Shown here: piece after piece, positions 1-64,000 of the stretch
How positions within the stretch are numbered: the stretch's first letter is position 1
How the letters are laid out: each line of letters starts with the position of its first letter
NCBI GenBank assembly: GCA_965248925.1
Contig: CBDFLE010000006.1
Location: forward strand, 1-64,000
Source of the DNA: Candidatus Multivoradales bacterium
GTDB lineage: Bacteria > Acidobacteriota > Thermoanaerobaculia > Multivoradales > J023
Reading direction: 5' to 3'
Length of the DNA stretch: 64,000 nucleotides
Made by a program: the position numbers and the translations under genes
Notes under the pieces: generated by a model
Databases searched by the model: none
The model's input: the letters and a program-made list of their open reading frames with translations, nothing else
What the model was told of the DNA's origin: nothing

Positions 1-778
1 GGTCCTCGATGTGTTGCACTCGGAGCGCTTCGTCGACCGCTCGCCGCGTCAAGTCTGGGCGGCGCTGCTGGACGAGGACCAGCGCCATATCTGCTCGGTG
101 CGCACCATGTACCGGGTCCTGGAGTCTGAGGGCGAGCTGCGCGAGCGACGCCGTCAGCGGCGTCATCCCAACTACACCAAGCCCGAACTGCTGGCCACAG
201 GGCCGAACGAGGTGTGGTCGTGGGACATCACCAAGCTCAAGGGCCCGGTGAAGTGGACCTACTACTACCTTTACGTAATTCTGGACGTCTTCAGCCGCTA
301 CATCGTCGGCTGGATGCTCGCCTCCCGCGAGTCCGGAGGACTCGCGAAGCGGTTGATCGCCGACAGTGTTGAGAAGCAAGGTGTTGAGCGAGATCGACTT
401 ACCTTGCACTCGGACCGCGGTTCGAGCATGACATCCAAGCCAGTGGCTCTACTGCTGGCCGATCTCGGGATGACACGGTCGCTGAACCGGCCCTACACGA
501 GCAACGACAATCCGTTCTCTGAGGCCCAGTTCAAGACGCTCAAGTACCATCCGAGCTTTCCCGACCGCTTCGGATCACTGGAAGATGCACGAGCGTTCTG
601 CCGCTCGTTCATCGGCTGGTACAACACGCAGCACTACCACACAGGACTCGGTTTGTTGACGCCAGAGACCGTCCACTACGGCCTCACGGCCTCAGTGCTG
701 GAGCAACGTCCCTCTGTGCCAATGTAAGTGAGACACTCCCGTACCGATAAATTAGTGAGGGCGTGGAGAGCAAACACC

Positions 779-1192
779 ATGGCGAGTCCAAGCCACGAGC
801 TGCGAGATATGAGTGCTGACCGACCAGATCCCGAGGTAACTGAGAAGGCGAAGCGGCGGCGGTACAGCGCGTCGTACAAGCTGAGCATCGTCCAGGCCGC
901 CGACGCGTGTAGCAAGCCCGGCGAGATTGGCGCCCTGCTTCGCCGGGAGGGTCTGTATTCATCTCTACTATCGAATTGGCGCCAACAACGCGATGCCAGT
1001 GCTCTGGCCGGTTTGTCGAAGAAGCGCGGTCGTAAGCGTCGGTCGGTCTCTGCTGAGGCCCGCCGCGTCGCGGAGCTTGAGCGTGAGATTGCCCGGCTCA
1101 AGCATCAGCTGTACAAAGCCGAGACGATCATCGATGTCCAAAAAAAACTTTCCCGACTGCTAGGGATCGAGCCGAGCGAGAGCCAGTCATGA
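779..1192 (+). CDS. IS3 OrfA (HTH protein)
   Basis: RRRYSASYKLSIV...LRREGLYSS HTH, coiled coil, IIDVQKKLS ending. Confidence 0.9.
   Translation: MASPSHELRDMSADRPDPEVTEKAKRRRYSASYKLSIVQAADACSKPGEIGALLRREGLYSSLLSNWRQQRDASALAGLSKKRGRKRRSVSAEARRVAELEREIARLKHQLYKAETIIDVQKKLSRLLGIEPSESQS
1140..1148 (+). promoter_or_regulatory. Putative -1 programmed frameshift site (A8C) for OrfAB fusion
   Basis: AAAAAAAAC at the orfA 3' end, orfB in the -1 frame; standard IS3 arrangement. Confidence 0.7.
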
Positions 1193-2310
1193 GCGCTGTG
1201 GCGCCGCTGGCATTGACGGTGGGGGTGCAAGCAGCCTGCGTCGCCTTGGCGGTCCCCAGAGCCACTTTCTATCGCCGCCGTCGGCAGCAGAGCGCAGGGC
1301 CGAGACTATTGACGCGGCGTCGACCGCCGCTGGCATTGACGCCCGCTGAACGCCAGGAGGTCCTCGATGTGTTGCACTCGGAGCGCTTCGTCGACCGCTC
1401 GCCGCGTCAAGTCTGGGCGGCGCTGCTGGACGAGGACCAGCGCCATATCTGCTCGGTGCGCACCATGTACCGGGTCCTGGAGTCTGAGGGCGAGCTGCGC
1501 GAGCGACGCCGTCAGCGGCGTCATCCCAACTACACCAAGCCCGAACTGCTGGCCACAGGGCCGAACGAGGTGTGGTCGTGGGACATCACCAAGCTCAAGG
1601 GCCCGGTGAAGTGGACCTACTACTACCTTTACGTAATTCTGGACGTCTTCAGCCGCTACATCGTCGGCTGGATGCTCGCCTCCCGCGAGTCCGGAGGACT
1701 CGCGAAGCGGTTGATCGCCGACAGTGTTGAGAAGCAAGGTGTTGAGCGAGATCGACTTACCTTGCACTCGGACCGCGGTTCGAGCATGACATCCAAGCCA
1801 GTGGCTCTACTGCTGGCCGATCTCGGGATGACACGGTCGCTGAACCGGCCCTACACGAGCAACGACAATCCGTTCTCTGAGGCCCAGTTCAAGACGCTCA
1901 AGTACCATCCGAGCTTTCCCGACCGCTTCGGATCACTGGAAGATGCACGAGCGTTCTGCCGCTCGTTCATCGGCTGGTACAACACGCAGCACTACCACAC
2001 AGGACTCGGTTTGTTGACGCCAGAGACCGTCCACTACGGCCTCACGGCCTCAGTGCTGGAGCAACGTCGAGAAGTCCTCGCCGCCGCCTCAGCCGCTCAT
2101 CCGAGCCGCTTCAAGCGGCGAACGCCGGCTTTGCCGGAGCCCAGTGGCGAGGTCTGGATCAACCCGCCGATCACCACCACCAGCACTGACCCAGCCGATA
2201 CCGAGAACGAGGTGACACACCGCGTAGACGACGACGCACCAGGCGAGACACCTGCCTGCGCGCCCTCGTTGAAAGCGATGGTGCCGGAGCCACTACCGAT
2301 TCCGTACTAA
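1189..2310 (+). CDS. IS3 OrfB transposase (integrase core)
   Basis: PNEVWSWDITKL, LDVFSRY, HSDRGS, NDNPFSEAQFKTLKY motifs. Confidence 0.95.
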   Translation: MSAVAPLALTVGVQAACVALAVPRATFYRRRRQQSAGPRLLTRRRPPLALTPAERQEVLDVLHSERFVDRSPRQVWAALLDEDQRHICSVRTMYRVLESEGELRERRRQRRHPNYTKPELLATGPNEVWSWDITKLKGPVKWTYYYLYVILDVFSRYIVGWMLASRESGGLAKRLIADSVEKQGVERDRLTLHSDRGSSMTSKPVALLLADLGMTRSLNRPYTSNDNPFSEAQFKTLKYHPSFPDRFGSLEDARAFCRSFIGWYNTQHYHTGLGLLTPETVHYGLTASVLEQRREVLAAASAAHPSRFKRRTPALPEPSGEVWINPPITTTSTDPADTENEVTHRVDDDAPGETPACAPSLKAMVPEPLPIPY

Positions 2311-2636
2311 TTCCCAGAAGAAAGTGTCTCATTCTCATTGACACATTCCGCGTCGAGAAGTCCTCGCCGCCGCCTCAGCCGCTCATCCGAGCCGCTTCAA
2401 GCGGCGAACGCCGGCTTTGCCGGAGCCCAGTGGCGAGGTCTGGATCAACCCGCCGATCACCACCACCAGCACTGACCCAGCCGATACCGAGAACGAGGTG
2501 ACACACCGCGTAGACGACGACGCACCAGGCGAGACACCTGCCTGCGCGCCCTCGTTGAAAGCGATGGTGCCGGAGCCACTACCGATTCCGTACTAATTCC
2601 CAGAAGAAAGTGTCTCATTCTCATTGACACATTCCG

Positions 2637-4170
2637 CTGCAGCAGGGACCGGAGCTAGCCAGTCTCCCAGCAGTTTGCGACGTCGCCAGATCAACACCAA
2701 AGTTGGGGAACGCGGCTTCTTCCAGTTGCCAGGAGTGGCTCCGGGTGGCTACGAGATTGTTGCCCAACAAGATGGCTACGCACAAATGCCACCGGTAGAT
2801 ATCACAGTGATCGAAGACCGCGAGTCAGTTCTGCTATCGCCCCTTGTGCTGCGTAAGCCGGTCAACTTGAGAGTCGTGGCCGAACCGCCGACAGATCCGT
2901 GGGACAGGACTTGGAGGGCGACGCTGCAAGCTCAAGACTCAGACTCCTACCACAAGGGAGAGTTCACGCAAGAGGGGCGGTGGCAAGCTGAAGATTTGCC
3001 CGCTGGCACCTACAACAAGTTGGTGATCGAGAATTACCGCAGAGACCGGCTCCAGGCTCTCGATATCGAGGTTCATCCCGGCATGCTTGACCTATTAGTG
3101 CCGATTCCGCTGCTCCGAATTCGCGGCACGATCAAGCTAGGGAACGAGCGAGTGGGCGGACACTTGTGGCTGACTCACGGGACACAGAGAATTCATTTTC
3201 CGGTCGATCAGGAAAAGGGCTTTGACGCTTATCTACCAATCGTCCAGCCACCGAGCTGGTACCCGGAAGTGCGACTCAAGGGTAGCGACGGGTCGAGCTT
3301 GGAACTCCCATCGGTCAAGGTGGAGCCGGCGCCGGGTCTCGATCACGCCCATCTCGGGCTCGTGCTACCCGACACCGAGATTCGCGGCCGGGTTGTCGAT
3401 GCCGATAACCAGCCAGTGGACCGGGCAATGACAACGGCGGTCCTGTCGGGCTCGTTGGGTGCGGAACAGAGAGCGAGTTCCCAATCGGACGGCAGATTTA
3501 GTCTGCGTGGAGTCGCTGCTAAATTGGTCACTGTTTCAGCGGAGAAGGACTCAGCCAGCAGCGATAGTGTTGTGGTAGATCTAAGTCAGGGGGAATTACC
3601 CACCGAGCTGCTGTTGGTGTTGAAGCGAGCATTTACCGTCACCGGTCAGGTCCTGGCCCCAGGAGGGCATCCACAACCTGGAGTTCGGGTAGTGCTGCTG
3701 GCGATCACACCACCAGGGTCGGGGCCGCGAATGTTCTCGAACCCAAGTTCGAAGACGGATCTCGCCGGAGTCTTTAGGAACCGTCTGCCTGAGGACATCG
3801 AAGAAGTCAATTTGGCTGTGTTTTCGCCAGGCTTCGCGGTGCGTTTGCGACAAGTGCGGGTGAGTGCTGAGCATCCTCTGGTGATTCAGCTCGATCAGTC
3901 GGGGGACTGCTGGAGCTACTCTTCGCGGAAGACCAAGAAGCAGTTCTACAACAAGCGCGCGGACTGCTACGCCGCGAGTCTGCCGAGTTTCCCATGGCGG
4001 TCTTGGGCAAGTGGGCCACATCCCACGAGTCTTGGTCTCTGGAACGCATGGTGCTACCGATGATGGAGCCGGGGCTATACCAGATCTGCGAACCAAAGCC
4101 GCGCGATGGGAGCACACCTCGCTGTGCTGACGGCTTCCTGGCACCCGGCGGGAATCTCAGTTTGAGCTAG
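2637..4170 (+). pseudogene. Carboxypeptidase-regulatory-like (transthyretin-fold repeat) protein, 5'-truncated by IS3, frameshift in G-run 3901-3905
   Basis: Repeats such as IRGRVVDADNQPV, GRFSLRGV, VTGQVLAPGGHPQPGV; adding one G restores ...CADGFLAPGGNLSLS* ending 4170. Confidence 0.75.
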
Positions 4171-4243
4171 CGCTGAGTTGACACCGCCGGCTGTTCTGCT
4201 CGCCTGAGGGAATTCCGCCTGGGGGCGCCTGCCAGAAGTGCCC

Positions 4244-4277
4244 GGCACCTGACGATCGGCACCTGACGATCGCACCT
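4244..4277. repeat. 14-bp tandem duplication GGCACCTGACGATC x2
   Basis: Directly visible. Confidence 0.85.
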
Positions 4278-4354
4278 ACGCCTTGCCGCTGTGGCTGCTG
4301 GCGTAGAGCTTCCGCCAGCTCGCAGAGAAGCTGCGTAGCCAAGCTCGGCAGGGT

Positions 4355-6288
4355 TTAGCCATCGTCGGTCGCCCGGCCGAGGTCATGGCGCAGCGACTCG
4401 ACATCCCAGCCGGCATCGCGTTCGCTTCCTGGGTCGCGGTGCTCGGCTTGCAGGATGTCTTCGAGCATGGGGATGCGCTGGCGGGCACGGCTCATGTAGC
4501 CCTTGTGGTCGTGGCGCAGGGCGGCCAGCTCGACCAGCGCATCTTCGTCCTGACGGCGAAAGTTGCGAGCCGAGGGCAGCGCCTGATGAGCGCGATAGCC
4601 GAGCAGGCACAGCGCGTCGACACCTAGCCGCAAGGCGGAATCCAGGGTCTCGCGATAGATGTGCTCGACGCCAGCGTCGAGCAGCTGGTAAGCATCCGGG
4701 CGATCACTAGCGGACCAGCAGCTTCAGGTGCGGAAAATGCTTTCCGGCCAGCTCGACCAAGAGCTGATTCTTGGCCGGATCGTCGAGCGCGATCACTAAC
4801 AAGCGAGCCTCGTCGGCACCGGCAGCATGCAGCAGTTCGAGCCGCGTGGCATCGCCGTAGAACACCTTGAGACCGAGCCGGCGAAGCACCTCGACGCGAT
4901 CCGAATCCACCTCCAACACCGTCGTATCGACCCCGTTGGCGCTCAGCAGTCGGCCCACCACATTGCCGAAGCGACCGAAACCGGCGATGATCACCGGGTT
5001 CTCCTCGCCGATCACATCGGCAGCACGCACCGCGCTCTGGCGAGTACCCACTCGCGGCAGCAACACCTTCTCGGCCAGCACTAGCAACAGAGGTGTAAAA
5101 GCCATCGACATCGCCACAGCGGCGACCAGCGGCGACCAGCGGCGCCGAGACTTCGGCCCCGAAGACGCCATTCTGGGCGGCGAACGAGAACAGCACAAAA
5201 GCGAATTCACCGCCCTGGGCCAAGGCAAAGGCGGATAGTAAGCATTGGTCGACGCCCATCCGAAAGACTTTCGCCAGCAGCAGCAGAACAACCAGCTTGA
5301 GGAGCACCAGGCCAACCACCAGCGCGGCGATCTCGCCCGGGTTGCCAGCTATCAATCGGAAGTCGACCGAAGCACCGATGGCGATGAAGAACAGCCCCAG
5401 GAGCAATCCCTTGAAAGGCTCGAGATCGCCCTCAAGCTCGTGCCGATATTCGCTGTTGGCCAGCACTACCCCGGCCAGGAAAGTGCCAAGTGCCGGCGAC
5501 AGGCCCACCTTGGTCATCAGCAGGGCGATACCGATAACCAGCAGCAGCGCCGCGGCGGTGAACAGCTCGCGAAGACCGGTACGAGCGATAGCTCGGAACA
5601 GCGGTCGGGTCAGGAACCGTCCGATCACCACCAGACCGACGACCGCCACCAGCACTGCCAAAGTCTGCCCCCAGGCGGGCAAACCCGCAACCCAATCGGT
5701 AGCGTGCTCCGCGGCACCGGAGTCCACCGCCTGGCCATGGCTCGCACTGCCGTGACTAGCACGGTCGGGGCTCGCCAAGAGTGGCATCAGTGCCAACATG
5801 GGAATCACCGCGATGTCCTGGAACAGCAGCACGGCAAAGGAGTTCTGGCCCGCATCGGTCTTCATCAGCCCCTTCTCGGCCAGAGTCTGCAACACCATGG
5901 CAGTCGAGGACAGGGCGAGGATCATGCCCACCGCCAAGCTGATGCGCCAGGGTTGCCCAAGAGCCATCGCCAGCGCTCCTATCGCCAGCGTGGTAATGGC
6001 GACCTGGGAGCCGCCAAGGCCGAGGATCGGCCCGCGCATCCGCCACAATCGAGCCGGCTGCAGCTCCAAGCCGATCAGGAACAGCATCATCACCACGCCG
6101 AACTCGGCAAAGTGCATGACGTCCTGCCCTTCGTCACCGATCAGCCGCCAGCCGAAAGGACCGATGACCGCCCCGGCGATCAAGTAACCGAGCACCGAGC
6201 CCAGGCCGAGCCGCTTGGCCAGCGGCACCGACACCACCGCCGCCGCCAGGTAGACGAATGCTTGGAAGAGCAGCCCTTCACTGTGCAT
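4355..6288 (-). pseudogene. kefC: KefB/KefC-type CPA2 K+ efflux antiporter with TrkA-N domain, multiply frameshifted
   Basis: [51 protein letters not shown]; IIAGFGRFG and FYGDATR continue in other frames; 10-bp duplication at 5121-5140. Confidence 0.85.
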
Positions 6289-6943
6289 GGCGGATTCCCC
6301 GGTCTCGCAAAACGGCGCCAAGGTCGGTATTGATTCGAGGTTGTCGGTGAGCAGCTGCGAAGTCCACCGTGCCAACGCGCAGCGCCTCGACCAGTTGCCG
6401 ATAGTCGGCGGTATGTTGCTCGACCGCCCGAGCGCTCATCTGGTGGGTGCCGTGAACAACGAACGGCGGCAGATACTCCATCTTGCAAAGCACCGCGGTC
6501 TGCTCGATCGGCGCCAGCAGCTGGCGGAGGGTAAAGCGGTTCATGCCGTCTTCGTGATAGGCCGATTCCCGGGCGCCGGTGGTGATCACCTGCAGCAGCT
6601 TCTTGCCGACCAGAGCCTTGCCCGACAAGCCGTAGGCCCAGCCGTGCTCGAGCACCAGATCCTGCCACTCCTTGACCAAGCTCGGCGTCGAGTACCAGAA
6701 GAGCGGATGCTGGAGAATCAGGATGTCGTGCGCCTCTACCAGCTGCTGCTCCCGCTCGACATCGATGCCGAAGTCCGGGTAGGCCTCGTAGAGATCGTGA
6801 AAGGTTACTCCGGGAAGGTCCTTGACGGCAGTGATCAATAGCCGATTGGCACGCGACTCCTCGAGCGCCGGGTGGGCGAACAAGACCAGGATGCGCTGGG
6901 CGAAAGAGCGGTCTTGCACCAGCATCGAAGATTGGTTTCCCAT
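6278..6943 (-). CDS. KefF/KefG-like NAD(P)H oxidoreductase (flavodoxin-like)
   Basis: [34 protein letters not shown]; overlaps the kefC start. Confidence 0.92.
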
Positions 6944-7020
6944 GATCGGCCGATTCTAAGGCGTTGGCCGCTGTGACACCAAGTCGGCTAACGCCGGCAA
7001 GATGTAGTGCGGAGCAGCTG

Positions 7021-9321
7021 CTAAGAAACGATCTTCAACGGCCGCTCTGCCGCGGTCGCTGGTGAGCTCTGATAGGACAGGGTGTCCATCGGGCAGACCG
7101 TGACGCAGATGCCGCAACCAATGCAGGACGAGGTCTCATTGTCCAGCGTCTGCTGCTTGAGGGCGTAGCTCATCACGTCGATACCGACCTGGCAATTGCG
7201 CGAGCACTCGTTGCAGGCGATGCATTTGTCGTTGGCGACAATGTGAAAACGCGAGATGCCGAGCTTGGCGTAGATCTTCGAGGTGACCTCCATCATCTTG
7301 GCCAACGGACACCAGAATCGGCACCACACCTTGCCGCCCATGAATGGGTAGACGGTCACCGGCAGGATGCCGACCATCCAGACATCGACCAGGATGCGAT
7401 AGGTCCACACACTGCGATCAGCGGCGGTGTACCAGCCGTAGGAGTCTTTGACCAACATCAGTACGGTGGCGAAGGTGGCGAAGAGCAGCACCGCCAGCCC
7501 CATGCGCTCCCATTTCAAGGCCCGCAGGCCCTTTGGCGCCAGGTGCCGCCAGCGATCGCCGAAGGTCTCCGCCAGCCCGCCGCAACCGCAGATCCACGAG
7601 CAGTAGCGCTTGCCGTGAAAGAGCACGAAGATCGGCATGACCAGGAAGGTCAGCAATACCCCCCAGACCACCCAGATCTGGTGCGGATCGTAGAGCCAGG
7701 TGTAGAAGAACAGCGGCCATGCATAGACCACGCCGTAGGTGCGCCAGGCTTGATCGGCGAATTGAGGATCGCTGGCCAGACGTTCACCGACCCACTGATA
7801 CTTGACCGCCCATTGGAAGAGGAACTCCGGGAGAATGAAGAAGAACACCCACTGGAAGGCCAGCAGGCTGGTGAAGCGCCAGATCTGAAAGCGGTCCCGA
7901 CGGTCAAGGCCCCAGCGTTTGAGCGCCTGCAAGCCGAAACCGGTCATCAGCCCGGTGTAGAGCACCGTGTACCAGAAAGCCCAGGAACGATCGAAGAAGG
8001 ACAGCGAGCCGTAGCCCCAACCGCGATAGGGCCAGAATTCCGCACCGCCGCCGACCTTGATGCCGTAGATCGAGTACCAGACAAAGAACGACAGCCCCAG
8101 CCACGACCAGCGATCACCGCGCAGCCCACTGGCCACCAGGCCGAGCAGCGCCAGCACCGCCACCAGCCCACCGGCCAGAGGCCCCTGCTCACCGAGGCCA
8201 CCGAGCAGCTCCGGCGGCGGACCACCGAGGGCCGGGCCGAGAAACCAGCAGCCGACAAAGCCCAGCGCAGTGAGCAGTGCCGAGCGCAGCAGGCTGCCGC
8301 TCCACTCGTTCTCCAGCCGCACCCCCAGGCTGTTGAGAAAAGCCACCGGCAGTTCGGCACCGATCAGCACAAAGGCATGGTCGATGGCCAGATTGCGACG
8401 CTCCTGGTGGCCGCCGCGGTCGATCTCGATTTCTGCCTGGCGCTGGCTAAACTGCCGCACTCGGGAGTTGAACAACACCTCGACTTTGCCGGCGGCGATC
8501 GCCTCATCGAGCAGTCGGCGGTTGTCTTTGAACAGGCGACTGAACTCGCCGCGGCGATAGCTCAACACCACCCGATTGCGTTCCGCCAAGGTCAACGCAG
8601 CCTCGACGGCGCTGTTGCCACCCCCCACCACCAAGATGTCTTCGTCGCCATAGCGGGTCGGTGAGTAGAGTTGGTGATAGACCTGTTCGAGGTCTTCGCC
8701 CGGCACCCCCAGGCGCCGCGGGTTGCCCCGCTGACCGGTGGCCAGGATCACTTTCTTGGCGCGGAAAACATCCTGGGTCGTGGTCGCCAGAAAGGTGCCG
8801 TCCGCCTGTCGGTCGAGTCTGGTGAGCGGCTCTTCGGTGCGCACGTCGAGTCGGTGGTCGTCGACAATCTGGTGCCAGCGCCGCACCAGGTCTTCCTTCT
8901 GGGCGCCATCGAGCCACAGCTTGCCTTGGGCCGGATGGGAATCTGGCTCGGCGTAGATCCACTTGCCCTCGGGGAAATTCTCGATCGTGTTGGCGAGCCG
9001 TTCCTTCTCCAAGACGACAGTTTGCCAGCCCCGCTCCTGGGCCGCCAAAGCCGCGTTGAGCCCCGCCGCCCCGGCGCCCACCACCAACACATCGAGTAGC
9101 TCTCCAGCTGCCGGTGTCGACATTTCGGGACGGCCGGCGAGGTGCTCGATCACTTCCACGCCCTGGGCCATGGCGAGCTTGATCACCGGCGCCCCGGCCA
9201 GATCGCCAATGATGTGCAGTCCCTTGACGCTGGACTCGAAACCCTTGCCAACCACCGGTCGGCGGTGGTCCCGACTACCGCTGGTCAGAACCCCCTCTAG
9301 CTGGCGACGAAGACTGAACAC
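7021..9321 (-). CDS. FAD/NAD(P)-binding (thioredoxin-reductase-like) protein fused to a multi-TM NapH-like polyferredoxin
   Basis: VVGAGAAG, LATGQRG, VVGGGNSA; CSWICGCG, WCRFWCP, CIACNECSRNC, CIGCGICVTVCP; GTG start with AGAAGGAG RBS. Confidence 0.85.
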   Translation of the reverse strand: MFSLRRQLEGVLTSGSRDHRRPVVGKGFESSVKGLHIIGDLAGAPVIKLAMAQGVEVIEHLAGRPEMSTPAAGELLDVLVVGAGAAGLNAALAAQERGWQTVVLEKERLANTIENFPEGKWIYAEPDSHPAQGKLWLDGAQKEDLVRRWHQIVDDHRLDVRTEEPLTRLDRQADGTFLATTTQDVFRAKKVILATGQRGNPRRLGVPGEDLEQVYHQLYSPTRYGDEDILVVGGGNSAVEAALTLAERNRVVLSYRRGEFSRLFKDNRRLLDEAIAAGKVEVLFNSRVRQFSQRQAEIEIDRGGHQERRNLAIDHAFVLIGAELPVAFLNSLGVRLENEWSGSLLRSALLTALGFVGCWFLGPALGGPPPELLGGLGEQGPLAGGLVAVLALLGLVASGLRGDRWSWLGLSFFVWYSIYGIKVGGGAEFWPYRGWGYGSLSFFDRSWAFWYTVLYTGLMTGFGLQALKRWGLDRRDRFQIWRFTSLLAFQWVFFFILPEFLFQWAVKYQWVGERLASDPQFADQAWRTYGVVYAWPLFFYTWLYDPHQIWVVWGVLLTFLVMPIFVLFHGKRYCSWICGCGGLAETFGDRWRHLAPKGLRALKWERMGLAVLLFATFATVLMLVKDSYGWYTAADRSVWTYRILVDVWMVGILPVTVYPFMGGKVWCRFWCPLAKMMEVTSKIYAKLGISRFHIVANDKCIACNECSRNCQVGIDVMSYALKQQTLDNETSSCIGCGICVTVCPMDTLSYQSSPATAAERPLKIVS

Positions 9322-9355
9322 GCTGCTCCTTCTGTCGATGAATTGCTGATCTGGA

Positions 9356-9982
9356 TCAAATTTCCGCCAACTCCGACCTGCCGGCCGCTGCGAGGGCACC
9401 GCCGCAGCGGCTACAGGCAGCCGCCGTTGGATGATTGGTAGCTCGGCAGTGGGGGCAGGGTCGAGGTTGGGGGGTCAGCTGCAACTTGGCCAGCCCGACC
9501 GGTACCGCGGCCGACCCGCGCGGGACGAAGAAGATCACTACCAAGGCCGCCACGCTACCCGCCAAGCCAGCAAAAAACCACGGCAGGGGCGCCAAACCAC
9601 GGCCGATGGCCAAGTAGCCGCAAAGCGCCGCCGACACCAAGGCCAACACCACCCAAAGCCCGAACAGCGCCCAGCCGCGATCAATCTGGCCACCCCTGCG
9701 GGTGTCTTCGTCAAACAGGCCGGAGTGCGCCTCGAGCTTTTCGAAGTAGGTTTCCGGCGCTTGATCGAAGGTCTCGAGCATGCCGGCAGCAACGTGGAAG
9801 GTGCGGCCCTTATAGCGAATCTGCACGATTTCATCACCCTGGATCGGCTGAGCACAAACCAAGCACTGCTCACCAACGCCGACACGACGGTCGAGTTCGG
9901 TCCAAGTGGCATCACCTGCATCAGCCAACGCGCCAACGACCCCGCTCAAGACGCTGAGCAATAGCAGCAGGCTCACGGTCAT
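9356..9982 (-). CDS. Membrane protein: signal peptide, YHS-like domain, 2 TM, zinc ribbon
   Basis: CLVC...YKGRTFH...FDQAPETY; CPHC-x10-CSRC. Confidence 0.65.
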   Translation of the reverse strand: MTVSLLLLLSVLSGVVGALADAGDATWTELDRRVGVGEQCLVCAQPIQGDEIVQIRYKGRTFHVAAGMLETFDQAPETYFEKLEAHSGLFDEDTRRGGQIDRGWALFGLWVVLALVSAALCGYLAIGRGLAPLPWFFAGLAGSVAALVVIFFVPRGSAAVPVGLAKLQLTPQPRPCPHCRATNHPTAAACSRCGGALAAAGRSELAEI

Positions 9983-10208
9983 CTTGCCGCGGCAGAGGCA
10001 GGGAATGCTGGGCTGACGATCGAGATTCGGCATGATTTTCTTACCACTTCACAGCAAACGGAGCCGAGTCCGTCGCCGGAACTCGGGAACCTTGACCAAC
10101 GATCCGACGTCTTCGTCTGTAGAGAGCGTAACAATTTGCGGCGCCGCCGGGTATTCAATCTGCGAAGGACCCGACCAAAGAACCGACTCAGTGAGACCCG
10201 AGACAACG

Positions 10209-12647
10209 ATGAACCTGCTGCCCAACCAGCTCCGCTTCAGCTTGCGCATGTTGCGCAAGAATCCGGCCTCCAGCCTGATCGCCATTATTGCCATCGCTCT
10301 AGGTATTACCCTGACCGCTACAGTTTTCGCGATCATGGACGGCATCTTCCTGCGTGGGTTGCCCTTTGCGGAAGCCCACGAGCTGATGCACCTCGAACGC
10401 AACGATCTGGAGAGCGGCATCCAGAGCATGGAAGTCACCATCCACGATCTGACGGATTGGCAGGCCCAGCAGCAGAGCTTCACCGGCTTGGCCGGCTTCT
10501 CCGGCGGCACTGTCAACCTGAGCGACACCCAGCTACCGACGCGCTACAAGGGCAGCTTCATCTCGACCAACTTCCTCGACATTCTGGAGATCCAACCGCA
10601 GCTCGGTCGTGGCTTCGAAGCCGCCGATGGGGAGCCCGGCGCCGCCGCGGTGATCCTGCTCAGTCATCAGGTCTGGCAGAAACGCTACGGCGGTGATCCC
10701 TCGATCATCGGCAAGACGATCCGAGCCAACACCCAACCGACGACGGTGGTTGGGGTAATGGGCCCCGGATTCCACTTCCCGATCAATGAAGAGGTCTGGC
10801 TACCGAGAGTCGATGAGATCCACCAGCTGCAACGCGGCGAAGGGATCACCTTGGAAGTCTTTGGCCGGCTTCGGGATGGCGTCTCGATCGATCAAGCGGC
10901 GCGCGAGATGACGGTGATCGCCGACCGCCTGGCGGCAAGCTATCCGGACACCAACAAGGGAGTCGGTGCGGTTGTCCAGCCATATCTCAACGAGTTTATC
11001 GGTGACGAGGAGCGCAGTCTGCTCTCGGTCATGTTCGGTGCCGTGGTGATGGTCTTGCTGATCGCCTGTTTCAATGTCGCCAATCTGCTGATCGGCCGAG
11101 CCTCGCTCCGCGAGCGGGAGCTGGCAATCCGCTCGGCTCTCGGCGCCAGCCGTCTGCGGGCGGTCCTCCAAGTGCTCGGCGAAGCGGCGCTGATCTCGAT
11201 CCTCGGCACCGCGATCGGCCTACCTCTGACCTTCTTCACTACCCGGCTGATGGATCGGGTGATCGGTAGCACCGACCCACCGTTCTGGTTCGACATCAAG
11301 CTCAGTCCCCACACCCTGCTGGTGGTGCTCGCCGCCACCGCCCTATCTGCCCTGGTGGCCGGTTTGATTCCTGCTTTCCGCGCCTCCAAGCCGCAGCTCA
11401 ATCAGATTCTCCAAGATCAGAGCCGGGGTTCTACCAGCCTGCGCTTGGGCTGGATCACGCGGGTCCTGGTGGTGCTCGAGGTAGCGTTCTCTTGCGGCCT
11501 GCTGGTGGGTTGCGTGCTGATGGTGCGCAGCGTCATCGCCAGCAGCCACTACGATCTCAAGATGGAGTCGGACAACGTGCTCACCGCCCGTGCCGGCCTA
11601 TTCGAAGGCGACCATCCGGAAGAGACGGATTGGCTGAATTTCTTCGAAACTCTGCCGCAGCACCTGGCGGCCCAGCCGGAAGTTGCCGCGGCGGCGATCG
11701 GCACCGTGATCCCAACCGATACCGAGATCGGCAGCGGCGGCACCAATTTCCTGCGCCCCGGCGAAGTCTATGACTCGCCGCGTGAAATGCCCTTCGCGCG
11801 CTGGACGGTGGTTAGCCCAGGCTACTTCATCGCCCTCGGCGTGAATCTGCTCGCCGGCCGCGACTTCAGCCTGGCCGATCGCGACGGCACCCCGCGGGTG
11901 GCGATGGTCAACTCCGATTTCGCCAGCCGTGAGTGGCCCGGCGAGAGCGCCATCGGCCAGCGCGTTCAGATCAACATCGGGGAAGACGAAGACCCGGCCA
12001 ATGCCTGGGTCGAGGTGGTCGGAGTGGTCGACACCCTGCGCATGGCCGATTTCGACAACGCCGACGATCAACACGGCATCTACGTGCCGCTGGCGCAAAA
12101 CCCGGTGCGTTTCGCCTGGGTGATTGTCAACACCCGCCTCGACCCGCTCGAATTTGTCGCTCCGCTGCGCCGCACCGTGCTGGAGATCGACCCCAACCTG
12201 CCGCTCTACTTCGTGCGCTCGATGAATCAAGTGATCGACCGGGCGCTGTTCTTCCCCAACTTGATCGGTGGCCTATTTGGCAGCTTCGCCATCGTCGCCA
12301 TCTTGCTCGCCTGCTTGGGTCTCTATGGCGTAATGTCGTTCGCGGTAACCCAGCGAACACAGGAAATGGGCGTCCGCATGGCTCTCGGTGCTCGCAGCGC
12401 CGACGTGCTGAATTTGGTGCTGCGCCAAGGGGTCAAGCAGATCTCGATCGGCCTGGTGCTCGGCCTCGGGCTGGGCGCCCTTCTGGCAGCGGCACTGGCG
12501 TCCTTCCTCTTCCAAGTTCAACCCACCGACCCACTGACTTTCGTGTTGGTGCCGCTGCTGATGCTCGCTGTCGGCCTGATCGCTTGCTTCGTGCCCGCGC
12601 AACGCGCCGCCAGCGTCGACCCGCTGGTGGCCCTGCGCTATGAATAG
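10209..12647 (+). CDS. ABC transporter permease (MacB/FtsX duplicated, ADOP type)
   Basis: LLIACFNVANLL, RERELAIRSALGA, GLYGVMSFAVTQRTQEMGVRMALGA, DPLVALRYE. Confidence 0.95.
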   Translation: MNLLPNQLRFSLRMLRKNPASSLIAIIAIALGITLTATVFAIMDGIFLRGLPFAEAHELMHLERNDLESGIQSMEVTIHDLTDWQAQQQSFTGLAGFSGGTVNLSDTQLPTRYKGSFISTNFLDILEIQPQLGRGFEAADGEPGAAAVILLSHQVWQKRYGGDPSIIGKTIRANTQPTTVVGVMGPGFHFPINEEVWLPRVDEIHQLQRGEGITLEVFGRLRDGVSIDQAAREMTVIADRLAASYPDTNKGVGAVVQPYLNEFIGDEERSLLSVMFGAVVMVLLIACFNVANLLIGRASLRERELAIRSALGASRLRAVLQVLGEAALISILGTAIGLPLTFFTTRLMDRVIGSTDPPFWFDIKLSPHTLLVVLAATALSALVAGLIPAFRASKPQLNQILQDQSRGSTSLRLGWITRVLVVLEVAFSCGLLVGCVLMVRSVIASSHYDLKMESDNVLTARAGLFEGDHPEETDWLNFFETLPQHLAAQPEVAAAAIGTVIPTDTEIGSGGTNFLRPGEVYDSPREMPFARWTVVSPGYFIALGVNLLAGRDFSLADRDGTPRVAMVNSDFASREWPGESAIGQRVQINIGEDEDPANAWVEVVGVVDTLRMADFDNADDQHGIYVPLAQNPVRFAWVIVNTRLDPLEFVAPLRRTVLEIDPNLPLYFVRSMNQVIDRALFFPNLIGGLFGSFAIVAILLACLGLYGVMSFAVTQRTQEMGVRMALGARSADVLNLVLRQGVKQISIGLVLGLGLGALLAAALASFLFQVQPTDPLTFVLVPLLMLAVGLIACFVPAQRAASVDPLVALRYE

Positions 12648-12673
12648 GTTACGTTCCGGGCCATACTGGCCGC

Positions 12674-14311
12674 ATGAAGCAGCCAACCGCCAGGACTGGC
12701 AAGGCGAGCCGACTAGCGCTGCTCGGAATCATCTCGCTAGCCCTGGGGGCGGCTGGGTACTTGCTGCCGCCAGGCTTCGGCCAGTGGCGGCTGGAGAGCG
12801 ACGTCGAGTTCTCTCCGCTCGGCCACCCTAGTTCAGCCACCGCGGCAGCGGTCTCCCGCACCGGCGAACTGCTCGCTTCGGGCGACGACGACGGCAGCCT
12901 CAAACTGTGGAGTTCCGCCAGCGGCCAGCTCATCGGCCAGCTGCAATTCGACCTGGCGATCTATCAAACGCTTTTCTTGCCCGGCAGCCGGAGATTGGCC
13001 ATCGGCCTCGGCGACGGCCGAGTGATGCTCTGGGACGGGGTGGCCGAAGTCGCGGCCGATCTCCCCCCAGGGAACTTAGAAGCGGTACCGGCGGCACATT
13101 TGGCAGCCAGCGACGACGGTCACTGGCTGGCGGCCGGCGACCCGAGCGGACGGCTGCGGCTGTGGGACCTGACCCGAGCGGGCACGCCAGCGGCAAGCCA
13201 CGCTCTAGACTCACCGATCACCGCTTTAGCCTTCTCTGGCGACAGCTCGGTACTCGCCGTAGCCACCCTCGACCACCGAATTCACCGGCTAACGCCGTCA
13301 CCAGCTACGCCGCCACGGCTGAGCCCGCGACGACCGCCGCTCAACCTGCCAGCCCTTGGGCAAGTCGTCGCCCTGGCATACGGTCGCGAGAATTTACGCG
13401 GGTTCGCCCTGGCGGCGGATCAGCTCGCCACCTGGGATCTGCGCGACGAAGTACGCTACCTAACGCCGCCGGCCGACAGCGAAGCATTCGTCGCCTTATT
13501 TCCTGAGAGCCACGGGGTGGCGCTGCTCGACAGCGCAGGAACGGTGTTTCGCGGGGTCGATGGGCAAAGCGGATGGGCCAGCACTTCCACTCCCATACAC
13601 GGCTTGCTGGCCAGCGCCTGGAGTGCCGACGGCCAGCGCTTGCTAGCCACTGGCGTCGATGGCGCGCTGCGTACCTGGAACGCCGACGGCTCCACCAAGG
13701 TCAGACTCTACGGCGCGCCGCCGCTGACTCTGGCCACCACCTCCGACGGCCGCTTGATAGCCACCAGTCATAGCTCCGGCATGATCGGTCCGGGGCGGAT
13801 CGAGCTGTGGCGTGGCAATGGCGAGCACTTAGGCGGCGTCATTCTGCCGGCACCGCCGCCCACCTGCTTGGAATTCTCCACCAACGACCAATGGCTCGAA
13901 GCCTGGCACTATCGCCAGCATCTCGGAACCTGGCGAGTCACTCCGGAAAAGGTGCTAGTCGGCAGCGATCAACCGTCCACGGCGCGCCGTTGCCGGCGGT
14001 CCCACGACCGCCGCTTCTTCACTAGCGTGATCCGCCAGGTGATCGGCCCGGAGCTGGTCTTGGAAGATGCCCACAGCGGCTGGCTGACCACCCTCTCGGA
14101 TCAGTACCTACTAGTCGCCGACGTGGCACGGCGAACGTTGAGCGACCGCCTACTCGGACGCTTCGTGTGGGTTGGCCTGAGCCAGGACCGAAGCCTAGTG
14201 GTCGCCAGCGCCCAGCCGCAATGGCCAGTGCCGCTCCTGCTGCTGGCGGCGGTTGGTTGGATCCCCGTCTGGCGTCTGCTCACAGTGCTGTGGCACGCAA
14301 TCTGGCGGTAA
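12674..14311 (+). CDS. WD40 repeat membrane-anchored protein
   Basis: LASGDDDGSLKLW, LAAGDPSGRLRLWD, LATGVDGALRTWN; N- and C-terminal hydrophobic segments. Confidence 0.8.
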   Translation: MKQPTARTGKASRLALLGIISLALGAAGYLLPPGFGQWRLESDVEFSPLGHPSSATAAAVSRTGELLASGDDDGSLKLWSSASGQLIGQLQFDLAIYQTLFLPGSRRLAIGLGDGRVMLWDGVAEVAADLPPGNLEAVPAAHLAASDDGHWLAAGDPSGRLRLWDLTRAGTPAASHALDSPITALAFSGDSSVLAVATLDHRIHRLTPSPATPPRLSPRRPPLNLPALGQVVALAYGRENLRGFALAADQLATWDLRDEVRYLTPPADSEAFVALFPESHGVALLDSAGTVFRGVDGQSGWASTSTPIHGLLASAWSADGQRLLATGVDGALRTWNADGSTKVRLYGAPPLTLATTSDGRLIATSHSSGMIGPGRIELWRGNGEHLGGVILPAPPPTCLEFSTNDQWLEAWHYRQHLGTWRVTPEKVLVGSDQPSTARRCRRSHDRRFFTSVIRQVIGPELVLEDAHSGWLTTLSDQYLLVADVARRTLSDRLLGRFVWVGLSQDRSLVVASAQPQWPVPLLLLAAVGWIPVWRLLTVLWHAIWR

Positions 14312-14353
14312 GCCCAGCGAATGCCTGGCCTCGGTAGCGAGTAGACTTCCACC

Positions 14354-15115
14354 ATGGAGCTAGCACTCGAAACCCACTCTTTGGAGAAGCGCTTTGGCGA
14401 CTTCAGCGCAGTTGCCGGCATCGACTTGGTGGTACCGCGGGGATGTTTCTTCGGCTTTCTCGGGCCCAACGGTGCAGGCAAATCGACCACCATCAAATGC
14501 CTCACCGGCCTGTTCCAGCCGACCGCCGGCACGATGCGGATTCTCAGCCGCGATCCACACACGGAACCGGTAGAAGTCAAACGGCGGGTCGGCGTCGTGC
14601 CCGAGGATCTGGCCCTCTTTGATCGCCTTAGCGGTAACGAGAACTTGGAATTTGTCGGCCGGGTGCACGGCTTGGCCAAGGCGGCGTTGGCGTCGCGGAT
14701 CGGCGAGCTGACCGAGCTGATGGGACTAACCGACGCCGCCGACAGCTTGGTCAGCGACTACTCCCACGGCATGCGCAAAAAGATCGCCCTGGCCTGCGCC
14801 CTGCTGCCAGCGCCACAGCTGCTCTTTCTCGACGAGCCTTTCGAGGGCATCGACGCGGTGGCCTCGAACCAGATCCGCCAATTGCTCGAGACCTATGTCA
14901 ATCGCGGCGGCACGGTCTTCGTCACCTCGCACATTCTGCAGATTGTCGAACGCCTGTGTGACCATCTGGCGGTGATCCACCATGGCCAGCTGGTCGCCCA
15001 AGGCACCCTCAGCGAACTCGCCTCAAGCGCCGGCAAAAGCCTGGAAGAGCTGTTTCTCGAACTGGTCGGCGGACCCGACACCGACGCCCCAGAGCTAGGT
15101 TGGTTGACCGGATAA
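14354..15115 (+). CDS. ABC transporter ATP-binding protein
   Basis: GPNGAGKST, YSHGM, LFLDEP, TSH. Confidence 0.95.
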   Translation: MELALETHSLEKRFGDFSAVAGIDLVVPRGCFFGFLGPNGAGKSTTIKCLTGLFQPTAGTMRILSRDPHTEPVEVKRRVGVVPEDLALFDRLSGNENLEFVGRVHGLAKAALASRIGELTELMGLTDAADSLVSDYSHGMRKKIALACALLPAPQLLFLDEPFEGIDAVASNQIRQLLETYVNRGGTVFVTSHILQIVERLCDHLAVIHHGQLVAQGTLSELASSAGKSLEELFLELVGGPDTDAPELGWLTG

Positions 15116-16785
15116 TGCATACTCTACGGGCGCTGCTATGGCTGCGCTGGCGCTTGCTCACCAGCCGACTGCGGCACCGACCGCGCGACCTACTGCAACA
15201 GCTGACCAACATCGTCGGGCCACTGGTCAAGCTGCTGCTGCTCTTGGGCCTGCTGCAAGGCTTCGTCCTGTTACTCGGCGGCGGCGCGCTAGGCGGCTGG
15301 TTCCTGGCCCGCAACCCGGAGGAGACGGAATTCGCCATCAAGATCTGCCGCGGCCTGTTGGCAGCGACCTTGGTAGCCGTGCTGGTGCGTCCCTTCCTCC
15401 CCGGCGGGATGAGCATGGACACCGCCGAGCGACTGCTGCTGCTGCCCATCCATCGCCATCATCTGCGCTGGCTCCACTACCTGACCGAGCTGCTCGATCC
15501 TCTGCTGCTGGCCCTTGCCGCGCCCTGGATCGGGCTGCCGATCGGCCTGGCGATCGCCGGCCAGCCGCTGGCCGCTCTGCGGGCATTGCTCGGCAGTGGC
15601 TTGCTGCTGGCCGTGCTGGCGGCAATCAGCTGGGGCGCGGCCAGTCTGCTGCGCCTGCTGCTACTCGACCGCCGCCGCAGCGACTGGCTGATGGTGGTGG
15701 GCCTCCTACTCATAGTCAGCCTCTCGGTGTCGTTCGCCTTGTTCGACCGAGACTTCATCGAGCAAACAGCGCCGATGCCAGCCGCTGAGACCAAGACAGC
15801 CGTGCTACAGATCCTCAAATGGCTCGATCCGCCCGGCGAGCTGTGGCTGCTAGGTGTTCTTGGCCCGGCGCACCACGCAGCTCTGCCGCTGCTCGGCCTG
15901 GCCTTTCTTGGGCTGCTGAGCTGGAAAGTAGCTGGGCGAGCCTACGACCGAGCTTTGTTGGCAGTGAGCACCGGACAGCGGACGCGGCGCACCGGCGGAC
16001 GCTGGAGCTTCGTCGATCAACCCGGACTGACCGCCGCCGCGGCAGCGGTAGCCGACGCCCAGCTGCGCAACTTGTGGCGCTCGGTGCTGGGCAAAGTCAA
16101 CCTGCTCGGCGGACCACTGTTCATCTTGGTCGCCGGGGTGGCGATCCCAGCAGCCGAGAGCGGCTGGCGAGCTCAGATCGGCCTTGACCTACAGATCGGC
16201 TTCGTCGGCCTGGCTTGGGGATTGATCTCCCAGTCCACCTTTTCCTTCAACTCCCTAGCCTCCGATGGCCCGGGCCTCACCCAACAGGCATTGCTACCGA
16301 TCACCGCTCGCGACCTGCTGCGAGGCAAGGCCCGCACCTTCGACCTACTGAGCCTAGCGGTCACCCTGCTGGGATTGATGGTGGGTTGGGTGCTAGCGAC
16401 TCCGACCCTCGCCCGTGCGCCACTCAACCTGCTCACCCTGCTGCTGGCTTGGTTCGCGGTCAGCCGATTGGTGACTCCGGCGGCGGCCTACATTTCCTTG
16501 TTACTACCAAAGAAAGTCGACCTGTCGAGCTTCGGCAAGAAAGGCCAACCGCACCAGCTGGCCAGCTTCCTGGGGCTGCTTTTGGTCGCATTCTTGATGT
16601 TGATTCCAACCCTCCCGCTGCTGCTCGCCAACTGGCTATGGCACTCACCGTGGAGCGGCCTGGCCCTGCTCGCCGCAGTTGCCGCGCTGACCTGGCTGCT
16701 GGCCAAGCCCTTGTGGCGAGGAGCCGAGAGACTGTGGCTGAGCCGGCTTGAGAATCTGCTGAGCGTAACTCAGCGGGATAGTTGA
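15115..16785 (+). CDS. ABC-2-type permease (multi-TM)
   Basis: Many hydrophobic helices; coupled to the ABC ATPase. Confidence 0.75.
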   Translation: MHTLRALLWLRWRLLTSRLRHRPRDLLQQLTNIVGPLVKLLLLLGLLQGFVLLLGGGALGGWFLARNPEETEFAIKICRGLLAATLVAVLVRPFLPGGMSMDTAERLLLLPIHRHHLRWLHYLTELLDPLLLALAAPWIGLPIGLAIAGQPLAALRALLGSGLLLAVLAAISWGAASLLRLLLLDRRRSDWLMVVGLLLIVSLSVSFALFDRDFIEQTAPMPAAETKTAVLQILKWLDPPGELWLLGVLGPAHHAALPLLGLAFLGLLSWKVAGRAYDRALLAVSTGQRTRRTGGRWSFVDQPGLTAAAAAVADAQLRNLWRSVLGKVNLLGGPLFILVAGVAIPAAESGWRAQIGLDLQIGFVGLAWGLISQSTFSFNSLASDGPGLTQQALLPITARDLLRGKARTFDLLSLAVTLLGLMVGWVLATPTLARAPLNLLTLLLAWFAVSRLVTPAAAYISLLLPKKVDLSSFGKKGQPHQLASFLGLLLVAFLMLIPTLPLLLANWLWHSPWSGLALLAAVAALTWLLAKPLWRGAERLWLSRLENLLSVTQRDS

Positions 16786-16893
16786 GAACCGCCCAGGCTC
16801 TGCTAGCCGGTCCCCTGGGCGAACGCCATCTTTTCTTGCTGACCGACAGTAGACGGTGGAATGCACCGGAGTGGCTGATACCCTCTGGCGGTG

Positions 16894-18045
16894 ATGGCCC
16901 AATCCAACACCGCGGTCCCACCCCGCGAGCGTTTGCTGTCGGTCGATGTGTTTCGCGGCCTGACTCTGGTGCTGATGATCCTGGTCAACAACCCAGGCAG
17001 CTGGAGCACCGTCTACCCTCCCCTACTGCACGCCAAGTGGCACGGCTGGACCCCCACCGACCTGGTGTTTCCTTTCTTCCTCTTCATCGTCGGCGTGGCC
17101 ATCGCGCTAGCCTTGAGTTGGCGATTGGAACAGTGTCCCAAGGATCCGCGGCTAGTGCGCAAGATCCTGCGCCGTGGCGCCATCTTGTTTGCCCTCGGCC
17201 TTTTTCTGTCGGGCTACCCCTTCGGTCTCTTCGGCCCTCGGTCCTTCGAACGCCTGCTCGAGACCTGGCGCATCCCCGGCGTGCTGCAACGCATCGCCCT
17301 GTGTTATACCGCCGCCGCACTGCTCTTTGTGACCTTCAAGCGACGCACTCTGGTGCTGGCCACTGGCGCCCTGCTGGGAGGCTACTGTCTACTGCTCACA
17401 AGCGTGCCGGTGCCGGGCCTGGGAGTTCCCGATCTGGCATCGAAGGGTGATCACTTACCGGGCTGGCTCGACCGCATGGTGCTCGGCAACCACCTCTGGT
17501 CAAGCGCCAAAGTCTACGATCCCGAGGGTATCCTCAGCACCTTGCCAGCGATCGCCACCACCCTCCTCGGGGTCTTCGTCGGCGGCCTGCTGGTGGCCAA
17601 GATCGACCCCTGGGAGAAGCTTGCCAAGCTGCTGCTCTACGGCACCACTCTAGCCGCCGCGGGCTACGTCTGGGGTTGGTTCCTGCCGATCAACAAGGCA
17701 CTGTGGACCAGCTCCTACGCTCTCTTAACGGCCGGCCTGGCGAGCTGCGCCTTGGGCCTGTGCTACTGGCTTTACGACCTGCGCGGCCACCGTGCACTGG
17801 CCCGGCCGCTGCGCACTTTCGGCCTCAATGCGATCACCGTCTTTGTCGGCAGTGGCGTTCTGGCAAAAACGCTGATTTACCTGAAGCCGGGCGGCAAGTC
17901 CCTCCACTCCTGGATCTACCACACGGGTTTCGACTCCTGGCTGCCCCCCTACGTTGCTTCACTGGCCTACGCGGTGGCCTGGGTCGCTGGTTGGTTCGTG
18001 GTGTTGTCGTGGATGGAACGGCGAGGGTGGGTGCTGAAGGTGTGA
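16894..18045 (+). CDS. Heparan-alpha-glucosaminide N-acetyltransferase-like (NagX-type) membrane acyltransferase
   Basis: RLLSVDVFRG, LLHAKWHG.TPTDLVFPFFLF, PGVLQRI, DPEGILST, PINKALWTSSY. Confidence 0.9.
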   Translation: MAQSNTAVPPRERLLSVDVFRGLTLVLMILVNNPGSWSTVYPPLLHAKWHGWTPTDLVFPFFLFIVGVAIALALSWRLEQCPKDPRLVRKILRRGAILFALGLFLSGYPFGLFGPRSFERLLETWRIPGVLQRIALCYTAAALLFVTFKRRTLVLATGALLGGYCLLLTSVPVPGLGVPDLASKGDHLPGWLDRMVLGNHLWSSAKVYDPEGILSTLPAIATTLLGVFVGGLLVAKIDPWEKLAKLLLYGTTLAAAGYVWGWFLPINKALWTSSYALLTAGLASCALGLCYWLYDLRGHRALARPLRTFGLNAITVFVGSGVLAKTLIYLKPGGKSLHSWIYHTGFDSWLPPYVASLAYAVAWVAGWFVVLSWMERRGWVLKV

Positions 18046-18163
18046 GAAAAACCAATCGGCGGCCCGGTCGCTATCTTCTTCGCTCGCTGTTCGGGTTTCC
18101 CTTAGTTTCGAGTGTTCCGCGTCATCTCTACGCATGCGTTATGATGACGCAAGGAGGAACGCT

Positions 18164-18412
18164 ATGCCCAGTTTGCAGATCCGCCATCTTCCCGACGACA
18201 TCTACATGGCCCTCTCCCACCGTGCCAAGCACCAAGGACGAAGCCTAGCCCAGCAGGTGATCGCCGAGCTACGGCAGATGAACGAGTTGGTCCGGCGCAG
18301 CCAACGCCTGGAGGTGATCGAGCAACTTCGCGAGGAGATCCGAACTAACCCTGCTCCTCGGCCTCTCGCCCCACCTCCCGAGGAGCTGCTGCGTCAGGGC
18401 CGCGATCGATGA
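18164..18412 (+). CDS. FitA/VapB-like ribbon-helix-helix antitoxin
   Basis: MPSLQIRHLPDDIY..L..RA...GRSL; AGGAGG RBS; ATGA overlap with the PIN gene. Confidence 0.88.
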   Translation: MPSLQIRHLPDDIYMALSHRAKHQGRSLAQQVIAELRQMNELVRRSQRLEVIEQLREEIRTNPAPRPLAPPPEELLRQGRDR

Positions 18413-18658
18413 GGCCGCAGGCGGTGCTCGACGCTTCGGCCGCGCTGCACGCAGTGCTAACCCAAGAACATGCCAGCGAAGTCCTGGACTTCCTGCACGG
18501 AACCGCCTTGGTGCTAGTGCCCGCTCTATTTACCAGCGAAGTGACTAACGGGCTGTGGAAATACGTTCGCAGCGGCCAGATCACCCGCCACCGTGCTATC
18601 CAACTACTCGATCAGGCACTGAAGCTAGCCGATTCGGTGGTCGACGACCGCGACCTCG
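18239..18658 (+). repeat. 420-bp direct repeat, left copy
   Basis: Matches 40373-40792 with 4 substitutions found by eye. Confidence 0.95.
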
Positions 18659-18738
18659 ATCGTAAAGTGACGCATAGTGGTTCCCCTATGCCGGATGTCC
18701 GTGATGCATTCATCGACGAGATACGGCCGCCAGCATGA
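18409..18738 (+). pseudogene. vapC: VapC PIN toxin, 3'-truncated by the island
   Basis: Near-identical to 40543-40962 up to 18658, then unrelated; lacks the YDALY motif. Confidence 0.9.
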
Positions 18739-18985
18739 AGCCGCCAGCGTCGCGAGGACCATCGACCTGAGCAGCTGCGATAATGCTATTGAAATCGCGG
18801 TCCAAAGTGAGGCTGGCGACTATCCTAGTCTGGTCTAGACCGACCCACAAAAGACTGACTATGAAACGGAACCTGATAGTGCACACATCATAAGCGGATT
18901 GCGAGGCGCCGGACCGAATAGAAACTCTGATTCTCGGACTAGACCACGGCGGCCCAAATCTTCTCCCATGGAAAGGACCTATTGA

Positions 18986-20134
18986 ATGAATGAAGCAAGT
19001 GAGCGATTGAGACTCTTCGGCTCTCTAAAGGATCTGCCCAGAAACGACCGCCAGCGAATCGGCCAAGATCTAGAGAAAGTTCGCTACGCAGCAGGAGATG
19101 AAATCTTCGCCGATCAATCGGCCGGAGAAGACATGTTCTTCATCCTCGAAGGCCAAGTGCTCCTGAGCAAGCGAGGACAAGTCTTGTTGACACGCGGCCC
19201 GGGAGAGTTCATCGGCGAAATGGCACTAATCGACGACACTCCACGGAGCACCGCAGCGGTAGCCGAATCAGATGCCTTGCTCCTTCGATGGAAGCGTAGC
19301 TCCTTCCGCGAGTGCCTCGAAGAAAATGGGCGGATCGCGTACTCAATTCTCCGAGCCTTGAGCACTAAAATGCGCCAAGAGATCGAGAAAACGACTCTCT
19401 TCAAACAGGACTTGGAGCGCGCCGTCCAAATACAGAGGGCCTTACTGCCGAAAACCAGCCTACAGGGCTCCACGGCAAAAGTCGCTATATCCTGTCAGCA
19501 AGCCGATGGTGTCGGCGGCGACTACTACGACTACGTCGACTTCGACTGCGGCGAGACTGCGTTGCTCATCGCCGATGCCCAAGGGCACGGCTTTGCCGCG
19601 GCTCTTCTGGTCGCTATGCTGAAAACCCGCTTCTCGAGCACGATCATCCATCAACGCGCTCCCGCAGAGGTCGTACGGGCCCTCAACCAGACCATTTCGG
19701 ACGACATTCAGACCGAAGTCCGCACTGCAACCTGCTTCCTCTTGCTTTTGGACGGCCCTCGAAGACTCTTCCGGTATTGCGGAGCCGGCCACCCCACTCA
19801 GTATCACCTACGGCCGAGCTCAGGATGCCTGACACGGCTGATCTCACAGAATCTCCTACTCGGATTCACCGGCCAGCAAGACAGATTCTCTGAGAGCACG
19901 GCAATCGAGTGGAAAGCGGGCGATCTCTTGCTACTCTGTACCGACGGTGTCGTCGAGATGAAGAATGAAGCGAAGCAAGAGTTCGGCCATCACCGCCTGA
20001 CTGAATTCATCGTCAACCACGGGCACCTCGATATCGAAGAAATCACCAAGCACCTACAAGAACAGCTCGATCTGTTTCGAGGAAACCGCGCCATCGCAGA
20101 CGACGTGACGTATCTCGTCGTGCGACTCCTCTAG
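18986..20134 (+). CDS. cNMP-binding domain plus SpoIIE/PP2C (RsbU-like) phosphatase
   Basis: FIGEMALIDDTPRST; VGGDYYD, IADAQGHG, TDGVVE, DDVT. Confidence 0.92.
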   Translation: MNEASERLRLFGSLKDLPRNDRQRIGQDLEKVRYAAGDEIFADQSAGEDMFFILEGQVLLSKRGQVLLTRGPGEFIGEMALIDDTPRSTAAVAESDALLLRWKRSSFRECLEENGRIAYSILRALSTKMRQEIEKTTLFKQDLERAVQIQRALLPKTSLQGSTAKVAISCQQADGVGGDYYDYVDFDCGETALLIADAQGHGFAAALLVAMLKTRFSSTIIHQRAPAEVVRALNQTISDDIQTEVRTATCFLLLLDGPRRLFRYCGAGHPTQYHLRPSSGCLTRLISQNLLLGFTGQQDRFSESTAIEWKAGDLLLLCTDGVVEMKNEAKQEFGHHRLTEFIVNHGHLDIEEITKHLQEQLDLFRGNRAIADDVTYLVVRLL

Positions 20135-20718
20135 CAGCAGATCACAAATGTGTTCAAAAGGCATCGGCATAGCAGCCGAATCAGAGAATTTCTTTGCCCC
20201 TACTAGCTCAGAACTCCTGATGTTGCGCCGGAAGACCGAAAGCGGTAACATGTATTAGTAGTTTAGGCGTTAGTCTCAGCTAGGTGAGGATTGCGGCTCT
20301 TTCCGCCTCAAGTGATAGTAGAGTCTGAGCAATGCTCGTCGGTTTCGGGCAAAGAGCAGCTGGCTGCCTCCTAGATCGTATCTAATAAGTGCTTTGCTTT
20401 GTTGAGGATGTGGACTCTCATGTTGACCGCTGGCCTCCGTCTGCCACGAGCGGAGCGGATCGGAAGACAGCTTCCGAGACTGATCCCAATACCCAACCGC
20501 CTAGCGACAGCGTGCCGAACAGGATATCGGGCCTACCCATTCACTCCAAGTCCTCGTAAACAGCAAGACTTCCCAGATCGGCACCGCGGCCTATCCCCGG
20601 CCGCACCCGGCACCCTGGCGGACTTCGGCACCAAAGCTCTACCAACCCTGCACGAAACAGACTGCGGTGGCCTCGACCGTGAACGCCCAACTTCGAGTGA
20701 CCATTTCGGTGAAAGACT

Positions 20719-22314
20719 GTGAGCACACGCGACCAGGAGCAGGCCGCAAGGGGAGCTAAGGAATCAGGCGCCTGGCCTATCCACCATTTACCCTCGGCCG
20801 CCGAGCGCAAAGTGCTCCGCGTCCTCTGGGGCCATCAGGGCAAAAACCTAGTTCGGATCGATATCCACAACAAGATCCCCGTCCTTCACCAGAGAACTCT
20901 CGGTCGCACCGGACAGATTCTGCGTAGCCTCTACGAAGAGGGACTAATAGACCGTGTTACCGGCCGCGCCCAGGGCAGTCGGCAAGCCGGCTTCTACGCC
21001 CTCTCCGAGCACGGGCTACAGTTCTGCAGAATCATGGGTTTCGAGCACAAGAAACGGGCACTCTTTCCGACATCGAGAGAGTTTCGTGAGCACTGGCTAA
21101 CGCCCAAGCACCTTTCAAGGCACCTCGATGCCCATGGCCAAATTGTGGCGGTCTACGGCTACATTCCTGGCCTAGGAAGATCGACTTTGATCGCCCACAT
21201 CGCCAAAGCAATGACAAGAGACTCCGGAACGAGAGAACAATTTCTGGTGGCCGACCTCGACTTCGAGTCGCCCGGACTCGACGATTTCTTTACCTCACAG
21301 GAAGCGCAGCACTGTCGTGGCCTTGGCGGCCTGCGAGTAGACTTCGAACTAAGACTTCCTCACAAGAGGGCACTCTGGCTTCGAGCCGCCTTGAGCGACT
21401 CTAAGTATGTAATTCGACCAACTGAGCCAGATGTTCCAGGATTACTCTACCTGCCGAGCGGGCTCAGTTCCAGGCAAACCGCCCTCTCCCCTACGGACCG
21501 AGGTGAAGCGCTGAGGCTGCTGCAGCAAGAGGCCGAATCATCTCCTAGAAATACCCCTAATCAACAGGCCTCGGAAGGGATGACTTTCCTGTCCGAGCTG
21601 CGAAAGGCACTCTCTGAGAAGTTCACCAAAGTCCTCATCGATTCGCAGTTTGGTCGTAGTCTCGGATCCTGGATTGCCACACAGCCTCTGCCCGATGAGC
21701 TTGTCGTCTGCGCCGAAGAGGCAGACAAGACCGAGACAACGATCGCTGGACTACAAGCAGTGCTCGCCAACTTCCTCAACCACCGAAATTATCACGGAGA
21801 ACCCGCAGGAGTATATTTCCTCTTCCGGCTCAAGGCCCCGACGAGCCCTGTTGATCTGAAAGAGTGGATCGATCGAAACCTGACCGTAGGAGATTCCGGC
21901 CACCGCCCTCGTCTCAAGTCTCCACCCTACCGGGTGGAGCAGCTGCCCTACGACTTGCGCTTGGCGAAAGATCGCCGGCACTGGGAGCACTCTCACTTCT
22001 ACCGACGAGTCATTCGCTTGCTGGGTCTGACTCCCGACACCGAGCCCTTTGAGGCTCCACCCCCAGAACTCCGCATCCTCTTGGACGTTCTCGATCCTAC
22101 AAGGAAGCAGTATGAAAGGACTCTCGCCGCCGGACTTCTGGAGAACGCTCCTCTGGCCGAACTTGCCAGGTGGATAGACTGGCATCATGCCAGAGGATCT
22201 CTGCCGGTAGAATCCGATACATTGGGAAGAAAGTTGCTGCAAGAAATCCTTGAGGTAAAAATGTTCTCAAGAATCATCAGTGCTTCTACTAATAGAACCA
22301 CGTCTAAAGAATAG
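20719..22314 (+). CDS. Winged-HTH fused to a ParA/MinD-like ATPase with degenerate Walker A
   Basis: N-terminal wHTH (ERKVLRVL...LYEEGLIDR...FYALSEHG); VYGYIPGLGRST, DLDFESPGL, LPSG, VLIDSQFG. Confidence 0.7.
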   Translation: MSTRDQEQAARGAKESGAWPIHHLPSAAERKVLRVLWGHQGKNLVRIDIHNKIPVLHQRTLGRTGQILRSLYEEGLIDRVTGRAQGSRQAGFYALSEHGLQFCRIMGFEHKKRALFPTSREFREHWLTPKHLSRHLDAHGQIVAVYGYIPGLGRSTLIAHIAKAMTRDSGTREQFLVADLDFESPGLDDFFTSQEAQHCRGLGGLRVDFELRLPHKRALWLRAALSDSKYVIRPTEPDVPGLLYLPSGLSSRQTALSPTDRGEALRLLQQEAESSPRNTPNQQASEGMTFLSELRKALSEKFTKVLIDSQFGRSLGSWIATQPLPDELVVCAEEADKTETTIAGLQAVLANFLNHRNYHGEPAGVYFLFRLKAPTSPVDLKEWIDRNLTVGDSGHRPRLKSPPYRVEQLPYDLRLAKDRRHWEHSHFYRRVIRLLGLTPDTEPFEAPPPELRILLDVLDPTRKQYERTLAAGLLENAPLAELARWIDWHHARGSLPVESDTLGRKLLQEILEVKMFSRIISASTNRTTSKE

Positions 22315-22333
22315 AAAACCTTGAGTAAGAGAG

Positions 22334-24940
22334 ATGGAACAATATATTTCCATGGATATCTCCAAACTCGACACTGAGGCGGCAGATCTCGTTGCCGCAA
22401 TCGCCTGTCAGTTCGACAGTACTCAAGATTCCATAAAGCAACTCAGAGTTCTGGCGAGCGCACTAGCCCACCAACCTCAGGTCACTGGAGCCCTGGTTGC
22501 TGCCTGCGAAGAAGGCGGCCCCACTCTCAGCGGCACCCGAAACTTCTCGATCGCTGGTACAATCTGTCCTCTCGATATTCTTGAGAAGGTCACGGGAAGC
22601 CTTCCCGACACTGGAAACTGGACAGACCTGGACCATACCGGAATAGAAGTGCCCGGAGCCTATTCGGTCTTAGGGCGCAAAATCATCGCAGAAGGCGAGA
22701 TGGTGGCTCTAGCACTGGTCGGCTTGGCAGACTCTGCCGGCGTGAATCCTCTCAAGAACCAACCCGAGTGGATTTGGCAGTATCTTGGGCGGACGGCTCA
22801 GAGCGCTCTCAACCGTCACGAGAAGCTCTACTTCGAACAACTGCGCAAGTTAGAGCTTCGCGCTCTAACACAACTTGAGGCCAGCCTCTCCGGCAACCTC
22901 GAAGCGCAGAGACTCCAACTGCGAAGAATTGCTAGAGATCTCAAAGAAATCTTCGCCTCCGCGGCCGTCACTATTCTCATCCGCGAGCAAGGCAAACTGT
23001 ACTTATCAGCAACGACCGACGTGAAGCTCGCCAAGTGCGAGGTCACCTATGATCCAGGACTGGGACTTACCGGCCACATCCTTGAGACTGGATGTGCGAT
23101 CAATCTCCGCAACGCAAGGGATCTCGGTGAAATGCGCCAGTGGCTTCCGGACGACCTGGTGCAGCAGAGAGGACCGGCTAGCTACTATCCAGAGACTCTC
23201 GCAGAGGCCAACGGTGACCCGTTTCGCTTTCTAGCCGTCCCAATGCGGTCGGACCATGAGATCAGAGGAGTCATCCGGATACTCCGCGAAGAGCAAGACT
23301 TCCCATATTCCCCATCCGAACAGAAGGCACTTCAACACTTTGCAGATTTCTTGGCGACTACTCTGCACGCTGCGTGGAAGCTCTTCCTTTCCAATTCGAT
23401 TATTGAAGCAGAGACTGAAGCAATTTGCGTTACCCGGCAAGAGCCCGGCAAGGGGCATGAAGCAGAAACCATCCCCAGGGTCGTTTACGTTGAACAGGGA
23501 GCAGAACGTCTCTTGGGTCTCAAGCGCGACCAGCTTGAGAACATGGATGGGCGTGAGCTTTACGCCGACGATGACTACGAGAGAGTACGCTTCTGTCTGG
23601 AACAGGCCATTCGCGAGGGAAAAAGAGTCTACGGCCCAATAAAGATCAAGACAAATCGCTTCGGAGACTCCGGAACAGACCTCCGATTCTCTGAAATTTC
23701 CTATCGCATGCTCACCAGCCCATTTGTGATACCCGAAACCCACTACACCATTGCGGTAATTCGAGACATTACGGAAGACGAGTTCCAGGCCGAACAGCAT
23801 CGTCGACTCATGGCTCTTCTCGATAAAAAGGGTTTGGCATACTTCCGAGCTGATGAGAACGGCAACACAATCGAGACGACGGCCACAGAGAGTAAGCTTA
23901 CCGGATACTCACTAAACGAGTTAAGGAACCTTTCACGAAAACACCTCTTTTACAATCCGCCGGACCGTCACCATCTTATCGGTACTGTCGACGAGCGTGA
24001 AGGAGAACTCGTCTTTACTAACCAACAGCTCAAACGCAAGGACGGCAGTCCCTTCTGGGTAGAGGGTCACATGCACAAGCTAAAGGACGTCGAAGACCGC
24101 AAGATCGGTTACGAAGGACTGTACGAAGATGTCACGGACCGAATGATGCTCCAGGAGTTACTCGACACCGGCGCAGACACAATTCTTAAGAAACGTGACC
24201 TGTATCAACAACTAAAGGAGAACACGAGGTTTCAATCCCTGTTCATGGCAAGTATGTGCCATCAACTCCGCTCCCCACTCGGTGCTCTCCTGGGCCAACT
24301 TCAGAATTTCGAAGAGGGCATCACTGACACGCTACGATTTTCGAAACGCCTACACTACGCTATCGGACAGGTGAAGATCTGTAGTCTTCTAGTTGCGAAC
24401 TTCACTTACATGGACAAGCTTCTGCGTGGTGAGCGATTCAAATTCAGACGCCTCAATCTCACTAAGTTAGTTATCGAAACAAGGATCGATTTTGAACATT
24501 TGGCCCATGAGCGCAAATTGAAGATCACGGTTGACTCCGAGAGTTGCGATCGTTATTTCCCGGCCGTCCATGGCCACAAAGAGTTGATTCGCCAGGTTCT
24601 TGTTAACTTGATCGACAACGCTATCAAGTATTCCAATCCTCACTCTACAATAAGGCTCGTAAGTAAAGAGATGCCCGGACGGATCTATCTGGAAATTGCT
24701 AGTCATGGTCTGCTTGTGCCCAAGGAGGACCGCAAGAAGATTTTCAATCGTGGCGTCCGCATCAAGGCAGCAGAAAATCTAGTACCTGAGGGAACTGGCT
24801 TGGGACTGTGGCTCGTCAAAAAAATTGTGAAGGCTCACGGCGGAGAGGTCCGTTGCACTGAGATTTCCCTGAAGGACAAGGCGCACATGGCTTTTCAGAT
24901 CAGTCTACCGGGCCGACAGCAAATCGGCAGGAGGAATTAG
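22334..24940 (+). CDS. GAF-PAS-PAS sensor histidine kinase (no TM segment evident)
   Basis: GLTGHI...FLAVPM..GVIR GAF; RKDGSPFWV PAS; HQLRSPL, NLIDNAIKYS, GTGLGL. Confidence 0.92.
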   Translation: MEQYISMDISKLDTEAADLVAAIACQFDSTQDSIKQLRVLASALAHQPQVTGALVAACEEGGPTLSGTRNFSIAGTICPLDILEKVTGSLPDTGNWTDLDHTGIEVPGAYSVLGRKIIAEGEMVALALVGLADSAGVNPLKNQPEWIWQYLGRTAQSALNRHEKLYFEQLRKLELRALTQLEASLSGNLEAQRLQLRRIARDLKEIFASAAVTILIREQGKLYLSATTDVKLAKCEVTYDPGLGLTGHILETGCAINLRNARDLGEMRQWLPDDLVQQRGPASYYPETLAEANGDPFRFLAVPMRSDHEIRGVIRILREEQDFPYSPSEQKALQHFADFLATTLHAAWKLFLSNSIIEAETEAICVTRQEPGKGHEAETIPRVVYVEQGAERLLGLKRDQLENMDGRELYADDDYERVRFCLEQAIREGKRVYGPIKIKTNRFGDSGTDLRFSEISYRMLTSPFVIPETHYTIAVIRDITEDEFQAEQHRRLMALLDKKGLAYFRADENGNTIETTATESKLTGYSLNELRNLSRKHLFYNPPDRHHLIGTVDEREGELVFTNQQLKRKDGSPFWVEGHMHKLKDVEDRKIGYEGLYEDVTDRMMLQELLDTGADTILKKRDLYQQLKENTRFQSLFMASMCHQLRSPLGALLGQLQNFEEGITDTLRFSKRLHYAIGQVKICSLLVANFTYMDKLLRGERFKFRRLNLTKLVIETRIDFEHLAHERKLKITVDSESCDRYFPAVHGHKELIRQVLVNLIDNAIKYSNPHSTIRLVSKEMPGRIYLEIASHGLLVPKEDRKKIFNRGVRIKAAENLVPEGTGLGLWLVKKIVKAHGGEVRCTEISLKDKAHMAFQISLPGRQQIGRRN

Positions 24941-24942
24941 AG

Positions 24943-25416
24943 ATGCCCCAAGGTGGTAAAGTATTACTTGTTGACGATCGTGTCGGCGACATCCAATGGG
25001 TGATTGATTTCCTGGAGAACTTTGGACAGAGAGTTGAGCGCGTTTCAAACGAGGCGGATGCCAGGAAACGATTCGATGCTGTAGGCTCGGGCAAGGCGTC
25101 CTACGTACTTGCTATTATCGACATCATGGTTTCGCTGAAGGACATCCTCGACATCTCCGAAGTCGACGAGACCTTCTATCGAAAGTCTAGTCGTACCGGA
25201 GTTCGGCTCTGCAAATACCTACGCGAAGAACTTCGTGTCAGCGCGGACGAGTTGCCTATCATCTGTATTTCTGGCAGGCCTGACGCAGAAGGGGTCCGTA
25301 AAGAGCTCCGCAAGCTCGGTATCCCCCTCTATAACCGGGTCCCTTCCCAAAGAGAAGAGTCGCTCCGAAGCGCTCTTACCGAGTACCTGCCGGAACTCAG
25401 CCGCCGGCAACAGTAG
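24943..25416 (+). CDS. Single-domain response regulator
   Basis: VLLVDD, AIIDIM, PIICISG. Confidence 0.85.
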   Translation: MPQGGKVLLVDDRVGDIQWVIDFLENFGQRVERVSNEADARKRFDAVGSGKASYVLAIIDIMVSLKDILDISEVDETFYRKSSRTGVRLCKYLREELRVSADELPIICISGRPDAEGVRKELRKLGIPLYNRVPSQREESLRSALTEYLPELSRRQQ

Positions 25417-26783
25417 GCACAGAACAACATGCCAGATCAGAACCAACAGTCCCCAAGCATCCAAGGACTCTGCGAAAAGATGGAGTCCATCGAAATCGAA
25501 CTCATCGCACAAGACCACAGGAGTCTCAGGGTCTGGAGAAATTTCTTCAGATACATATTCTGCTCGGGGGAACCCAGACGTCGAGCCTCAGTGGAGGCAG
25601 TAGTGCGCTGGTGCTTTCTTGGAAGCAACAAGCTAGTCATCCTCGGTGGCATATTTGCAGCTGCGATAGCATTTCAAGCTAACAATCTTCTAGACGATCA
25701 GAACCTGAAACTCGACCTTCAGAATCGATTGCTCATTCTGCAAACCCATCAAGAAGAGGCGCAGCGTAGCATTGAAGCAGGAAGGCAGCTGCACCAACTC
25801 ATGCGAAAGGTAGGTAGAGGAAGATTTGACTGTGACGGTTTCACACCTGACCCCTATCTCGACACCGATCTATGTCCAAATTCTGGGTCCACTGAGTCTA
25901 AAAACGCTTACTGCATAGGCGAGAACTTGATCCAGGAACTTTCAGCTTTCTCCTCTACCGTTCAACCTTATCGCATCGTGTCAGGGGATCTGACGATTCG
26001 AACTCTCTACACCGGATCTGATGATATAGCGGCTGAGGCGCGAGGAATTCAGTACTGGCTGGGCCTCTCCAGATCAATCAATGATGATCTCGAACTACTC
26101 CCAGTTCCGCAGCTTTCGAGTTCCAGACGAAGTCCCGAGCGCGGTGAGCTAATAAGGCGACTGTTAGTTGAACAGCGGATACGAGGCGCTTTCGGCGCCA
26201 AACGAAAGGGAATGATTCTTGAGTCAGCACATCTACCGCCCGGAACTAGCCTGGATGGCGCCGATCTAACGAATGTCAAGTTGCGCAACGCCGACTTCAC
26301 AGCAATTACTCTTAACAATGCAGTCGCTGTAGACGGTGATTTTCGAGGATCTTCACTCAGATTCTCGAAGCTTAAATGCTCCACTTTTTCCAATGCCCTG
26401 TTTCAAGACGTTGACCTATACAATGCTGACCTAAGTGGATCGAATCTCATAGCAGCCCGTGGCAGAAGTCCGTTTCTACAAAATGTGGCCTAAATTGAGG
26501 CCAGCCGGCGCAGGTGGTCTGATCGAAGATCTTAGTGGCCAATATCCGCTCTCGTGCGGCAGAAGCCAGCTCAGCAAGCTACATACGGCGCGAAAGCCCT
26601 GTTCGAGAGCCGAAAGAAAGCCCTGAAGGGCCCGTGGAGTGCCGGCTCCATACATTTGACGAAGCAGCAGCCCAAGATTGAATCCCGCGATGTGAATCAG
26701 CAACCTTTTGCGGATGTTGTCGTGACCTCGAAGGTGGGTCCTTCTCATACCGCCAGTCTGTTAGCGGCTGAGCAAGAACGTAT

Positions 26784-27125
26784 CTATTCGGTGTAATCCG
26801 AGCCGGTGTGCAGCCCCTGCTCGCGCCGAGCGGTGCTTTGGAGATACTTGAGATACCCCTCGATGTCTTCAAGGCCATCGAGTTCTCGAATCACCGGCGC
26901 AAAGTAGGCGAGGGATCGGATCTTGGCTAGCTTGGGTGCCTCTGGAGATCGCTGGATTCGTCGACCGGCTGCGAGGAGAATGGCTGCTCTGATCTGATCG
27001 ATGGAGACTTGCTGCTGGTAGAGATCAAGAGCGAGTACGCGGTCAGTGGGTCTTGCCTGAGCAGGGGTCTCCTGCTGCTCAAGGTAAGCTCTGAGAATCG
27101 CCTGGACGTAGTCGCACTTGCTCAT
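26784..27125 (-). CDS. IS21 accessory hypothetical protein (113 aa)
   Basis: MSKCDYVQAILRAYL...IRSLAYFAPVI; ATGA overlap with the istB stop; inside the IRs. Confidence 0.7.
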   Translation of the reverse strand: MSKCDYVQAILRAYLEQQETPAQARPTDRVLALDLYQQQVSIDQIRAAILLAAGRRIQRSPEAPKLAKIRSLAYFAPVIRELDGLEDIEGYLKYLQSTARREQGLHTGSDYTE

Positions 27126-27886
27126 GACACCTTCGCCTTTCGCCGCCGCGCGCGGTCTTGTGCTCGCCGTTTCTTTTCCTCTTCTGCTTCTTTGCGCCGA
27201 TAGGAGTCGCCTTCGATGGTGACGATCTCGGCGTGATGTACGAGCCGATCGACAAGGGTGACCACGCAGGTGGCCGAGGCGAAGACGCTCTGCCACTCGG
27301 AGAAGGGTTTGTTGGTGGTCAGCAGAATAGATTTCTTCTGATACCTCCGGCTTACCACCTCGAAGAGGAGGTCGGCGTGGCGATGGTCGTAGGACAGGTA
27401 GCCTAGCTCGTCAATGGCCAGCAGATCGGGCCGGGTGTAGAGGGCCAGGCGCCGCTGCAGAGCCCTGGAACTCTCTTGTGCCGCGAGGTCGTTGAGCAGT
27501 TCGCTGGCGGTGAGCATGCGTCCGGTGGCGCCACGCAACAAGGCCTGGTAGGTGAGATTCTGAACGATCATCGACTTGCCGACGCCGTTGGGACCGAAGA
27601 GGATGACGTTGGCTCCTTCTTCGAGCCATTGGAAGTTGAAGAGGTCTTCCACCATCAGGCGATCGATCTTTCGTGGCCACTTGTAGTCGAAGTCGGCCAT
27701 CGGCTTGAAGGTGCCGATGTGTGCGTTGCGGATTCGCCTCTCGAGGCTCCTCTGGTGTCGCACTATCTCCTCTCGGTCGATCAAAGGCAGCACCCAAGGC
27801 TGGTTCTGAAGTTGACTCCAATCTTCGACCAGACCGTGCAGCCCGAGCTTCTTGGCCCGGATGAGCAGATCTTCAGTCGTCGTCAT
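27122..27886 (-). CDS. istB: IstB helper ATPase
   Basis: GPNGVGKS, LLAIDELGY, LTTNKPF, DRLVHHA, GDSYR. Confidence 0.95.
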   Translation of the reverse strand: MTTTEDLLIRAKKLGLHGLVEDWSQLQNQPWVLPLIDREEIVRHQRSLERRIRNAHIGTFKPMADFDYKWPRKIDRLMVEDLFNFQWLEEGANVILFGPNGVGKSMIVQNLTYQALLRGATGRMLTASELLNDLAAQESSRALQRRLALYTRPDLLAIDELGYLSYDHRHADLLFEVVSRRYQKKSILLTTNKPFSEWQSVFASATCVVTLVDRLVHHAEIVTIEGDSYRRKEAEEEKKRRAQDRARRRKAKVS

Positions 27887-29372
27887 GAGGATCCTCCTGG
27901 CGGCTGAGACGGTCGTAGTCGTTGAGATCATGAGGGCGCACGTCGAGATCCCGGATTCTGGGATCTTTGGGTAGGCGGAGAGGAAGCATCGGCGTGGCCT
28001 GACGCTCGCGCTCACGGCGCTCGAGCACCAGGCGAACGGCCTGGACGTCGCAGGAGTGGTTGCCGAGCGCCTCTTCGACGGCCGAGGTGAGAGCCTCGGT
28101 GCCGTAGTGGTCGAGCAAACGCAGGAGTGCTGCGGTAGCGGTTCCCAGAGGCAGCCCTCTCTCGGCGAGTCGCTGCAACAGCGCCTCGCACCTTGGAGCC
28201 GCGCGCCTGAGACGATCGAGCCCCCGATGTTTCTTCGCCCGGTGTTTGTGATCGACAAGCTCCTGGATATGCTCGGGGTTCTCGATCTGCTGGCTGCGAT
28301 CGAAGGATCTGGGATGGCACGCCACGACCTTGTGACCGTCGAAGATGCGTACCTCTAAGAGGCTGGCGCGCACCGTCAGAGTGCGGCGCACCCGATCGAA
28401 CGGCACCGAGTAATCGTTGCGATCAAAGCGTGCATACGGCGTCTTGCCAATGTGAGCCTCGCCGCGCTCCTCGGTCCGAAACGGCTCGGTGGGCAGCTCG
28501 ATCAGGTAGGACCTCTCGTCCTCGAAGGCTTCGCTGACCGTTCTGCTGGGGTCCTGATGCCATTTCCGACGATCTGCCCAGCCCTCACACCATGCCTCGG
28601 CTTGACGATTCAAATCGTCGAGATCCTTGAACTCCCGACCGGCGAAGAACGAAGTTCGGATATAGCGAATGGCGCGCTCTACACGTCCTTTCTCGTTGCC
28701 CCGAGCGATCGCTACTGGCCGTGGCTCGAATCGGTAGTGGCCGGCAAATTCCTGGAACTTGGGGTTGTAGCGAATCGCCTCGCCCCGGCGTTCGAGCACC
28801 ACACTTTTCAGATTGTCGTAGAGCAAGATCTTGAAGACACCTTGCCATCTCTCGAAGGTGGCCACATGACCGCGCAGAAAATTCTCCATCCGCGCGTTGA
28901 GGAAGAACCGGAGGAAGATCCGACGCGAGTAGCTCGCTACCAGAACGAAGCCCATCAGGCTGTGCTCCGCGCCTCCCACCTTGATAGAGCCGAAATGGCC
29001 CCAATCCACTTGCCCTTGCTCGCCAGCCAAGGTGGTCAGGCGCAGGTAAGCCTCAGCCTTGCGACGAGGTCTTATTCGAGCCACCAGGTGACGGAAATGA
29101 TCCTCACCTCCTGAGTAGCCGCGCTCCTTGACCATCTGGTAGAGCCGACTCGCCGGGAGGCTCGGGAACTTCTCCAAGGTCTGGTGCATGAAGGGCTGGT
29201 AAGGATCAACTATCGAGCTGCGGGTCGAAATCGCCGTCGGCGCCCCGGCATCCCGCAGGGCTCGCTGCACCGTCTCGTAGTGAACTCCGAGCTGCCGGCT
29301 GATCGTGCCCGGCCGCCATTTCTCCACGAAGTGGTAGCGCAGGATCTCCTGTTTCTTCTCTTCTGAAATCAT
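27873..29372 (-). CDS. istA: IstA transposase
   Basis: GEQGQVDWG, YDNLKS, EKGRVERAIRYIR, DRNDYSVP. Confidence 0.95.
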   Translation of the reverse strand: MISEEKKQEILRYHFVEKWRPGTISRQLGVHYETVQRALRDAGAPTAISTRSSIVDPYQPFMHQTLEKFPSLPASRLYQMVKERGYSGGEDHFRHLVARIRPRRKAEAYLRLTTLAGEQGQVDWGHFGSIKVGGAEHSLMGFVLVASYSRRIFLRFFLNARMENFLRGHVATFERWQGVFKILLYDNLKSVVLERRGEAIRYNPKFQEFAGHYRFEPRPVAIARGNEKGRVERAIRYIRTSFFAGREFKDLDDLNRQAEAWCEGWADRRKWHQDPSRTVSEAFEDERSYLIELPTEPFRTEERGEAHIGKTPYARFDRNDYSVPFDRVRRTLTVRASLLEVRIFDGHKVVACHPRSFDRSQQIENPEHIQELVDHKHRAKKHRGLDRLRRAAPRCEALLQRLAERGLPLGTATAALLRLLDHYGTEALTSAVEEALGNHSCDVQAVRLVLERRERERQATPMLPLRLPKDPRIRDLDVRPHDLNDYDRLSRQEDPHDDD

Positions 29373-29791
29373 CTTCGATCTCTCCGTTTGCGCCGCCGTC
29401 GTCGTCTGAGGGGATCCAGACGGACGAATGGACGGCAGAGAACGCCACAGAAGCAGCATCGCGGCTCGCCGAGCGGGGCAAGGCGGTCCTTGGACCCACT
29501 CGGGGGTGGCGTAGTGAGGATGACTGGGGGCTCTGGGGGTGGGGTACCCTGATGCGTTACTTTCTGCGCTTCGGCCTGCTGGCGCTGACGCCATCGGGCC
29601 TGCCGCTCGGCCTGATTTCGGCGACCTTGAGGGGTCTGGCAGTAGCGCCAACCAGCAACTCGCAAGGACTCGCGGCGGGCGGCGCTGGAGCACTCCTGGC
29701 CACAGTAAATCTGCCCCCGGTCACAGTGCGAGCAGATCTCGACCGAGGCTCGACACCCAGCACAGAAATACCACCGGTAGTCCTCGCGCAC
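29369..29791 (-). CDS. IS21 accessory Cys-rich (putative Zn-binding) basic protein
   Basis: CAGC-x6-CSHCDRGQIYCGQEC, Arg-rich helix, C-terminal CCFC; ATGA overlap with the istA start. Confidence 0.75.
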   Translation of the reverse strand: MREDYRWYFCAGCRASVEICSHCDRGQIYCGQECSSAARRESLRVAGWRYCQTPQGRRNQAERQARWRQRQQAEAQKVTHQGTPPPEPPVILTTPPPSGSKDRLAPLGEPRCCFCGVLCRPFVRLDPLRRRRRRKRRDRR

Positions 29792-29877
29792 CGTCTCCAG
29801 CTGGACAGAGGGTAGACGAGACGATGATTTCCGAAGATACTTAGCGCGAGCCGGCCTATCGGTCGCGCTTCTTGGGG

Positions 29878-29921
29878 AGGTCCAGGGGTTTCGACCGCCT
29901 AGTCAAATTGCCCCTGGACCT
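29878..29921. promoter_or_regulatory. GC-rich hairpin in the IS21 leader
   Basis: AGGTCCAGGGG...CCCCTGGACCT 11-bp perfect stem. Confidence 0.55.
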
Positions 29922-31388
29922 TCGTCTCTTCCGTCCACAGCCCTATTCTGCAAGATCACGGACCCGCCTGCGGCGGGGATGATGATTCCGTTGGGCGGGA
30001 TCTAGAGAATGGTGCTGGTCTGCGCTCTACACCAACTACGTACGCTTTCCCGTAGCCGCTAACACAGTCTCGTAGCAATGGGCAAAGGTGCGTTCTACTT
30101 TCTCTCCTCGACGCCGCGACAGCTCGCGGCCTCGACGACCCTTGATCCGTCGACGGTTGGCATACACCGCTTGCTTCTCCGCCTCTTTGCCGCACCAGTT
30201 GCGTCGGCCTCGATCCGGTTCCGAAATATAGGTTCGAATCTTCCCTTGACGCTGTGCCTTCATGACCGCGTTACTGTGATAGCCCTTGTCAGCCACCAGC
30301 TCTGAACGGACTTTCTCGCTCAAGTGATCGCCAGCCTCCGAATCCTCAACGACATCTTCCAGCACCGCAGCGACTTCATCCAACGTCCGCTCTAGGCTCG
30401 ACGTGTCCCCTCGGTCTGCAGGTTGCACCGTCACCGCCACAACCGCACCCGTCTCCATATCCACCGCATGCTCGGCTTTGTGCGCCAGATGCGTCCGCCC
30501 ATCCTTCATTCGCGTGACTTTGGCGTCGGGATCGTGGGGGTTCTTCCAGTCGCCGTTCGACGTCTTTTTGTTCTTCCTTTGGCGGTCAAAACGCGCCAGA
30601 TCCGCTCGCGTCGGGGTCTCCACACCCGAAGCCTCGGCCAGGCGCGTGAGAAACTCTTCGTAGCTCTCGCCCGAGTCTCGACGCACGATGCTGCGCATCG
30701 CCGCGTTCGCCTCGAGGGTCGTCGCATCGATGCCCAGCGTCTTTCCCCGGAGCAAGCCAGCCTTCGCCAGTACTTGCAAAGCCCAAGCAAACACCGCCTC
30801 ATGGGTCTCGAGATCGATCAGGCGACGGGTCCGAGAGAGCGTCGAATGGTCCGGGGTCTGGTCCGAGAGTTCGAAGCCCAGAAAGTCGCGCAGAGTCATC
30901 GAATCCGCAAGTCGCCAAGCGATACCTCGCTCGGAGTCGATACCCTCGAAGAAGCCGATCAGCAGCAACCGAAAATACACCGCGGGCGCCAGCGAAGGTC
31001 GTCCCATGCTCGTAGCGTAAAACCTCGCGCACTGCTCCTCGATAAAGCGATCGAAACCGTGCTTGTCGAGAATCTTGGACAGACGCTCGTAGAAAGGATG
31101 TCCTGGGGACTTGGCCAGCGCCTGGGTTTCCACCCAGAGCTGCCGCTGTCTTCGTTTGCTTCGCCTGCCCATCGCCATGGTCGCTACCTCCCTCGGGTGG
31201 AAAGATTCTACCAGGGAAGATCGCCAAGACGGCCGTAATCGGGACTTTCACCACGGGCTGATAGGGGCAATATTCGTCAAGGCCAACCTTAGAAAGTCTG
31301 ACCTACTCGGCACACACATGAGGAGTACTGACTTGCATCTAGCCAACCTCCGAGGTGCAAACCTTGAAAGCACGCGGGGTCTCACTAA

Positions 31389-32933
31389 CTCTACTTTGTC
31401 AGATTCCCAGAGCCGGGAAATGTCCCGTCTCGCGCCTGTCCTTTCTGGTAAGCGGACCTAGTAGCAGCCTGTCGTCGCTGATGTCGTTGTTCCATGAGAT
31501 GTAGCACTTCATCAAGGCCAACATCCCGTCTTGGTAGGACCTTGGCCAACAAGATCTTGAGGTCAGTACAGCTGAGCAAAGGGTGGGTCGATTGATGTTT
31601 CTGGCGTTGTTGAAGGAGAAAGAGCAGGGCCATCATGACCAGCGCCATGTGGTGATGCCAAGCCTTCCAACTGCGGGCCTGGTACTCGGCCATTCCGGCC
31701 TCTCTCTTGGCGTCTTGAAAAGTGCGCTCGATCCAGTAGCGCTGACGCTGGATCTGGGCGAGCCGGCCTGCCGGGGTTTCAGCGGGTGCATTACTCAGGC
31801 TGTATTTCAGGCTCGCAGGATCGCTGGGATCGCGGGTCACCAACAGGTGCCAGCAGCGGGCCGAGGCTTCTCGGCCATCCCACAGCCAGACCATGCCTCG
31901 CATCACATCCAGGTGCAACTCGCCTTTCGTCGTATGACGAATCCACTGCCGCTTCCAAGCCGACTCCGGCCGCTGTGGCAACCAAGCATCCACTCGCATA
32001 GGTTTCATCTGGGTAACTCGTCGGCGAGAACGTCCCGACGGCGAAGTCGGAATCTCCGGCTTCGGGTCTTCGGCGTAGATGCGTTGATCGCGATGGATAT
32101 CGATGACGAAGACTTCGCCCGCATCGTCCAGGCCCTGAAGAAATGCTGGGTTGTTCCCATAACCACCATCAGCGGCAACCCAACGAAAGCGAAGGCCCTG
32201 AGCCCGCGCTCTGTGGACCATCTCAAGAGCCAATTCCGGCTTGGTTTGAAACGTTCGTGCCGATTCCGGAACACCCGCTTGACGGCAGCGCTTCGGCGAG
32301 TTGGTCCACTCGCGGGGCAGGTACAACCGGGCATCGATCAAGGACGCGCGATTGCCGTGACCGAGGCTGGCGAAAACGCCCACCTGACAGCTGTCGGTCT
32401 TGCCCCGAGTTCCGCACCATTGCCGGGCCACCCCGACAGATTTCTTCCCCTTCTTCGGGAAACTCGACTCGTCGATAACCAGGCACGAATCCAGGGTGCC
32501 GAATCCAGGGTGCCGCCCAGCTCGGCATCGACTCCCGCAGCAACCTGGTCCATAACCTTTTGACTCTCCCAGTCCGACACCGACAGGAAGTGATGCAAAG
32601 CTTGGGAATCGGAATCGGGGACAACTTCAGCCATTTGCAGCATGGTAGCGCGTCGCGCCTGCATTAGGCCGCGAAGATACTGCCCCGCCTGCGGCAGCAC
32701 ACTGCGTGTAAAGCGAGAGAAACAAAGGGCAAAGCCCTAGGCAAAATCCCACAACTCGCGCCCCAGATTTTGGTAGGAAACTGGGGCATCGCTGATCTCC
32801 GAACGACTAGGGAACTGGGGGCTCAAGCTGAGCCCTGAGTTCCTCCATGGGTTTAGTGACGGCCTTCATCGGGGCCGCCAATACAGGTTAAAGCCTTTGT
32901 CGTCACCAATTTAAGTAATCTGACAAAGTAGAA
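31389..32933 (-). mobile_element. IS701-family element
   Basis: IRs CTCTACTTTGTCAGATT / AATCTGACAAAGTAGAA; (A)CTAA TSD at 31385-31388 and 32934-32937. Confidence 0.88.
31391..32760 (-). pseudogene. IS701 transposase, frameshifted by a 14-bp duplication (32487-32514) with an upstream stop; 5' boundary approximate
   Basis: VARQWCGTRGK..CQVGV, RLYLPREW, ADGGYG, RYWIERTFQDAK, WHHHMAL. Confidence 0.85.
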
Positions 32934-33337
32934 CTAAGGATCAGGTTGCTCGGGCTTGCCTAGACTCGACAACACTATTGCCCAAAATCGAGGGATTCGC
33001 CTTCGAGTTGTACAAGCCTCATCCCGACTGCGTCGATGAGTGGGGGGAGCAAGAGTTTACCAGTAGTTGGACTGAGCGAGCGCAGTGACGGTCAACTCCA
33101 GGCCTGGTGCAGATTCAAGGGTGAGATTCGTGCGGACGAGCAGGAAGGGCAACACCGCGCACTAAACGAACGGATGGTCAAGATGGGACGCATTCAAATC
33201 CAATTCCCTCGTGAGTTCGCAGCCTAACACTGGAGCCAGTTTTTTCATCAGGAATCTACCTTCTGGAAAAAAGTGCAGGATTTCAAAGTGAAATTCTCAG
33301 GGATGACCGGCGGAGAAAGCTGCTTGGTGATCTAGCA

Positions 33338-34960
33338 TCAACCAGCGCCCGGGTTACCCCCGGCGCGAGGGCCTGCTGGTGGTAACCCAGGCTCTCGGAC
33401 TTCCTGGAGGCAGCGTTGATACCGAGCCCATGCTTCGAGATAGAATCCCATAGAGGCAGGAAGCTCACCGTTCAAGAATTCAAAGAATCTCGGAACGCAG
33501 GCCTCACAGGCCTGCAGAGCGGCATTCGCCAAGCTTGCGGTCTCCTTCAAGAAATGTAGGCGTTCCTTCTCGGAGAGACAGGACGTAGTCTTGGCTCGAA
33601 TCCGACTCTGGAGGTAAGTTGTAATGCTCTCGGGCCTCTCCCACGGCCAGAGTCGTGCGACGTTGTCTTCGCCGGTGCTAAGTATCTTGTTGCCTTCTGG
33701 ATTAAACTTGGCTGATTTCATGCTGCCTGTGCTGCCGCCGAATACTGCGACTTCTCGGGAGGTCTCGGCACTCCATACACGCAGCGTACCGTCTTCCGAA
33801 GAGGTAACTATCCACCGCCCATCTGGGCTAAACGTCGCCGAGGTGACTGCTTTCTGATGGCCCTTCAACGTTCTAAACTCTCTCGTTGCCAAGGTCCAGA
33901 CGCGAGCTGTCTGGTCCTCGGACGCAGTTACGACAAACTTCCCATCGGGACTAAACTTGGCATCTCGAATCAATCCACGATGACCGAGGAGTGTCGACTT
34001 CGGGCTTCTGGAGGTTAGTTTCCTGGGAGGATCAGCGTTCCAGAGGTATACCTTCCTACCGGAGGCGGTCAACACCGTGCGGCTAGCAGAATCTAGCGCC
34101 ATGGCCTTGATCTGATTGTGGGGACTCCGTTTCAACAGCAACCTAATCTGTCTTATATAGCTCCACCAACGCAGATTCTGATCTTGCGAAGTGGTGAGAA
34201 TTCGGTTTCTCTCGACATCAAACAGTACTCCGGTAACCGACTCACGGTGTTTGAGTCTCTTTGGTTCTGGCCTTCTTTCACCGGTGGCTCTGCCCCAAAC
34301 CAAGGCCACGGAGTCAGGCGAGATGGTCACTATCCATTTCTCATCGGAGCTGAAGACCGCTTTTGTAACGGGACCGTCATGACCACTCAACGTATCTAGC
34401 GAGCCACCCGTTTCGGCATCCCATACTTTCGCGGTGCCGTCTTGAGATGCGGTCAGCACGCGAAGACCCTCTGGGGCACTCAGACCTTTCGGGTTGAATC
34501 TCGCCGTATTCACTCGGTTCAGATGTCCCTTGAGGATGTTCTCCTGCTCCCCTGTTCGCGCGTTCCAGATTATTGCGGTTTGATCTTCAGACGCCGTCAC
34601 AATCCGCGATCCCGAGGGATCGAAGGAAGCTTCCAATATTCGCTTGGCGTGCCCGGCAAAGGCGAACAGTTCGGCACCTGCCAACGGCTCGGTTGACGCC
34701 GAGTTTCCCGACTTGTGTTCTGGACTGGCGAGGGCTCTATTCAGCACTACGAAACTGTTTGGAACGTCCGCCGGTCGACGAATCTCCAGCAGCAAGAGTC
34801 TTGCTCTCAGTCCCGGTATCTGCTCAGCGGCAACATCGAAGATTTCCTGATCCGTAATATTGATATTCTCCGTCTTGGGATCTAACATTCCACATCCGAC
34901 TAGCACGGCCACTACCAGAGCACCGAACGAATCTGTGCCTCGCCAACGCTCAGTCCGCAT
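33338..34960 (-). CDS. WD40 repeat lipoprotein
   Basis: LVGC lipobox; repeated GH...FSPDG..VTASEDQTARVW. Confidence 0.85.
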   Translation of the reverse strand: MRTERWRGTDSFGALVVAVLVGCGMLDPKTENINITDQEIFDVAAEQIPGLRARLLLLEIRRPADVPNSFVVLNRALASPEHKSGNSASTEPLAGAELFAFAGHAKRILEASFDPSGSRIVTASEDQTAIIWNARTGEQENILKGHLNRVNTARFNPKGLSAPEGLRVLTASQDGTAKVWDAETGGSLDTLSGHDGPVTKAVFSSDEKWIVTISPDSVALVWGRATGERRPEPKRLKHRESVTGVLFDVERNRILTTSQDQNLRWWSYIRQIRLLLKRSPHNQIKAMALDSASRTVLTASGRKVYLWNADPPRKLTSRSPKSTLLGHRGLIRDAKFSPDGKFVVTASEDQTARVWTLATREFRTLKGHQKAVTSATFSPDGRWIVTSSEDGTLRVWSAETSREVAVFGGSTGSMKSAKFNPEGNKILSTGEDNVARLWPWERPESITTYLQSRIRAKTTSCLSEKERLHFLKETASLANAALQACEACVPRFFEFLNGELPASMGFYLEAWARYQRCLQEVREPGLPPAGPRAGGNPGAG

Positions 34961-34965
34961 ACCTG

Positions 34966-37900
34966 CTACTCAACGAGATGAATGTCCTCACCCGCCAAGC
35001 TCCCACTGTCGGTACGAAATCGAACTTCCCAAAGGCGGCCCTGACCGACATCCTCTGAAATCTCCATCCATGAGTAAATTTGTTCGGTCTCGTGAAACGT
35101 ATTGTCATAGTCCTTCTTCACTTGGTCGGTCACGCATACTCCACCCTCACGAGCTATCTCCATCACTCGGCTAGCAGTGTGGACTACCAGCCCGTGTGCA
35201 TCATCTCTGTCAACCTGCACCTCGCCGACGTGAACTCCTACTCGCACTGTGATCTTCTCGTGACCTGTTCGGCCTTCAAGCTCAACAGCGAACTTGAGCG
35301 CTTCTATCGAGCTACGAAAGGCTATCATGCGGCCGTCGCCAGTCGACTTCACAACAAAACCGCCATGCCTCTCGGCGAGAGTATCGGTCTTGTCGAAGTG
35401 TTGATTCCGCACTATCGCCCAGGCAGCGGCCTTTATTTCGTTTAGGAGATGAGTGCTTCGGACTACGTCAGTGAAGACGATCGCTAGCTGGACGTACTCG
35501 GAACTCGAGCCGCCTAACCATCCCCAGAGCCCATCGCGTCGCTCATCGCTCCCCGCCTGTTGCCTAAACAGGATCCTGGTCCTTAAATAGGTGCCGGACA
35601 GCAGCGCTGCAAGTAACAGAATCACGTACAATACCGGCCGGTCGAAAGGAAATCGCAGTACTCTCCGGTCTGCGAAACTCCAGCGGTGCGCCGGCAGTTG
35701 GGTCTTGTAGACCACGAAGTCAAGGCGGCGCGACAACTCGGCCTGTTCTTTCCGAGGATCCCAGACGAACCTACCTCGCTGCCCAGCGGCCAGCTCGAGG
35801 AAGGCGTCGGTCGTGAATGGGCCGTAGTAGTCCGGGGACCGGATCGCAACATGGTCTGCGCTGAAACTGTCGTCACCGATACTGATCAGGTCGACTGTCA
35901 GTCGATTTCCTACGAGGGACAGTCGGGCGCTCTGCCAATCGACTTTAGGAACGCGGTTTATGACCTGAATTGGGTCCAGGAACAGGTGTTTGCCGCCACC
36001 ACTCGTCACGACCAGGTCCAAGGCTGCCTCTTGTGTTGTCGGATACTCGTAGGAGCTTTGAAGCGAAACCTCGCCACGTAGCTCAGCTGTTTCTCCTGGC
36101 TCGATAACGACCTGTACGGGCGGCGGATGGAAGACCACCGGAGTGTTGACCGCCGATTTGACTTGGTTAACCTTCACCCAGATTGCTCGTTGCGGGCCTG
36201 GGTTTCTGAGCGTGAGTGTCAACGGCGCCAACTCACCGTCCGTGAGTCGGACTTGATCCGGTAGTCGTTTAGCAAGCTGCAGGTCAGGCGCGGACTCTGC
36301 GCGTTGCAAGGGCATCGACTCGAATACGCCGGAGTTGCTCTGGCGCAACAAGAGAGTGCCGTCATCATAGCGGTAGCAGCGCCCTTTGCGTCGGCAGTCG
36401 ATCCACTGACCTCGATCGCCGCCGAGGAGAACGCTGGAAAGCGTGCACCTTGCCACTTTACAAGGTGACCAGATCCTCACCACACCCTCGCCAATACCGA
36501 CGGTGGCCAACGCATCGCCAGCCTTCCCAAAAGCCGCAGCACTCAGCCCGTTGCGGTCGATACGGCCAGCCAGCGAGGCGTGCTGCTGACCAATCACCCA
36601 GACGAAAACCTCGCCGCCGCGCAGCACAACGCCGACTCTCGTCGGCGAGATGAAATGCACGGCCAACGCATCGCCAGCTAACCGCCTGCTACCGCTGGAC
36701 AGAAGATCCTTGGACTCAAGGTCCCAAAGATACAAGCCGCCGCCACCGAAAGCGCCGACTAGCCGCCTACCGTCGGAGCTGAAAGCCAAGGCCTGGACTC
36801 TCTGCTGGGGCATATCGTTGTCTCTCGAACTCGTCTGAGCGAAGCGACCGTAGAGTTCGCGCGTGGACAGGTCAAGAACTTGGACCATGCCGTCGTCGAA
36901 ACCCGCCGCCAGGAGACCGCCATCGGGAGAGAAAGCGAGCGCCGCTACCGCGGATGTCTGCGCCGGAAGCGGCGCTTGCCTATCAAAGCGTCGTGCACCG
37001 TCGGCCGCCCGTCGCCACCAAGTGATAGGCCCATCCTGGAAACCGGCGGCCAGCGTGTCGCCCATAGCACTGAGCGCGAGGCAGCGAGGCGCCTTCCCTC
37101 CAGAGAGTGGAAACGTCCAAGGGCCGTGAGCCGGCTTGCTGTTGCGGTCCCAAAGCCGGATCGCTCCTCTGGAGCCTGCCACCAGACTCTGCCCGCCGTT
37201 GCCGAACGCCAGCGCCTTGACTAGCGGCACACCTCCTCCGAGTCGGCGCACCAGCTGGCTGGATGAGAAGGACCAGATTCCTACGAAACCCTCGCGTGTC
37301 CCCGCCGCAAGGAGTCTGCCGGAAGGACTGGGGCTGAGTGCGAAGACCTCGTCGCCGAAGTTCTCCAGCTGCGCCACCTCAGTGCCGGCAACGTAGCTCC
37401 AGAGCCGCACGCTACCGTCGCGCGAGGCAGAAGCAACCATATGGCCGTCCGGATGCCACACCACAGCCGTAGCAGCTAAGCGATGGCCTTCGAAAAGGCG
37501 CACCATTTTGCCGGTGTCGACCTCCCAGACCCGAACAGTGCTGTCGGCGGACGCCGAAGCCAAGAACTCTCCCTTCGGCCCCCAACTGACCGCATTCACA
37601 CGCTCATCGTGAGCGCCCTTAATCGTTGGTCCAAGAGGTTTGCCGTCGGCAGCATTCCAGAGCTTGATCGTGCGGTCCCACGATCCGGTGGCCAGAGCAT
37701 GGCCGTTAGGATGCCAGGCAAGCGCGGCAATCCTCTCGCCGTGTGCAGACCAAGCCGGCAGCTTGGCGGCACCAGTCCGCGGATCTAAGATCGTGACTGT
37801 GCCGTCTTTGGAACCGATCGCCAACAGGTCAGCGCGAGGGCTAAAGGCCACCGTCCAACCACTCCAGCGACGCGGTTGCCGGTCCGCTTTAAGGTCCCAG

Positions 37901-38301
37901 AGCCGTACCGTGCCATCGTCAGAGCTACTGGCTAACCAGCGACCATCAAAACTGAAAGAGAGGGTCTCTACGGGGCCTGAATCGTCTTCTAGCCGAAAGC
38001 TCTCTAGACCCGTTTCTAGGTCCCACAATGCGACGACACCAGCCGCCCCTCCGGTCGCCACCTCTCTGCCGTTTGGATGCCAGGCGAGCGCGTAGAGTGC
38101 CTCTCTTGATTTGACGCCGGAGAGCAGTTCTGCAGTTTCTTCAATCGACTCAGCGAACTTCTCACCGCCGAGAACCAGTGGCAGTAGGTCTTGGGTCGGC
38201 TGCGCGGCAGCCGGCCCAGGCGTTGAGTAGACTGTTAAGAAAGCGCATGTAACCAGAGTTCCCCAGCTCGACCAAGCCCGGCACGACAAAGCGTGAAGCA
38301 T
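34966..38301 (-). CDS. Receptor-type class III nucleotide (likely adenylate) cyclase with extracellular WD40 propellers
   Basis: Signal-like N-terminus, many WD40 repeats, TM VLYVILLLAALLSG, then VFTDVVRST, VVKSTGDG, RVGVHVGEV, DAHG..VHTASR. Confidence 0.88.
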   Translation of the reverse strand: MLHALSCRAWSSWGTLVTCAFLTVYSTPGPAAAQPTQDLLPLVLGGEKFAESIEETAELLSGVKSREALYALAWHPNGREVATGGAAGVVALWDLETGLESFRLEDDSGPVETLSFSFDGRWLASSSDDGTVRLWDLKADRQPRRWSGWTVAFSPRADLLAIGSKDGTVTILDPRTGAAKLPAWSAHGERIAALAWHPNGHALATGSWDRTIKLWNAADGKPLGPTIKGAHDERVNAVSWGPKGEFLASASADSTVRVWEVDTGKMVRLFEGHRLAATAVVWHPDGHMVASASRDGSVRLWSYVAGTEVAQLENFGDEVFALSPSPSGRLLAAGTREGFVGIWSFSSSQLVRRLGGGVPLVKALAFGNGGQSLVAGSRGAIRLWDRNSKPAHGPWTFPLSGGKAPRCLALSAMGDTLAAGFQDGPITWWRRAADGARRFDRQAPLPAQTSAVAALAFSPDGGLLAAGFDDGMVQVLDLSTRELYGRFAQTSSRDNDMPQQRVQALAFSSDGRRLVGAFGGGGLYLWDLESKDLLSSGSRRLAGDALAVHFISPTRVGVVLRGGEVFVWVIGQQHASLAGRIDRNGLSAAAFGKAGDALATVGIGEGVVRIWSPCKVARCTLSSVLLGGDRGQWIDCRRKGRCYRYDDGTLLLRQSNSGVFESMPLQRAESAPDLQLAKRLPDQVRLTDGELAPLTLTLRNPGPQRAIWVKVNQVKSAVNTPVVFHPPPVQVVIEPGETAELRGEVSLQSSYEYPTTQEAALDLVVTSGGGKHLFLDPIQVINRVPKVDWQSARLSLVGNRLTVDLISIGDDSFSADHVAIRSPDYYGPFTTDAFLELAAGQRGRFVWDPRKEQAELSRRLDFVVYKTQLPAHRWSFADRRVLRFPFDRPVLYVILLLAALLSGTYLRTRILFRQQAGSDERRDGLWGWLGGSSSEYVQLAIVFTDVVRSTHLLNEIKAAAWAIVRNQHFDKTDTLAERHGGFVVKSTGDGRMIAFRSSIEALKFAVELEGRTGHEKITVRVGVHVGEVQVDRDDAHGLVVHTASRVMEIAREGGVCVTDQVKKDYDNTFHETEQIYSWMEISEDVGQGRLWEVRFRTDSGSLAGEDIHLVE

Positions 38302-38434
38302 AGCTGCTAGAGACGAAGGCACAGGTTTTAGGCGAGAAGAAGACCCATCGTGAAACTTCGCCAAGCTAGACCCGGAGGACACGCTAACCGGACGCGACCT
38401 CGATCTTCTCCTCCATCGTGGACGAGGCAAGCTA

Positions 38435-39727
38435 TCAACGGGCCGCCGCTGTCAGGCAATCAATCGGCGGCCGCCCTTGTTCCAACGGCGAAGATTCCGG
38501 CTCGCTGATCCAATTCTCAGGAATCGTTGTTGCAGCCAGTAGTCGGTGCTTCTTGGCTCTTGGCAACCAGGAGTCGAGTTCGAGTGCTAGCCAGAAGGCC
38601 TCTCCTGACAGGACATACAAGTGGCGTGTCGCGCGCTGCGTCGGAAGTCGTACCTCACCTAGCACTTGGACGATGCCTTTGTTGAAATCCGGCTCCAACT
38701 TGACAACCCTCCAAGTCGTTACTCCAGGCCTCCGGCCCTCCGGCCCGCGGAGCAGAGCATAGAGGAACTCTCCAACGGAATAGAGTCCGACCGGGATTTT
38801 CATCCCCTCGACGCTCTTGTACATCTCGGCAACAGTGCCAGCTGGCGGATAAGGCATAGACTCGTTGGAGCCAGGAAACCCCTCTAGTCGGCCGCGCGAG
38901 CCGTCCCTCGTGTCGTAGTAATGCAGACTAGGGGAGGTGCTCATCTCCAAAAAGTACACCAAGTCGCCTGCGACAGCGATGAACTCGTGATGGAATGCGT
39001 AGTGTCGGTACCCAGGTACATCCCAGATCATCTGAGCCTTCGGCGTGACGTTGGCATTCCCTGGCGTCTGGACTTGGGTTAGGTAGAAACCTTCTCGAAC
39101 GACGTCAAGACGTCCGTCAATCCCTAGCGCGCCGTAGGCGAAGAACTGATCGGCCACTGGCTGCCAATCAAACATCGACATCACCCGATTGTCCTCGATC
39201 AGCTCTCCCGTCATTCCAACGCGGCTCACCAACTCTGTTCGACCCCGCTTGAGGAGACTTGCGTCGAACCACTGGATGGAGCTGGGAATACCGTTTCCAA
39301 GATTCAGATTTAGACCAACGAAGCCGCCATTGCTGCGCTTGATGCCGTAGACGATTTCACGGACCGGCTCATCGCCGACAGCGGTCAGCGACTCCTTTGG
39401 GTAGTAGTCGCCAGCGCGACTAGCCGACAAGCTCTGCTCGACCGTGACGGAGCCGCTTACGATATCGCGGCTCAACGCCAACTCAAGACTCTTCCGATCA
39501 AACATACTCACGAGCAACGCCCGCGATTGCTCGACATCGCCCCAGGTAGCGAAGTTGAACTTGGAAGCTTGCCAATCCGAGTTGACCGACTCGCGCCAAC
39601 AGCCTTCCGCCCGAGAACCGCCCGCGATCAATCCTCCTATCAAAGCGAGCAACAGGGAGAGGCCGAGACCTCCGGGGTACCAACGGTCGATACCCGAATT
39701 GAGCTGAACATTCGTTCGAGTAGTCAT
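38435..39727 (-). CDS. Secreted hypothetical protein, beta-rich (possible propeller)
   Basis: 430-aa ORF with signal LGLSLLLALIGGL; GAGGG RBS; operonic spacing. Confidence 0.7.
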   Translation of the reverse strand: MTTRTNVQLNSGIDRWYPGGLGLSLLLALIGGLIAGGSRAEGCWRESVNSDWQASKFNFATWGDVEQSRALLVSMFDRKSLELALSRDIVSGSVTVEQSLSASRAGDYYPKESLTAVGDEPVREIVYGIKRSNGGFVGLNLNLGNGIPSSIQWFDASLLKRGRTELVSRVGMTGELIEDNRVMSMFDWQPVADQFFAYGALGIDGRLDVVREGFYLTQVQTPGNANVTPKAQMIWDVPGYRHYAFHHEFIAVAGDLVYFLEMSTSPSLHYYDTRDGSRGRLEGFPGSNESMPYPPAGTVAEMYKSVEGMKIPVGLYSVGEFLYALLRGPEGRRPGVTTWRVVKLEPDFNKGIVQVLGEVRLPTQRATRHLYVLSGEAFWLALELDSWLPRAKKHRLLAATTIPENWISEPESSPLEQGRPPIDCLTAAAR

Positions 39728-39746
39728 GGTCTGGCCGCCCTCTGAA

Positions 39747-39941
39747 TCAGTTAACATTTTCTTCATTGCGGCAAACACCATTAGCGCTCATGCAAGGAAC
39801 GCCGGTTCCCAGGACCAAACCTGTGGCTCCGCGGCATTGACTGCCGAGAGTGCCCTCGCTGGCCTGGGTCGACATCGGCGCCACCTGCACTAGCCCGACG
39901 ATCAAAACGAGCAACAATAATCTAACGCAGACTCTGCTCAT
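39747..39941 (-). CDS. Small secreted Cys-containing peptide (64 aa)
   Basis: GAGGAG RBS; signal MSRVCVRLLLLVLIVGLV...TQA; mature part with 3 Cys. Confidence 0.6.
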   Translation of the reverse strand: MSRVCVRLLLLVLIVGLVQVAPMSTQASEGTLGSQCRGATGLVLGTGVPCMSANGVCRNEENVN

Positions 39942-40372
39942 ATCTCAATGCTCCTCAGTATCAAATGCTCATGTGCTCATGCCTGCCTAAGGGGAAGTTT
40001 CCGGATCGACTCGTGTCGATTTCAGACACCAGACTCAGCGCGCCGAAGGTCGCAGATTCGATTGCCGCTAGTGGTAGTGGCTAGCATTCCTCGCGCCTCA
40101 ACTGCTTGACCACAGAACCGAAAAGCTGGTCCCAATTCGGCTCAACAACCTGTAAATCCCCGTCTGATGAGTCAAGTATCCCCTTACGGACCTCGGTTTG
40201 CAATCCCAATGTACCGCTTCCTATCTCACTATCCTAGTACCTCTCGTGTTCCTCCAGACCCTGCTACGCGGCCCTCGTCGGGTCTCTAAGCTTAACCCAG
40301 TCAGCTGTTTAGGGGGCCGAGATTATCAATTTCTGTGCAGGCAGCTGGCGAGCGGGCTGCCACCTGCTCGAT

Positions 40373-40792
40373 CGAAGCCTGGCCCAGCAGGTGATCGCCG
40401 AGCTACGGCAGATGAACGAGTTGGTCCGGCGCAGCCAACGCCTGGAGGTGATCGAGCAACTTCGCGAGGAGATCCGAACTAACCCTGCTCCTCGGCCTCT
40501 CGCCCCACCTCCCGAGGAGCTGCTGCGTCAGGGCCGCGATCGATGAGGCCGCAGGCGGTGCTCGACGCTTCGGCCGCGCTGCACGCAGTGCTAACCCAAG
40601 AACATGCCAGCGAAGTCCTGGACTTCCTGCACGGAACCGCCTTGGTGCTAGTGCCCGCTCTATTTACCAGCGAAGTGACCAACGGGCTGTGGAAATACGT
40701 TCGCAGCGGCCAGATCACCCGCCACCGTGCTATCCAACTACTCGACCAGGCACTGAAGCTAGTCGATTCGGTGGTCGACGACCGCGACCTCG
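40373..40792 (+). repeat. 420-bp direct repeat, right copy (antitoxin 3' part plus vapC 5' part)
   Basis: Matches 18239-18658. Confidence 0.95.
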
Positions 40793-40962
40793 CCCGCGAA
40801 GCCTTGGTCCTAGCGGCCGCGCACTCACACCCGGCTTACGATGCCCTCTATGCCGTGCTGGCACGTCGCAACGGCTGCCCTTTGCTAACGTTCGACCGGC
40901 GCCTGGTCAAGTTGCTGGGGAAGCTCGGTGTTGAGGCTTGGGTTCCAGCCTCCAGCACTTGA
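40543..40962 (+). CDS. vapC: VapC PIN-domain toxin, intact
   Basis: VLDASA, EVTNGL, AYDALYAVLA, LLTFDRRL. Confidence 0.93.
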   Translation: MRPQAVLDASAALHAVLTQEHASEVLDFLHGTALVLVPALFTSEVTNGLWKYVRSGQITRHRAIQLLDQALKLVDSVVDDRDLAREALVLAAAHSHPAYDALYAVLARRNGCPLLTFDRRLVKLLGKLGVEAWVPASST

Positions 40963-40976
40963 CCGACCGAGCTGCT

Positions 40977-40999
40977 GGGCCGGCAGAGGTCGCCGGCCC
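40977..40999. terminator. Hairpin between convergent genes
   Basis: GGGCCGGC-N7-GCCGGCCC; no clear U-tract. Confidence 0.45.
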
Positions 41000-41006
41000 G
41001 AAAGGC

Positions 41007-41321
41007 TCAATCCTTGGCCGACTCGAACAGCGACTTCACCGCTACGACCAGCATTGCCGGGGAGATGAACACCACGACATTGCCGAGTATCTGAGTAATC
41101 TGCTCACCCACGTAAGGCAGCTGCTGAATCGACGAGGCCGATAGAATCAGCGCAATCGCCGCCAGCAGAAAACCGCGGCTCTCGTCGGCGGTGATATTCA
41201 GCAGCCCCACCACCACACCCAAGATCGCCAACAACCACCAGATCCAGCCCAGGTTGACGAATCCAGCGAGGACGGCCAGCACAACACCAGCCAAGAAAGC
41301 GTATTTCCCAACTTGCCCCAT
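41007..41321 (-). CDS. Small 4-TM hypothetical membrane protein
   Basis: Hydrophobic ORF with GLLNIT..E..FLLA; AAGGAG RBS. Confidence 0.75.
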   Translation of the reverse strand: MGQVGKYAFLAGVVLAVLAGFVNLGWIWWLLAILGVVVGLLNITADESRGFLLAAIALILSASSIQQLPYVGEQITQILGNVVVFISPAMLVVAVKSLFESAKD

Positions 41322-41580
41322 TTCTTCTTCTCCTTCTTTTGGCTACCAGCCACCAAAGCGCACGCACCATCGGCCGGCGCGGCCAAGCCGCCAGTAGCAC
41401 TGTCGATAGGTCAGATTGGGGCCAGGTTATCACACCGGAGGAACCTCGAAATTGCCGGCCGGTCCAGCAAGCAGGGTTCACGCAGACTCTTTGAAAGTCT
41501 CTAGCACCATCACCGCCAAACGGCCCGTGCAGGCCATGGTATAAACTCCCTGCCCCCCTTGGAGGCAGTGAGGACCCACC

Positions 41581-43350
41581 GTGCAGACCGCATTCCTACT
41601 CTTTGTTCTTGTCGCCGCTTTTGGGCTCTTGATCACCCAGGTGGTGCGCTTCGAGATCGTCTCGTTGGGGCTGGTGGCGGTGCTGGCTTTGGCCGGTGTC
41701 TTGACCACCCAGGAGGCGCTGTCGGGGTTCTCCAATAGCGCTACCCTCACCGTTGCCGCCATGCTGGTGTTGAGCGCCGGATTGGTGCGTTCGGGGGTGG
41801 TCGACTTGGTGGGCACTCTGGTTGAACGCTGGGCGGCGGGCAGTCCGGCGCGGCTTCTATTCACCGTCGGCATGGTCACCGCCGTGCTCAGCGCTTTCAT
41901 GAACAACACGGCGATCATCGCGCTGATGATTCCGGTGGTGTTGGCGCTGTCGAGCAAAGTCAATATCTCGGCTTCTAAATTGCTGATGCCGCTGTCGTTC
42001 TTCGCCATTCTCGGCGGCACTTGCACGCTGATCGGCACCAGCACCAACATCTTGGTCGACTCGCTCTACCGCGACGCCGGCGGGCCTGGCTTTGGCTTGT
42101 TCGATTTTGCCGGCATGGGATTGATCTATCTGCTGGTGGGCTCGGTTTACCTGATGCTCTTCTGGAAGAAGCTGCCCGACAATACGGTGTTTAGCCAGAT
42201 CCTCGACCCCAGCTCGCGCAGCCAATTCGTCACCGAGGTCACGGTGCCAGCCGACAGCCGCTACCTCGGGCGCCCGCTGTCCGAATTGCTCGGCCGACTT
42301 AAGGATGTCGAGGTCTTGGAGCTGATCCGCAACGAGCAAGCCAGCCTCGGCCCGGCCGCCGATACGATCATCGAGCGGGGGGACACCTTCCTGCTCAAGG
42401 GCAGCGGCGCCACCTTGAACCAACTGGCAGAACGCGATGGGGTCGGAGTCGGCAGCACGGTGGCCGACGGTGAGCGCATCGTCATGAGCCGCTTCGATCT
42501 ACACACCACCGAAGCGGTGATCCTACCCAACTCGCCTTTGATCGACCGACGGGTGCGAAACGCAGGCCTCAACCGCCGCTTTGGCGTCTTTGTGATGGCG
42601 GTACGACGGCTCGGCGGCGGCCATCACATCCGCAACTTGCGCTCGCTGCGGCTGCGATCCGGCGACGTGCTGCTGATCCAGGGAGAACCCGCGGCGCTCC
42701 ACACTCTGCAAGAGGATGCCGGGGTGCTGCTGATCGAGGGAATCGAAGCCCGGCTGACCTTCCCCCGCAAAGCACCGATGGCCATCGCCATCTTGGTCGC
42801 CGTGGTGGCTCTGGCAGCCTTGGGCATCGGCGAGATTGTGGTGCTCAGCCTGGCTGGGGTGGCAGCCATGCTGCTGACCCGCTGCTTGACCGTCAGCCAG
42901 GCCACCCGCGCCCTCGACAGCTCGGTCTTGCTACTGCTCGCCGGCATGATTCCCCTCGGCGTGGCGATCAACAGCAGCGGCCTGGCCAGCACCGCCACCG
43001 GGTGGCTGGTGGCCCATCTCGGCGACTTGGGTCCGGTGGCGATCATCAGCGGTTTCTACCTCTTCACTTCGCTGATGACGGCGGTGCTGTCGAACGGCGC
43101 CACCGCGGTCTTGCTGGCGCCGATCGCTCTAGAACTCAGTCAGCAGACCGGCATCGAACCGAAGGCCCTCCTGGTGGCGATCGCCTTCGGTGCCAGTGCC
43201 AGCTTCGCCACTCCGATCGGCTACCAGACCAACACCATGGTGATGGGCCCTGGCGGCTATAGCTTCGGCGACTACCTGCGCTTCGGTGGCCCGCTGAGTC
43301 TGATCATGTGGCTGGCGGCGACTCTCCTGCTCCCCCTATTCTGGCTCTAG
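41581..43350 (+). CDS. SLC13/DASS permease with TrkA-C domains
   Basis: SAFMNNT, GGTCTLIGTSTN, ASFATPIGYQTN. Confidence 0.93.
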   Translation: MQTAFLLFVLVAAFGLLITQVVRFEIVSLGLVAVLALAGVLTTQEALSGFSNSATLTVAAMLVLSAGLVRSGVVDLVGTLVERWAAGSPARLLFTVGMVTAVLSAFMNNTAIIALMIPVVLALSSKVNISASKLLMPLSFFAILGGTCTLIGTSTNILVDSLYRDAGGPGFGLFDFAGMGLIYLLVGSVYLMLFWKKLPDNTVFSQILDPSSRSQFVTEVTVPADSRYLGRPLSELLGRLKDVEVLELIRNEQASLGPAADTIIERGDTFLLKGSGATLNQLAERDGVGVGSTVADGERIVMSRFDLHTTEAVILPNSPLIDRRVRNAGLNRRFGVFVMAVRRLGGGHHIRNLRSLRLRSGDVLLIQGEPAALHTLQEDAGVLLIEGIEARLTFPRKAPMAIAILVAVVALAALGIGEIVVLSLAGVAAMLLTRCLTVSQATRALDSSVLLLLAGMIPLGVAINSSGLASTATGWLVAHLGDLGPVAIISGFYLFTSLMTAVLSNGATAVLLAPIALELSQQTGIEPKALLVAIAFGASASFATPIGYQTNTMVMGPGGYSFGDYLRFGGPLSLIMWLAATLLLPLFWL

Positions 43351-43737
43351 AGCCCTTAGTTATAGACACTTATGCCACTATTGCACTAATAAGATACTCT
43401 TAACTTCATCTCTGCCTTCAGTTAGAACCACTTGATGCAGAGATTTCGCTCTCAAATCCCCGCTCCCCTGCTACACTCCCGACTGCCTAGAAACTCGGAT
43501 CATCCGAAGTCAGGAACACGAGCATCGGGGGGGGGAGAGTGGTGCTTGTGCTTGCGCTCGTTTCAAGTTGGTTCCTCCGATCGGCTCCACGATCAGGCCA
43601 GCTGGGGCCCGCCAGCCTCGGTCGGCTGGTAGTCGATCGGCGGAGGCTCCCGAGCCGCTGCCGTTTTCCTCCTGGGCACCGCAGTTGCGGTCTTTTCCGT
43701 CCGCACTGGAATCTCTCTCGTGAAGGAGAACAAGGTA

Positions 43738-45261
43738 ATGATACAAAGATCATTTGCGTGCGTCCTAGTGCTGGGATTGGCGCTCACGGGCACGGCTTTC
43801 GCCGACGCCACCGTTGACGAGGGCCCTGCCCACACGACCTTCCTCAGCCACCAAGAGGTCACTGACGCCCTCGACGCCGGAGACTTGACCCTGAGGGTGG
43901 CTCGCGCGCTCGGCTTGGCGGTGTTCAGCACACCGTTCAACACTTATGACGGTCACGGCGACGGCCCCTTCGACCCGGCGGAAACCGATACCGCCGCCTT
44001 CGGTCATCGGCCTACCCTGCAAGGCAACGGCTTGTCATTGCGGGTCAATGGACTCGACGCCCAAAGCTGCAACGAATGCCACACCATCGTCAGCAACCGC
44101 ACTCGCCCGCCGACCCTCGGCTTCGGCGGCGTCGGTGGCATCGTGCAGAACGCGATCATCATGCCGACCCTGATCGACGTCGCCGACTCCTTCGACGATC
44201 GTGTGGCCTTCCAGAGCGGCCATGATCCCTCCCTGTCGATGGTGTTTGACGGCGTGGCGGACTACAACGGTCGCTTCGCCAACCCGCCGTTCCTATTTGG
44301 CGGCGGCGGGGTCGAGCTGCTGGGCAAAGAGATGACCCGCGACCTCCAGGACTTGCTCGACATCGCCCAGACCTCTGCCGCCGGTACAGTGACCTCCCTC
44401 GACACCCACGGGGTCAACTTCGGCTCGATCACCACCTTGGACAACCTGGGCAATGTGCAGTTGGATGTCGAGGGTATTGGCCCCGAAGACATCAGCGGCT
44501 TGGCTCCGGACTCAGTGTTGGTGGTGCGACCTTTCGGCCGCAAGGGTGAGAACTTCACCATGCGCGACTTCGACCGTGGCGCGATGCAATTCCATTTCGG
44601 CATCCAGCCCCAGGAAGTGATCGGTGCCGGCCAGGACGAGGACGGCGACGGGGTGTCTGACGAGGTCGAAGACGGCGAAATGACCCTGCTGCACATCTTC
44701 GACGTGCTCAACCCACGGCCGCGGCAGGAGCATTTCACCTGGGAGACCTACGCCGGTTTCCAGACCTTCCAAGACATCGGTTGCGACGGCTGCCAGATTC
44801 CGGCGATCGAGACCAACAGCCGGCACTTGAAAATGTCCTTCCCCGACGTCGCCGAAGACCCGGACGCCAACGTCTACACCAGCATCGCCCTGCGCGAAGC
44901 CGGCTTCGACCGGGTGCCGGGCGGCGGTTTGGTGATCCCCCTTTTTGCCGATCTCAAGCGGCACAAGATGGGCCCTGGTCTGGCCGAGACCTTCGAGCGC
45001 GGAGACCTCGCCAACGACGAGTTCACCACCGCCCGGCTGTGGGGTATCGCTGATACGGCCCCCTACCTGCACGATGGTCGCGCCACCACCCTCTACCAGG
45101 CGATTGACATGCACGGTGGCGAAGCGCAGGCCGTGCGCGATAGCTTCACCGCCCTTACCAACGACGAGCAAGCCGACCTGCTGGCCTTCCTGCGCTCCCT
45201 GCGTGTGCCACACCAGCCGAACCAGAACCTGGTGCCGATCTTGCGCTACATTCTCCAATGA
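43738..45261 (+). CDS. Di-heme oxidoreductase (DHOR)-family protein
   Basis: Signal peptide; CNECH; PFGRKG; DLKRHKMG; LWGIADTAPYLHDGRA; second motif reads CDGCQ. Confidence 0.85.
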   Translation: MIQRSFACVLVLGLALTGTAFADATVDEGPAHTTFLSHQEVTDALDAGDLTLRVARALGLAVFSTPFNTYDGHGDGPFDPAETDTAAFGHRPTLQGNGLSLRVNGLDAQSCNECHTIVSNRTRPPTLGFGGVGGIVQNAIIMPTLIDVADSFDDRVAFQSGHDPSLSMVFDGVADYNGRFANPPFLFGGGGVELLGKEMTRDLQDLLDIAQTSAAGTVTSLDTHGVNFGSITTLDNLGNVQLDVEGIGPEDISGLAPDSVLVVRPFGRKGENFTMRDFDRGAMQFHFGIQPQEVIGAGQDEDGDGVSDEVEDGEMTLLHIFDVLNPRPRQEHFTWETYAGFQTFQDIGCDGCQIPAIETNSRHLKMSFPDVAEDPDANVYTSIALREAGFDRVPGGGLVIPLFADLKRHKMGPGLAETFERGDLANDEFTTARLWGIADTAPYLHDGRATTLYQAIDMHGGEAQAVRDSFTALTNDEQADLLAFLRSLRVPHQPNQNLVPILRYILQ

Positions 45262-45275
45262 GGGTCTAGCCACCG

Positions 45276-46709
45276 ATGATCCGCACCCTGGTGCCGGGCC
45301 TTACCCGGCCACTGGTAGCGCTATTCGCCATCACCACGATGGCGAATAGCGTGGTGATGGGCGAGCCGCCGCACGACCCAACCGGCATCCACGGACGTAC
45401 TGCCTTGATGGTCGCCGCGGCGGCCGGCGACAATGACTTGGTCGTAGCGCTGCTCGGCTCAGGCGCCAAACTCGAGGCGGTCGACGATTCTGGCAACAGC
45501 GCCCTCTTCTTCCTGCCACCTAGCGACGACCCACGGATCACCGAACTGCTGCTCAGCCACGGTGCTCGGGTTCAGCAGACCAACAAGGCCGGCAGCACAG
45601 CCTTGGTGTCGGCGGCTCTTCTCGGCCGCCAAGAAATTGCCACGATGCTCTTGCAAGCAGGCGCCGACCCCGACCCGCTGCCGCGCAGCGGCCGTAGCGC
45701 TTTCGCGGAGGCAGTGCTGCATGGCCATCCACAGATCGCCCGCCTGCTGCACCATGCCGGAGCGCGGGTCAACCCACCTCTGCGGCGCGACGGCAGCCTG
45801 CTCCACCAGGCCGCACAGACTGGCAACGCTGCCGCCGTCGAGCTGCTGTTGGATCTCGGCGCACCGGTCGACGCCGGTCTCGACGACCTCGACTGTTGCC
45901 AGGGTCAGACTCCTCTCCACCGCGCGGCTGCCCGTGGCCACGCGGCGGTGATCGCTCGCCTGGCCGCTCACCAGGCAGCGTTAGAAACCACCGATATCAA
46001 AGGCCGTACTCCCCTGCTGGCCGCCGCCTTCGCCGGCCACGCTGAAGCCGTCATCAGTCTGCTCCAAGCCGGTGCCGACCCCGACCGGCGAGCCCAAGAC
46101 GAAGCACGGACTCCACCCCTGGTCGGCGCCGCCGCCGAAGGCCACACAAGCGTGGTCAGGGCCCTACTCGCTGCCGAAGCCAAGGTTGACATCACCAATC
46201 GCTACCGGGTCAATGCCCTGATGCAAGCGGCGTTCAAAGGCCACAGCGAGGTCGCACGTGCCTTGCTGGCCAAGCAAGCCGATCTGGCGGCGTTGAATCT
46301 CGAAGGTCATTCGGCACTCGCCTACGCCGTGGTGCGCAATCATCCCGAGTTGGTGCAGCTGCTCACCGACCACGGCGCCGCCATCGACAGCCGGGTCTAC
46401 ATCGCCGTCTTTGGCGACGTCGACTTGCTGATGCTGGCTGCTGGCCGTGGCCATCTCGAGAACACTCGAACCCTGCTAGCCAAAGGTGCCCCGGTCGACA
46501 GCTGGAGCGAGGTCGAGGGCATTGGTCGGGTGACCCCACTGATGGTGGCCAGCGCTCGCGCTCTGCTCGAAGTGGTCGACTTGTTGCTCGCGGCCGGAGC
46601 CGATCCCAATCTCGCCACGCCCGACTCTCCCTCCGCCCTCGACCGAGCCCGACAAGCAGGCCACATGGAAGTTCTCGAACGCCTGACGAAGCAGCCGAAG
46701 CCTCAGTGA
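45276..46709 (+). CDS. Ankyrin repeat protein (probable signal peptide)
   Basis: Repeated G.TPL..AA..GH...V..LL..GAD. Confidence 0.93.
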   Translation: MIRTLVPGLTRPLVALFAITTMANSVVMGEPPHDPTGIHGRTALMVAAAAGDNDLVVALLGSGAKLEAVDDSGNSALFFLPPSDDPRITELLLSHGARVQQTNKAGSTALVSAALLGRQEIATMLLQAGADPDPLPRSGRSAFAEAVLHGHPQIARLLHHAGARVNPPLRRDGSLLHQAAQTGNAAAVELLLDLGAPVDAGLDDLDCCQGQTPLHRAAARGHAAVIARLAAHQAALETTDIKGRTPLLAAAFAGHAEAVISLLQAGADPDRRAQDEARTPPLVGAAAEGHTSVVRALLAAEAKVDITNRYRVNALMQAAFKGHSEVARALLAKQADLAALNLEGHSALAYAVVRNHPELVQLLTDHGAAIDSRVYIAVFGDVDLLMLAAGRGHLENTRTLLAKGAPVDSWSEVEGIGRVTPLMVASARALLEVVDLLLAAGADPNLATPDSPSALDRARQAGHMEVLERLTKQPKPQ

Positions 46710-46745
46710 ATGCCGCAGCCACCGGGCGGGCAGTATACTCAAGAG

Positions 46746-47393
46746 ATGTCGCACCTCGATTTATGGAAACAGCAGCTCGGCGCGGTGCCCGATGAAGTCT
46801 GGCAGCAAACCGAACTCGAGTCACTAGTGCTGGCCGACAACGGGCTCACCGAGGTCTCCGAGCAACTTGGCAACTTGCAGCGTTTGCGGATGCTCGACCT
46901 CGGCCACAACGCCCTCCGCCAATTGCCCGAGGCGATCGGCAAGCTCGCCGACTTGACCGACTTCCTTTATTTGCACGACAACAGATTGCGCCAACTGCCG
47001 CCCGCCATTGCCAGGCTGACAGGGCTGCGTTACCTGAATCTCAGCGAGAACGAATTCAGCGCCCTACCAGACTCGATCTACCAGCTGACCGAACTGCGCG
47101 AACTCCGCGCCTCGGGCAACAAATTGACCTCACTCAGCGAGGCTCTCGGCCAGCTGGACCAGCTGCGCGAACTACACCTGAGAGACAATCAGCTCACCTC
47201 CCTACCCTCTGCCATCGGCCAACTGAGAGAGCTGCGGCAGCTCGATTTGCGGGGCAATCCGCTGGCCTCCTTACCCACAGCAATCAGCCAGTTGCCCGAA
47301 CTTCACAAGCTCGATTTGCGCTGGGTACCGGCGCTCGATCCGCCGAGCTGGTTGCCGGCCCTCGAAGCGCGGGGAGTTCTGGTCTACCGCTAG
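46746..47393 (+). CDS. Leucine-rich repeat protein
   Basis: Repeated L..L.L..N.L..LP..IG. Confidence 0.93.
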   Translation: MSHLDLWKQQLGAVPDEVWQQTELESLVLADNGLTEVSEQLGNLQRLRMLDLGHNALRQLPEAIGKLADLTDFLYLHDNRLRQLPPAIARLTGLRYLNLSENEFSALPDSIYQLTELRELRASGNKLTSLSEALGQLDQLRELHLRDNQLTSLPSAIGQLRELRQLDLRGNPLASLPTAISQLPELHKLDLRWVPALDPPSWLPALEARGVLVYR

Positions 47394-47498
47394 GCCAGAG
47401 GCCACCGGCGGACTGCTAGCGGATCGCGGGCTGCTACACTGCCGCATTCCCTCAGGTCGAAAGCAGAATGAATATTGCCAAGGAGCAGACTTCCGGTG

Positions 47499-50069
47499 AT
47501 GATGGACTCGGATCTAGCCGACTTCAAAATCGGCAATTGGTGGGTCAGACCGCAGCTCAATGAGCTAGAAAATAGCGATCAGCGCCGCCACCTCGAAGCG
47601 CGATCGATGGAAGTGCTGCTCTGTCTGGCGCGGCACGCGCCGACGGTGGTCAGCAAGGAACAGCTGATCGCCGAGGTGTGGACCGATTCCCCCTTCGTCA
47701 GCGACGACGTCATCAGCCACGCCATCTGGGAGCTGCGCAAGGCCCTGGGCGACTCGGCCCGCTCCCCAAGCTACATCAAGACCATACCCCGCAAAGGCTA
47801 CCTGATCGTCGCGGAAGTGCTGCGGCCGCAGGGTTCGGCGCTGCCCATCGAAGGTGCCCAGATCGACCACTACGACATTCACGAGGAAATCGGCCGCGGT
47901 TCGATGGGAGTGGTGTTCCGCGCCACCGACCGCCAGCTCGGTCGCACGGTGGCGATCAAGTTCCTGGCCACCGAGCTGACCCGCGACGACAAGGCCCGGC
48001 AGCGCTTTCACCGCGAGGCCCGGCTAGCCGCCTCGCTCGACCATCCCAACCTCGCCACCGTGCATCAGGTGGGAGAGACCGCCCAGGGTCAGATCTACTT
48101 AGTCACCAGCTTCTACAGCGGTGGCAGCCTGAAAGACCTTTTGGCCAAGGGGCCGGTACCCGCCCAAGAGGCGCTCGAGCTTGCCCGACAGCTCGCCGCC
48201 GGCCTCGGCGCCGCCCACAAGCGAGGCATCATCCATCGCGACATCAAGCCCGCCAATCTCCTGCTCGACGAGCACGGCCATCTCAAGATCGCTGACTTCG
48301 GCATCGCCAAGTTGCTCGGCGGCACCGACCTCACCCGCACCGGCGCGGCATTGGGCACGCCGGCCTACAAATCTCCGGAACAAAGCCGTGGTCAAGAAGT
48401 CGACCAGCGCACCGACCTGTGGTCCGTCGGTGTCGTTCTTTTCGAATTGCTCACCGGCCGCCGGCCCTTCGACGGCGAGTACGAGCAGGCGGTGGTGCAT
48501 TCGATCCTCTCGCACGAGCCGCAGGCGTTGGCGGAAGTCGGAGGCCAGCCGATCCCGGCGGAACTGAGCCGGATCGTTGGCAAGGCGATGGCGAAGGAGC
48601 CGGAGGAGAGGTATCAGAGTGGAGAGGAGATGGTGTCTGACTTGGCTCGTGCAAGTGTTCCCGGCGTAGTTACCAAAGATTCCCCGCGTGCTCGGGTCCC
48701 AACCGTCAAGTCTGCGATAGGGGTCTCGCTTGCGGCAACCGCTCTAATTGTGCTGGCGTGGGCTCAGCCTTGGAAGACGGTAGGTCCACTTAGGATGAGA
48801 GCCACTGAAGTCTTGGCAAACGGCCCATCGACAAACAACCAAGCTATCGCCCATTTCCACACCGGACAAAAATTCTGGCTCTCTGGAAATGACCCCAAGA
48901 ATCTGTCGGATGCACTCCGCCACCTAGAGCACGCAGCAGAGCTAGCCCCAGACTGGGCCGATGCCTATGCCCTACTCGCGCTCTTCAAATCCGACCGGTT
49001 TGCCGAAACTAAGCAGCAAGGTCTACTAGAAGATATTAGACAGCTTGCAGAACAAGTGAAAAAGCTGGACCCATCCAACGGCCTGATCAAGGTCGCAGAG
49101 GCGCGCCTTCACCTGCTCAATGGGCAATTCATCAAGGCCGAGCAACTCACAACATCAGCAATAGAGGCTCAATCGACCTGCCCAGAAGGATTCAACGAAA
49201 CATGCGACCTCGCGCACCTCTGGCGGGCTGAAGCAGAGTGGAGCCAAGGCCAGCAGGCAGATGCAGTGAGACGTCTCGAATCGTGTTTGGGAATCGGCAA
49301 TGGCCGCATCCGCTGCCGGCTCAAGCTAGCCCAACTCTACAATCTATCTGGAAACTCGACCAAAGCGGCTGTTCTCTATGAAGAAGTTCTGGCCCTGATA
49401 GACAAACAGACAACTGCTCTAAATGACCTGGGAGTCTATCGACTCGAGGCTCGCCAGTACCAGAAGGCGGTCGGAATCCTGACTCGGCTCGAGAAACTGA
49501 CACATGGACCGCGGGCAACACTGAACCTAGGGCACGCATATTACGGCCTCGGCTACTGGGAATCCGCTAGAAACTACTATCTCGAAGCGGACGAACGTTA
49601 CAAGTCGCTAGGACAAAACAACCCAATTCCTGCGGTCAGCATTGGAGACACGTTTCTAGAGGAGGGACAACCAGACATGGCTCTCCCATGGTTCGAAAAG
49701 GCAGCGCTACGCTTCGAGATGATTCTGCAAGGCCCCGTACCAGCTATCATTTGGCAGGCCCAGAACGCGGTATGCCTTGCCAAGCTCGGCAAAACCCGCG
49801 AAGCCCTACAACAGATCAACACACTAGTTCGTCACGAGGTACAATCCGAGCAACCCTTTGCACCGATCTTCTACTATGCTGCAAGAGTCTTCGCACTCGA
49901 CGGCGACCAGGAAAACCTATTCCGAATGGCGCGACTATCTTCCAAAGCTGGCAACGACCTCAATAGGCTGACCGATGATGCTGCCTTTATTGACTGGCGA
50001 AAGCACCAAGGCTATCAGATTCTCTTGGTCGATTTATCGTCGGGCACTCAGCCCCCGTTGTTATTCTGA
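47499..50069 (+). CDS. OmpR-type wHTH, Ser/Thr kinase, TM, TPR protein
   Basis: LRKALGD...IKTIPRKGY; IGRGSMG, HRDIKPAN, DFG, SPEQ; TM ~48720-48760; TPR C-terminus. Confidence 0.92.
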   Translation: MMDSDLADFKIGNWWVRPQLNELENSDQRRHLEARSMEVLLCLARHAPTVVSKEQLIAEVWTDSPFVSDDVISHAIWELRKALGDSARSPSYIKTIPRKGYLIVAEVLRPQGSALPIEGAQIDHYDIHEEIGRGSMGVVFRATDRQLGRTVAIKFLATELTRDDKARQRFHREARLAASLDHPNLATVHQVGETAQGQIYLVTSFYSGGSLKDLLAKGPVPAQEALELARQLAAGLGAAHKRGIIHRDIKPANLLLDEHGHLKIADFGIAKLLGGTDLTRTGAALGTPAYKSPEQSRGQEVDQRTDLWSVGVVLFELLTGRRPFDGEYEQAVVHSILSHEPQALAEVGGQPIPAELSRIVGKAMAKEPEERYQSGEEMVSDLARASVPGVVTKDSPRARVPTVKSAIGVSLAATALIVLAWAQPWKTVGPLRMRATEVLANGPSTNNQAIAHFHTGQKFWLSGNDPKNLSDALRHLEHAAELAPDWADAYALLALFKSDRFAETKQQGLLEDIRQLAEQVKKLDPSNGLIKVAEARLHLLNGQFIKAEQLTTSAIEAQSTCPEGFNETCDLAHLWRAEAEWSQGQQADAVRRLESCLGIGNGRIRCRLKLAQLYNLSGNSTKAAVLYEEVLALIDKQTTALNDLGVYRLEARQYQKAVGILTRLEKLTHGPRATLNLGHAYYGLGYWESARNYYLEADERYKSLGQNNPIPAVSIGDTFLEEGQPDMALPWFEKAALRFEMILQGPVPAIIWQAQNAVCLAKLGKTREALQQINTLVRHEVQSEQPFAPIFYYAARVFALDGDQENLFRMARLSSKAGNDLNRLTDDAAFIDWRKHQGYQILLVDLSSGTQPPLLF

Positions 50070-51982
50070 GGACCCGTTTGAGCTGGTTCTGGGTCCGGCT
50101 GGGGGCCTTGGCCACGGGGATCTGCCTCCTGTCGACCTGGCCGCAGGTCGCGCCCACGCCTTCCTCGTCGACGCCTACTTCTCTCAGCCTTGGGGCGGTT
50201 CCTCAATTCTCTGAAACTGCTCCGCGGTTCGAAGACAGGCCGCAACGAAAAACGTAGCTCATCGGCCAAAACTTTGAGATCCGAAGCCAAAGCAAACTCG
50301 CCGAAAGGCGAGCCGGGCGTGTCGCCGGCAAAGATCATTCCCACGGCGTAGTAGACATTCCGTACCGTCCGATTTGCCCTATCGACTTCCTTAGAGGCAA
50401 AGTCACTGGCATTGATTCCAACCTGAGCCAATTGGCCTTCGAGATCCGCCAACGCTTCCTCATCCAGAGGCTCGAGGTCTGCGAACAGCTCTAGCCAAAG
50501 CCCGGCCAGCTCCGGGCGATCCAATTCCAGACCGAGAAAGTACTCTTTGAATTTCTCAAACTTACCTGGTGACCTACAAAAACCCCACAATGCTATATAG
50601 ATCAGCTCTAGATCATCCAGTGGGAACGAGGTCAGGACTAGAGAACCGGAGTCTCCAACCTGACTGACATCTTGACCGGTTAGCAGGGGGGCTATGTGAA
50701 ACTGGCTCTTAAAATACCGCACAACCCCGCCGCCATAGTTGATATTGGTTGCTAGATGGACGCCGTCGACAAAACCCTGAGTAAACCCGGTGGTCCGCCC
50801 CCACTTGCGGACTTCCATGTTGAGCCTAGGCTTGCGGTAGCCGGAGATCGGATGCCACATCCCGAGTATCTCCCCACTTGCATAGCTGCGTCTGTGATCA
50901 AGCTCAGCAATAGCAGCATCACCGTACTCACCAAGATGCCAACGCTTGAGACGGGCCACCACGTCGCGCTTAGTGCCACCGTCGAACAGCGCCGGCTGAT
51001 AAGTTGGCTGGCCAACTTGGGCCGATGCGGTGTTGGCTAGGACATGCCAGTTGCTGAGCACACACGGCGTACCGTCAGTCTTGTCCCATACCACCGTCCC
51101 GAGCGTACCTGCTTGTCCGCTGACGCTACCGACACTAATACCGCCAACCAGTGGGTTGACAGGCCCCTTGCCGGTGAGTAGCAATTCTTCGTTGCTGAGT
51201 TCGTCACTACCAGCCGGGGGTTCAACAAACACACCGCTCTCGGCATCCCCACCGGGATGTTGTACAGACGGAAAATATCGAGCATCTATGACGTCTATCG
51301 GCACACCGCAGACACAGAGCCTACAGTGTGACCAAGGATCCCCTGGGTGGTCTTCAGGACAGGGATCCCAGCAAGTAAGATCGCTGGGCAAGACTCCTGA
51401 CACTGGATACTGCATATATTGACCCCACCAGCTCCGCCAGGGATTGAGACCATTTCGTCGGCAGAATCTTCTTCGTTTTTTCCTTTCCACCGCATCTACC
51501 CTATTCAAACCGATCCGGTGCGCCACCAGTGCATACAGAGGGTTCGAGAGATCAGGTAGTGCCGATTGACTCATCAAGTGCGGAGACAGCTTGTTCTCTA
51601 CATGAATACGGAGTGCCAGCACATTACAGAACTTGCGTTCACGCTCGCGAACCGCGAATCCGACATCAACCGCGCTGACTCCTTGGAATCTTAGAATCTG
51701 CCGATGCACGCGATCATGGACCCGGATGGCATGATCAATGGCATCCTGGCCGTGAAGTGGATAGCAACACCAATGCCAGTGTCCGCAGCAGCCAAATTTT
51801 TTGTCCCTTTGTTTCTTGACAGGTGACCTATATCCTCGCAAGTCCTTGTAGTCTTCCCAGATTTTCCGGTTCTTCAATCTTCCAAAACCATCGAGGTGAC
51901 AACCTTTTGGCACCCAGATAACCAGATCTTCAACTTCAAGGCCGAAATTCAGCTGCTGCCGGTAGCTGGTCTCCAAGCTCAC
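50048..51982 (-). CDS. Trypsin-like (S1, Nal1-like) serine protease with Cys/His/Trp-rich N-terminal region
   Basis: GTLG, LSNWHV, DAAIA, KWGRTTGFT, GDSGS, GMIFAG; GGAGG RBS with GTG. Confidence 0.85.
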   Translation of the reverse strand: MSLETSYRQQLNFGLEVEDLVIWVPKGCHLDGFGRLKNRKIWEDYKDLRGYRSPVKKQRDKKFGCCGHWHWCCYPLHGQDAIDHAIRVHDRVHRQILRFQGVSAVDVGFAVRERERKFCNVLALRIHVENKLSPHLMSQSALPDLSNPLYALVAHRIGLNRVDAVERKKRRRFCRRNGLNPWRSWWGQYMQYPVSGVLPSDLTCWDPCPEDHPGDPWSHCRLCVCGVPIDVIDARYFPSVQHPGGDAESGVFVEPPAGSDELSNEELLLTGKGPVNPLVGGISVGSVSGQAGTLGTVVWDKTDGTPCVLSNWHVLANTASAQVGQPTYQPALFDGGTKRDVVARLKRWHLGEYGDAAIAELDHRRSYASGEILGMWHPISGYRKPRLNMEVRKWGRTTGFTQGFVDGVHLATNINYGGGVVRYFKSQFHIAPLLTGQDVSQVGDSGSLVLTSFPLDDLELIYIALWGFCRSPGKFEKFKEYFLGLELDRPELAGLWLELFADLEPLDEEALADLEGQLAQVGINASDFASKEVDRANRTVRNVYYAVGMIFAGDTPGSPFGEFALASDLKVLADELRFSLRPVFEPRSSFRELRNRPKAERSRRRRGRRGRDLRPGRQEADPRGQGPQPDPEPAQTGPQNNNGG

Positions 51983-52185
51983 GGTCCACCTCCAACTAGT
52001 AGTCGCTTCTCTGCTAGCAATCTCTGAGAGGTCCTTGGTGGCATATCCAAGCCCCTACGCCCCTCTTCTCAGAACTCCCACACTTCCTCTTCAGCGCAAT
52101 CACAAGCCTATCTCCCCCACCCCACCTAGATTTCGCCGAGTTCAAACGCGCTTTCAGCGGCAGTCAACACGACAGGAGGTGGCGA

Positions 52186-53028
52186 ATGCCGAACAACGAG
52201 ACCCGAGGGGCTAGACTCTTCCGCTCTAAGCTGGAGCAGATCCAGCAAACCATCACCCGCAGCGCCGCCCACAAGCGCCTCTCGCCAGACGACCGCGACG
52301 AGCTCTACAGCGCCGTCATGCTGAAGCTGATCCAGAACGACTACGCCATCCTCCGTCGCTTTCGTGGCGACAGCAGCTGGCGCACTTTCCTGACGGTAGT
52401 TATCCAGCGGGTGCAGCTCGACCAGCGAACCCAAAAGTGGGGCCGGTGGCGACCCTGCGCTGCTGCCCGACGACTCGGGCCGGTGGCGGTGGAACTGGAT
52501 CGCCGCATCTCCCGCGACGGGCTCGATCCCGAGGAAGCGGTCCAGACCATGGCGGCCGGCAGCAACAAACACTCCACTGAGACTCTGCGCAGGACTGCCG
52601 AGAACATCCGTCGCCGTCACGGCCGGCGGCAGATGATCAGTGACCAAGTGTTGGCTGTCTTGCCCAGCGACGAGCACACGGACCGGCGAATCGAGCTAGC
52701 GGAGGGCCGCGCGCGCAATGGGTTCCTGGCCACCGCTCTCGGCGGTTTGCTGGAAGGGCTCTCAGTTGAGGACCGAGAGCTGCTGGATCTGCGCTTCCAT
52801 CAGGGTTGGACGGTGGCCCGAATTGCTACCTCGCTCGACCGCGACCCGCGGGTGCTCTACCGCCACTTCACCCGCCTGCTGCGATGCTTGCGGCAGGAGT
52901 TCGAGGCTCAAGGCTGGGATCGGCAGGAGATCCGGACTTGCCTCGATCAGCACCAGGTCGAACCGCTCCCCGATCTGCTCGGGCCGGCACACCAACCGGA
53001 GAGCAACTTCAGTCGTAGTTTGGGCTAA
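52186..53028 (+). CDS. Sigma-70 ECF-type sigma factor
   Basis: LRRFRGDSSWRTFLTVV region 2; LDLRFHQGWTVARIA region 4; AGGAGG RBS. Confidence 0.85.
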   Translation: MPNNETRGARLFRSKLEQIQQTITRSAAHKRLSPDDRDELYSAVMLKLIQNDYAILRRFRGDSSWRTFLTVVIQRVQLDQRTQKWGRWRPCAAARRLGPVAVELDRRISRDGLDPEEAVQTMAAGSNKHSTETLRRTAENIRRRHGRRQMISDQVLAVLPSDEHTDRRIELAEGRARNGFLATALGGLLEGLSVEDRELLDLRFHQGWTVARIATSLDRDPRVLYRHFTRLLRCLRQEFEAQGWDRQEIRTCLDQHQVEPLPDLLGPAHQPESNFSRSLG

Positions 53029-53093
53029 GATCGGCCCGCCTGGGAGTGAAGTGCTCAGCAGCGAGCGAAGGATCCCGGTGCGGAGGAGCGACA

Positions 53094-54263
53094 ATGCAGG
53101 GAAGCAAGGTCTGGATCCGGGTCGTACTATTGCTGGTAGTGCTGTACGGCTTCTTCGTCGGTCTCGACCTGATGGGGATCTCGTTCAAGCTTTTCGGCAA
53201 AGGCTTTGCCGAGGAATTGATCGCTCGTACCGCCAACCCCCTCACCGGCCTACTGATCGGCATCCTGGCCACTACTCTAGTACAAAGCTCCTCGACCACC
53301 ACTTCGATGACTGTCGCATTGGTAGCCAGCGGCGCGCTGAATATCGAAGGCGCGGTACCGATCATCATGGGTGCCAATATCGGCACCTCGGTCACCAACA
53401 CCATTGTCGCCCTCGGTCACGTGACCCGCAAGGAAGAATTCCGCCGCGCTTTTGCCGGCGCCACTTTGCACGACTTCTTCAACTGGTTGACGGTACTGGT
53501 CTTGCTGCCGCTGGAGATCGCCACCGGTTTCCTCGCCCGCGCCGCGGGGGTATTGCAAACGGTCTTGAGCGGAGTGGGTGGCGAGAAGCTGCTCAATCCG
53601 CTGAAGATCATCGTCCGGCCAACCGCCGGCTGGATCAGCGAAGAGCTCGGAGAGTCGGGCACCCTGGTCTTGATCGCTGGCCTGGCGATCCTCTTCCTGG
53701 CGCTGCGATACATGGTGGTGCTGCTGCGCTCTCTGCTTACGGAATCGGCCGAGCGGGTGCTGCACCGCACCCTGTTCCGCTCCGCGCCGGTGGCGATTCT
53801 GTGTGGCTTGGTGATCACCGTCATGGTGCAGAGCAGCTCGATCACCACCTCGGTGGTGATACCGCTGGTGGGCGCCGGGGTGATTAGCCTGGCACAGCTG
53901 TTCCCTTTCACCATCGGCGCCAACATCGGCACCACGGTGACGGCGATGATCGCCGCCCTGGCACTTGGCAGCGCCGACGCCATCACCATCGCTTTCGCCC
54001 ACCTCTTGTTTAATCTGGCCGGTACTTTGCTGGTCTATGTACCGCCGCCGATCCGCGCCATCCCGATTTTCTTGGCGACTAAGCTCGGCGACCTGGCGGC
54101 CCGCAGCAGGGTGCTCGCGGGTACCTACATCGTTTTCATGTTCTACCTTTTGCCAGTGATCTTGCTGCTGCTCTCCGGAGTGTTAGGCGGCGATTCGGAG
54201 CAGACTTCTGGGCAGCCACCCGGCGCGCCGATCCAGATCACCCAGCATCCCCAGGAGCCCTGA
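53094..54263 (+). CDS. Na+/Pi cotransporter (NptA-like)
   Basis: Duplicated QSSS and GANIGT motifs; HDFFN. Confidence 0.93.
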   Translation: MQGSKVWIRVVLLLVVLYGFFVGLDLMGISFKLFGKGFAEELIARTANPLTGLLIGILATTLVQSSSTTTSMTVALVASGALNIEGAVPIIMGANIGTSVTNTIVALGHVTRKEEFRRAFAGATLHDFFNWLTVLVLLPLEIATGFLARAAGVLQTVLSGVGGEKLLNPLKIIVRPTAGWISEELGESGTLVLIAGLAILFLALRYMVVLLRSLLTESAERVLHRTLFRSAPVAILCGLVITVMVQSSSITTSVVIPLVGAGVISLAQLFPFTIGANIGTTVTAMIAALALGSADAITIAFAHLLFNLAGTLLVYVPPPIRAIPIFLATKLGDLAARSRVLAGTYIVFMFYLLPVILLLLSGVLGGDSEQTSGQPPGAPIQITQHPQEP

Positions 54264-54264
54264 C

Positions 54265-54918
54265 ATGCTCGAGAAACTCTTCGGAACGGATCGCTCATCT
54301 ACCCTGCTCGACTCGGCCTTTGCTGATGTCACGACGATGCTTGAGCAGTCGGCGAAGATGTTCGATCACGCGGTCGCGGCGCTGCTCGACAACACCCCCC
54401 TGGAAGTCGACCTGCACGACCTCGACGATGTGGTCGACGAAGGCGAGCGGATGGTCCGCCGCACCGTGCTCGAGCATCTCAGCATGCAGCCGGAGAAGGA
54501 CTTGGTGGCCAGCCTGGTGCTGGTCAGCATTGTCCAGGACGCTGAACGTATCGGCGATTTCGCCCGCGGTCTGGCGGAACTGGTGCCCTTGGCCGGTAGT
54601 GACCGTCAAGGCCCTTTCCGCGACCGCCTACAGGACGGTGCGAAGCAAGTTCGGGTCTTGTTCGACGACTGTGAGCGCGCATTTCGTAAGGACGACCCCG
54701 AAGGGGCCCGAGCAGTCGTTCACCAGGCCCGCGCCTTGAAAGGGCACTTCAAAGCCATCACCCGCGATGTGGCGGCGAGCGACCTAGGGGCCGACCTGGC
54801 AGTGGTCTACGCCGGTGGCTCACGCATCCTGCGTCGCATCGCTGCCCATCTGAGCAATATCTGCTCAACGGTCAGCCAGCCTTACGACCGCATTCGACAC
54901 GGCGACGAGGAAGCCTGA
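54265..54918 (+). CDS. PhoU-domain protein
   Basis: DAERIGD motif; follows the Na/Pi transporter. Confidence 0.85.
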   Translation: MLEKLFGTDRSSTLLDSAFADVTTMLEQSAKMFDHAVAALLDNTPLEVDLHDLDDVVDEGERMVRRTVLEHLSMQPEKDLVASLVLVSIVQDAERIGDFARGLAELVPLAGSDRQGPFRDRLQDGAKQVRVLFDDCERAFRKDDPEGARAVVHQARALKGHFKAITRDVAASDLGADLAVVYAGGSRILRRIAAHLSNICSTVSQPYDRIRHGDEEA

Positions 54919-55042
54919 CGGGTATGGCGGAAGCCTAGACTCAGGACTGAATCCTGGCAAATAGCAACCCTTAGCATCTGGTAGGTATCCCAAGAGTGGC
55001 ACGCCGCGATTGTCCCTGCTGGTCACACCTCGGAGAACTACT

Positions 55043-57481
55043 ATGCGCCCAATGCTCAGAGAATGCCGCCAAGCCCTGCGTTCGCTATCCCAGCGGCCAG
55101 CCTTCTCGCTATTAGCGATCACCATTCTGGCACTGGGCATCGGCGCCAACACAGCGATCTTCTCGGTAGTGCATGGCGTCCTGCTAGCACCTTTGCCCTA
55201 CGCTGACGCCGAGCGGCTGGTGCAAGTATGGAACACCTACCCGCTGATGGGTCTCGATGAGGCCGGGGTATCGGTGCCCGACTACCTCGACCGGCAGAGA
55301 GTACAGGCGTTCGAGTCTAGCGCCCTCTACCGCTACACCAACTTCAACCTCGGAGCTGAAGGTGCTCCGGAGCGAGTCCTCGGAGTTCGGGCAACCGCCT
55401 CAATTTTTCCACTGCTCAAGGTCTTGGCGGCCCACGGCAGGGTATTCGGCGAGGCCGAGGATCACCCCGGCGAGGAGCAAGTAGTGGTGATCTCGCACAG
55501 CCTCTGGCTACGCCAGTTCGGCGGCCAGCCGGAGGCCATTGACAGCACCCTCGATATCAATGGCCGGCCCCACCGTCTGCTCGGCGTTCTGCCCCAAGGC
55601 TTTACCTTCATCAATGACCAGGTGCAGGTGTGGAAACCGTTCGCGATCACCGCCGAGCAGTCACTCGACGAGATGCGGGGCAACGAGTTCTCGGCGATGC
55701 TCGCCCGCTTGGTCTCGGGTGCGACGGTGGAACAGGCGCAACAGGAAGTCGACGCCATCCACCAGGCCAACCTGGAGCGCTTTCCAGAGATTCGGTCGTT
55801 CTGGCAGTCAAGCGGCTTCGGCGGATGGGTGGTGGGCCTGCGCGATGAACTCTACAGCGATCTGCGACCGACCCTGCTGATCTTGCAAGGAGTGGTGGCC
55901 TTCGTTCTTCTGCTGGCCTGCGCTAACGTCGCCAACCTGCTATTGACCCGGCTCGCCGGACGCAAGAAGGAGCTGGCAATCCGCAGCGCAATGGGCGCCA
56001 GCCGGCTCGACCTGGCGCGACAGCTCCTCATCGAGAGCCTGCTGCTCGGTCTCGGTGGCGGCTTGTTGGGAGCTGGCCTCGGGTGGGTGGGGGTGCGCTT
56101 GCTGCACCACCTGGAAGGGATGCCCACCGATCAGCTGGCACTGGGCCCTAACCTGACCGTTCTCGCCTTTACCGCCGGTCTGGCGCTCGCCACCGGCTTG
56201 CTCTTCGGGCTAGTTCCGGTCTGGTCGCTGCGGCGTCACGATGCTAACTCGGTGATCAAGGCCGGGGGTGGGCGGGGCGCCTCGGCCGGCGCCGCTTGGC
56301 CGCGCCGCGCCCTGGTGATCGCCGAAGTCGCCATCGCCATGCTGCTGCTGGTCGGCGCAGGCTTGCTGGTCCGCAGTCTGATGCGGCTCGAAGGCGAGCA
56401 CCCCGGCTTCGATGCTCAAGGGGTGCTAGTGGCCCAGGTCTCACTCCCCGCAGCCACCTACTCACAGCCCGGGCAAATCGCCCGCTTCTTCGACAACACT
56501 CTGGCGCGCCTGCGAACTCTGCCCGGAGTGCGTGCCGCCGGTGCCATCTCCGCGGCGCCGTTCAGTGGCAGATCACCCTCCGGGTCCTATTCGATCGAGG
56601 GCTTCGAACCGGCCGAAGGTGAGTCCGATCCGCATGCGCTAATCCGGGTCGTTGACGACCACTACTTCGACACCCTTGGTATCCAACTGCTGCGCGGGCG
56701 CGGATTCGGCAGCAGCGAACAAGCCGACTCGCAGCTAGTGGTGGTAGTCGACCGCCGCATGGTCGACAAGTATTGGCCGCATCAAGAGCCACTCGGCAAG
56801 CGCTTGACCCGCGACGATCCAAACGGCGAGAACATCCGCTGGCTAACCGTAGTCGGGGTAGTCGAGTCGGTCAAAATTCGCGATTTGGAGCGGCCGGTTG
56901 AGAAAGAGACGATCTACGCCTCCCTCCGCCAGCTACCGAATCGCAGCATGACTTTCGCCCTCGCCACCGGCGGCGACCCGCTGGCCCTGGCACGCCCCCT
57001 GCGCGACACCGTATTGGCTAACGACCCAGCCCTACCGGTCTACGACATTCAGCCCTTGAGCCGGCAGCTCAGCCGCTCGCTGCGCGGCCGCAGCTCGTCA
57101 ATGGATCTGTTGATGATCTTCGGCGCCCTGGCGATCGTGCTAGCGGCGGTAGGGCTCTACGGCGTGCTCTCTTTCACCTTTGGCCAGCGCACCCGCGAAC
57201 TCGGCACCCGTGCCGCCTTGGGCGCCAGTCCGAGCAATATCTTCCGCTTGGTGCTAGGACAAGGGATGCTGCTGACGGCCATCGGCGTAGTGCTCGGCGG
57301 CCTGGCCGCCATCGGTCTTGGCCGCTACCTGGGAACCCTGCTTTACGAAGTGCGACCCTGGGATACCGTCAGCCTGGTCACCGCCGCTCTGCTGCTACTG
57401 CTGACCGCGGCCCTGGCTTGCCTGGTGCCCGGCTGGCGGGCGATGCGTACCGATCCGGCCACGGCGCTGCGCCAAGATTAG
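55043..57481 (+). CDS. ABC transporter permease (ADOP type)
   Basis: LALGIGANTAIFS, ACANVANLLL, GLYGVLS, DPATALRQD. Confidence 0.95.
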   Translation: MRPMLRECRQALRSLSQRPAFSLLAITILALGIGANTAIFSVVHGVLLAPLPYADAERLVQVWNTYPLMGLDEAGVSVPDYLDRQRVQAFESSALYRYTNFNLGAEGAPERVLGVRATASIFPLLKVLAAHGRVFGEAEDHPGEEQVVVISHSLWLRQFGGQPEAIDSTLDINGRPHRLLGVLPQGFTFINDQVQVWKPFAITAEQSLDEMRGNEFSAMLARLVSGATVEQAQQEVDAIHQANLERFPEIRSFWQSSGFGGWVVGLRDELYSDLRPTLLILQGVVAFVLLLACANVANLLLTRLAGRKKELAIRSAMGASRLDLARQLLIESLLLGLGGGLLGAGLGWVGVRLLHHLEGMPTDQLALGPNLTVLAFTAGLALATGLLFGLVPVWSLRRHDANSVIKAGGGRGASAGAAWPRRALVIAEVAIAMLLLVGAGLLVRSLMRLEGEHPGFDAQGVLVAQVSLPAATYSQPGQIARFFDNTLARLRTLPGVRAAGAISAAPFSGRSPSGSYSIEGFEPAEGESDPHALIRVVDDHYFDTLGIQLLRGRGFGSSEQADSQLVVVVDRRMVDKYWPHQEPLGKRLTRDDPNGENIRWLTVVGVVESVKIRDLERPVEKETIYASLRQLPNRSMTFALATGGDPLALARPLRDTVLANDPALPVYDIQPLSRQLSRSLRGRSSSMDLLMIFGALAIVLAAVGLYGVLSFTFGQRTRELGTRAALGASPSNIFRLVLGQGMLLTAIGVVLGGLAAIGLGRYLGTLLYEVRPWDTVSLVTAALLLLLTAALACLVPGWRAMRTDPATALRQD

Positions 57482-57510
57482 TCGCGCAGCCTTTCCGGGC
57501 CTGAGATTTG

Positions 57511-58011
57511 TTAGAGCGAGAAGGTCCGCGGTTCGCCCGGCGGCCCGCTCATACCCTGATTGTGGATTTGCGGATCCTGCAACCTCGGCCGGCTTCCACC
57601 GTAGCGGAACGCGAGTTCGTAGTGAAACGATGCGAGCGAGGATGGGCCTTCGTAGCGGTTCAAGAGCAGACAACCCACCAAGTGATCGCCGCCCCAGAAG
57701 TACACCTCGAAAGGGGTGCCCGGTACCTTGCCGTCGCGGATCAAGCGCTTCTCCTTGCCCGCTCGAAAGCCCTCAAACTGAAGGATCTCGCGGTCGGCGG
57801 CCAAGAAGATCCTCTGCGTGTAACCCACTTCTTGCTGCAACTGCACGGTGATCTGGCCGGATGGCTGGCAGGACACGTTCTTACTTCCTCCTATGGCCTC
57901 GGTGAAAGCCAGCGCGCCGTTAACGTAGGCCACCATGATCGTCGCCACTTGCGGATTCGGTGGTGAACACTCGCGGGCATTCGGGGCATTGCTCAGTAAC
58001 TTGGTCGGCAT
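57511..58011 (-). CDS. Hypothetical protein with C-terminal DPQIHN (DP-EP-like) motif
   Basis: AAAAGGAG RBS; co-oriented downstream of the kinase. Confidence 0.7.
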   Translation of the reverse strand: MPTKLLSNAPNARECSPPNPQVATIMVAYVNGALAFTEAIGGSKNVSCQPSGQITVQLQQEVGYTQRIFLAADREILQFEGFRAGKEKRLIRDGKVPGTPFEVYFWGGDHLVGCLLLNRYEGPSSLASFHYELAFRYGGSRPRLQDPQIHNQGMSGPPGEPRTFSL

Positions 58012-58044
58012 GTTGTGACTCCTTTTTCAGTTGTTCTCTCCTGC

Positions 58045-58080
58045 CCTAACCCTCGTCAAACAACCTCCGGGATGATCATC
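58045..58080 (-). promoter_or_regulatory. Putative ECF promoter GATGATCA-N16-ACGAGgGTTaGG
   Basis: Same motif and spacing as 61418-61453. Confidence 0.6.
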
Positions 58081-58091
58081 CTGGCTTTGCT

Positions 58092-60779
58092 CTATTTGCC
58101 GGATGCAAGCTCGGCCGAGCACAGATCGAGGTAGCTGGGGTCACAGAAACCCTCCGCCGCCAGCTCAGCAATAACCGGCGCGGCCAACTCAGCACGGCCG
58201 AGGCGCAGCTGCACTTGCGCCCATGACATGCGGACCGACCGCCACCGTGGCCCTTCGGCCAACGGCCGCAGCAGCCATGCGGCGCGGCGCCAATGAGGCT
58301 CCGCCTGCTCACTAGCCGACTCGAGGTCGCCCAACAAGATCAGACACCCCGCGAGCCGCTGACGAGCTACGTTATCCTCCGGAACCTCAGCGACCAATGC
58401 ATCGAGGATCTCGACGGCCGCCTGGAGGTGCCTCCGACTCTCGCTACCGCGACCCCGTTGGGAAAATGCGAGCCCGAGTTGTTGATAACTCATTGCCAGC
58501 TCGCGCCGTCCAGCCACCGAAGCGGCGCCCGTAGCCGGCAGCTCGGCGAGGATCTGGCGGCCACTCTCCAGCTGCTCCAGGCCTTGCTGGAATCGACCCA
58601 AGGCGACCAAGTTACGACCCAGCGCCGTCCGGTTGATCGCCAACCGTTGGCGGCGGGAGACATCCTGCGGATCGTCAGCTACCAGCGATTCATAGAGTTC
58701 GACGGCGGTCCGCAAGTGCTCCGTCGCTTGCGACCAAAAGCCATGGCTGAGCAGCCAATAGCCGAGGTAGTTGTTGCTCACCCCCAAGTCGTCGCGCCAG
58801 GTGACGTTGCGCGGGTCAGCCTCAACCAGAGACTCGCGCAGCTGCAATTCGCGCTCGAAGTGTCGCCGCGCCGAAGCTCCCAAGCCCGAGGCGCTTTCGG
58901 CCAGTCCCAGACTGTTGTACGACCAGGCGAGCTCCCGTCGCAGGCCCAGATCGCCCGGCGCTGCTCGCGCCAGCGCTTGCTTGATCTCCAGGCTGCGCTG
59001 GAAGCGATGGCGAGCAGCGACGAGGTCGCCTCGATCCTGCGCCAGGGTGCCGAGGTTGCTGAGCGCGTAGCTCAGCTCCAACAACCACTCTGGATGCTCC
59101 GGCTGCCGTTCCACCAAGCGCTCGGAAAGCTCCAAGTAGGCCTTCATGGAGCGTTCGGCATGGTCGAAGTCGCCTAGTTCGCGAGCGGCGAAGCCGACCC
59201 AAAAATTGCTCTGCCCAAGCTCGAACCAACGTTCAGTGCTCTGCGGAGCGCGCTCGGCCAGAGCCTGTGCCAGATTCAAGGACTCATCGAATGCGCTGAC
59301 CGCCTTCGCAGTCTCACCTTGCCGCAGGCGCACCTCACCGATCTGATGTAGGGCGGTCGCGTGGCGCGCCAACTCGTCGTCGCTGAGCTCGGCCTGGGGA
59401 ATCGCGGCGAAATAACGCTCGGCGCGCGATCCGACCTCGTCGATCAGCTCAAGCCTGCCAAGTTGGTCGAGCTTGTCCCGCAGATCCAACAACATGAAGC
59501 TGATCAGATCCTCGGCCTGCACCTGCCGCAAGGCAACCCGACGGTTGGCCTGCATTGCCTGCACTCCGAGCACCGCCGCCACCATTGACGCCACCAACAG
59601 CAACCCCGCGGCAACGGCGGCGAAGACCACCCAGCCGCGGTGACGAATAGCAAAACGAGTCAGCCGGTAAGCCGGGCCAGAGACATGCGCTGCGACCACC
59701 TCGCCAGCGAGGAAACGACGCAGGTCGGCGGCCAGCTCAGCGGCGGTGGGATAGCGCTCGGCGGGATCCTTGGCCAAGCATTTGAGGACAATCGCTTCAA
59801 GATCCGGCGGCAGCGCCGGCAGCAGTTCCCGCGGCCGCCGCGGCGACTGTTGGCGAATCTTGCGCAGCAGTTCCAGCACCAGCTCGTCGTCGAAGGGAAG
59901 GACACCAGTGAACAGCCGGTACATGGTCACTCCGAGACTCCAGACATCCCCACGGCGATCCGGGGGATTAGCCGGATCGAGGCGCTCAGGCGCCAAGTAG
60001 CTTGTCGTACCACTCAGCGGCTCGTCGTCAGCGCTGCCTCCGGCCACCGCCGCGGCGAGACCAAAATCGCTCACCCAGGCTTTGAGCTCGCCGCTAGCGG
60101 TCTCCTCCACCAACACGTTCGAGGGTTTGACATCGCGGTGTACCAACCCGGTCAAATGGGCGGCGTGCAGACCATCGGCTACCTGGATCAGGAGAGCGAC
60201 TTGCTGCTCCAGCGAGGTGTCGCCGCGAATCTCTTCCAGCGTCTTGCCGTCGACCCGGCGCAGAGCGATGAACGGGCGTCCGTCGAGCTCGCCGCTGTCG
60301 TAGACCTCGAGCACATTGTCGTGCCGTACTCGCGCCTGTGCCCGCGCCTCGCGCAGGCATTGGTCACGGGTCGCAGCATCCGCTGCATCGAGCAGTTTCA
60401 AGGCCACCGGACGATCCAGCTGCCGGTCATGGGCGGCGAAGACTTCACCCATGCCGCCGGCGCCGAGCAGGGCGCCGATCTCGTAGCGTTCGGCCGCGGA
60501 AATCACCACCGGCGACGGCTCAGCCAGCGGCGAGTCCACCGCCAACGGCGCCACGGTCACCAGAATTTCAACCGCGGGGTGGGCGAGAAAGGACTCTGAA
60601 ACCTCGGCCGCCGCCGTTAGCAGCTGCCGAGCTCGCTCGATCAGATCGGGGCAACTGGCTTGCAATCGACTCAGGTAGGCCGCACGCTCTGGCTCGTCGA
60701 GGGCAGCAGCAGCCAAGACGATCTCGTCCAAACGCAGCCGGGGACCCGCCGCTAGCGGCGGGTGGTCATCGGCGGTCAT
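58092..60779 (-). CDS. Ser/Thr kinase, TM, TPR receptor
   Basis: LGAGGMGEV, VALK, HRDVKPSN, DFG, YLAPE; TM; TPRs. Confidence 0.94.
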   Translation of the reverse strand: MTADDHPPLAAGPRLRLDEIVLAAAALDEPERAAYLSRLQASCPDLIERARQLLTAAAEVSESFLAHPAVEILVTVAPLAVDSPLAEPSPVVISAAERYEIGALLGAGGMGEVFAAHDRQLDRPVALKLLDAADAATRDQCLREARAQARVRHDNVLEVYDSGELDGRPFIALRRVDGKTLEEIRGDTSLEQQVALLIQVADGLHAAHLTGLVHRDVKPSNVLVEETASGELKAWVSDFGLAAAVAGGSADDEPLSGTTSYLAPERLDPANPPDRRGDVWSLGVTMYRLFTGVLPFDDELVLELLRKIRQQSPRRPRELLPALPPDLEAIVLKCLAKDPAERYPTAAELAADLRRFLAGEVVAAHVSGPAYRLTRFAIRHRGWVVFAAVAAGLLLVASMVAAVLGVQAMQANRRVALRQVQAEDLISFMLLDLRDKLDQLGRLELIDEVGSRAERYFAAIPQAELSDDELARHATALHQIGEVRLRQGETAKAVSAFDESLNLAQALAERAPQSTERWFELGQSNFWVGFAARELGDFDHAERSMKAYLELSERLVERQPEHPEWLLELSYALSNLGTLAQDRGDLVAARHRFQRSLEIKQALARAAPGDLGLRRELAWSYNSLGLAESASGLGASARRHFERELQLRESLVEADPRNVTWRDDLGVSNNYLGYWLLSHGFWSQATEHLRTAVELYESLVADDPQDVSRRQRLAINRTALGRNLVALGRFQQGLEQLESGRQILAELPATGAASVAGRRELAMSYQQLGLAFSQRGRGSESRRHLQAAVEILDALVAEVPEDNVARQRLAGCLILLGDLESASEQAEPHWRRAAWLLRPLAEGPRWRSVRMSWAQVQLRLGRAELAAPVIAELAAEGFCDPSYLDLCSAELASGK

Positions 60780-61339
60780 GATCGGGGCTGCAGCTCACCA
60801 TGCAACCAGGTGCGCACTGCCCGCCAGTCGCGCACCACAGTGGGAACCGACACACCGAGAATCTCCGCCGTCTCGCCCACCGACAGGCCAGCAAAGTAGC
60901 GTAGCTCGACCAGCTTCTCCTGCCGGCTATTGACCCGGCTCAGACGCGCCAGGGTTTGATGCACCGACAAGATCTCCTCCAGCCGGCGTGGGTTCGGGTC
61001 GACGATCTCACCGTCGAGCTCGACCGCAAGTTGATCGCCGCCGCGTTTCTGCGCCAAGCGGTGACGGGCCTCATCGACCAATATGAAACGCATAGCTCGC
61101 GCCGCCGCGGCATAGAAGTGATGTCGATCCGCCCAGGCAATCTCGGTATCGAGCAGGCGCAGGGCCGCGTCATGCACCAACGAAGTGGTGCCCGGTTGGC
61201 GACCGCCCTGGCGCCGACGCAGCACGCTGCGAGCGACAATTTTCAGTTCGTCGTAGAGCTCCGGCCAGACTTCCTCCCGAGCCTCTCGATCCCCACTACC
61301 CCAGGCACGCAGCAGAACCGTTATCTCCTTTGCGGGCAT
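60776..61339 (-). CDS. ECF sigma factor, kinase-associated (TIGR02999/ECF43-like)
   Basis: ITVLLRAW, TTSLVHDA, AARAMR.ILVD.AR...AQKRGG, VELRYFAGL, TVVRDW. Confidence 0.92.
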   Translation of the reverse strand: MPAKEITVLLRAWGSGDREAREEVWPELYDELKIVARSVLRRRQGGRQPGTTSLVHDAALRLLDTEIAWADRHHFYAAAARAMRFILVDEARHRLAQKRGGDQLAVELDGEIVDPNPRRLEEILSVHQTLARLSRVNSRQEKLVELRYFAGLSVGETAEILGVSVPTVVRDWRAVRTWLHGELQPRS

Positions 61340-61417
61340 GAGGCCATGCTAAAGCAAGCTCTGGAGTGGAACAACCGTCATGGCTTCGCGAGGAAACGCA
61401 GAAAAAAGATCTCCGGC

Positions 61418-61453
61418 GATGATCAGCATCGTTCTCCGCTTACGAGTGTTGGG
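61418..61453 (+). promoter_or_regulatory. Putative ECF promoter GATGATCA-N16-ACGAGtGTTgGG
   Basis: Same motif and spacing as 58045-58080. Confidence 0.6.
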
Positions 61454-61535
61454 TCGAGGCGCCATTCGGCGGCTCACGGAAGCGGCGAGAGTAACCGCCA
61501 CCGAACTCGATCAACTTTCAAAGGAGACCACCCTC

Positions 61536-61835
61536 ATGGCCACCAGCAAAATCCAAGTCTGCCAATGCGACAACGAGCTCATCCTGATTGCCACGACCCC
61601 AGCCGGCAGCTCGACCCTCTGCCACCTCAAGTCGGGATACAATGCCCCGGTGAACTACGAGTTCAACCCCAGGCACATTCTGGCGTCCGGTAACTACACC
61701 CTGGAGATGATCGGCATCAACTGGGGCGGTCCAGGGGCGTTTGAAGTAACGGTAACCACCAACGGCAAGACGAAAACCTTCGGCACCCGCTCGTCCGGGC
61801 CCTTCTGGGCCGAGCGCACCGCCATTTCCGTCTAG
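61536..61835 (+). CDS. Small beta-rich hypothetical protein (99 aa)
   Basis: AAGGAG RBS; GC3-biased codons; DNEL and INWGG motifs. Confidence 0.75.
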   Translation: MATSKIQVCQCDNELILIATTPAGSSTLCHLKSGYNAPVNYEFNPRHILASGNYTLEMIGINWGGPGAFEVTVTTNGKTKTFGTRSSGPFWAERTAISV

Positions 61836-61972
61836 TCGCCGCCGAAGTCCCGTTCTCAGCAGTGCCGGCCCGGAGAATCTCGCGAGCAACGGCGATTCAC
61901 TCCGGGCCGCGCCGTGTTCCTCAGAGCACTACAGCGATACGGCCGGTGAGCGCGATTCGGTAGAGTGGCCTG

Positions 61973-62851
61973 ATGAAGTTGTCGAACTGGATCGGGATTC
62001 TGTTGCTGGTGACCGGCGGCTGCTCAGAGCCCGCCCTGTCGACCAGTTTCATGCAGCAGGTCAACGAGCAGCGCATCGCCACCGGGCTGCCACCGCTGGC
62101 AGAACACCCCGCGCTGAGCAAAGCCGCCCAAAAGCAAGCCGATCGAGTAGCCCGCAGCGGCTCGCCGACCACTAGCCAAAGAGAACTTCAGCAGACCATG
62201 AAAGAGCTGCTGCGCAGCGGTTACGGCGCCCACACCTGGACTTCCAGCACCGTGATTGGACCGCGGCCGGAGAATCTGCTCAGTGCCTGGCGCAAGGTCA
62301 AGCCCGATTGGCTGGAAACTCTCCACAGCGGCGATTTTGAGCACTACGGCTTGGGCCGGTCCAGCTACCGTGGGCAACCGGTCCACAGCCTCTTCGTCGG
62401 CCGCACCCGGCACACCGTCGAATGGCGGCAGGCAGAGCCCTTGAGCGACTTGGTGGCGGTTCGCCACGCAGTGCTCGAAGCGGTCAATCGGGCACGAATC
62501 GCACGCCGCAGACAGCCTCTAACGGCCAACCTAGAGCTCGACCTCGCCGCCCAGCGCCATGCCGAGGACCAGCTGCGCCGCGGCTACTACGCGCATCAAA
62601 GTCCAGAGGGCGATACCGTCCGCGACCGGGCGATAGCCGCCGGTTATCGCGGTGCTCGAAGCTACGCTGAGAATATCGCCAAAGGCCTGTTCGACCCGGA
62701 AGAGGTTGTCCGGCGTTGGCTCGACAGCTCCGGCCATCGACGCAACATCTTGAGCCCCAAACTCACCGCGCTGGGTGTTGGCGTCGCCTTTGGCGACACT
62801 GACGAAGGCTTGCAAGTGCTGTGGGTGCAGGCCTTCGCCGGCCCCCGCTGA
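61973..62851 (+). CDS. Double CAP/SCP-domain lipoprotein
   Basis: TGGC lipobox-like; VN..R, AAQRHAED, ENIAKG, WLDSSGHRRNIL. Confidence 0.9.
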   Translation: MKLSNWIGILLLVTGGCSEPALSTSFMQQVNEQRIATGLPPLAEHPALSKAAQKQADRVARSGSPTTSQRELQQTMKELLRSGYGAHTWTSSTVIGPRPENLLSAWRKVKPDWLETLHSGDFEHYGLGRSSYRGQPVHSLFVGRTRHTVEWRQAEPLSDLVAVRHAVLEAVNRARIARRRQPLTANLELDLAAQRHAEDQLRRGYYAHQSPEGDTVRDRAIAAGYRGARSYAENIAKGLFDPEEVVRRWLDSSGHRRNILSPKLTALGVGVAFGDTDEGLQVLWVQAFAGPR

Positions 62852-62872
62852 GACGGAGCGCGCGGCGAGCCC

Positions 62873-63818
62873 TCAAGGTAGTTCGAGGCTCTCAGTCGAG
62901 CCTTCCTCCACCACGAGCCGGAACCCGCCAAATTCGGTTTCTACCCGGTAGGCGCCAGGCTGCAAACCCGCAATCAGCAAGGGCCGCTCGGCGAACAGCC
63001 GCAGGAGACAGCCCAGGCGGCGGCTCAGCGCGGTCAGCTCCCAACCATCCGCGGTGTAGATTCGCGGCCCCTCGCAAGCGGCGGTGCAAGTCAGCTCCAC
63101 AGCCCCGCTGGCTTGTAGCTCGAGGCGAATACCCGCCGCAGCCTGCTCGAGACCCAGCCAGCTACCGAACGCCCAGGTTCCATCCGACCAGGCAGCCACC
63201 CGCAGTCGCTCCGGGTAGGGTGGGTGCAGCGCTACCGCCACCCACCCTTGCCGATCCGAGGTCAGCTGGCGCAGCCCGCGACCGTCGCTTTCGAGAAAAA
63301 CAAAAGCCGCCGCTGAATTTACACCTGCCGCCGACACGACCTGGATCTCGAATGAGGACTGACGCTCGACCAGGACCAGCTGCACCAGCTCGCTAGCTCG
63401 ATCTGCCTCTAGCACCAGCTCGACAACCTCGCTAGAAGCCTTGCCGAGCTTCGCTTGCAATCGGACCGGGCCGGGCTGCAAGCCGAGCAAAGAAAAAGTC
63501 CTTCAGGACCGCTGATCGCAAACGCCCGTTGATCGAGGGAGCGGACATGGGCGCGGCTCACCGCCCGGCCCTCACCGTCGAGCACCTGGCCGCGAATCGC
63601 TTGGCCAGCGAAACCTAGGCTGGCTTCCTGATCCGGCTGCTCACTCAGTTGAACGGCGATCTGCGCCCCCCCGGGCCCACTGCCATCGGCGCTCCACACC
63701 ACCCGCCACTGGCCGGCGCCCAACTCTTGAGTTTGAAAATAGCCACTGCGATCGACCGCCACCCGAACATCCGGCCGCCCACCCCAGAGCACCTTGCTGG
63801 TCTCCAGATGGCCGGATC
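62873..63818 (-). pseudogene. Carboxypeptidase-regulatory-like protein, 5'-truncated, frameshift near 63490
   Basis: IRGQVLDGEGRAV, GLQPG repeats over two frames; abuts an IS3 fragment. Confidence 0.7.
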
Positions 63819-63959
63819 GGCGCCGACGAGAGCTTCAACGGGAAGTTGCGAGACGAATGCCTGAACCTGGAATGGTTCCGAAGCCGAGAGGAGGCGAAGG
63901 TGGTCATCGAGAGCTGGCGACGTCACTTCAACCAAGTGCGGCCACCTTCGAGCCTCGAC
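63819..63959 (+). mobile_element. IS3-family transposase C-terminal fragment
   Basis: Translates GADESFNGKLRDECLNLEWFRSREEAKVVIESWRRHFNQVRP. Confidence 0.8.
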
Positions 63960-64000
63960 TGTTGTCTCTGAATCCAAGCTCATTCTGAAACCGATTTCCG

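What the first reader, a model, noticed from the sequence alone, without database searches (positions are those of the whole stretch)
18239..40792. Integrase-free 21.7-kb island bounded by 420-bp target repeats with CTCGATCG at both junctions
Seen: 18239-18658 and 40373-40792 are direct repeats (4 substitutions) of an internal vapB-vapC fragment. CTCGATCG straddles both inner junctions (18655-18662, 40367-40374). No recombinase or terminal transposase lies at the ends. Inference: this fits a circle closed at CTCGATCG that captured a host fragment and integrated by single crossover, or an unknown mechanism producing very long target duplications. Neither is a standard att-site or TSD pattern.
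Basis: partly seen in the sequence, partly recalled or inferred. Interest (0 to 1): 0.75.

Follow-up and report, generated by a model that had tools for sequence, protein, structure and literature searches.

The report
Recombinase-free island with 420-bp target duplication
A foreign eight-gene signalling cluster sits inside a toxin-antitoxin operon between two copies of a 420-base piece of that operon, and short shared words at the joints suggest it arrived by error-prone joining of DNA, not through a dedicated mobility enzyme.

Summary
18239-18658 and 40373-40792 are sharp-edged direct repeats (416 of 420 identical) of an internal vapB-vapC piece. They are the only two copies in the 7.98-Mb genome. 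Removing the 21,714-bp insert plus one copy would restore one intact vapBC. CTCGATCG straddles both inner joints (chance about 1e-3). No integrase, resolvase, terminal inverted repeat or tRNA is present. The three insertion sequences (ISs) in the middle are later simple insertions of resident multi-copy elements.

The cargo is one conserved eight-gene cyclic-nucleotide signalling set, also found in two distant metagenome-assembled genomes (MAGs) in a different gene order.

New here: the host word CGAAGCCT stands at the repeat's start and again 4 bp past its end (chance about 1e-3). Three microhomologies (CTCG, CG, CGAAGCCT) therefore explain both joints and the length of the duplication.

Best reading: microhomology-guided illegitimate recombination of a circular or terminally redundant DNA opened at one CTCGATCG site. 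A last Campbell-type crossover remains possible.

The layout belongs to a described but unexplained class, "insertion with long target duplication" (Furuta et al. 2010). The same genome holds a textbook restriction-modification (RM) example. No close relative or empty site exists in the data I could search, so the mechanism is inferred.

The parts
18134..18412 (+). vapB antitoxin gene, intact (92 aa, ribbon-helix-helix)
   Evidence: FitA-like_RHH, E 1.1e-8; translation.
18409..18738 (+). vapC 5' remnant. The first 83 codons are vapC; the frame then reads 26 codons into the island.
   Evidence: partial PIN match; identical to the intact VapC up to residue 83 except A74/V74.
18239..18658 (+). 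Left copy of the 420-bp repeat (F)
18239..18246 (+). CGAAGCCT at the start of F, left copy (site s1)
18655..18662 (+). CTCGATCG across the left inner joint (host CTCG + island ATCG)
18659..40372 (.). Inserted island, 21,714 bp (15,339 bp without the three ISs). It begins ATCG and ends CGAT.
18819..18829 (+). ACTATCCTAGT, one of the only two copies in the genome, 160 nt from the left island end
18986..20134 (+). cNMP-binding PP2C/SpoIIE phosphatase
   Evidence: SpoIIE 2.5e-42, cNMP_binding 8.3e-18.
20399..20722 (+). 107-aa ORF, no family found
20719..22314 (+). 531-aa P-loop ATPase with a below-cut-off match to KGGVGR-motif AAA
   Evidence: NF047398, 1e-12, 48.8 bits against a cut-off of 90.
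22334..24940 (+). GAF-PAS-PAS histidine kinase
24943..25416 (+). 157-aa ORF, conserved in the cluster, no family found
25429..33070 (+). Pentapeptide-repeat gene broken into three pieces (25429-26449, 31267-31380, 32939-about 33070) by two IS insertions
   Evidence: the 564-aa homologue of L032 aligns collinearly to the three pieces.
26450..31266 (-). IS5-like element (DUF772 + DDE_Tnp_1 transposase at 30036-31178), itself split by the IS21-like element. 14 other copies in the genome.
26759..30064 (-). IS21-like element (IstA/IstB), flanked by a CAGTC target duplication. 5 other full copies.
31381..32938 (-). Third IS (DDE_5 transposase at 31391-32431). 3 other full copies.
33338..34960 (-). 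WD40 protein, 540 aa
34966..38430 (-). WD40 protein, 1154 aa, with a C-terminal adenylate/guanylate cyclase domain
   Evidence: Guanylate_cyc 1.2e-10.
38435..39781 (-). 448-aa protein of no known family, probably a beta-propeller (low-confidence model); not a recombinase-like fold
   Evidence: mean pLDDT 54. Kelch-type hits, TM 0.28 or less.
40228..40238 (+). Second copy of ACTATCCTAGT, 134 nt from the right island end
40367..40374 (+). CTCGATCG across the right inner joint (island CTCGAT + host CG)
40373..40792 (+). Right copy of the 420-bp repeat (F). It begins with CGAAGCCT.
40543..40962 (+). vapC toxin gene, intact (139 aa, PIN)
   Evidence: PIN 8.8e-15..
40797..40804 (+). CGAAGCCT again, 4 bp after the end of F inside vapC (site s2)
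   Evidence: P(8 or more within 25 nt) = 1.35e-3; the word occurs 0.039 times per kb per strand.

Best explanation
A foreign DNA carrying one eight-gene cyclic-nucleotide signalling cluster was joined into the chromosomal vapBC operon by microhomology-guided illegitimate recombination. No island-encoded or neighbouring recombinase was involved.

Shown:
- Both island ends map to one CTCGATCG word. The island begins ATCG and ends CTCGAT.
- The left joint shares CTCG with vapC, and the right joint shares CG with vapB.
- The host word CGAAGCCT stands both at the first base of the duplicated piece and 4 bp after its last base.

Inferred path:
1. The incoming DNA was circular, or terminally redundant, and was opened at CTCGATCG.
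2. It was first joined into vapC between ...GACCTCG and CGAAGCCTTGG..., using CTCG on one side and CG on the other. The four bases CCCG were lost.
3. The CGAAGCCT copy next to the island's right end then paired with the copy 424 bp upstream on an island-free vapBC. That partner could have been a sister duplex, DNA of a sibling strain, or a further template switch in the same replication-repair episode.
4. The 420-bp stretch was thereby copied a second time, giving vapB-F-island-F-vapC.

The result is an 'insertion with long target duplication'. Later, resident ISs landed twice in the pentapeptide gene and once inside one of those ISs.

The four differences between the copies (three silent, one A/V that both occur in homologues) most simply mean that one copy stems from a slightly different allele.
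For: - Sharp 420-bp repeat of an internal operon piece whose two copies complement each other to one intact vapBC.
- CTCGATCG at both inner joints: chance 238 of 200,000.
- CGAAGCCT at the F start and 4 bp after the F end. A word of 8 or more within 25 nt occurred in 404 of 300,000 random trials, and the word itself is rare at 0.039 per kb per strand.
- No tyrosine or serine recombinase anywhere in the window in six-frame searches. No terminal inverted repeat of 9 or more. No tRNA. No Rfam family.
- All island proteins scanned, and the one large unknown folds as a beta-rich, propeller-like protein.
- The ISs are simple later insertions. The pentapeptide gene runs on across both, the IS21-like element has a CAGTC duplication, and these ISs have 14, 5 and 3 other copies.
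- The island equals exactly one conserved gene set found in two other genomes, with lower GC than the flanks.
- 3 of 4 substitutions are silent, and residue 74 is A or V in functional homologues.
- The same layout recurs in this chromosome with other cargo and no integrase inside the insert: an RM gene in alaS (130 bp, 129 of 130 identical), a transposase + BrnT insert (121 bp, 120 of 121), and a DUF3800 cassette (281 bp, 89%).
Against: - No empty site, no step-1 intermediate and no circular form could be looked for. The nearest genomes are only 62-70% identical in the flanking protein. All 4 public runs come from one sample. An exact 33-mer of F is absent from metagenome contigs.
- The two 8-bp coincidences were found after the fact, and each is only about 1e-3.
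- The pattern is not general. Among the 3 other long-duplication inserts of this genome, none shows a straddling junction word. Only one shows a weak 5-mer analogue of the CGAAGCCT arrangement, with a null probability of 4.3e-2.
- The two island ends are not neighbours in the two related clusters: there the 448-aa gene follows the 157-aa gene. Contiguity of the ends in the source is therefore unproven.
- Four differences between copies of a supposedly fresh duplication need either a foreign allele or a long residence.
Confidence: 0.5

Rival explanations
1. Pure Campbell-type entry. A circular DNA that already carried the 420-bp vapBC piece integrated into an intact resident vapBC by one RecA-dependent homologous crossover. 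The piece would have been picked up in an earlier, closely related host by aberrant excision across the two CGAAGCCT words. This shares the first step with the best explanation and differs in the last event.
For: - The layout is exactly that of a single crossover with an internal fragment.
- The copies differ at 4 sites, 3 of them silent, as two alleles would.
- The other two young duplications in this genome also differ by about 1%.
- Excision across CGAAGCCT would give precisely the observed right joint.
Against: - The island has no replication, transfer or packaging gene, and no plasmid or vector matches it.
- No second strain or circular form is visible in the contigs of the 4 runs. Contigs cannot exclude rare forms.
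- It needs three rare events in two hosts.
Confidence: 0.25
2. Nuclease-made ends. The island DNA was cut at CGATCG (CGAT^CG type) or at GATC by a sequence-specific endonuclease. The ends were then joined to a staggered chromosomal break, in line with the double-strand-break idea put forward for RM-linked long target duplications.
For: - A full CGATCG palindrome is rebuilt at both joints, and the island begins ATCG and ends CGAT, as a circle cut once at CGAT^CG with its 2-nt overhang kept on both ends would.
- PMC2853133 (passages) suggests breakage as the property common to such insertions.
Against: - CGATCG is 2.8-fold over-represented in this genome, the fourth highest of 64 six-base palindromes. 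GATC is 8.3 per kb. Neither shows avoidance.
- The island has no RM gene.
- No Ku homologue is present for end joining.
- It leaves the host CTCG and CGAAGCCT matches unexplained.
Confidence: 0.08
3. An ordinary integrase- or transposase-driven element whose enzyme acted in trans or has since been lost. The repeats would then be att sites or target duplications.
For: The genome holds at least 38 tyrosine-recombinase and 4 resolvase matches elsewhere, and many active ISs.
Against: - None lies in the 64-kb window.
- The repeat is an internal 420-bp operon piece truncated on opposite sides, not a gene end or a tRNA.
- No terminal inverted repeats.
- 420 bp is far beyond the transposon target duplications cited in PMC2853133: under 10 bp as a rule, 19-26 bp for IS1630 (passage).
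- The ISs lie in the middle and interrupt one gene.
Confidence: 0.05
4. Assembly artefact (misjoin of two vapBC paralogues or of two strains), or a laboratory insertion mutant.
For: The genome looks like a metagenome assembly, to judge from the millions of Logan contigs per run. The layout also mimics insertion-duplication mutagenesis with restriction sites on the primers.
Against: - Independent short-word contigs of 4 runs hold A-F, F-island, island-F and F-B joints: all four types in 3 of 4 runs, three types in the fourth, of which only 69% was read. Depths are similar, and the shared core lies at about double depth.
- The copies carry their own variants.
- No vector or plasmid sequence.
- The insert is a natural gene cluster riddled with resident ISs.
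Confidence: 0.03

Closest known systems
Insertion with long target duplication (Nobusato et al. 2000, Gene 259:99, not read; Furuta, Abe and Kobayashi 2010, PMC2853133, abstract and passages read)
   Same: DNA without its own mobility genes lies between long direct repeats of a sequence that is unique in the genome. Published repeat lengths are 46 to 423 bp with a few mismatches (for example 417/423). The repeats often span gene ends. The mechanism is unsettled.
   Different: - The cargo is a signalling gene cluster, not an RM system.
- The insert is 21.7 kb (15.3 kb without ISs), against their limit of under 20 kb.
- No empty-site genome is available for comparison.
- Here the joints carry readable microhomologies (CTCG, CG, CGAAGCCT). 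No paper in the searched library holds both 'long target duplication' and 'microhomology'.
- Their supplementary figures, which may show junction sequences, could not be seen.
Campbell-type single-crossover integration (F-prime and specialised-transducing-phage re-entry; insertion-duplication with a cloned internal fragment). Recalled knowledge.
   Same: An internal fragment ends up as direct repeats on both sides of the insert, each flanking gene copy is truncated on the opposite side, and recombination between the repeats restores the gene.
   Different: No replicon, vector, phage or transfer genes. The circle is only inferred. The fragment's borders coincide with short host and island words.
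Short-homology illegitimate recombination and serial template switching (lambda bio/gal transducing-phage formation; homology-facilitated illegitimate recombination in transformation; MMBIR/FoSTeS in eukaryotes). Recalled knowledge.
   Same: Joints at 2-8 bp microhomologies, small loss at the target, re-copying of a nearby stretch.
   Different: A 15-22 kb insert with a 420-bp duplication is not, to my knowledge, a documented bacterial outcome of these routes. It was not tested here.
Integrase-borne genomic islands and prophages with att repeats
   Same: A lower-GC island between direct repeats in a host gene.
   Different: No integrase, no tRNA, and the repeat is an internal operon piece far longer than a core site.
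[quoted passage not shown]
   Same: It gives direct repeats with foreign DNA between them. A 424-bp tandem duplication across the two CGAAGCCT words followed by insertion at its joint would give the same product.
   Different: It needs the rare insertion to hit an unstable duplication joint. The order of events cannot be told from one genome.

Membership tests
Insertion with long target duplication (criteria as quoted in PMC2853133) | Direct repeats longer than 30 bp flank the insert | tested here: met
   420 bp, 416 of 420 identical.
Insertion with long target duplication (criteria as quoted in PMC2853133) | The repeated sequence is otherwise unique, and no mobility gene accounts for the insertion | tested here: met
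   Only two copies in the genome. No recombinase in the window. The ISs are nested later arrivals.
Insertion with long target duplication (criteria as quoted in PMC2853133) | A related genome shows the empty site with one copy of the repeat | not testable with these tools
   No close relative among 40 relatives' genomes. 4 runs from one sample only. No exact match in metagenome contigs.
Insertion with long target duplication (criteria as quoted in PMC2853133) | The insert holds R and M genes | tested here: not met
   No RM domain in any island ORF. PMC3457768 says the pattern is also recognised for 'other DNAs'.
Insertion with long target duplication (criteria as quoted in PMC2853133) | Insert shorter than 20 kb | tested here: inconclusive
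   21,714 bp now; 15,339 bp once the three later ISs are taken out.
Integrase-type genomic island / prophage | Tyrosine or serine recombinase gene in or beside the island | tested here: not met
   Six-frame PF00589 and PF00239 searches give no hit in C6:1-64000.
Integrase-type genomic island / prophage | att repeat at a tRNA gene or gene end, with the target gene kept whole | tested here: not met
   No tRNA between 10000 and 50000. The repeat is internal, and each copy is truncated on the opposite side.
Transposon / composite transposon | Terminal inverted repeats or flanking ISs, with a short target duplication | tested here: not met
   Longest inverted match between the 400-nt ends is 8 nt, which is within the shuffle range. 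The ISs lie in the middle. The duplication is 420 bp.
Campbell-type integration of a circle by homologous crossover | An internal fragment duplicated in direct order, with complementary truncations | tested here: met
Campbell-type integration of a circle by homologous crossover | Existence of the circular form carrying one copy of the fragment | not testable with these tools
   Its two joints are the same as in the integrated form, and only contigs of the runs were on hand.
VapBC type II toxin-antitoxin pair (the target) | RHH antitoxin gene overlapping a PIN toxin gene | tested here: met
   FitA-like RHH and PIN. The vapB stop overlaps the vapC start at 18409-18412.

The most novel reading that the evidence does not exclude
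Long target duplications have gone without an established mechanism since they were named in 2000. They may arise when a circular copy of a gene cluster is stitched into a chromosome by a short series of microhomology-guided template switches or break-joins. The length of the duplication would then be set by a chance repeat of a host word near the entry point. The flanking repeats would afterwards allow the cluster to leave as a circle and re-enter siblings by one crossover. This would be a general, enzyme-free way for gene clusters (here a signalling set, elsewhere in this genome an RM gene and a toxin cassette) to move.
Probability: 0.2. Interest if true: 0.65.

Novelty: new member of a known kind. 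Interest (0 to 1): 0.45.

Why it matters
Most genomic islands are explained by integrases or transposases. A minority sit between long duplications of their target with no such gene, and how they get there has stayed open.

This case is unusually legible. Both island ends fall in one 8-bp word. Both joints show microhomology. A second 8-bp host word accounts for the length of the duplication. That turns a descriptive class into a testable path, with a predicted intermediate: the island in vapC without the duplication.

The case also shows that whole signalling clusters, not only RM systems, can travel this way. One soil-bacterium chromosome holds at least four such insertions.

Tried and rejected
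- Residual homology beyond the repeat (old paralogues with a conversion tract): none above shuffles.
- Empty site in relatives: 40 relatives' genomes searched with both flanks. Only the acetyltransferase and transporter genes match, at 33-70% protein identity, with no synteny to use.
- Public runs: 4, all from one sample. Laying them gave contigs only, so no phasing, circle or empty allele could be sought. The left-arm contig lies at about twice the flank depth in runs X2 and X3 but not in X1 and X4. I leave this unexplained, since contig depth is one figure per contig.
- Exact 33-mer of the repeat in metagenome contigs: none.
- Plasmid collection, near mode, whole island: no match.
- 448-aa end gene as a hidden recombinase: no family in Pfam, NCBIfam or PADLOC. 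Nearest outside relative is 60% identical. The model is poor (mean pLDDT 54). Foldseek gives only weak Kelch/propeller likeness (TM 0.28 or less). This is not evidence of any enzymatic role.
- PADLOC on 9 island proteins: only domain-level hits (cNMP-binding, HATPase, WD40); no defence system.
- The first genome-contig scan with the single 448-aa protein found nothing. The alignment query found 2 loci.
- Flanking long repeats around the related clusters L032 and L033: none.
- The 11-mer ACTATCCTAGT in L032/L033 with 2 or fewer mismatches: chance level.
- Other two-copy direct repeats in the genome with CGATCG or any straddling word of 8 or more: none apart from an overlapping tandem duplication.
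- Ku-type end joining: no Ku.
- Aberrant excision after a reciprocal crossover inside CTCG alone: rejected, because it would leave CCCG, not AT, at the right joint (sequence logic).

Full report
OBSERVATION

The repeat is real and sits where stated. The repeat finder gives a perfect 300-nt pair 22,134 nt apart. Alignment and base-by-base comparison extend it to 420 nt, 18239-18658 and 40373-40792, with four transitions at 18247, 18546, 18612 and 18629.

Identity stops abruptly on both sides. The next 300 nt are no more alike than shuffled sequence: 106 of 300 shuffles downstream and 178 of 300 upstream reach the observed score. This is therefore not a pair of old paralogues with a conversion tract.

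The sequence has only these two copies in the 7.98-Mb, six-contig assembly.

The left copy lies in an intact vapB (RHH antitoxin, 18134-18412) followed by the first 83 codons of vapC. The right copy holds the last 36 codons of vapB followed by an intact vapC (PIN, 40543-40962). Taking out the 21,714-bp insert and one copy would leave one whole vapBC.

CTCGATCG lies at 18655-18662 and 40367-40374. In 200,000 random junction sets from this genome, a shared word of 8 or more straddled both joints 238 times, even though CGATCG is 2.8-fold over-represented here.

Contigs of four public runs, all from one sample, hold the joints as follows:
- host-F, F-island, island-F and F-host in 3 of 4 runs;
- three of the four types in the fourth run, of which 69% was read;
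- a 364-nt shared core contig at about double depth in X1 and X4 (37.3 against 19.3 + 15.6; 20.5 against 9.83 + 10.1) and higher in X2 (13.8 against 4.84 + 4.52); for X3 (56.6) the island-F contig was not listed, so the sum cannot be formed.
A misjoin is therefore unlikely. Long-range linkage rests on the assembly itself.

WHAT THE INSERT IS

The GC content is 0.555 without the ISs, against 0.62-0.64 in the flanks.

The genes are:
- a cNMP-binding PP2C/SpoIIE phosphatase;
- a 107-aa ORF;
- a 531-aa P-loop ATPase;
- a GAF-PAS histidine kinase;
- a 157-aa ORF;
- a pentapeptide-repeat gene;
- on the other strand, a 540-aa WD40 protein;
- a 1154-aa WD40 protein ending in an adenylate/guanylate cyclase domain;
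- a 448-aa protein of no family whose poor model looks like a beta-propeller.

A cyclase on one arm and a cNMP-binding phosphatase on the other tie the two arms into one functional unit.

The three transposase-bearing elements in the middle are resident multi-copy ISs, with 14, 5 and 3 other copies. The IS21-like one sits inside the IS5-like one with a CAGTC duplication. The pentapeptide gene continues in register across both IS blocks: the 564-aa homologue of L032 aligns to 25429-26457, 31258-31401 and 32933-33070. The ISs are therefore later simple insertions and play no part in the island's ends.

The same gene set occurs at 37-61% protein identity in two MAGs, one of them labelled Acidobacteriota. 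Seven of the nine window ORFs match in one MAG and eight in the other; the 107-aa ORF matches in neither, and each MAG also has a pentapeptide-repeat gene. The order of the gene blocks differs. Neither has long flanking repeats. The island is thus exactly one copy of a conserved, uncharacterised gene cluster and nothing else.

WHAT IS ABSENT

- No tyrosine or serine recombinase anywhere in the 64-kb window by six-frame search (38 and 4 hits elsewhere in the genome).
- No terminal inverted repeats.
- No tRNA and no Rfam family.
- No plasmid or vector match.
- No Ku homologue in the genome.

THE JOINTS

The island reads ATCGTAAAG...CTGCTCGAT. The left joint is host ...GACCTCG followed by island ATCG. 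The right joint is island ...CTCGAT followed by host CGAAGCC.

If the island's ends are closed on each other through one CTCGATCG, the left joint shares CTCG with the host and the right joint shares CG.

The new point concerns the intact host sequence after the repeat, which reads CCCG CGAAGCCT TGG. The repeat itself begins CGAAGCCT. The same rare 8-mer (0.039 per kb per strand) therefore marks the first base of the duplicated stretch and a place 4 bp after its last base. In 300,000 random trials, a word of 8 or more recurring within 25 nt occurred 404 times.

Two independent coincidences of about 1e-3, both of the kind that microhomology-dependent joining leaves behind, are the core of my reading.

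MECHANISM (INFERRED)

Step 1. A circular or terminally redundant copy of the cluster, opened at CTCGATCG, was joined into vapC between ...GACCTCG and CGAAGCCTTGG through CTCG and CG. CCCG was lost. This is an ordinary illegitimate insertion.

Step 2. The CGAAGCCT next to the island's right end paired with the CGAAGCCT 424 bp upstream on an island-free vapBC, and the stretch between was copied again. This could have happened in any of three ways:
- as a third template switch within one replication-repair episode;
- as an exchange with a sister duplex or with DNA of a sibling strain;
- as excision of a circle across the two words followed by a single homologous crossover into an intact vapBC.

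The reverse order, a 424-bp tandem duplication first and insertion at its joint second, gives the same product and cannot be excluded.

Three of the four differences between the copies are silent. The fourth is A74/V74, and both residues occur in functional homologues. With only four sites this is weak: by my own estimate, about 0.05 under random change with roughly a quarter of changes silent. It favours one copy stemming from a slightly different allele, that is, a sibling strain as partner at some stage.

COMPARISON WITH WHAT IS KNOWN

Its abstract and passages describe 'insertion with long target duplication': RM systems between direct repeats of 46 to 423 bp of a unique target, with no mobility genes, and with double-strand breakage suggested but no mechanism shown. 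Lim et al. 2012 (PMC3457768, passages) state that the pattern is recognised for RM systems 'and other DNAs', and draw a tandem-duplication alternative. Nobusato et al. 2000 was not available to read. The supplementary figures of the 2010 paper, which may show junction sequences, could not be seen.

The present case meets the structural criteria. It fails the RM-cargo criterion, lacks an empty-site comparison, and is 21.7 kb (15.3 kb without ISs).

The same chromosome holds further examples:
- a textbook one, in which a single 857-aa methylase-BsuBI/PstI endonuclease gene sits in alaS between 130-bp repeats, 129 of 130 identical;
- a transposase + BrnT insert between 121-bp repeats;
- the DUF3800 cassette noted earlier, between 281-bp repeats of 89% identity.

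None of these three has a junction word shared by both joints. Only the alaS case has a faint analogue of the CGAAGCCT arrangement, a 5-mer with a null probability of 0.043. I therefore cannot claim that the path proposed here is general.

No paper in the searched library holds both 'long target duplication' and 'microhomology'.

VERDICT

However, the layout is a member of a described class, and the octamer does not recur at other islands.

The best-supported mechanism is microhomology-guided illegitimate recombination, with the duplication length set by a chance 8-bp host repeat. My confidence is about 0.5. A final Campbell crossover is the main rival at 0.25.

Everything about the order of events and the form of the incoming DNA is inferred from one genome. 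Raw long reads and sibling strains would decide.

Noticed in passing
G000 C6:1436028-1439049 (locus L027): A single 857-aa gene fusing an N6 methylase (Eco57I-like) with a BsuBI/PstI endonuclease domain lies in the 3' part of an alanyl-tRNA synthetase gene, between 130-bp direct repeats (129 of 130 identical). [quoted passage not shown]
   Followed up: partly
G000 C6:5004195-5006788 (locus L028): A 2,352-bp insert with a split Mutator-family transposase and a BrnT toxin gene lies between 121-bp direct repeats (120 of 121 identical) in the 3' part of an FHA/ferredoxin oxidoreductase gene.
   Followed up: partly
A tyrosine-recombinase match lies about 3 kb away, at 969321-969818.
   Followed up: partly
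G000 C6:3375703-3387120 (locus L031): 382-bp direct repeats (97.4%) flank 10.7 kb holding a TerB-N/TerB-C protein, a BrxC/D-type ATPase, a DEAD-box helicase, a 2OG-Fe oxygenase and an IS3-type transposase. This is possibly a defence island of the same layout.
   Followed up: no
window 18986-26449 and 32939-39781; loci L032:4457-19422 and L033:2872-17773: A conserved, uncharacterised gene set recurs in two distant MAGs with permuted block order: cNMP-binding PP2C phosphatase, P-loop ATPase, GAF-PAS kinase, 157-aa protein, pentapeptide protein, two WD40 proteins (one with a cyclase domain) and a 448-aa propeller-like protein. It is probably one cyclic-nucleotide signalling system.
   Followed up: partly
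window 18819-18829 and 40228-40238: ACTATCCTAGT occurs only twice in the whole genome, once near each island end, in the same orientation. It may be an operator of the two divergent promoters. The chance of such an 11-mer between two 400-nt ends is a few percent.
   Followed up: partly
window 18582-26450 (contigs of runs X2, X3): The contig covering the island's left arm has about twice the word depth of the flanking and right-arm contigs in two of four runs (9.59 against 4.5-5.5; 46.7 against 18-24), but not in the other two. Unexplained; it may be a GC effect.
   Followed up: no
G000 C5:923200-976003 and C6:3501654-3517752: Near-identical tyrosine-recombinase genes of about 372 aa recur every 7.5-12 kb: eight on C5 and three on C6. 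This looks like tandem arrays of one integrative element.
   Followed up: no
whole genome G000: The six-base palindromes CACGTG, ACGCGT and CGTACG occur at 0.05-0.14 of expectation, which hints at restriction systems with those sites. CGATCG, TGATCA, AGATCT and ATCGAT are 2.8-3.6-fold over-represented.
   Followed up: no

Follow-up and report, generated by a model that had tools for sequence, protein, structure and literature searches.

A candidate operon of a single-pass receptor-type class III adenylate cyclase with a Cys-loop peptide, a propeller protein and a WD40 lipoprotein

The window, i.e., the whole stretch of 64,000 nucleotides from a Candidatus Multivoradales bacterium that was analysed, carries four co-oriented genes on the minus strand between positions 33338 and 39941. 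All four ORFs (39747-39941, 38435-39781, 34966-38430 and 33338-34960) are intact and full length. The genes and the parts of the receptor are the following:

39747..39941, minus strand: 64-aa precursor of a putative secreted Cys-loop peptide (ORF with conserved orthologues)
38435..39727, minus strand: putative secreted six-bladed beta-propeller of an unnamed family (AF2, fold match, homologues)
34966..38301, minus strand: predicted receptor adenylate cyclase, 1111 aa from M44 (ORF open to 38430, 1154 aa)
38203..38301, minus strand: receptor signal peptide, residues 44-76, predicted cleavage between AAA and QP (by eye and recurrence)
36466..38097, minus strand: tandem WD40 repeats, about 14 blades, predicted extracytoplasmic (PF00400, 221.7 bits)
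35692..36444, minus strand: family-specific juxtamembrane beta-sandwich stalk (AF2 all-beta, lower confidence)
35572..35637, minus strand: single predicted TM helix, residues 932-953 in the 1154-aa numbering (hydropathy and AF2)
35104..35499, minus strand: class III nucleotidyl cyclase domain (PF00211, 45.1 bits; Ma1120 4wp8, E 1.3e-15)
33338..34960, minus strand: WD40 lipoprotein, 540 aa (PF00400, 198.7 bits; lipobox LVG-C23)

The close spacing described in the first-pass annotation was confirmed, with intergenic gaps of 19 nt, 4 or 133 nt (set by the cyclase start) and 5 nt. The propeller and cyclase genes probably start later than their ORFs open, at M19 (ATG at 39727, 19 nt past the peptide stop, with GAGGG ahead; 430 aa instead of 448 aa) and at M44 (38301, the start in the 1111-aa database record P0013), respectively. 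The peptide gene has GAGGAG 9 nt ahead of its ATG. Promoter-like and terminator-like sites at the cluster showed no excess over shuffled sequence. The order peptide–propeller–cyclase–lipoprotein was found again, identical, in two related genomes, G010 and G004, and the cluster is therefore more than a chance association; the three genomes sharing this synteny are kin and not independent samples.

Export signals, called by eye and hydropathy, were predicted for each of the four products, as had been claimed. The peptide has a predicted signal of about 28 aa (MSRVCVR, an L/V-rich core, cleavage between TQA and SE), which would leave a mature peptide of about 36 aa that contains C36, C50 and C57. 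The propeller protein has a hydrophobic segment at 34-57 followed by SRA and, after the predicted cleavage site, EGC. The receptor signal sequence, WGTLVTCAFLTVY followed by AAA and QP, has a moderately hydrophobic core (below 1.6 on a 19-residue Kyte-Doolittle window); this h-region is weaker, yet it was found again in both orthologues, and W..W.L.TCA..L...AAAQP recurs in the L016 and L018 frames. In the receptor homologues L019 and L020 the N-terminal segment is strongly hydrophobic. All three lipoprotein orthologues have a lipobox (LVGC here, LTGC and LISC in the others), and the orthologues in L016 and L018 lie directly after the cyclase gene. The lipoprotein, whose C-terminal tail is Cys-rich, was met only alongside the cyclase-type receptor (3 genomes).

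The WD40 blades of the receptor would form two seven-bladed propellers. The AF2 model of P0013 has strands over residues 69-612, mostly at pLDDT 70-90, and Foldseek aligned about 600 columns of this part to the tandem propellers 2ymu, 1nr0 and Gemin5. The stalk, in which the Cys pair C679-x5-C685 is invariant in receptor alignment A3, had no Pfam match at E<=1. It was found in 6 of 24 propeller-family genomes, always about 3 kb or less downstream of the propeller gene, and five of the six stalk-bearing loci have an upstream Cys-loop peptide ORF. The TM helix, at residues 889-910 in the P0013 model, is directly followed by the Arg-rich RTRILFR. The topology is thus predicted to be as first described, with extracellular WD40 propellers and one TM helix.

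The cyclase domain scored above the PF00211 cut-off of 21.9 bits. Its best solved sequence relative is Ma1120 of Mycobacterium avium (4wp8/4wp9), and mapping on Ma1120 confirmed that both metal Asp residues (D988, D1032) and the Lys/Asp pair (K1028, D1077) are kept, as is the conserved Arg (R1088), with H1084 at the canonical transition-state Asn site. These features are common to both proteins, and the Asn is missing in both, Ma1120 having Ala according to PMC4215837. Ma1120 is a soluble catalytic domain in the solved entries, whereas the domain described here is the predicted cytoplasmic end of an 1111-aa single-pass receptor. All six key residues are kept in 4/4 cyclase-bearing orthologues at an overall identity of 51-58%. 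In the AF2 model, which was made from a 5-row alignment, the domain has low confidence (pLDDT mostly <50).

Homologous WD40 receptors carry other outputs, or none, in place of the cyclase, which is found in four proteins of the family. In G008 the TM helix is followed by GAF and GGDEF domains (PF00990, 5.8e-37), and in G022 by a P-loop region. Because these domains use nucleotides they must be cytoplasmic, which supports the predicted receptor topology, as do the conserved Cys residues of the stalk and of the partner proteins. P0017, a close homologue on a 12.18-Mb contig, ends just past the TM helix, so that a signalling output is dispensable for some members; L019 is likewise a variant without output. 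Nucleotide-using outputs of three kinds on homologous receptors argue that this ectodomain has been used for signalling repeatedly.

The peptide family is in neither Pfam nor NCBIfam. With the orthologues in L016 and L018, 19 columns are invariant, all three mature Cys residues among them, and the C50-x6-C57 loop is common to the whole family; the residues between the Cys vary highly from genome to genome. With a crude filter, peptide ORFs were found upstream of 13 of 21 propeller genes, and a relaxed filter added two. All 15 candidate signal-peptide ORFs upstream of propeller-family genes have C-x6-C inside the last 25 aa. Among 1589 control long ORFs, 68 had any such upstream peptide ORF and 2 had C-x6-C, one of the two being the own peptide of a propeller paralogue. 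The first-pass annotation had named an unconserved 64-aa ORF and a lack of co-occurring homologues as two of three findings that would count against it; the ORF and its neighbourhood are both conserved.

The propeller likewise had no family match in Pfam or NCBIfam, and its family profile had no sequence match among PDB chains. Its conserved Cys residues are C442 and the one in the AE-x-C motif of the mature N-terminus. The AF2 model is all-beta (pLDDT 75.4, pTM 0.77), and its top fold match, 3s9j (DUF4221; Z 16.3, 301 aligned, rmsd 4.7), belongs to a continuum of six-bladed propellers; Kelch, NHL and sialidase folds follow, no more than 1-2 Z units behind. By language-model features the propeller came closest to the named clusters DUF4221, TolB_like and DUF5128 (scores 0.88-0.89, leads only), all of them six-bladed propellers of Bacteroidota. 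Nine close homologues and, at E<=1e-3, 741 cluster representatives were found. The peptide–propeller pair is a portable module that is newly described here: in 6 of the 9 downstream partners scanned it stands beside multi-CarboxypepD_reg proteins without signalling domains, and a paralogue in the same genome consists of peptide, propeller and a 905-aa CarboxypepD_reg protein. The propeller orthologue of G017 has neither peptide nor receptor nearby, and the receptor stalk had no match in that genome (86% complete).

The cluster lies inside a 21.7-kb low-GC island, also newly described, with a 420-nt repeat at both flanks. The further features of the island are as follows:

18239..18658, plus strand: left copy of the direct repeat, 420 nt (vapB and 5' part of the PIN gene)
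18986..20134, plus strand: cNMP-binding and SpoIIE/PP2C phosphatase, candidate cAMP effector (PF00027, 8.3e-18; PF07228, 2.5e-42)
20719..22314, plus strand: 531-aa protein, syntenic, upstream of the kinase (no Pfam family)
22334..24940, plus strand: soluble GAF-PAS-HisKA-HATPase histidine kinase (Pfam)
24943..25416, plus strand: receiver-like protein, 157 aa (receiver features by eye only)
25429..26493, plus strand: pentapeptide-repeat protein with one hydrophobic segment (Pfam)
40373..40792, plus strand: right copy of the direct repeat (3' part of vapB, with the intact PIN gene at 40543-40962)

The cNMP-binding PP2C phosphatase, the histidine kinase and the receiver-like gene are further newly described features, as syntenic partners of the cluster. 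The kinase, which has no hydrophobic segment, shows 44% identity over 852 aa to the gene that immediately precedes the G010 cluster, and the receiver-like protein, with no Pfam match at E<=0.001, is 46% identical to its G010 counterpart. Orthologues of the 531-aa protein were found in L021, L023 and L028. In the window the cluster is inverted, with IS elements between it and the kinase genes; the pentapeptide-repeat gene, whose L021 orthologue follows the lipoprotein gene on the opposite strand, is the far end of the inverted block. The phosphatase gene is syntenic in 3/3 cyclase-type loci and was not found at the G005 locus, which lacks the cyclase. By eye, its cassette GEMALIDDTPRSTA keeps Glu and Arg. 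The proximity of one cyclase/cNMP pair is weak alone, since 4 cyclase-domain and 18 cNMP-domain matches were counted genome-wide; the conserved presence of the phosphatase in the same island strengthens the cAMP reading.

The layout resembles that of the hybrid two-component sensors (HTCS) of Bacteroides (BT4663; 4A2L/4A2M), with signal peptide, two propellers, membrane-near beta-sandwich, one TM and cytoplasmic output. Lowe et al. (2012) reportedly described BT4663 with two propellers, and we know of no accessory peptide, propeller or lipoprotein genes in HTCS. The repeats described here are true WD40 (PF00400) and not Reg_prop, no match to the Y_Y_Y domain of HTCS was found in the receptor, and the output is a cyclase instead of kinase/receiver/AraC. 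According to PMC8534201, BT4663 signals via scissor-like dimer closing, and LuxP-LuxQ, TorT-TorS and HptA-HptS work through a periplasmic accessory protein. Here, too, a secreted partner encoded next to the membrane sensor is proposed to present the ligand or to modulate the sensor. The partners in those systems have periplasmic binding-protein folds and the outputs are histidine kinases, whereas here a six-bladed propeller, accompanied by a small peptide of its own, would take the partner's place. The view that no characterised system has this architecture is thus fair for the exact combination, but analogues are known in HTCS and in sensors that use periplasmic accessory proteins. Eukaryotic single-pass receptor cyclases (trypanosomatid receptor adenylate cyclases and natriuretic-peptide receptor guanylate cyclases) likewise join a large sensor outside the cell through one TM to a class III domain activated by dimer geometry, and the natriuretic-peptide receptors bind disulfide-looped peptides. 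The ectodomain folds of these cyclases are unrelated (periplasmic-binding-protein-like) and they are not known to have an accessory operon; the likeness is an analogy only.

On balance, we read the four genes as the operon of a single-pass receptor-type class III adenylate cyclase, with slightly more confidence than doubt. The peptide could instead be a self-made diffusible autoinducer that the propeller captures and presents to the WD40 receptor and its co-receptor, the lipoprotein, in a peptide quorum or paracrine cAMP system. Its gene is first in the operon behind a good ribosome-binding site, it is conserved together with the propeller, its inter-Cys sequence varies in a pheromone-like manner, and sensors with periplasmic binding proteins are known. 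However, the loci read encode no outer-membrane exporter, maturation protease or modification enzyme, and a Sec-exported disulfide peptide this small would remain in the diderm periplasm, so that a periplasmic subunit or modulator fits better than a diffusible signal. The first-pass claim that the peptide is a ligand and the propeller its binder also lost ground, as the pair is commoner beside the non-signalling CarboxypepD_reg proteins, and we consider an autoinducer quite unlikely. Those partners, including the one in the same genome, agree better with the pair as a two-subunit assembly of the periplasm or cell surface, be it an enzyme whose small subunit is Cys-bridged or a complex with a structural or adhesive role. 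Such an assembly would usually be partnered by a large surface protein of many domains, and the WD40 receptor would be an anchor specific to this lineage, doing no more than reporting on this envelope structure or scaffolding it. The receptor variants without output (P0017, L019) and the size of the propeller family, set against its few cyclase-linked members, point the same way. The three nucleotide-using outputs, the conserved catalytic residues and a propeller with generic fold matches, in which neither a catalytic motif nor a cofactor site was identified, make this unlikely as well.

Two further explanations concern the cyclase itself. With His for the transition-state Asn, a modest PF00211 score and a close homologue lacking the domain (P0017), it might be a pseudo-enzyme on a membrane-anchored WD40 scaffold. 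This is improbable, as the metal Asp residues, Lys, Asp and Arg are kept in every cyclase-bearing orthologue and a cNMP-binding protein is syntenic; moreover, according to PMC4215837, Ma1120 (K101/D157/R168, Ala at the Asn site) is an active cyclase whose activity fell when Asn was restored (A164N). An anti-phage or conflict system of Pycsar or STAND type, in which a cyclase alarm acts on a cNMP-binding effector and WD40, NACHT and P-loop parts sense invaders, is highly improbable. It would fit a class III-fold cyclase and a cNMP-binding protein in one mobile-looking, low-GC island that contains IS elements and sits within a split vapBC, relatives with HEAT-NACHT or P-loop output, and weak domain-level PADLOC matches (cyclase to PycC, 1.4e-5; cNMP domain to PycTIR, 3.3e-15). 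But the PycC match spans only 62 residues and the effector matches are limited to the shared cNMP domain. Unlike in Pycsar, the two genes are separated (by about 15 kb in the window and by at least 2 genes in relatives), the specificity residues are of the purine, adenylate cyclase type (Lys/Asp), the cyclase is part of a transmembrane receptor, and a PP2C phosphatase stands as effector in place of a TIR or membrane-disrupting domain. Known STAND and Pycsar sensors are cytoplasmic, and the sensor domains here are predicted to be periplasmic.

For the favoured receptor cyclase, we infer export, complex formation, enzyme activity and the effector link along the following lines. The N-terminal signal peptide would export the ectodomain, so that two seven-bladed WD40 propellers and the beta-sandwich stalk are displayed in the periplasm to sense something outside the cytoplasm, with the chain spanning the membrane once and the Ma1120-like catalytic domain lying about 30 residues past the helix. 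Class III cyclases build their active sites across the dimer interface, and a periplasmic event that shifts the seating of the two receptor chains would thus set cAMP synthesis. The cAMP may be read by the cNMP-binding PP2C phosphatase of the same island, and the soluble kinase, the receiver-like protein and the 531-aa protein may be further downstream or regulatory parts. The disulfide-looped peptide of about 36 aa, the six-bladed propeller and the WD40 lipoprotein would form or modulate a periplasmic sensing complex, in which the peptide–propeller pair would be a portable accessory (co-receptor or inhibitor) rather than a free pheromone.

Four consecutive open reading frames on the minus strand make up the cluster, in line with the first-pass annotation, which had described four closely spaced, co-oriented genes:

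39941-39747, minus strand, open reading frame of the 64-aa peptide
39781-38435, minus strand, open reading frame of the propeller, 448 aa
38430-34966, minus strand, open reading frame of the receptor cyclase, 1154 aa
34960-33338, minus strand, open reading frame of the WD40 lipoprotein, 540 aa

The sequence GAGGAG stands 9 nt ahead of the ATG of the 64-aa frame. Judged from the sequence, the true start of the propeller is most likely its third methionine (ATG at 39727), which is preceded by GAGGG and lies 19 nt past the peptide stop codon. The database record of the receptor (P0013) begins at Met44 and thus comprises 1111 aa; receptor residues are numbered here on the 1154-aa frame unless P0013 is named. 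The lipoprotein gene starts 5 nt beyond the end of the receptor gene. A promoter and terminator scan gave signals that were not above those of shuffled sequences. The stretch was contained in four sequencing runs, all from one study, and no RNA run was among those listed.

Export signals were judged by inspection and Kyte-Doolittle hydropathy. The 64-aa peptide begins with a typical signal peptide (Kyte-Doolittle 2.46) that closes with TQA/SE, and it belongs to no named Pfam or NCBIfam family; a Pfam match to Defensin_3 (16.5 bits, below the cut-off of 18) was rejected as noise. Upstream of the orthologous propeller genes in two other genomes, G010 and G004, ORFs of 65 and 71 aa, respectively, are built like the window peptide, and the three sequences share 19 invariant columns, including all three mature cysteines, which are C36, C50 and C57 in the window peptide. 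A crude filter (basic N-terminus, hydrophobic core, at least 2 Cys, same strand, end within 600 nt) found a peptide ORF at 13 of the 21 propeller-family genes examined, and a relaxed filter found 2 more among 24 rows, some of which were the same gene fetched twice. All 15 candidate peptides carry C-x6-C in their last 25 residues. When the crude filter was applied as a control to 1589 long ORFs of the own genome, 68 passed, and C-x6-C occurred in 2 of the 1589, one of them the peptide of the own-genome paralogue. NCBIfam returned nothing for 9 of 10 candidate peptides and two noise-level matches (0.078 and 0.4), both well short of the family cut-offs, for the other. Because of the orthologues and the contrast in C-x6-C between candidates and control, we conclude from sequence comparison that the small ORF is a real, conserved gene family absent from the libraries; a lack of conservation had been named as a refutation when the system was first proposed.

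The propeller has a hydrophobic segment at residues 34-57 followed by SRA/EGC (hydropathy and inspection), and the 448-aa frame matched no Pfam (E<=0.01) or NCBIfam family. A word-indexed search of 5.8 billion clusters returned nine relatives, itself among them. With a profile of 11 sequences, the number of cluster representatives found was 741 at E<=1e-3, falling to 467 at 1e-10 and to 28 at 1e-30; none of 10 sampled distant members matched Pfam. In a phylum-level sample the profile matched 10 of 301 genomes, all of the same class. Scans of metagenome contigs with the profile and with P0015 gave no confirmed locus. The conserved cysteines of the propeller are one directly past the predicted cleavage site and Cys442. 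Its AlphaFold2 model is six-bladed (pLDDT 75.4, pTM 0.77), with a DUF4221 structure (3s9j, Z 16.3) as the top fold match; Kelch and NHL propellers rank just below at Z 15.4-15.2, and sialidase propellers are also close. By sequence the propeller is not a member of the DUF4221 family (PF13970). Foldseek of the model gave generic propellers only (TM 0.25-0.55), and a search of PDB sequences with the family profile (alignment A1) gave 0 matches at E<=10. No paper on DUF4221 or DUF5128 was found in a word search of the open-access literature. When the mature forms of peptide and propeller were modelled as a complex, the score was 0.02 against a mark of 0.32, a result that speaks neither for nor against their association. 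Methylamine dehydrogenase pairs a small Cys-rich subunit with a propeller; models of this kind and of quinohemoprotein amine dehydrogenase were rejected, as by eye the peptides contain no Trp and genes for maturation were not seen nearby.

The receptor matched the WD40 repeats (PF00400) at 221.7 bits, and its stalk, a juxtamembrane beta-sandwich at residues 640-939, matched no Pfam family at E<=1. By inspection and hydropathy, its signal-peptide core, WGTLVTCAFLTVY, followed further on by AAA/QP, is comparatively weak and recurs in the orthologous frames. Hydropathy gave one strong membrane helix (residues 932-953), after which comes RTRILFR. The AlphaFold2 model of P0013 has a mean pLDDT of 61.7 and is good in the propellers only; it places beta strands at 69-612, which amount to about 14 blades. 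Residues 620-870 are modelled as beta-sandwich domains, residues 889-910 as a helix and the C-terminus as an alpha/beta domain. In Foldseek, about 600 columns align with tandem seven-bladed WD40 proteins. In the related receptor of G008, GAF and GGDEF domains come after a hydrophobic segment at the N-terminus and a TM; in that of G022, about 530 residues with a P-loop come after a signal peptide and a TM; and those of G002 and of a 12.18-Mb contig stop just past the TM. Since the ATP- or GTP-using domains of these homologues must be cytoplasmic, the WD40 propellers across the TM are predicted to be periplasmic, and the homologues are the strongest argument for this placement. Extracellular WD40 propellers and a single TM, as claimed in the first-pass annotation, are predicted by hydropathy, the P0013 model and the homologue architectures.

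The homologous loci differ in content. P0017, the close homologue on the 12.18-Mb contig (54% identity), ends 20 residues past the TM without a cyclase; it represents a form that naturally lacks an output or else a broken gene. The G008 locus (L020, 115-8489) encodes the peptide, the propeller, a HEAT-NACHT protein and a 1322-aa WD40 receptor homologue ending in GAF and GGDEF; this homologue reads as the c-di-GMP counterpart of the window receptor, at a locus into which a STAND-type gene has been inserted. The G022 locus (L034, 1953-9106) holds a distant propeller gene, a 456-aa gene and a 1413-aa receptor that shares the stalk and has its TM at 856-885, beyond which about 530 cytoplasmic aa contain the P-loop GTRKIGKS; neither the crude nor the relaxed filter found a peptide ORF there.

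When the last 215 receptor residues were searched, the cyclase domain (PF00211) was found at residues 978-1109 with 45.1 bits against a cut-off of 21.9. Its best solved relative is Ma1120 (PDB 4wp8, E 1.3e-15). Ma1120 is described as an adenylate cyclase with specificity residues K101 and D157 and the conserved transition-state R168; A164 occupies a site that is Asn in most cyclases, and A164N drastically lowers activity (PMC4215837). Counted along the alignment, K101, D157, R168 and A164 correspond to K1028, D1077, R1088 and H1084 of the receptor, respectively, and the metal-binding aspartates align as D988 (FTD) and D1032 (GDG). All six key residues are retained in the four cyclase-bearing orthologues (4/4). 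The assignment of these residues made from the sequence at first sight, with both metal Asp, the Lys/Asp pair and His in place of Asn, was therefore right. A match to TIGR04510 of NCBIfam, "peptide modification system cyclase", was rejected as a shared-domain match (19.2 bits against a cut-off of 400). Another protein, P0018 (1010 aa), combines WD40 repeats at its N-terminus with a Ras/Roc-type GTPase region and, at its C-terminus, a cyclase domain that is 36% identical to that of the window. It has no TM and is a cytosolic relative in the same cyclase subfamily.

The lipoprotein matched the WD40 repeats (PF00400) at 198.7 bits. The bacterial lipobox consensus is [LVI][ASTVI][GAS]C, and the motif was read by eye as LVG-C23 in the window and as LTGC and LISC in the orthologous clusters L016 and L018, respectively.

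In G010 and G004, tblastn found the propeller, cyclase receptor and lipoprotein with order and strand unchanged; the four-gene order recurs there, which answers the neighbourhood conservation check proposed at the outset. The stalk is present in 6 of 24 family genomes, and all six stalk-bearing receptors lie just downstream of a propeller gene, either directly or past one gene (HEAT-NACHT in G008, the 456-aa gene in G022); five of these six loci have a peptide ORF. In G017, the 13.8-kb contig that carries a propeller orthologue (46-50% identity) contains no peptide and no receptor. Among nine proteins scanned downstream of distant propeller genes, six are secreted multi-CarboxypepD_reg proteins, one has only a sub-threshold HEAT match and two have no family. 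G017 and these non-signalling partners are evidence against an obligate coupling of the propeller with the peptide or receptor.

The own genome holds a paralogous triad at G000:C6:1304149-1308272 (L003, 8149-12272). Its signal-peptide ORF has 72 aa and 6 mature Cys, its propeller has 427 aa (30% identical), and its third member is a secreted protein of 905 aa in which four CarboxypepD_reg stretches occur. Upstream of the triad are a divergent membrane histidine kinase and a regulator of the OmpR-like type.

Immediately ahead of the cluster in G010 and G004, and on its strand, come three genes: one is 531-aa-like, one encodes a GAF-PAS histidine kinase and one is receiver-like (157 aa). The window orthologues of this block lie at 20719-25416 on the plus strand (44% identity for the kinase and 46% for the receiver-like protein). 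A further gene is present in all three loci:

18986-20134, cNMP-binding and SpoIIE/PP2C phosphatase, 382 aa (Pfam domains)

By eye, the phosphate-binding cassette of this protein retains Glu and Arg. At the G005 locus, where the kinase block and a distant propeller occur without a cyclase, the cNMP-binding PP2C gene was not found. Cyclase domains matched 4 times in the own genome and cNMP domains 18 times, so the putative link between the cyclase and the PP2C protein rests on shared synteny in three related, non-independent genomes. In G010 the genes run from kinase and receiver through peptide, propeller, cyclase and lipoprotein to a pentapeptide gene on the opposite strand, and in the window they run from kinase and receiver through pentapeptide and IS elements to the four genes, inverted; a single inversion of the peptide-to-pentapeptide block would explain the difference. 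The 531-aa protein (20719-22314) has no Pfam family; by eye it contains a P-loop-like motif, GxxGxGRS, and in PADLOC it weakly matches PDC-M28B (1.3e-7). Its gene precedes the GAF-PAS kinase in all four loci seen.

Every part of the system falls inside an island bounded by a 420-nt direct repeat (18239-18658 and 40373-40792; 300 nt perfect, 3 mismatches further on). The enclosed 21.7 kb has 56.7% GC, against 63.0% and 62.3% outside. The left copy carries vapB and a truncated PIN gene, and the right copy a truncated vapB and a whole PIN gene; the repeats are a split, duplicated vapBC (antitoxin and PIN) and look like insertion or Campbell-type integration into vapBC. IS21-, IS5- and IS4-like transposase genes, in a cluster of three insertion-sequence remnants (27122-32700), stand precisely at the inversion junction:

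27873-29693 and 27122-28258, IS21-like remnant, Mu-transposase-C protein and IstB, respectively
30036-31178, DUF772/DDE_Tnp_1 transposase
31391-32431, DDE_5 transposase

The reading we favour, and hold to be somewhat probable, is a receptor-type adenylate cyclase whose periplasmic tandem-WD40 ectodomain would sense and whose cyclase would provide the output. The peptide, propeller and lipoprotein would be three co-exported partners, with peptide and propeller as a portable accessory unit, and the cNMP-gated PP2C phosphatase would be the likely reader of the cAMP signal. A more far-reaching and more tentative reading is an undescribed class of bacterial transmembrane receptors in which the extracytoplasmic tandem-WD40 sensor works with a genetically coupled pair, a Sec-exported C-x6-C peptide and a six-bladed propeller, both unannotated, as ligand or co-receptor; outputs would have been swapped in evolution, with synthesis of cAMP or of c-di-GMP, a P-loop NTPase or no output at all, and in the cAMP version the signal would pass to the cNMP-gated PP2C phosphatase.

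The remaining explanations are weaker. The cluster could be a non-signalling envelope module, which we regard as unlikely. The peptide may instead be a diffusible ligand; this is possible, with a still smaller chance, and less likely than the favoured reading because the neighbours read encode no exporter or maturase and the peptide and propeller also accompany non-signalling proteins. That the cyclase is a pseudo-enzyme is improbable. Its transition-state Asn-Arg pair is incomplete, with R1088 in place and H1084 at the Asn site, but His there is no argument for an inactive enzyme because Ma1120 is active with Ala at that site; by this analogy His is not a bar to activity of the predicted cyclase. 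A Pycsar- or STAND-like defence system is very improbable: the PADLOC matches are domain-level only, the PycC match (1.4e-5) covers just 62 residues, and the cNMP gene is not adjacent to the cyclase and has PP2C as its effector domain.

Ma1120 is the closest analogue of the catalytic domain. For the ectodomain layout it is the Bacteroides hybrid two-component sensors, whose periplasmic part comprises a double propeller and Y_Y_Y. Sensors of the BT4663 type reportedly have two periplasmic propellers. The window receptor is alike in the architecture of its predicted model and lacks the Y_Y_Y domain (PF07495) in residues 640-939, so that its likeness to Reg_prop/Y_Y_Y sensors is one of analogy and not membership. 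Scissor-like signalling is described for BT4663, and LuxP-LuxQ, TorT-TorS and HptA-HptS are described as sensors using periplasmic partner proteins (PMC8534201); these pairs are analogous to the receptor with its proposed partner proteins in the window. In none of the closest analogues do WD40 repeats occur together with a class III cyclase and a peptide-propeller pair, and word searches of the open-access literature found no paper on such a WD40 receptor cyclase system. The system would belong to the receptor cyclases, a known kind, and contains two unannotated protein families.

WD40 propellers are usually regarded as cytoplasmic scaffolds. A word search of a systematic survey of WD40 proteins in prokaryotes found no mention of cyclases, signal peptides or periplasm (PMC5587647). 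If true, the coupling of a periplasmic WD40 sensor to second-messenger enzymes would bring a new input domain to bacterial signalling. The peptide-propeller pair defines two unannotated families, one with 741 propeller representatives and one of peptides missed by the family libraries, and the genetic coupling of the two makes their function directly testable. A periplasmic WD40 receptor cyclase would, if true, also give a rare handle on the role of cAMP in Acidobacteriota.
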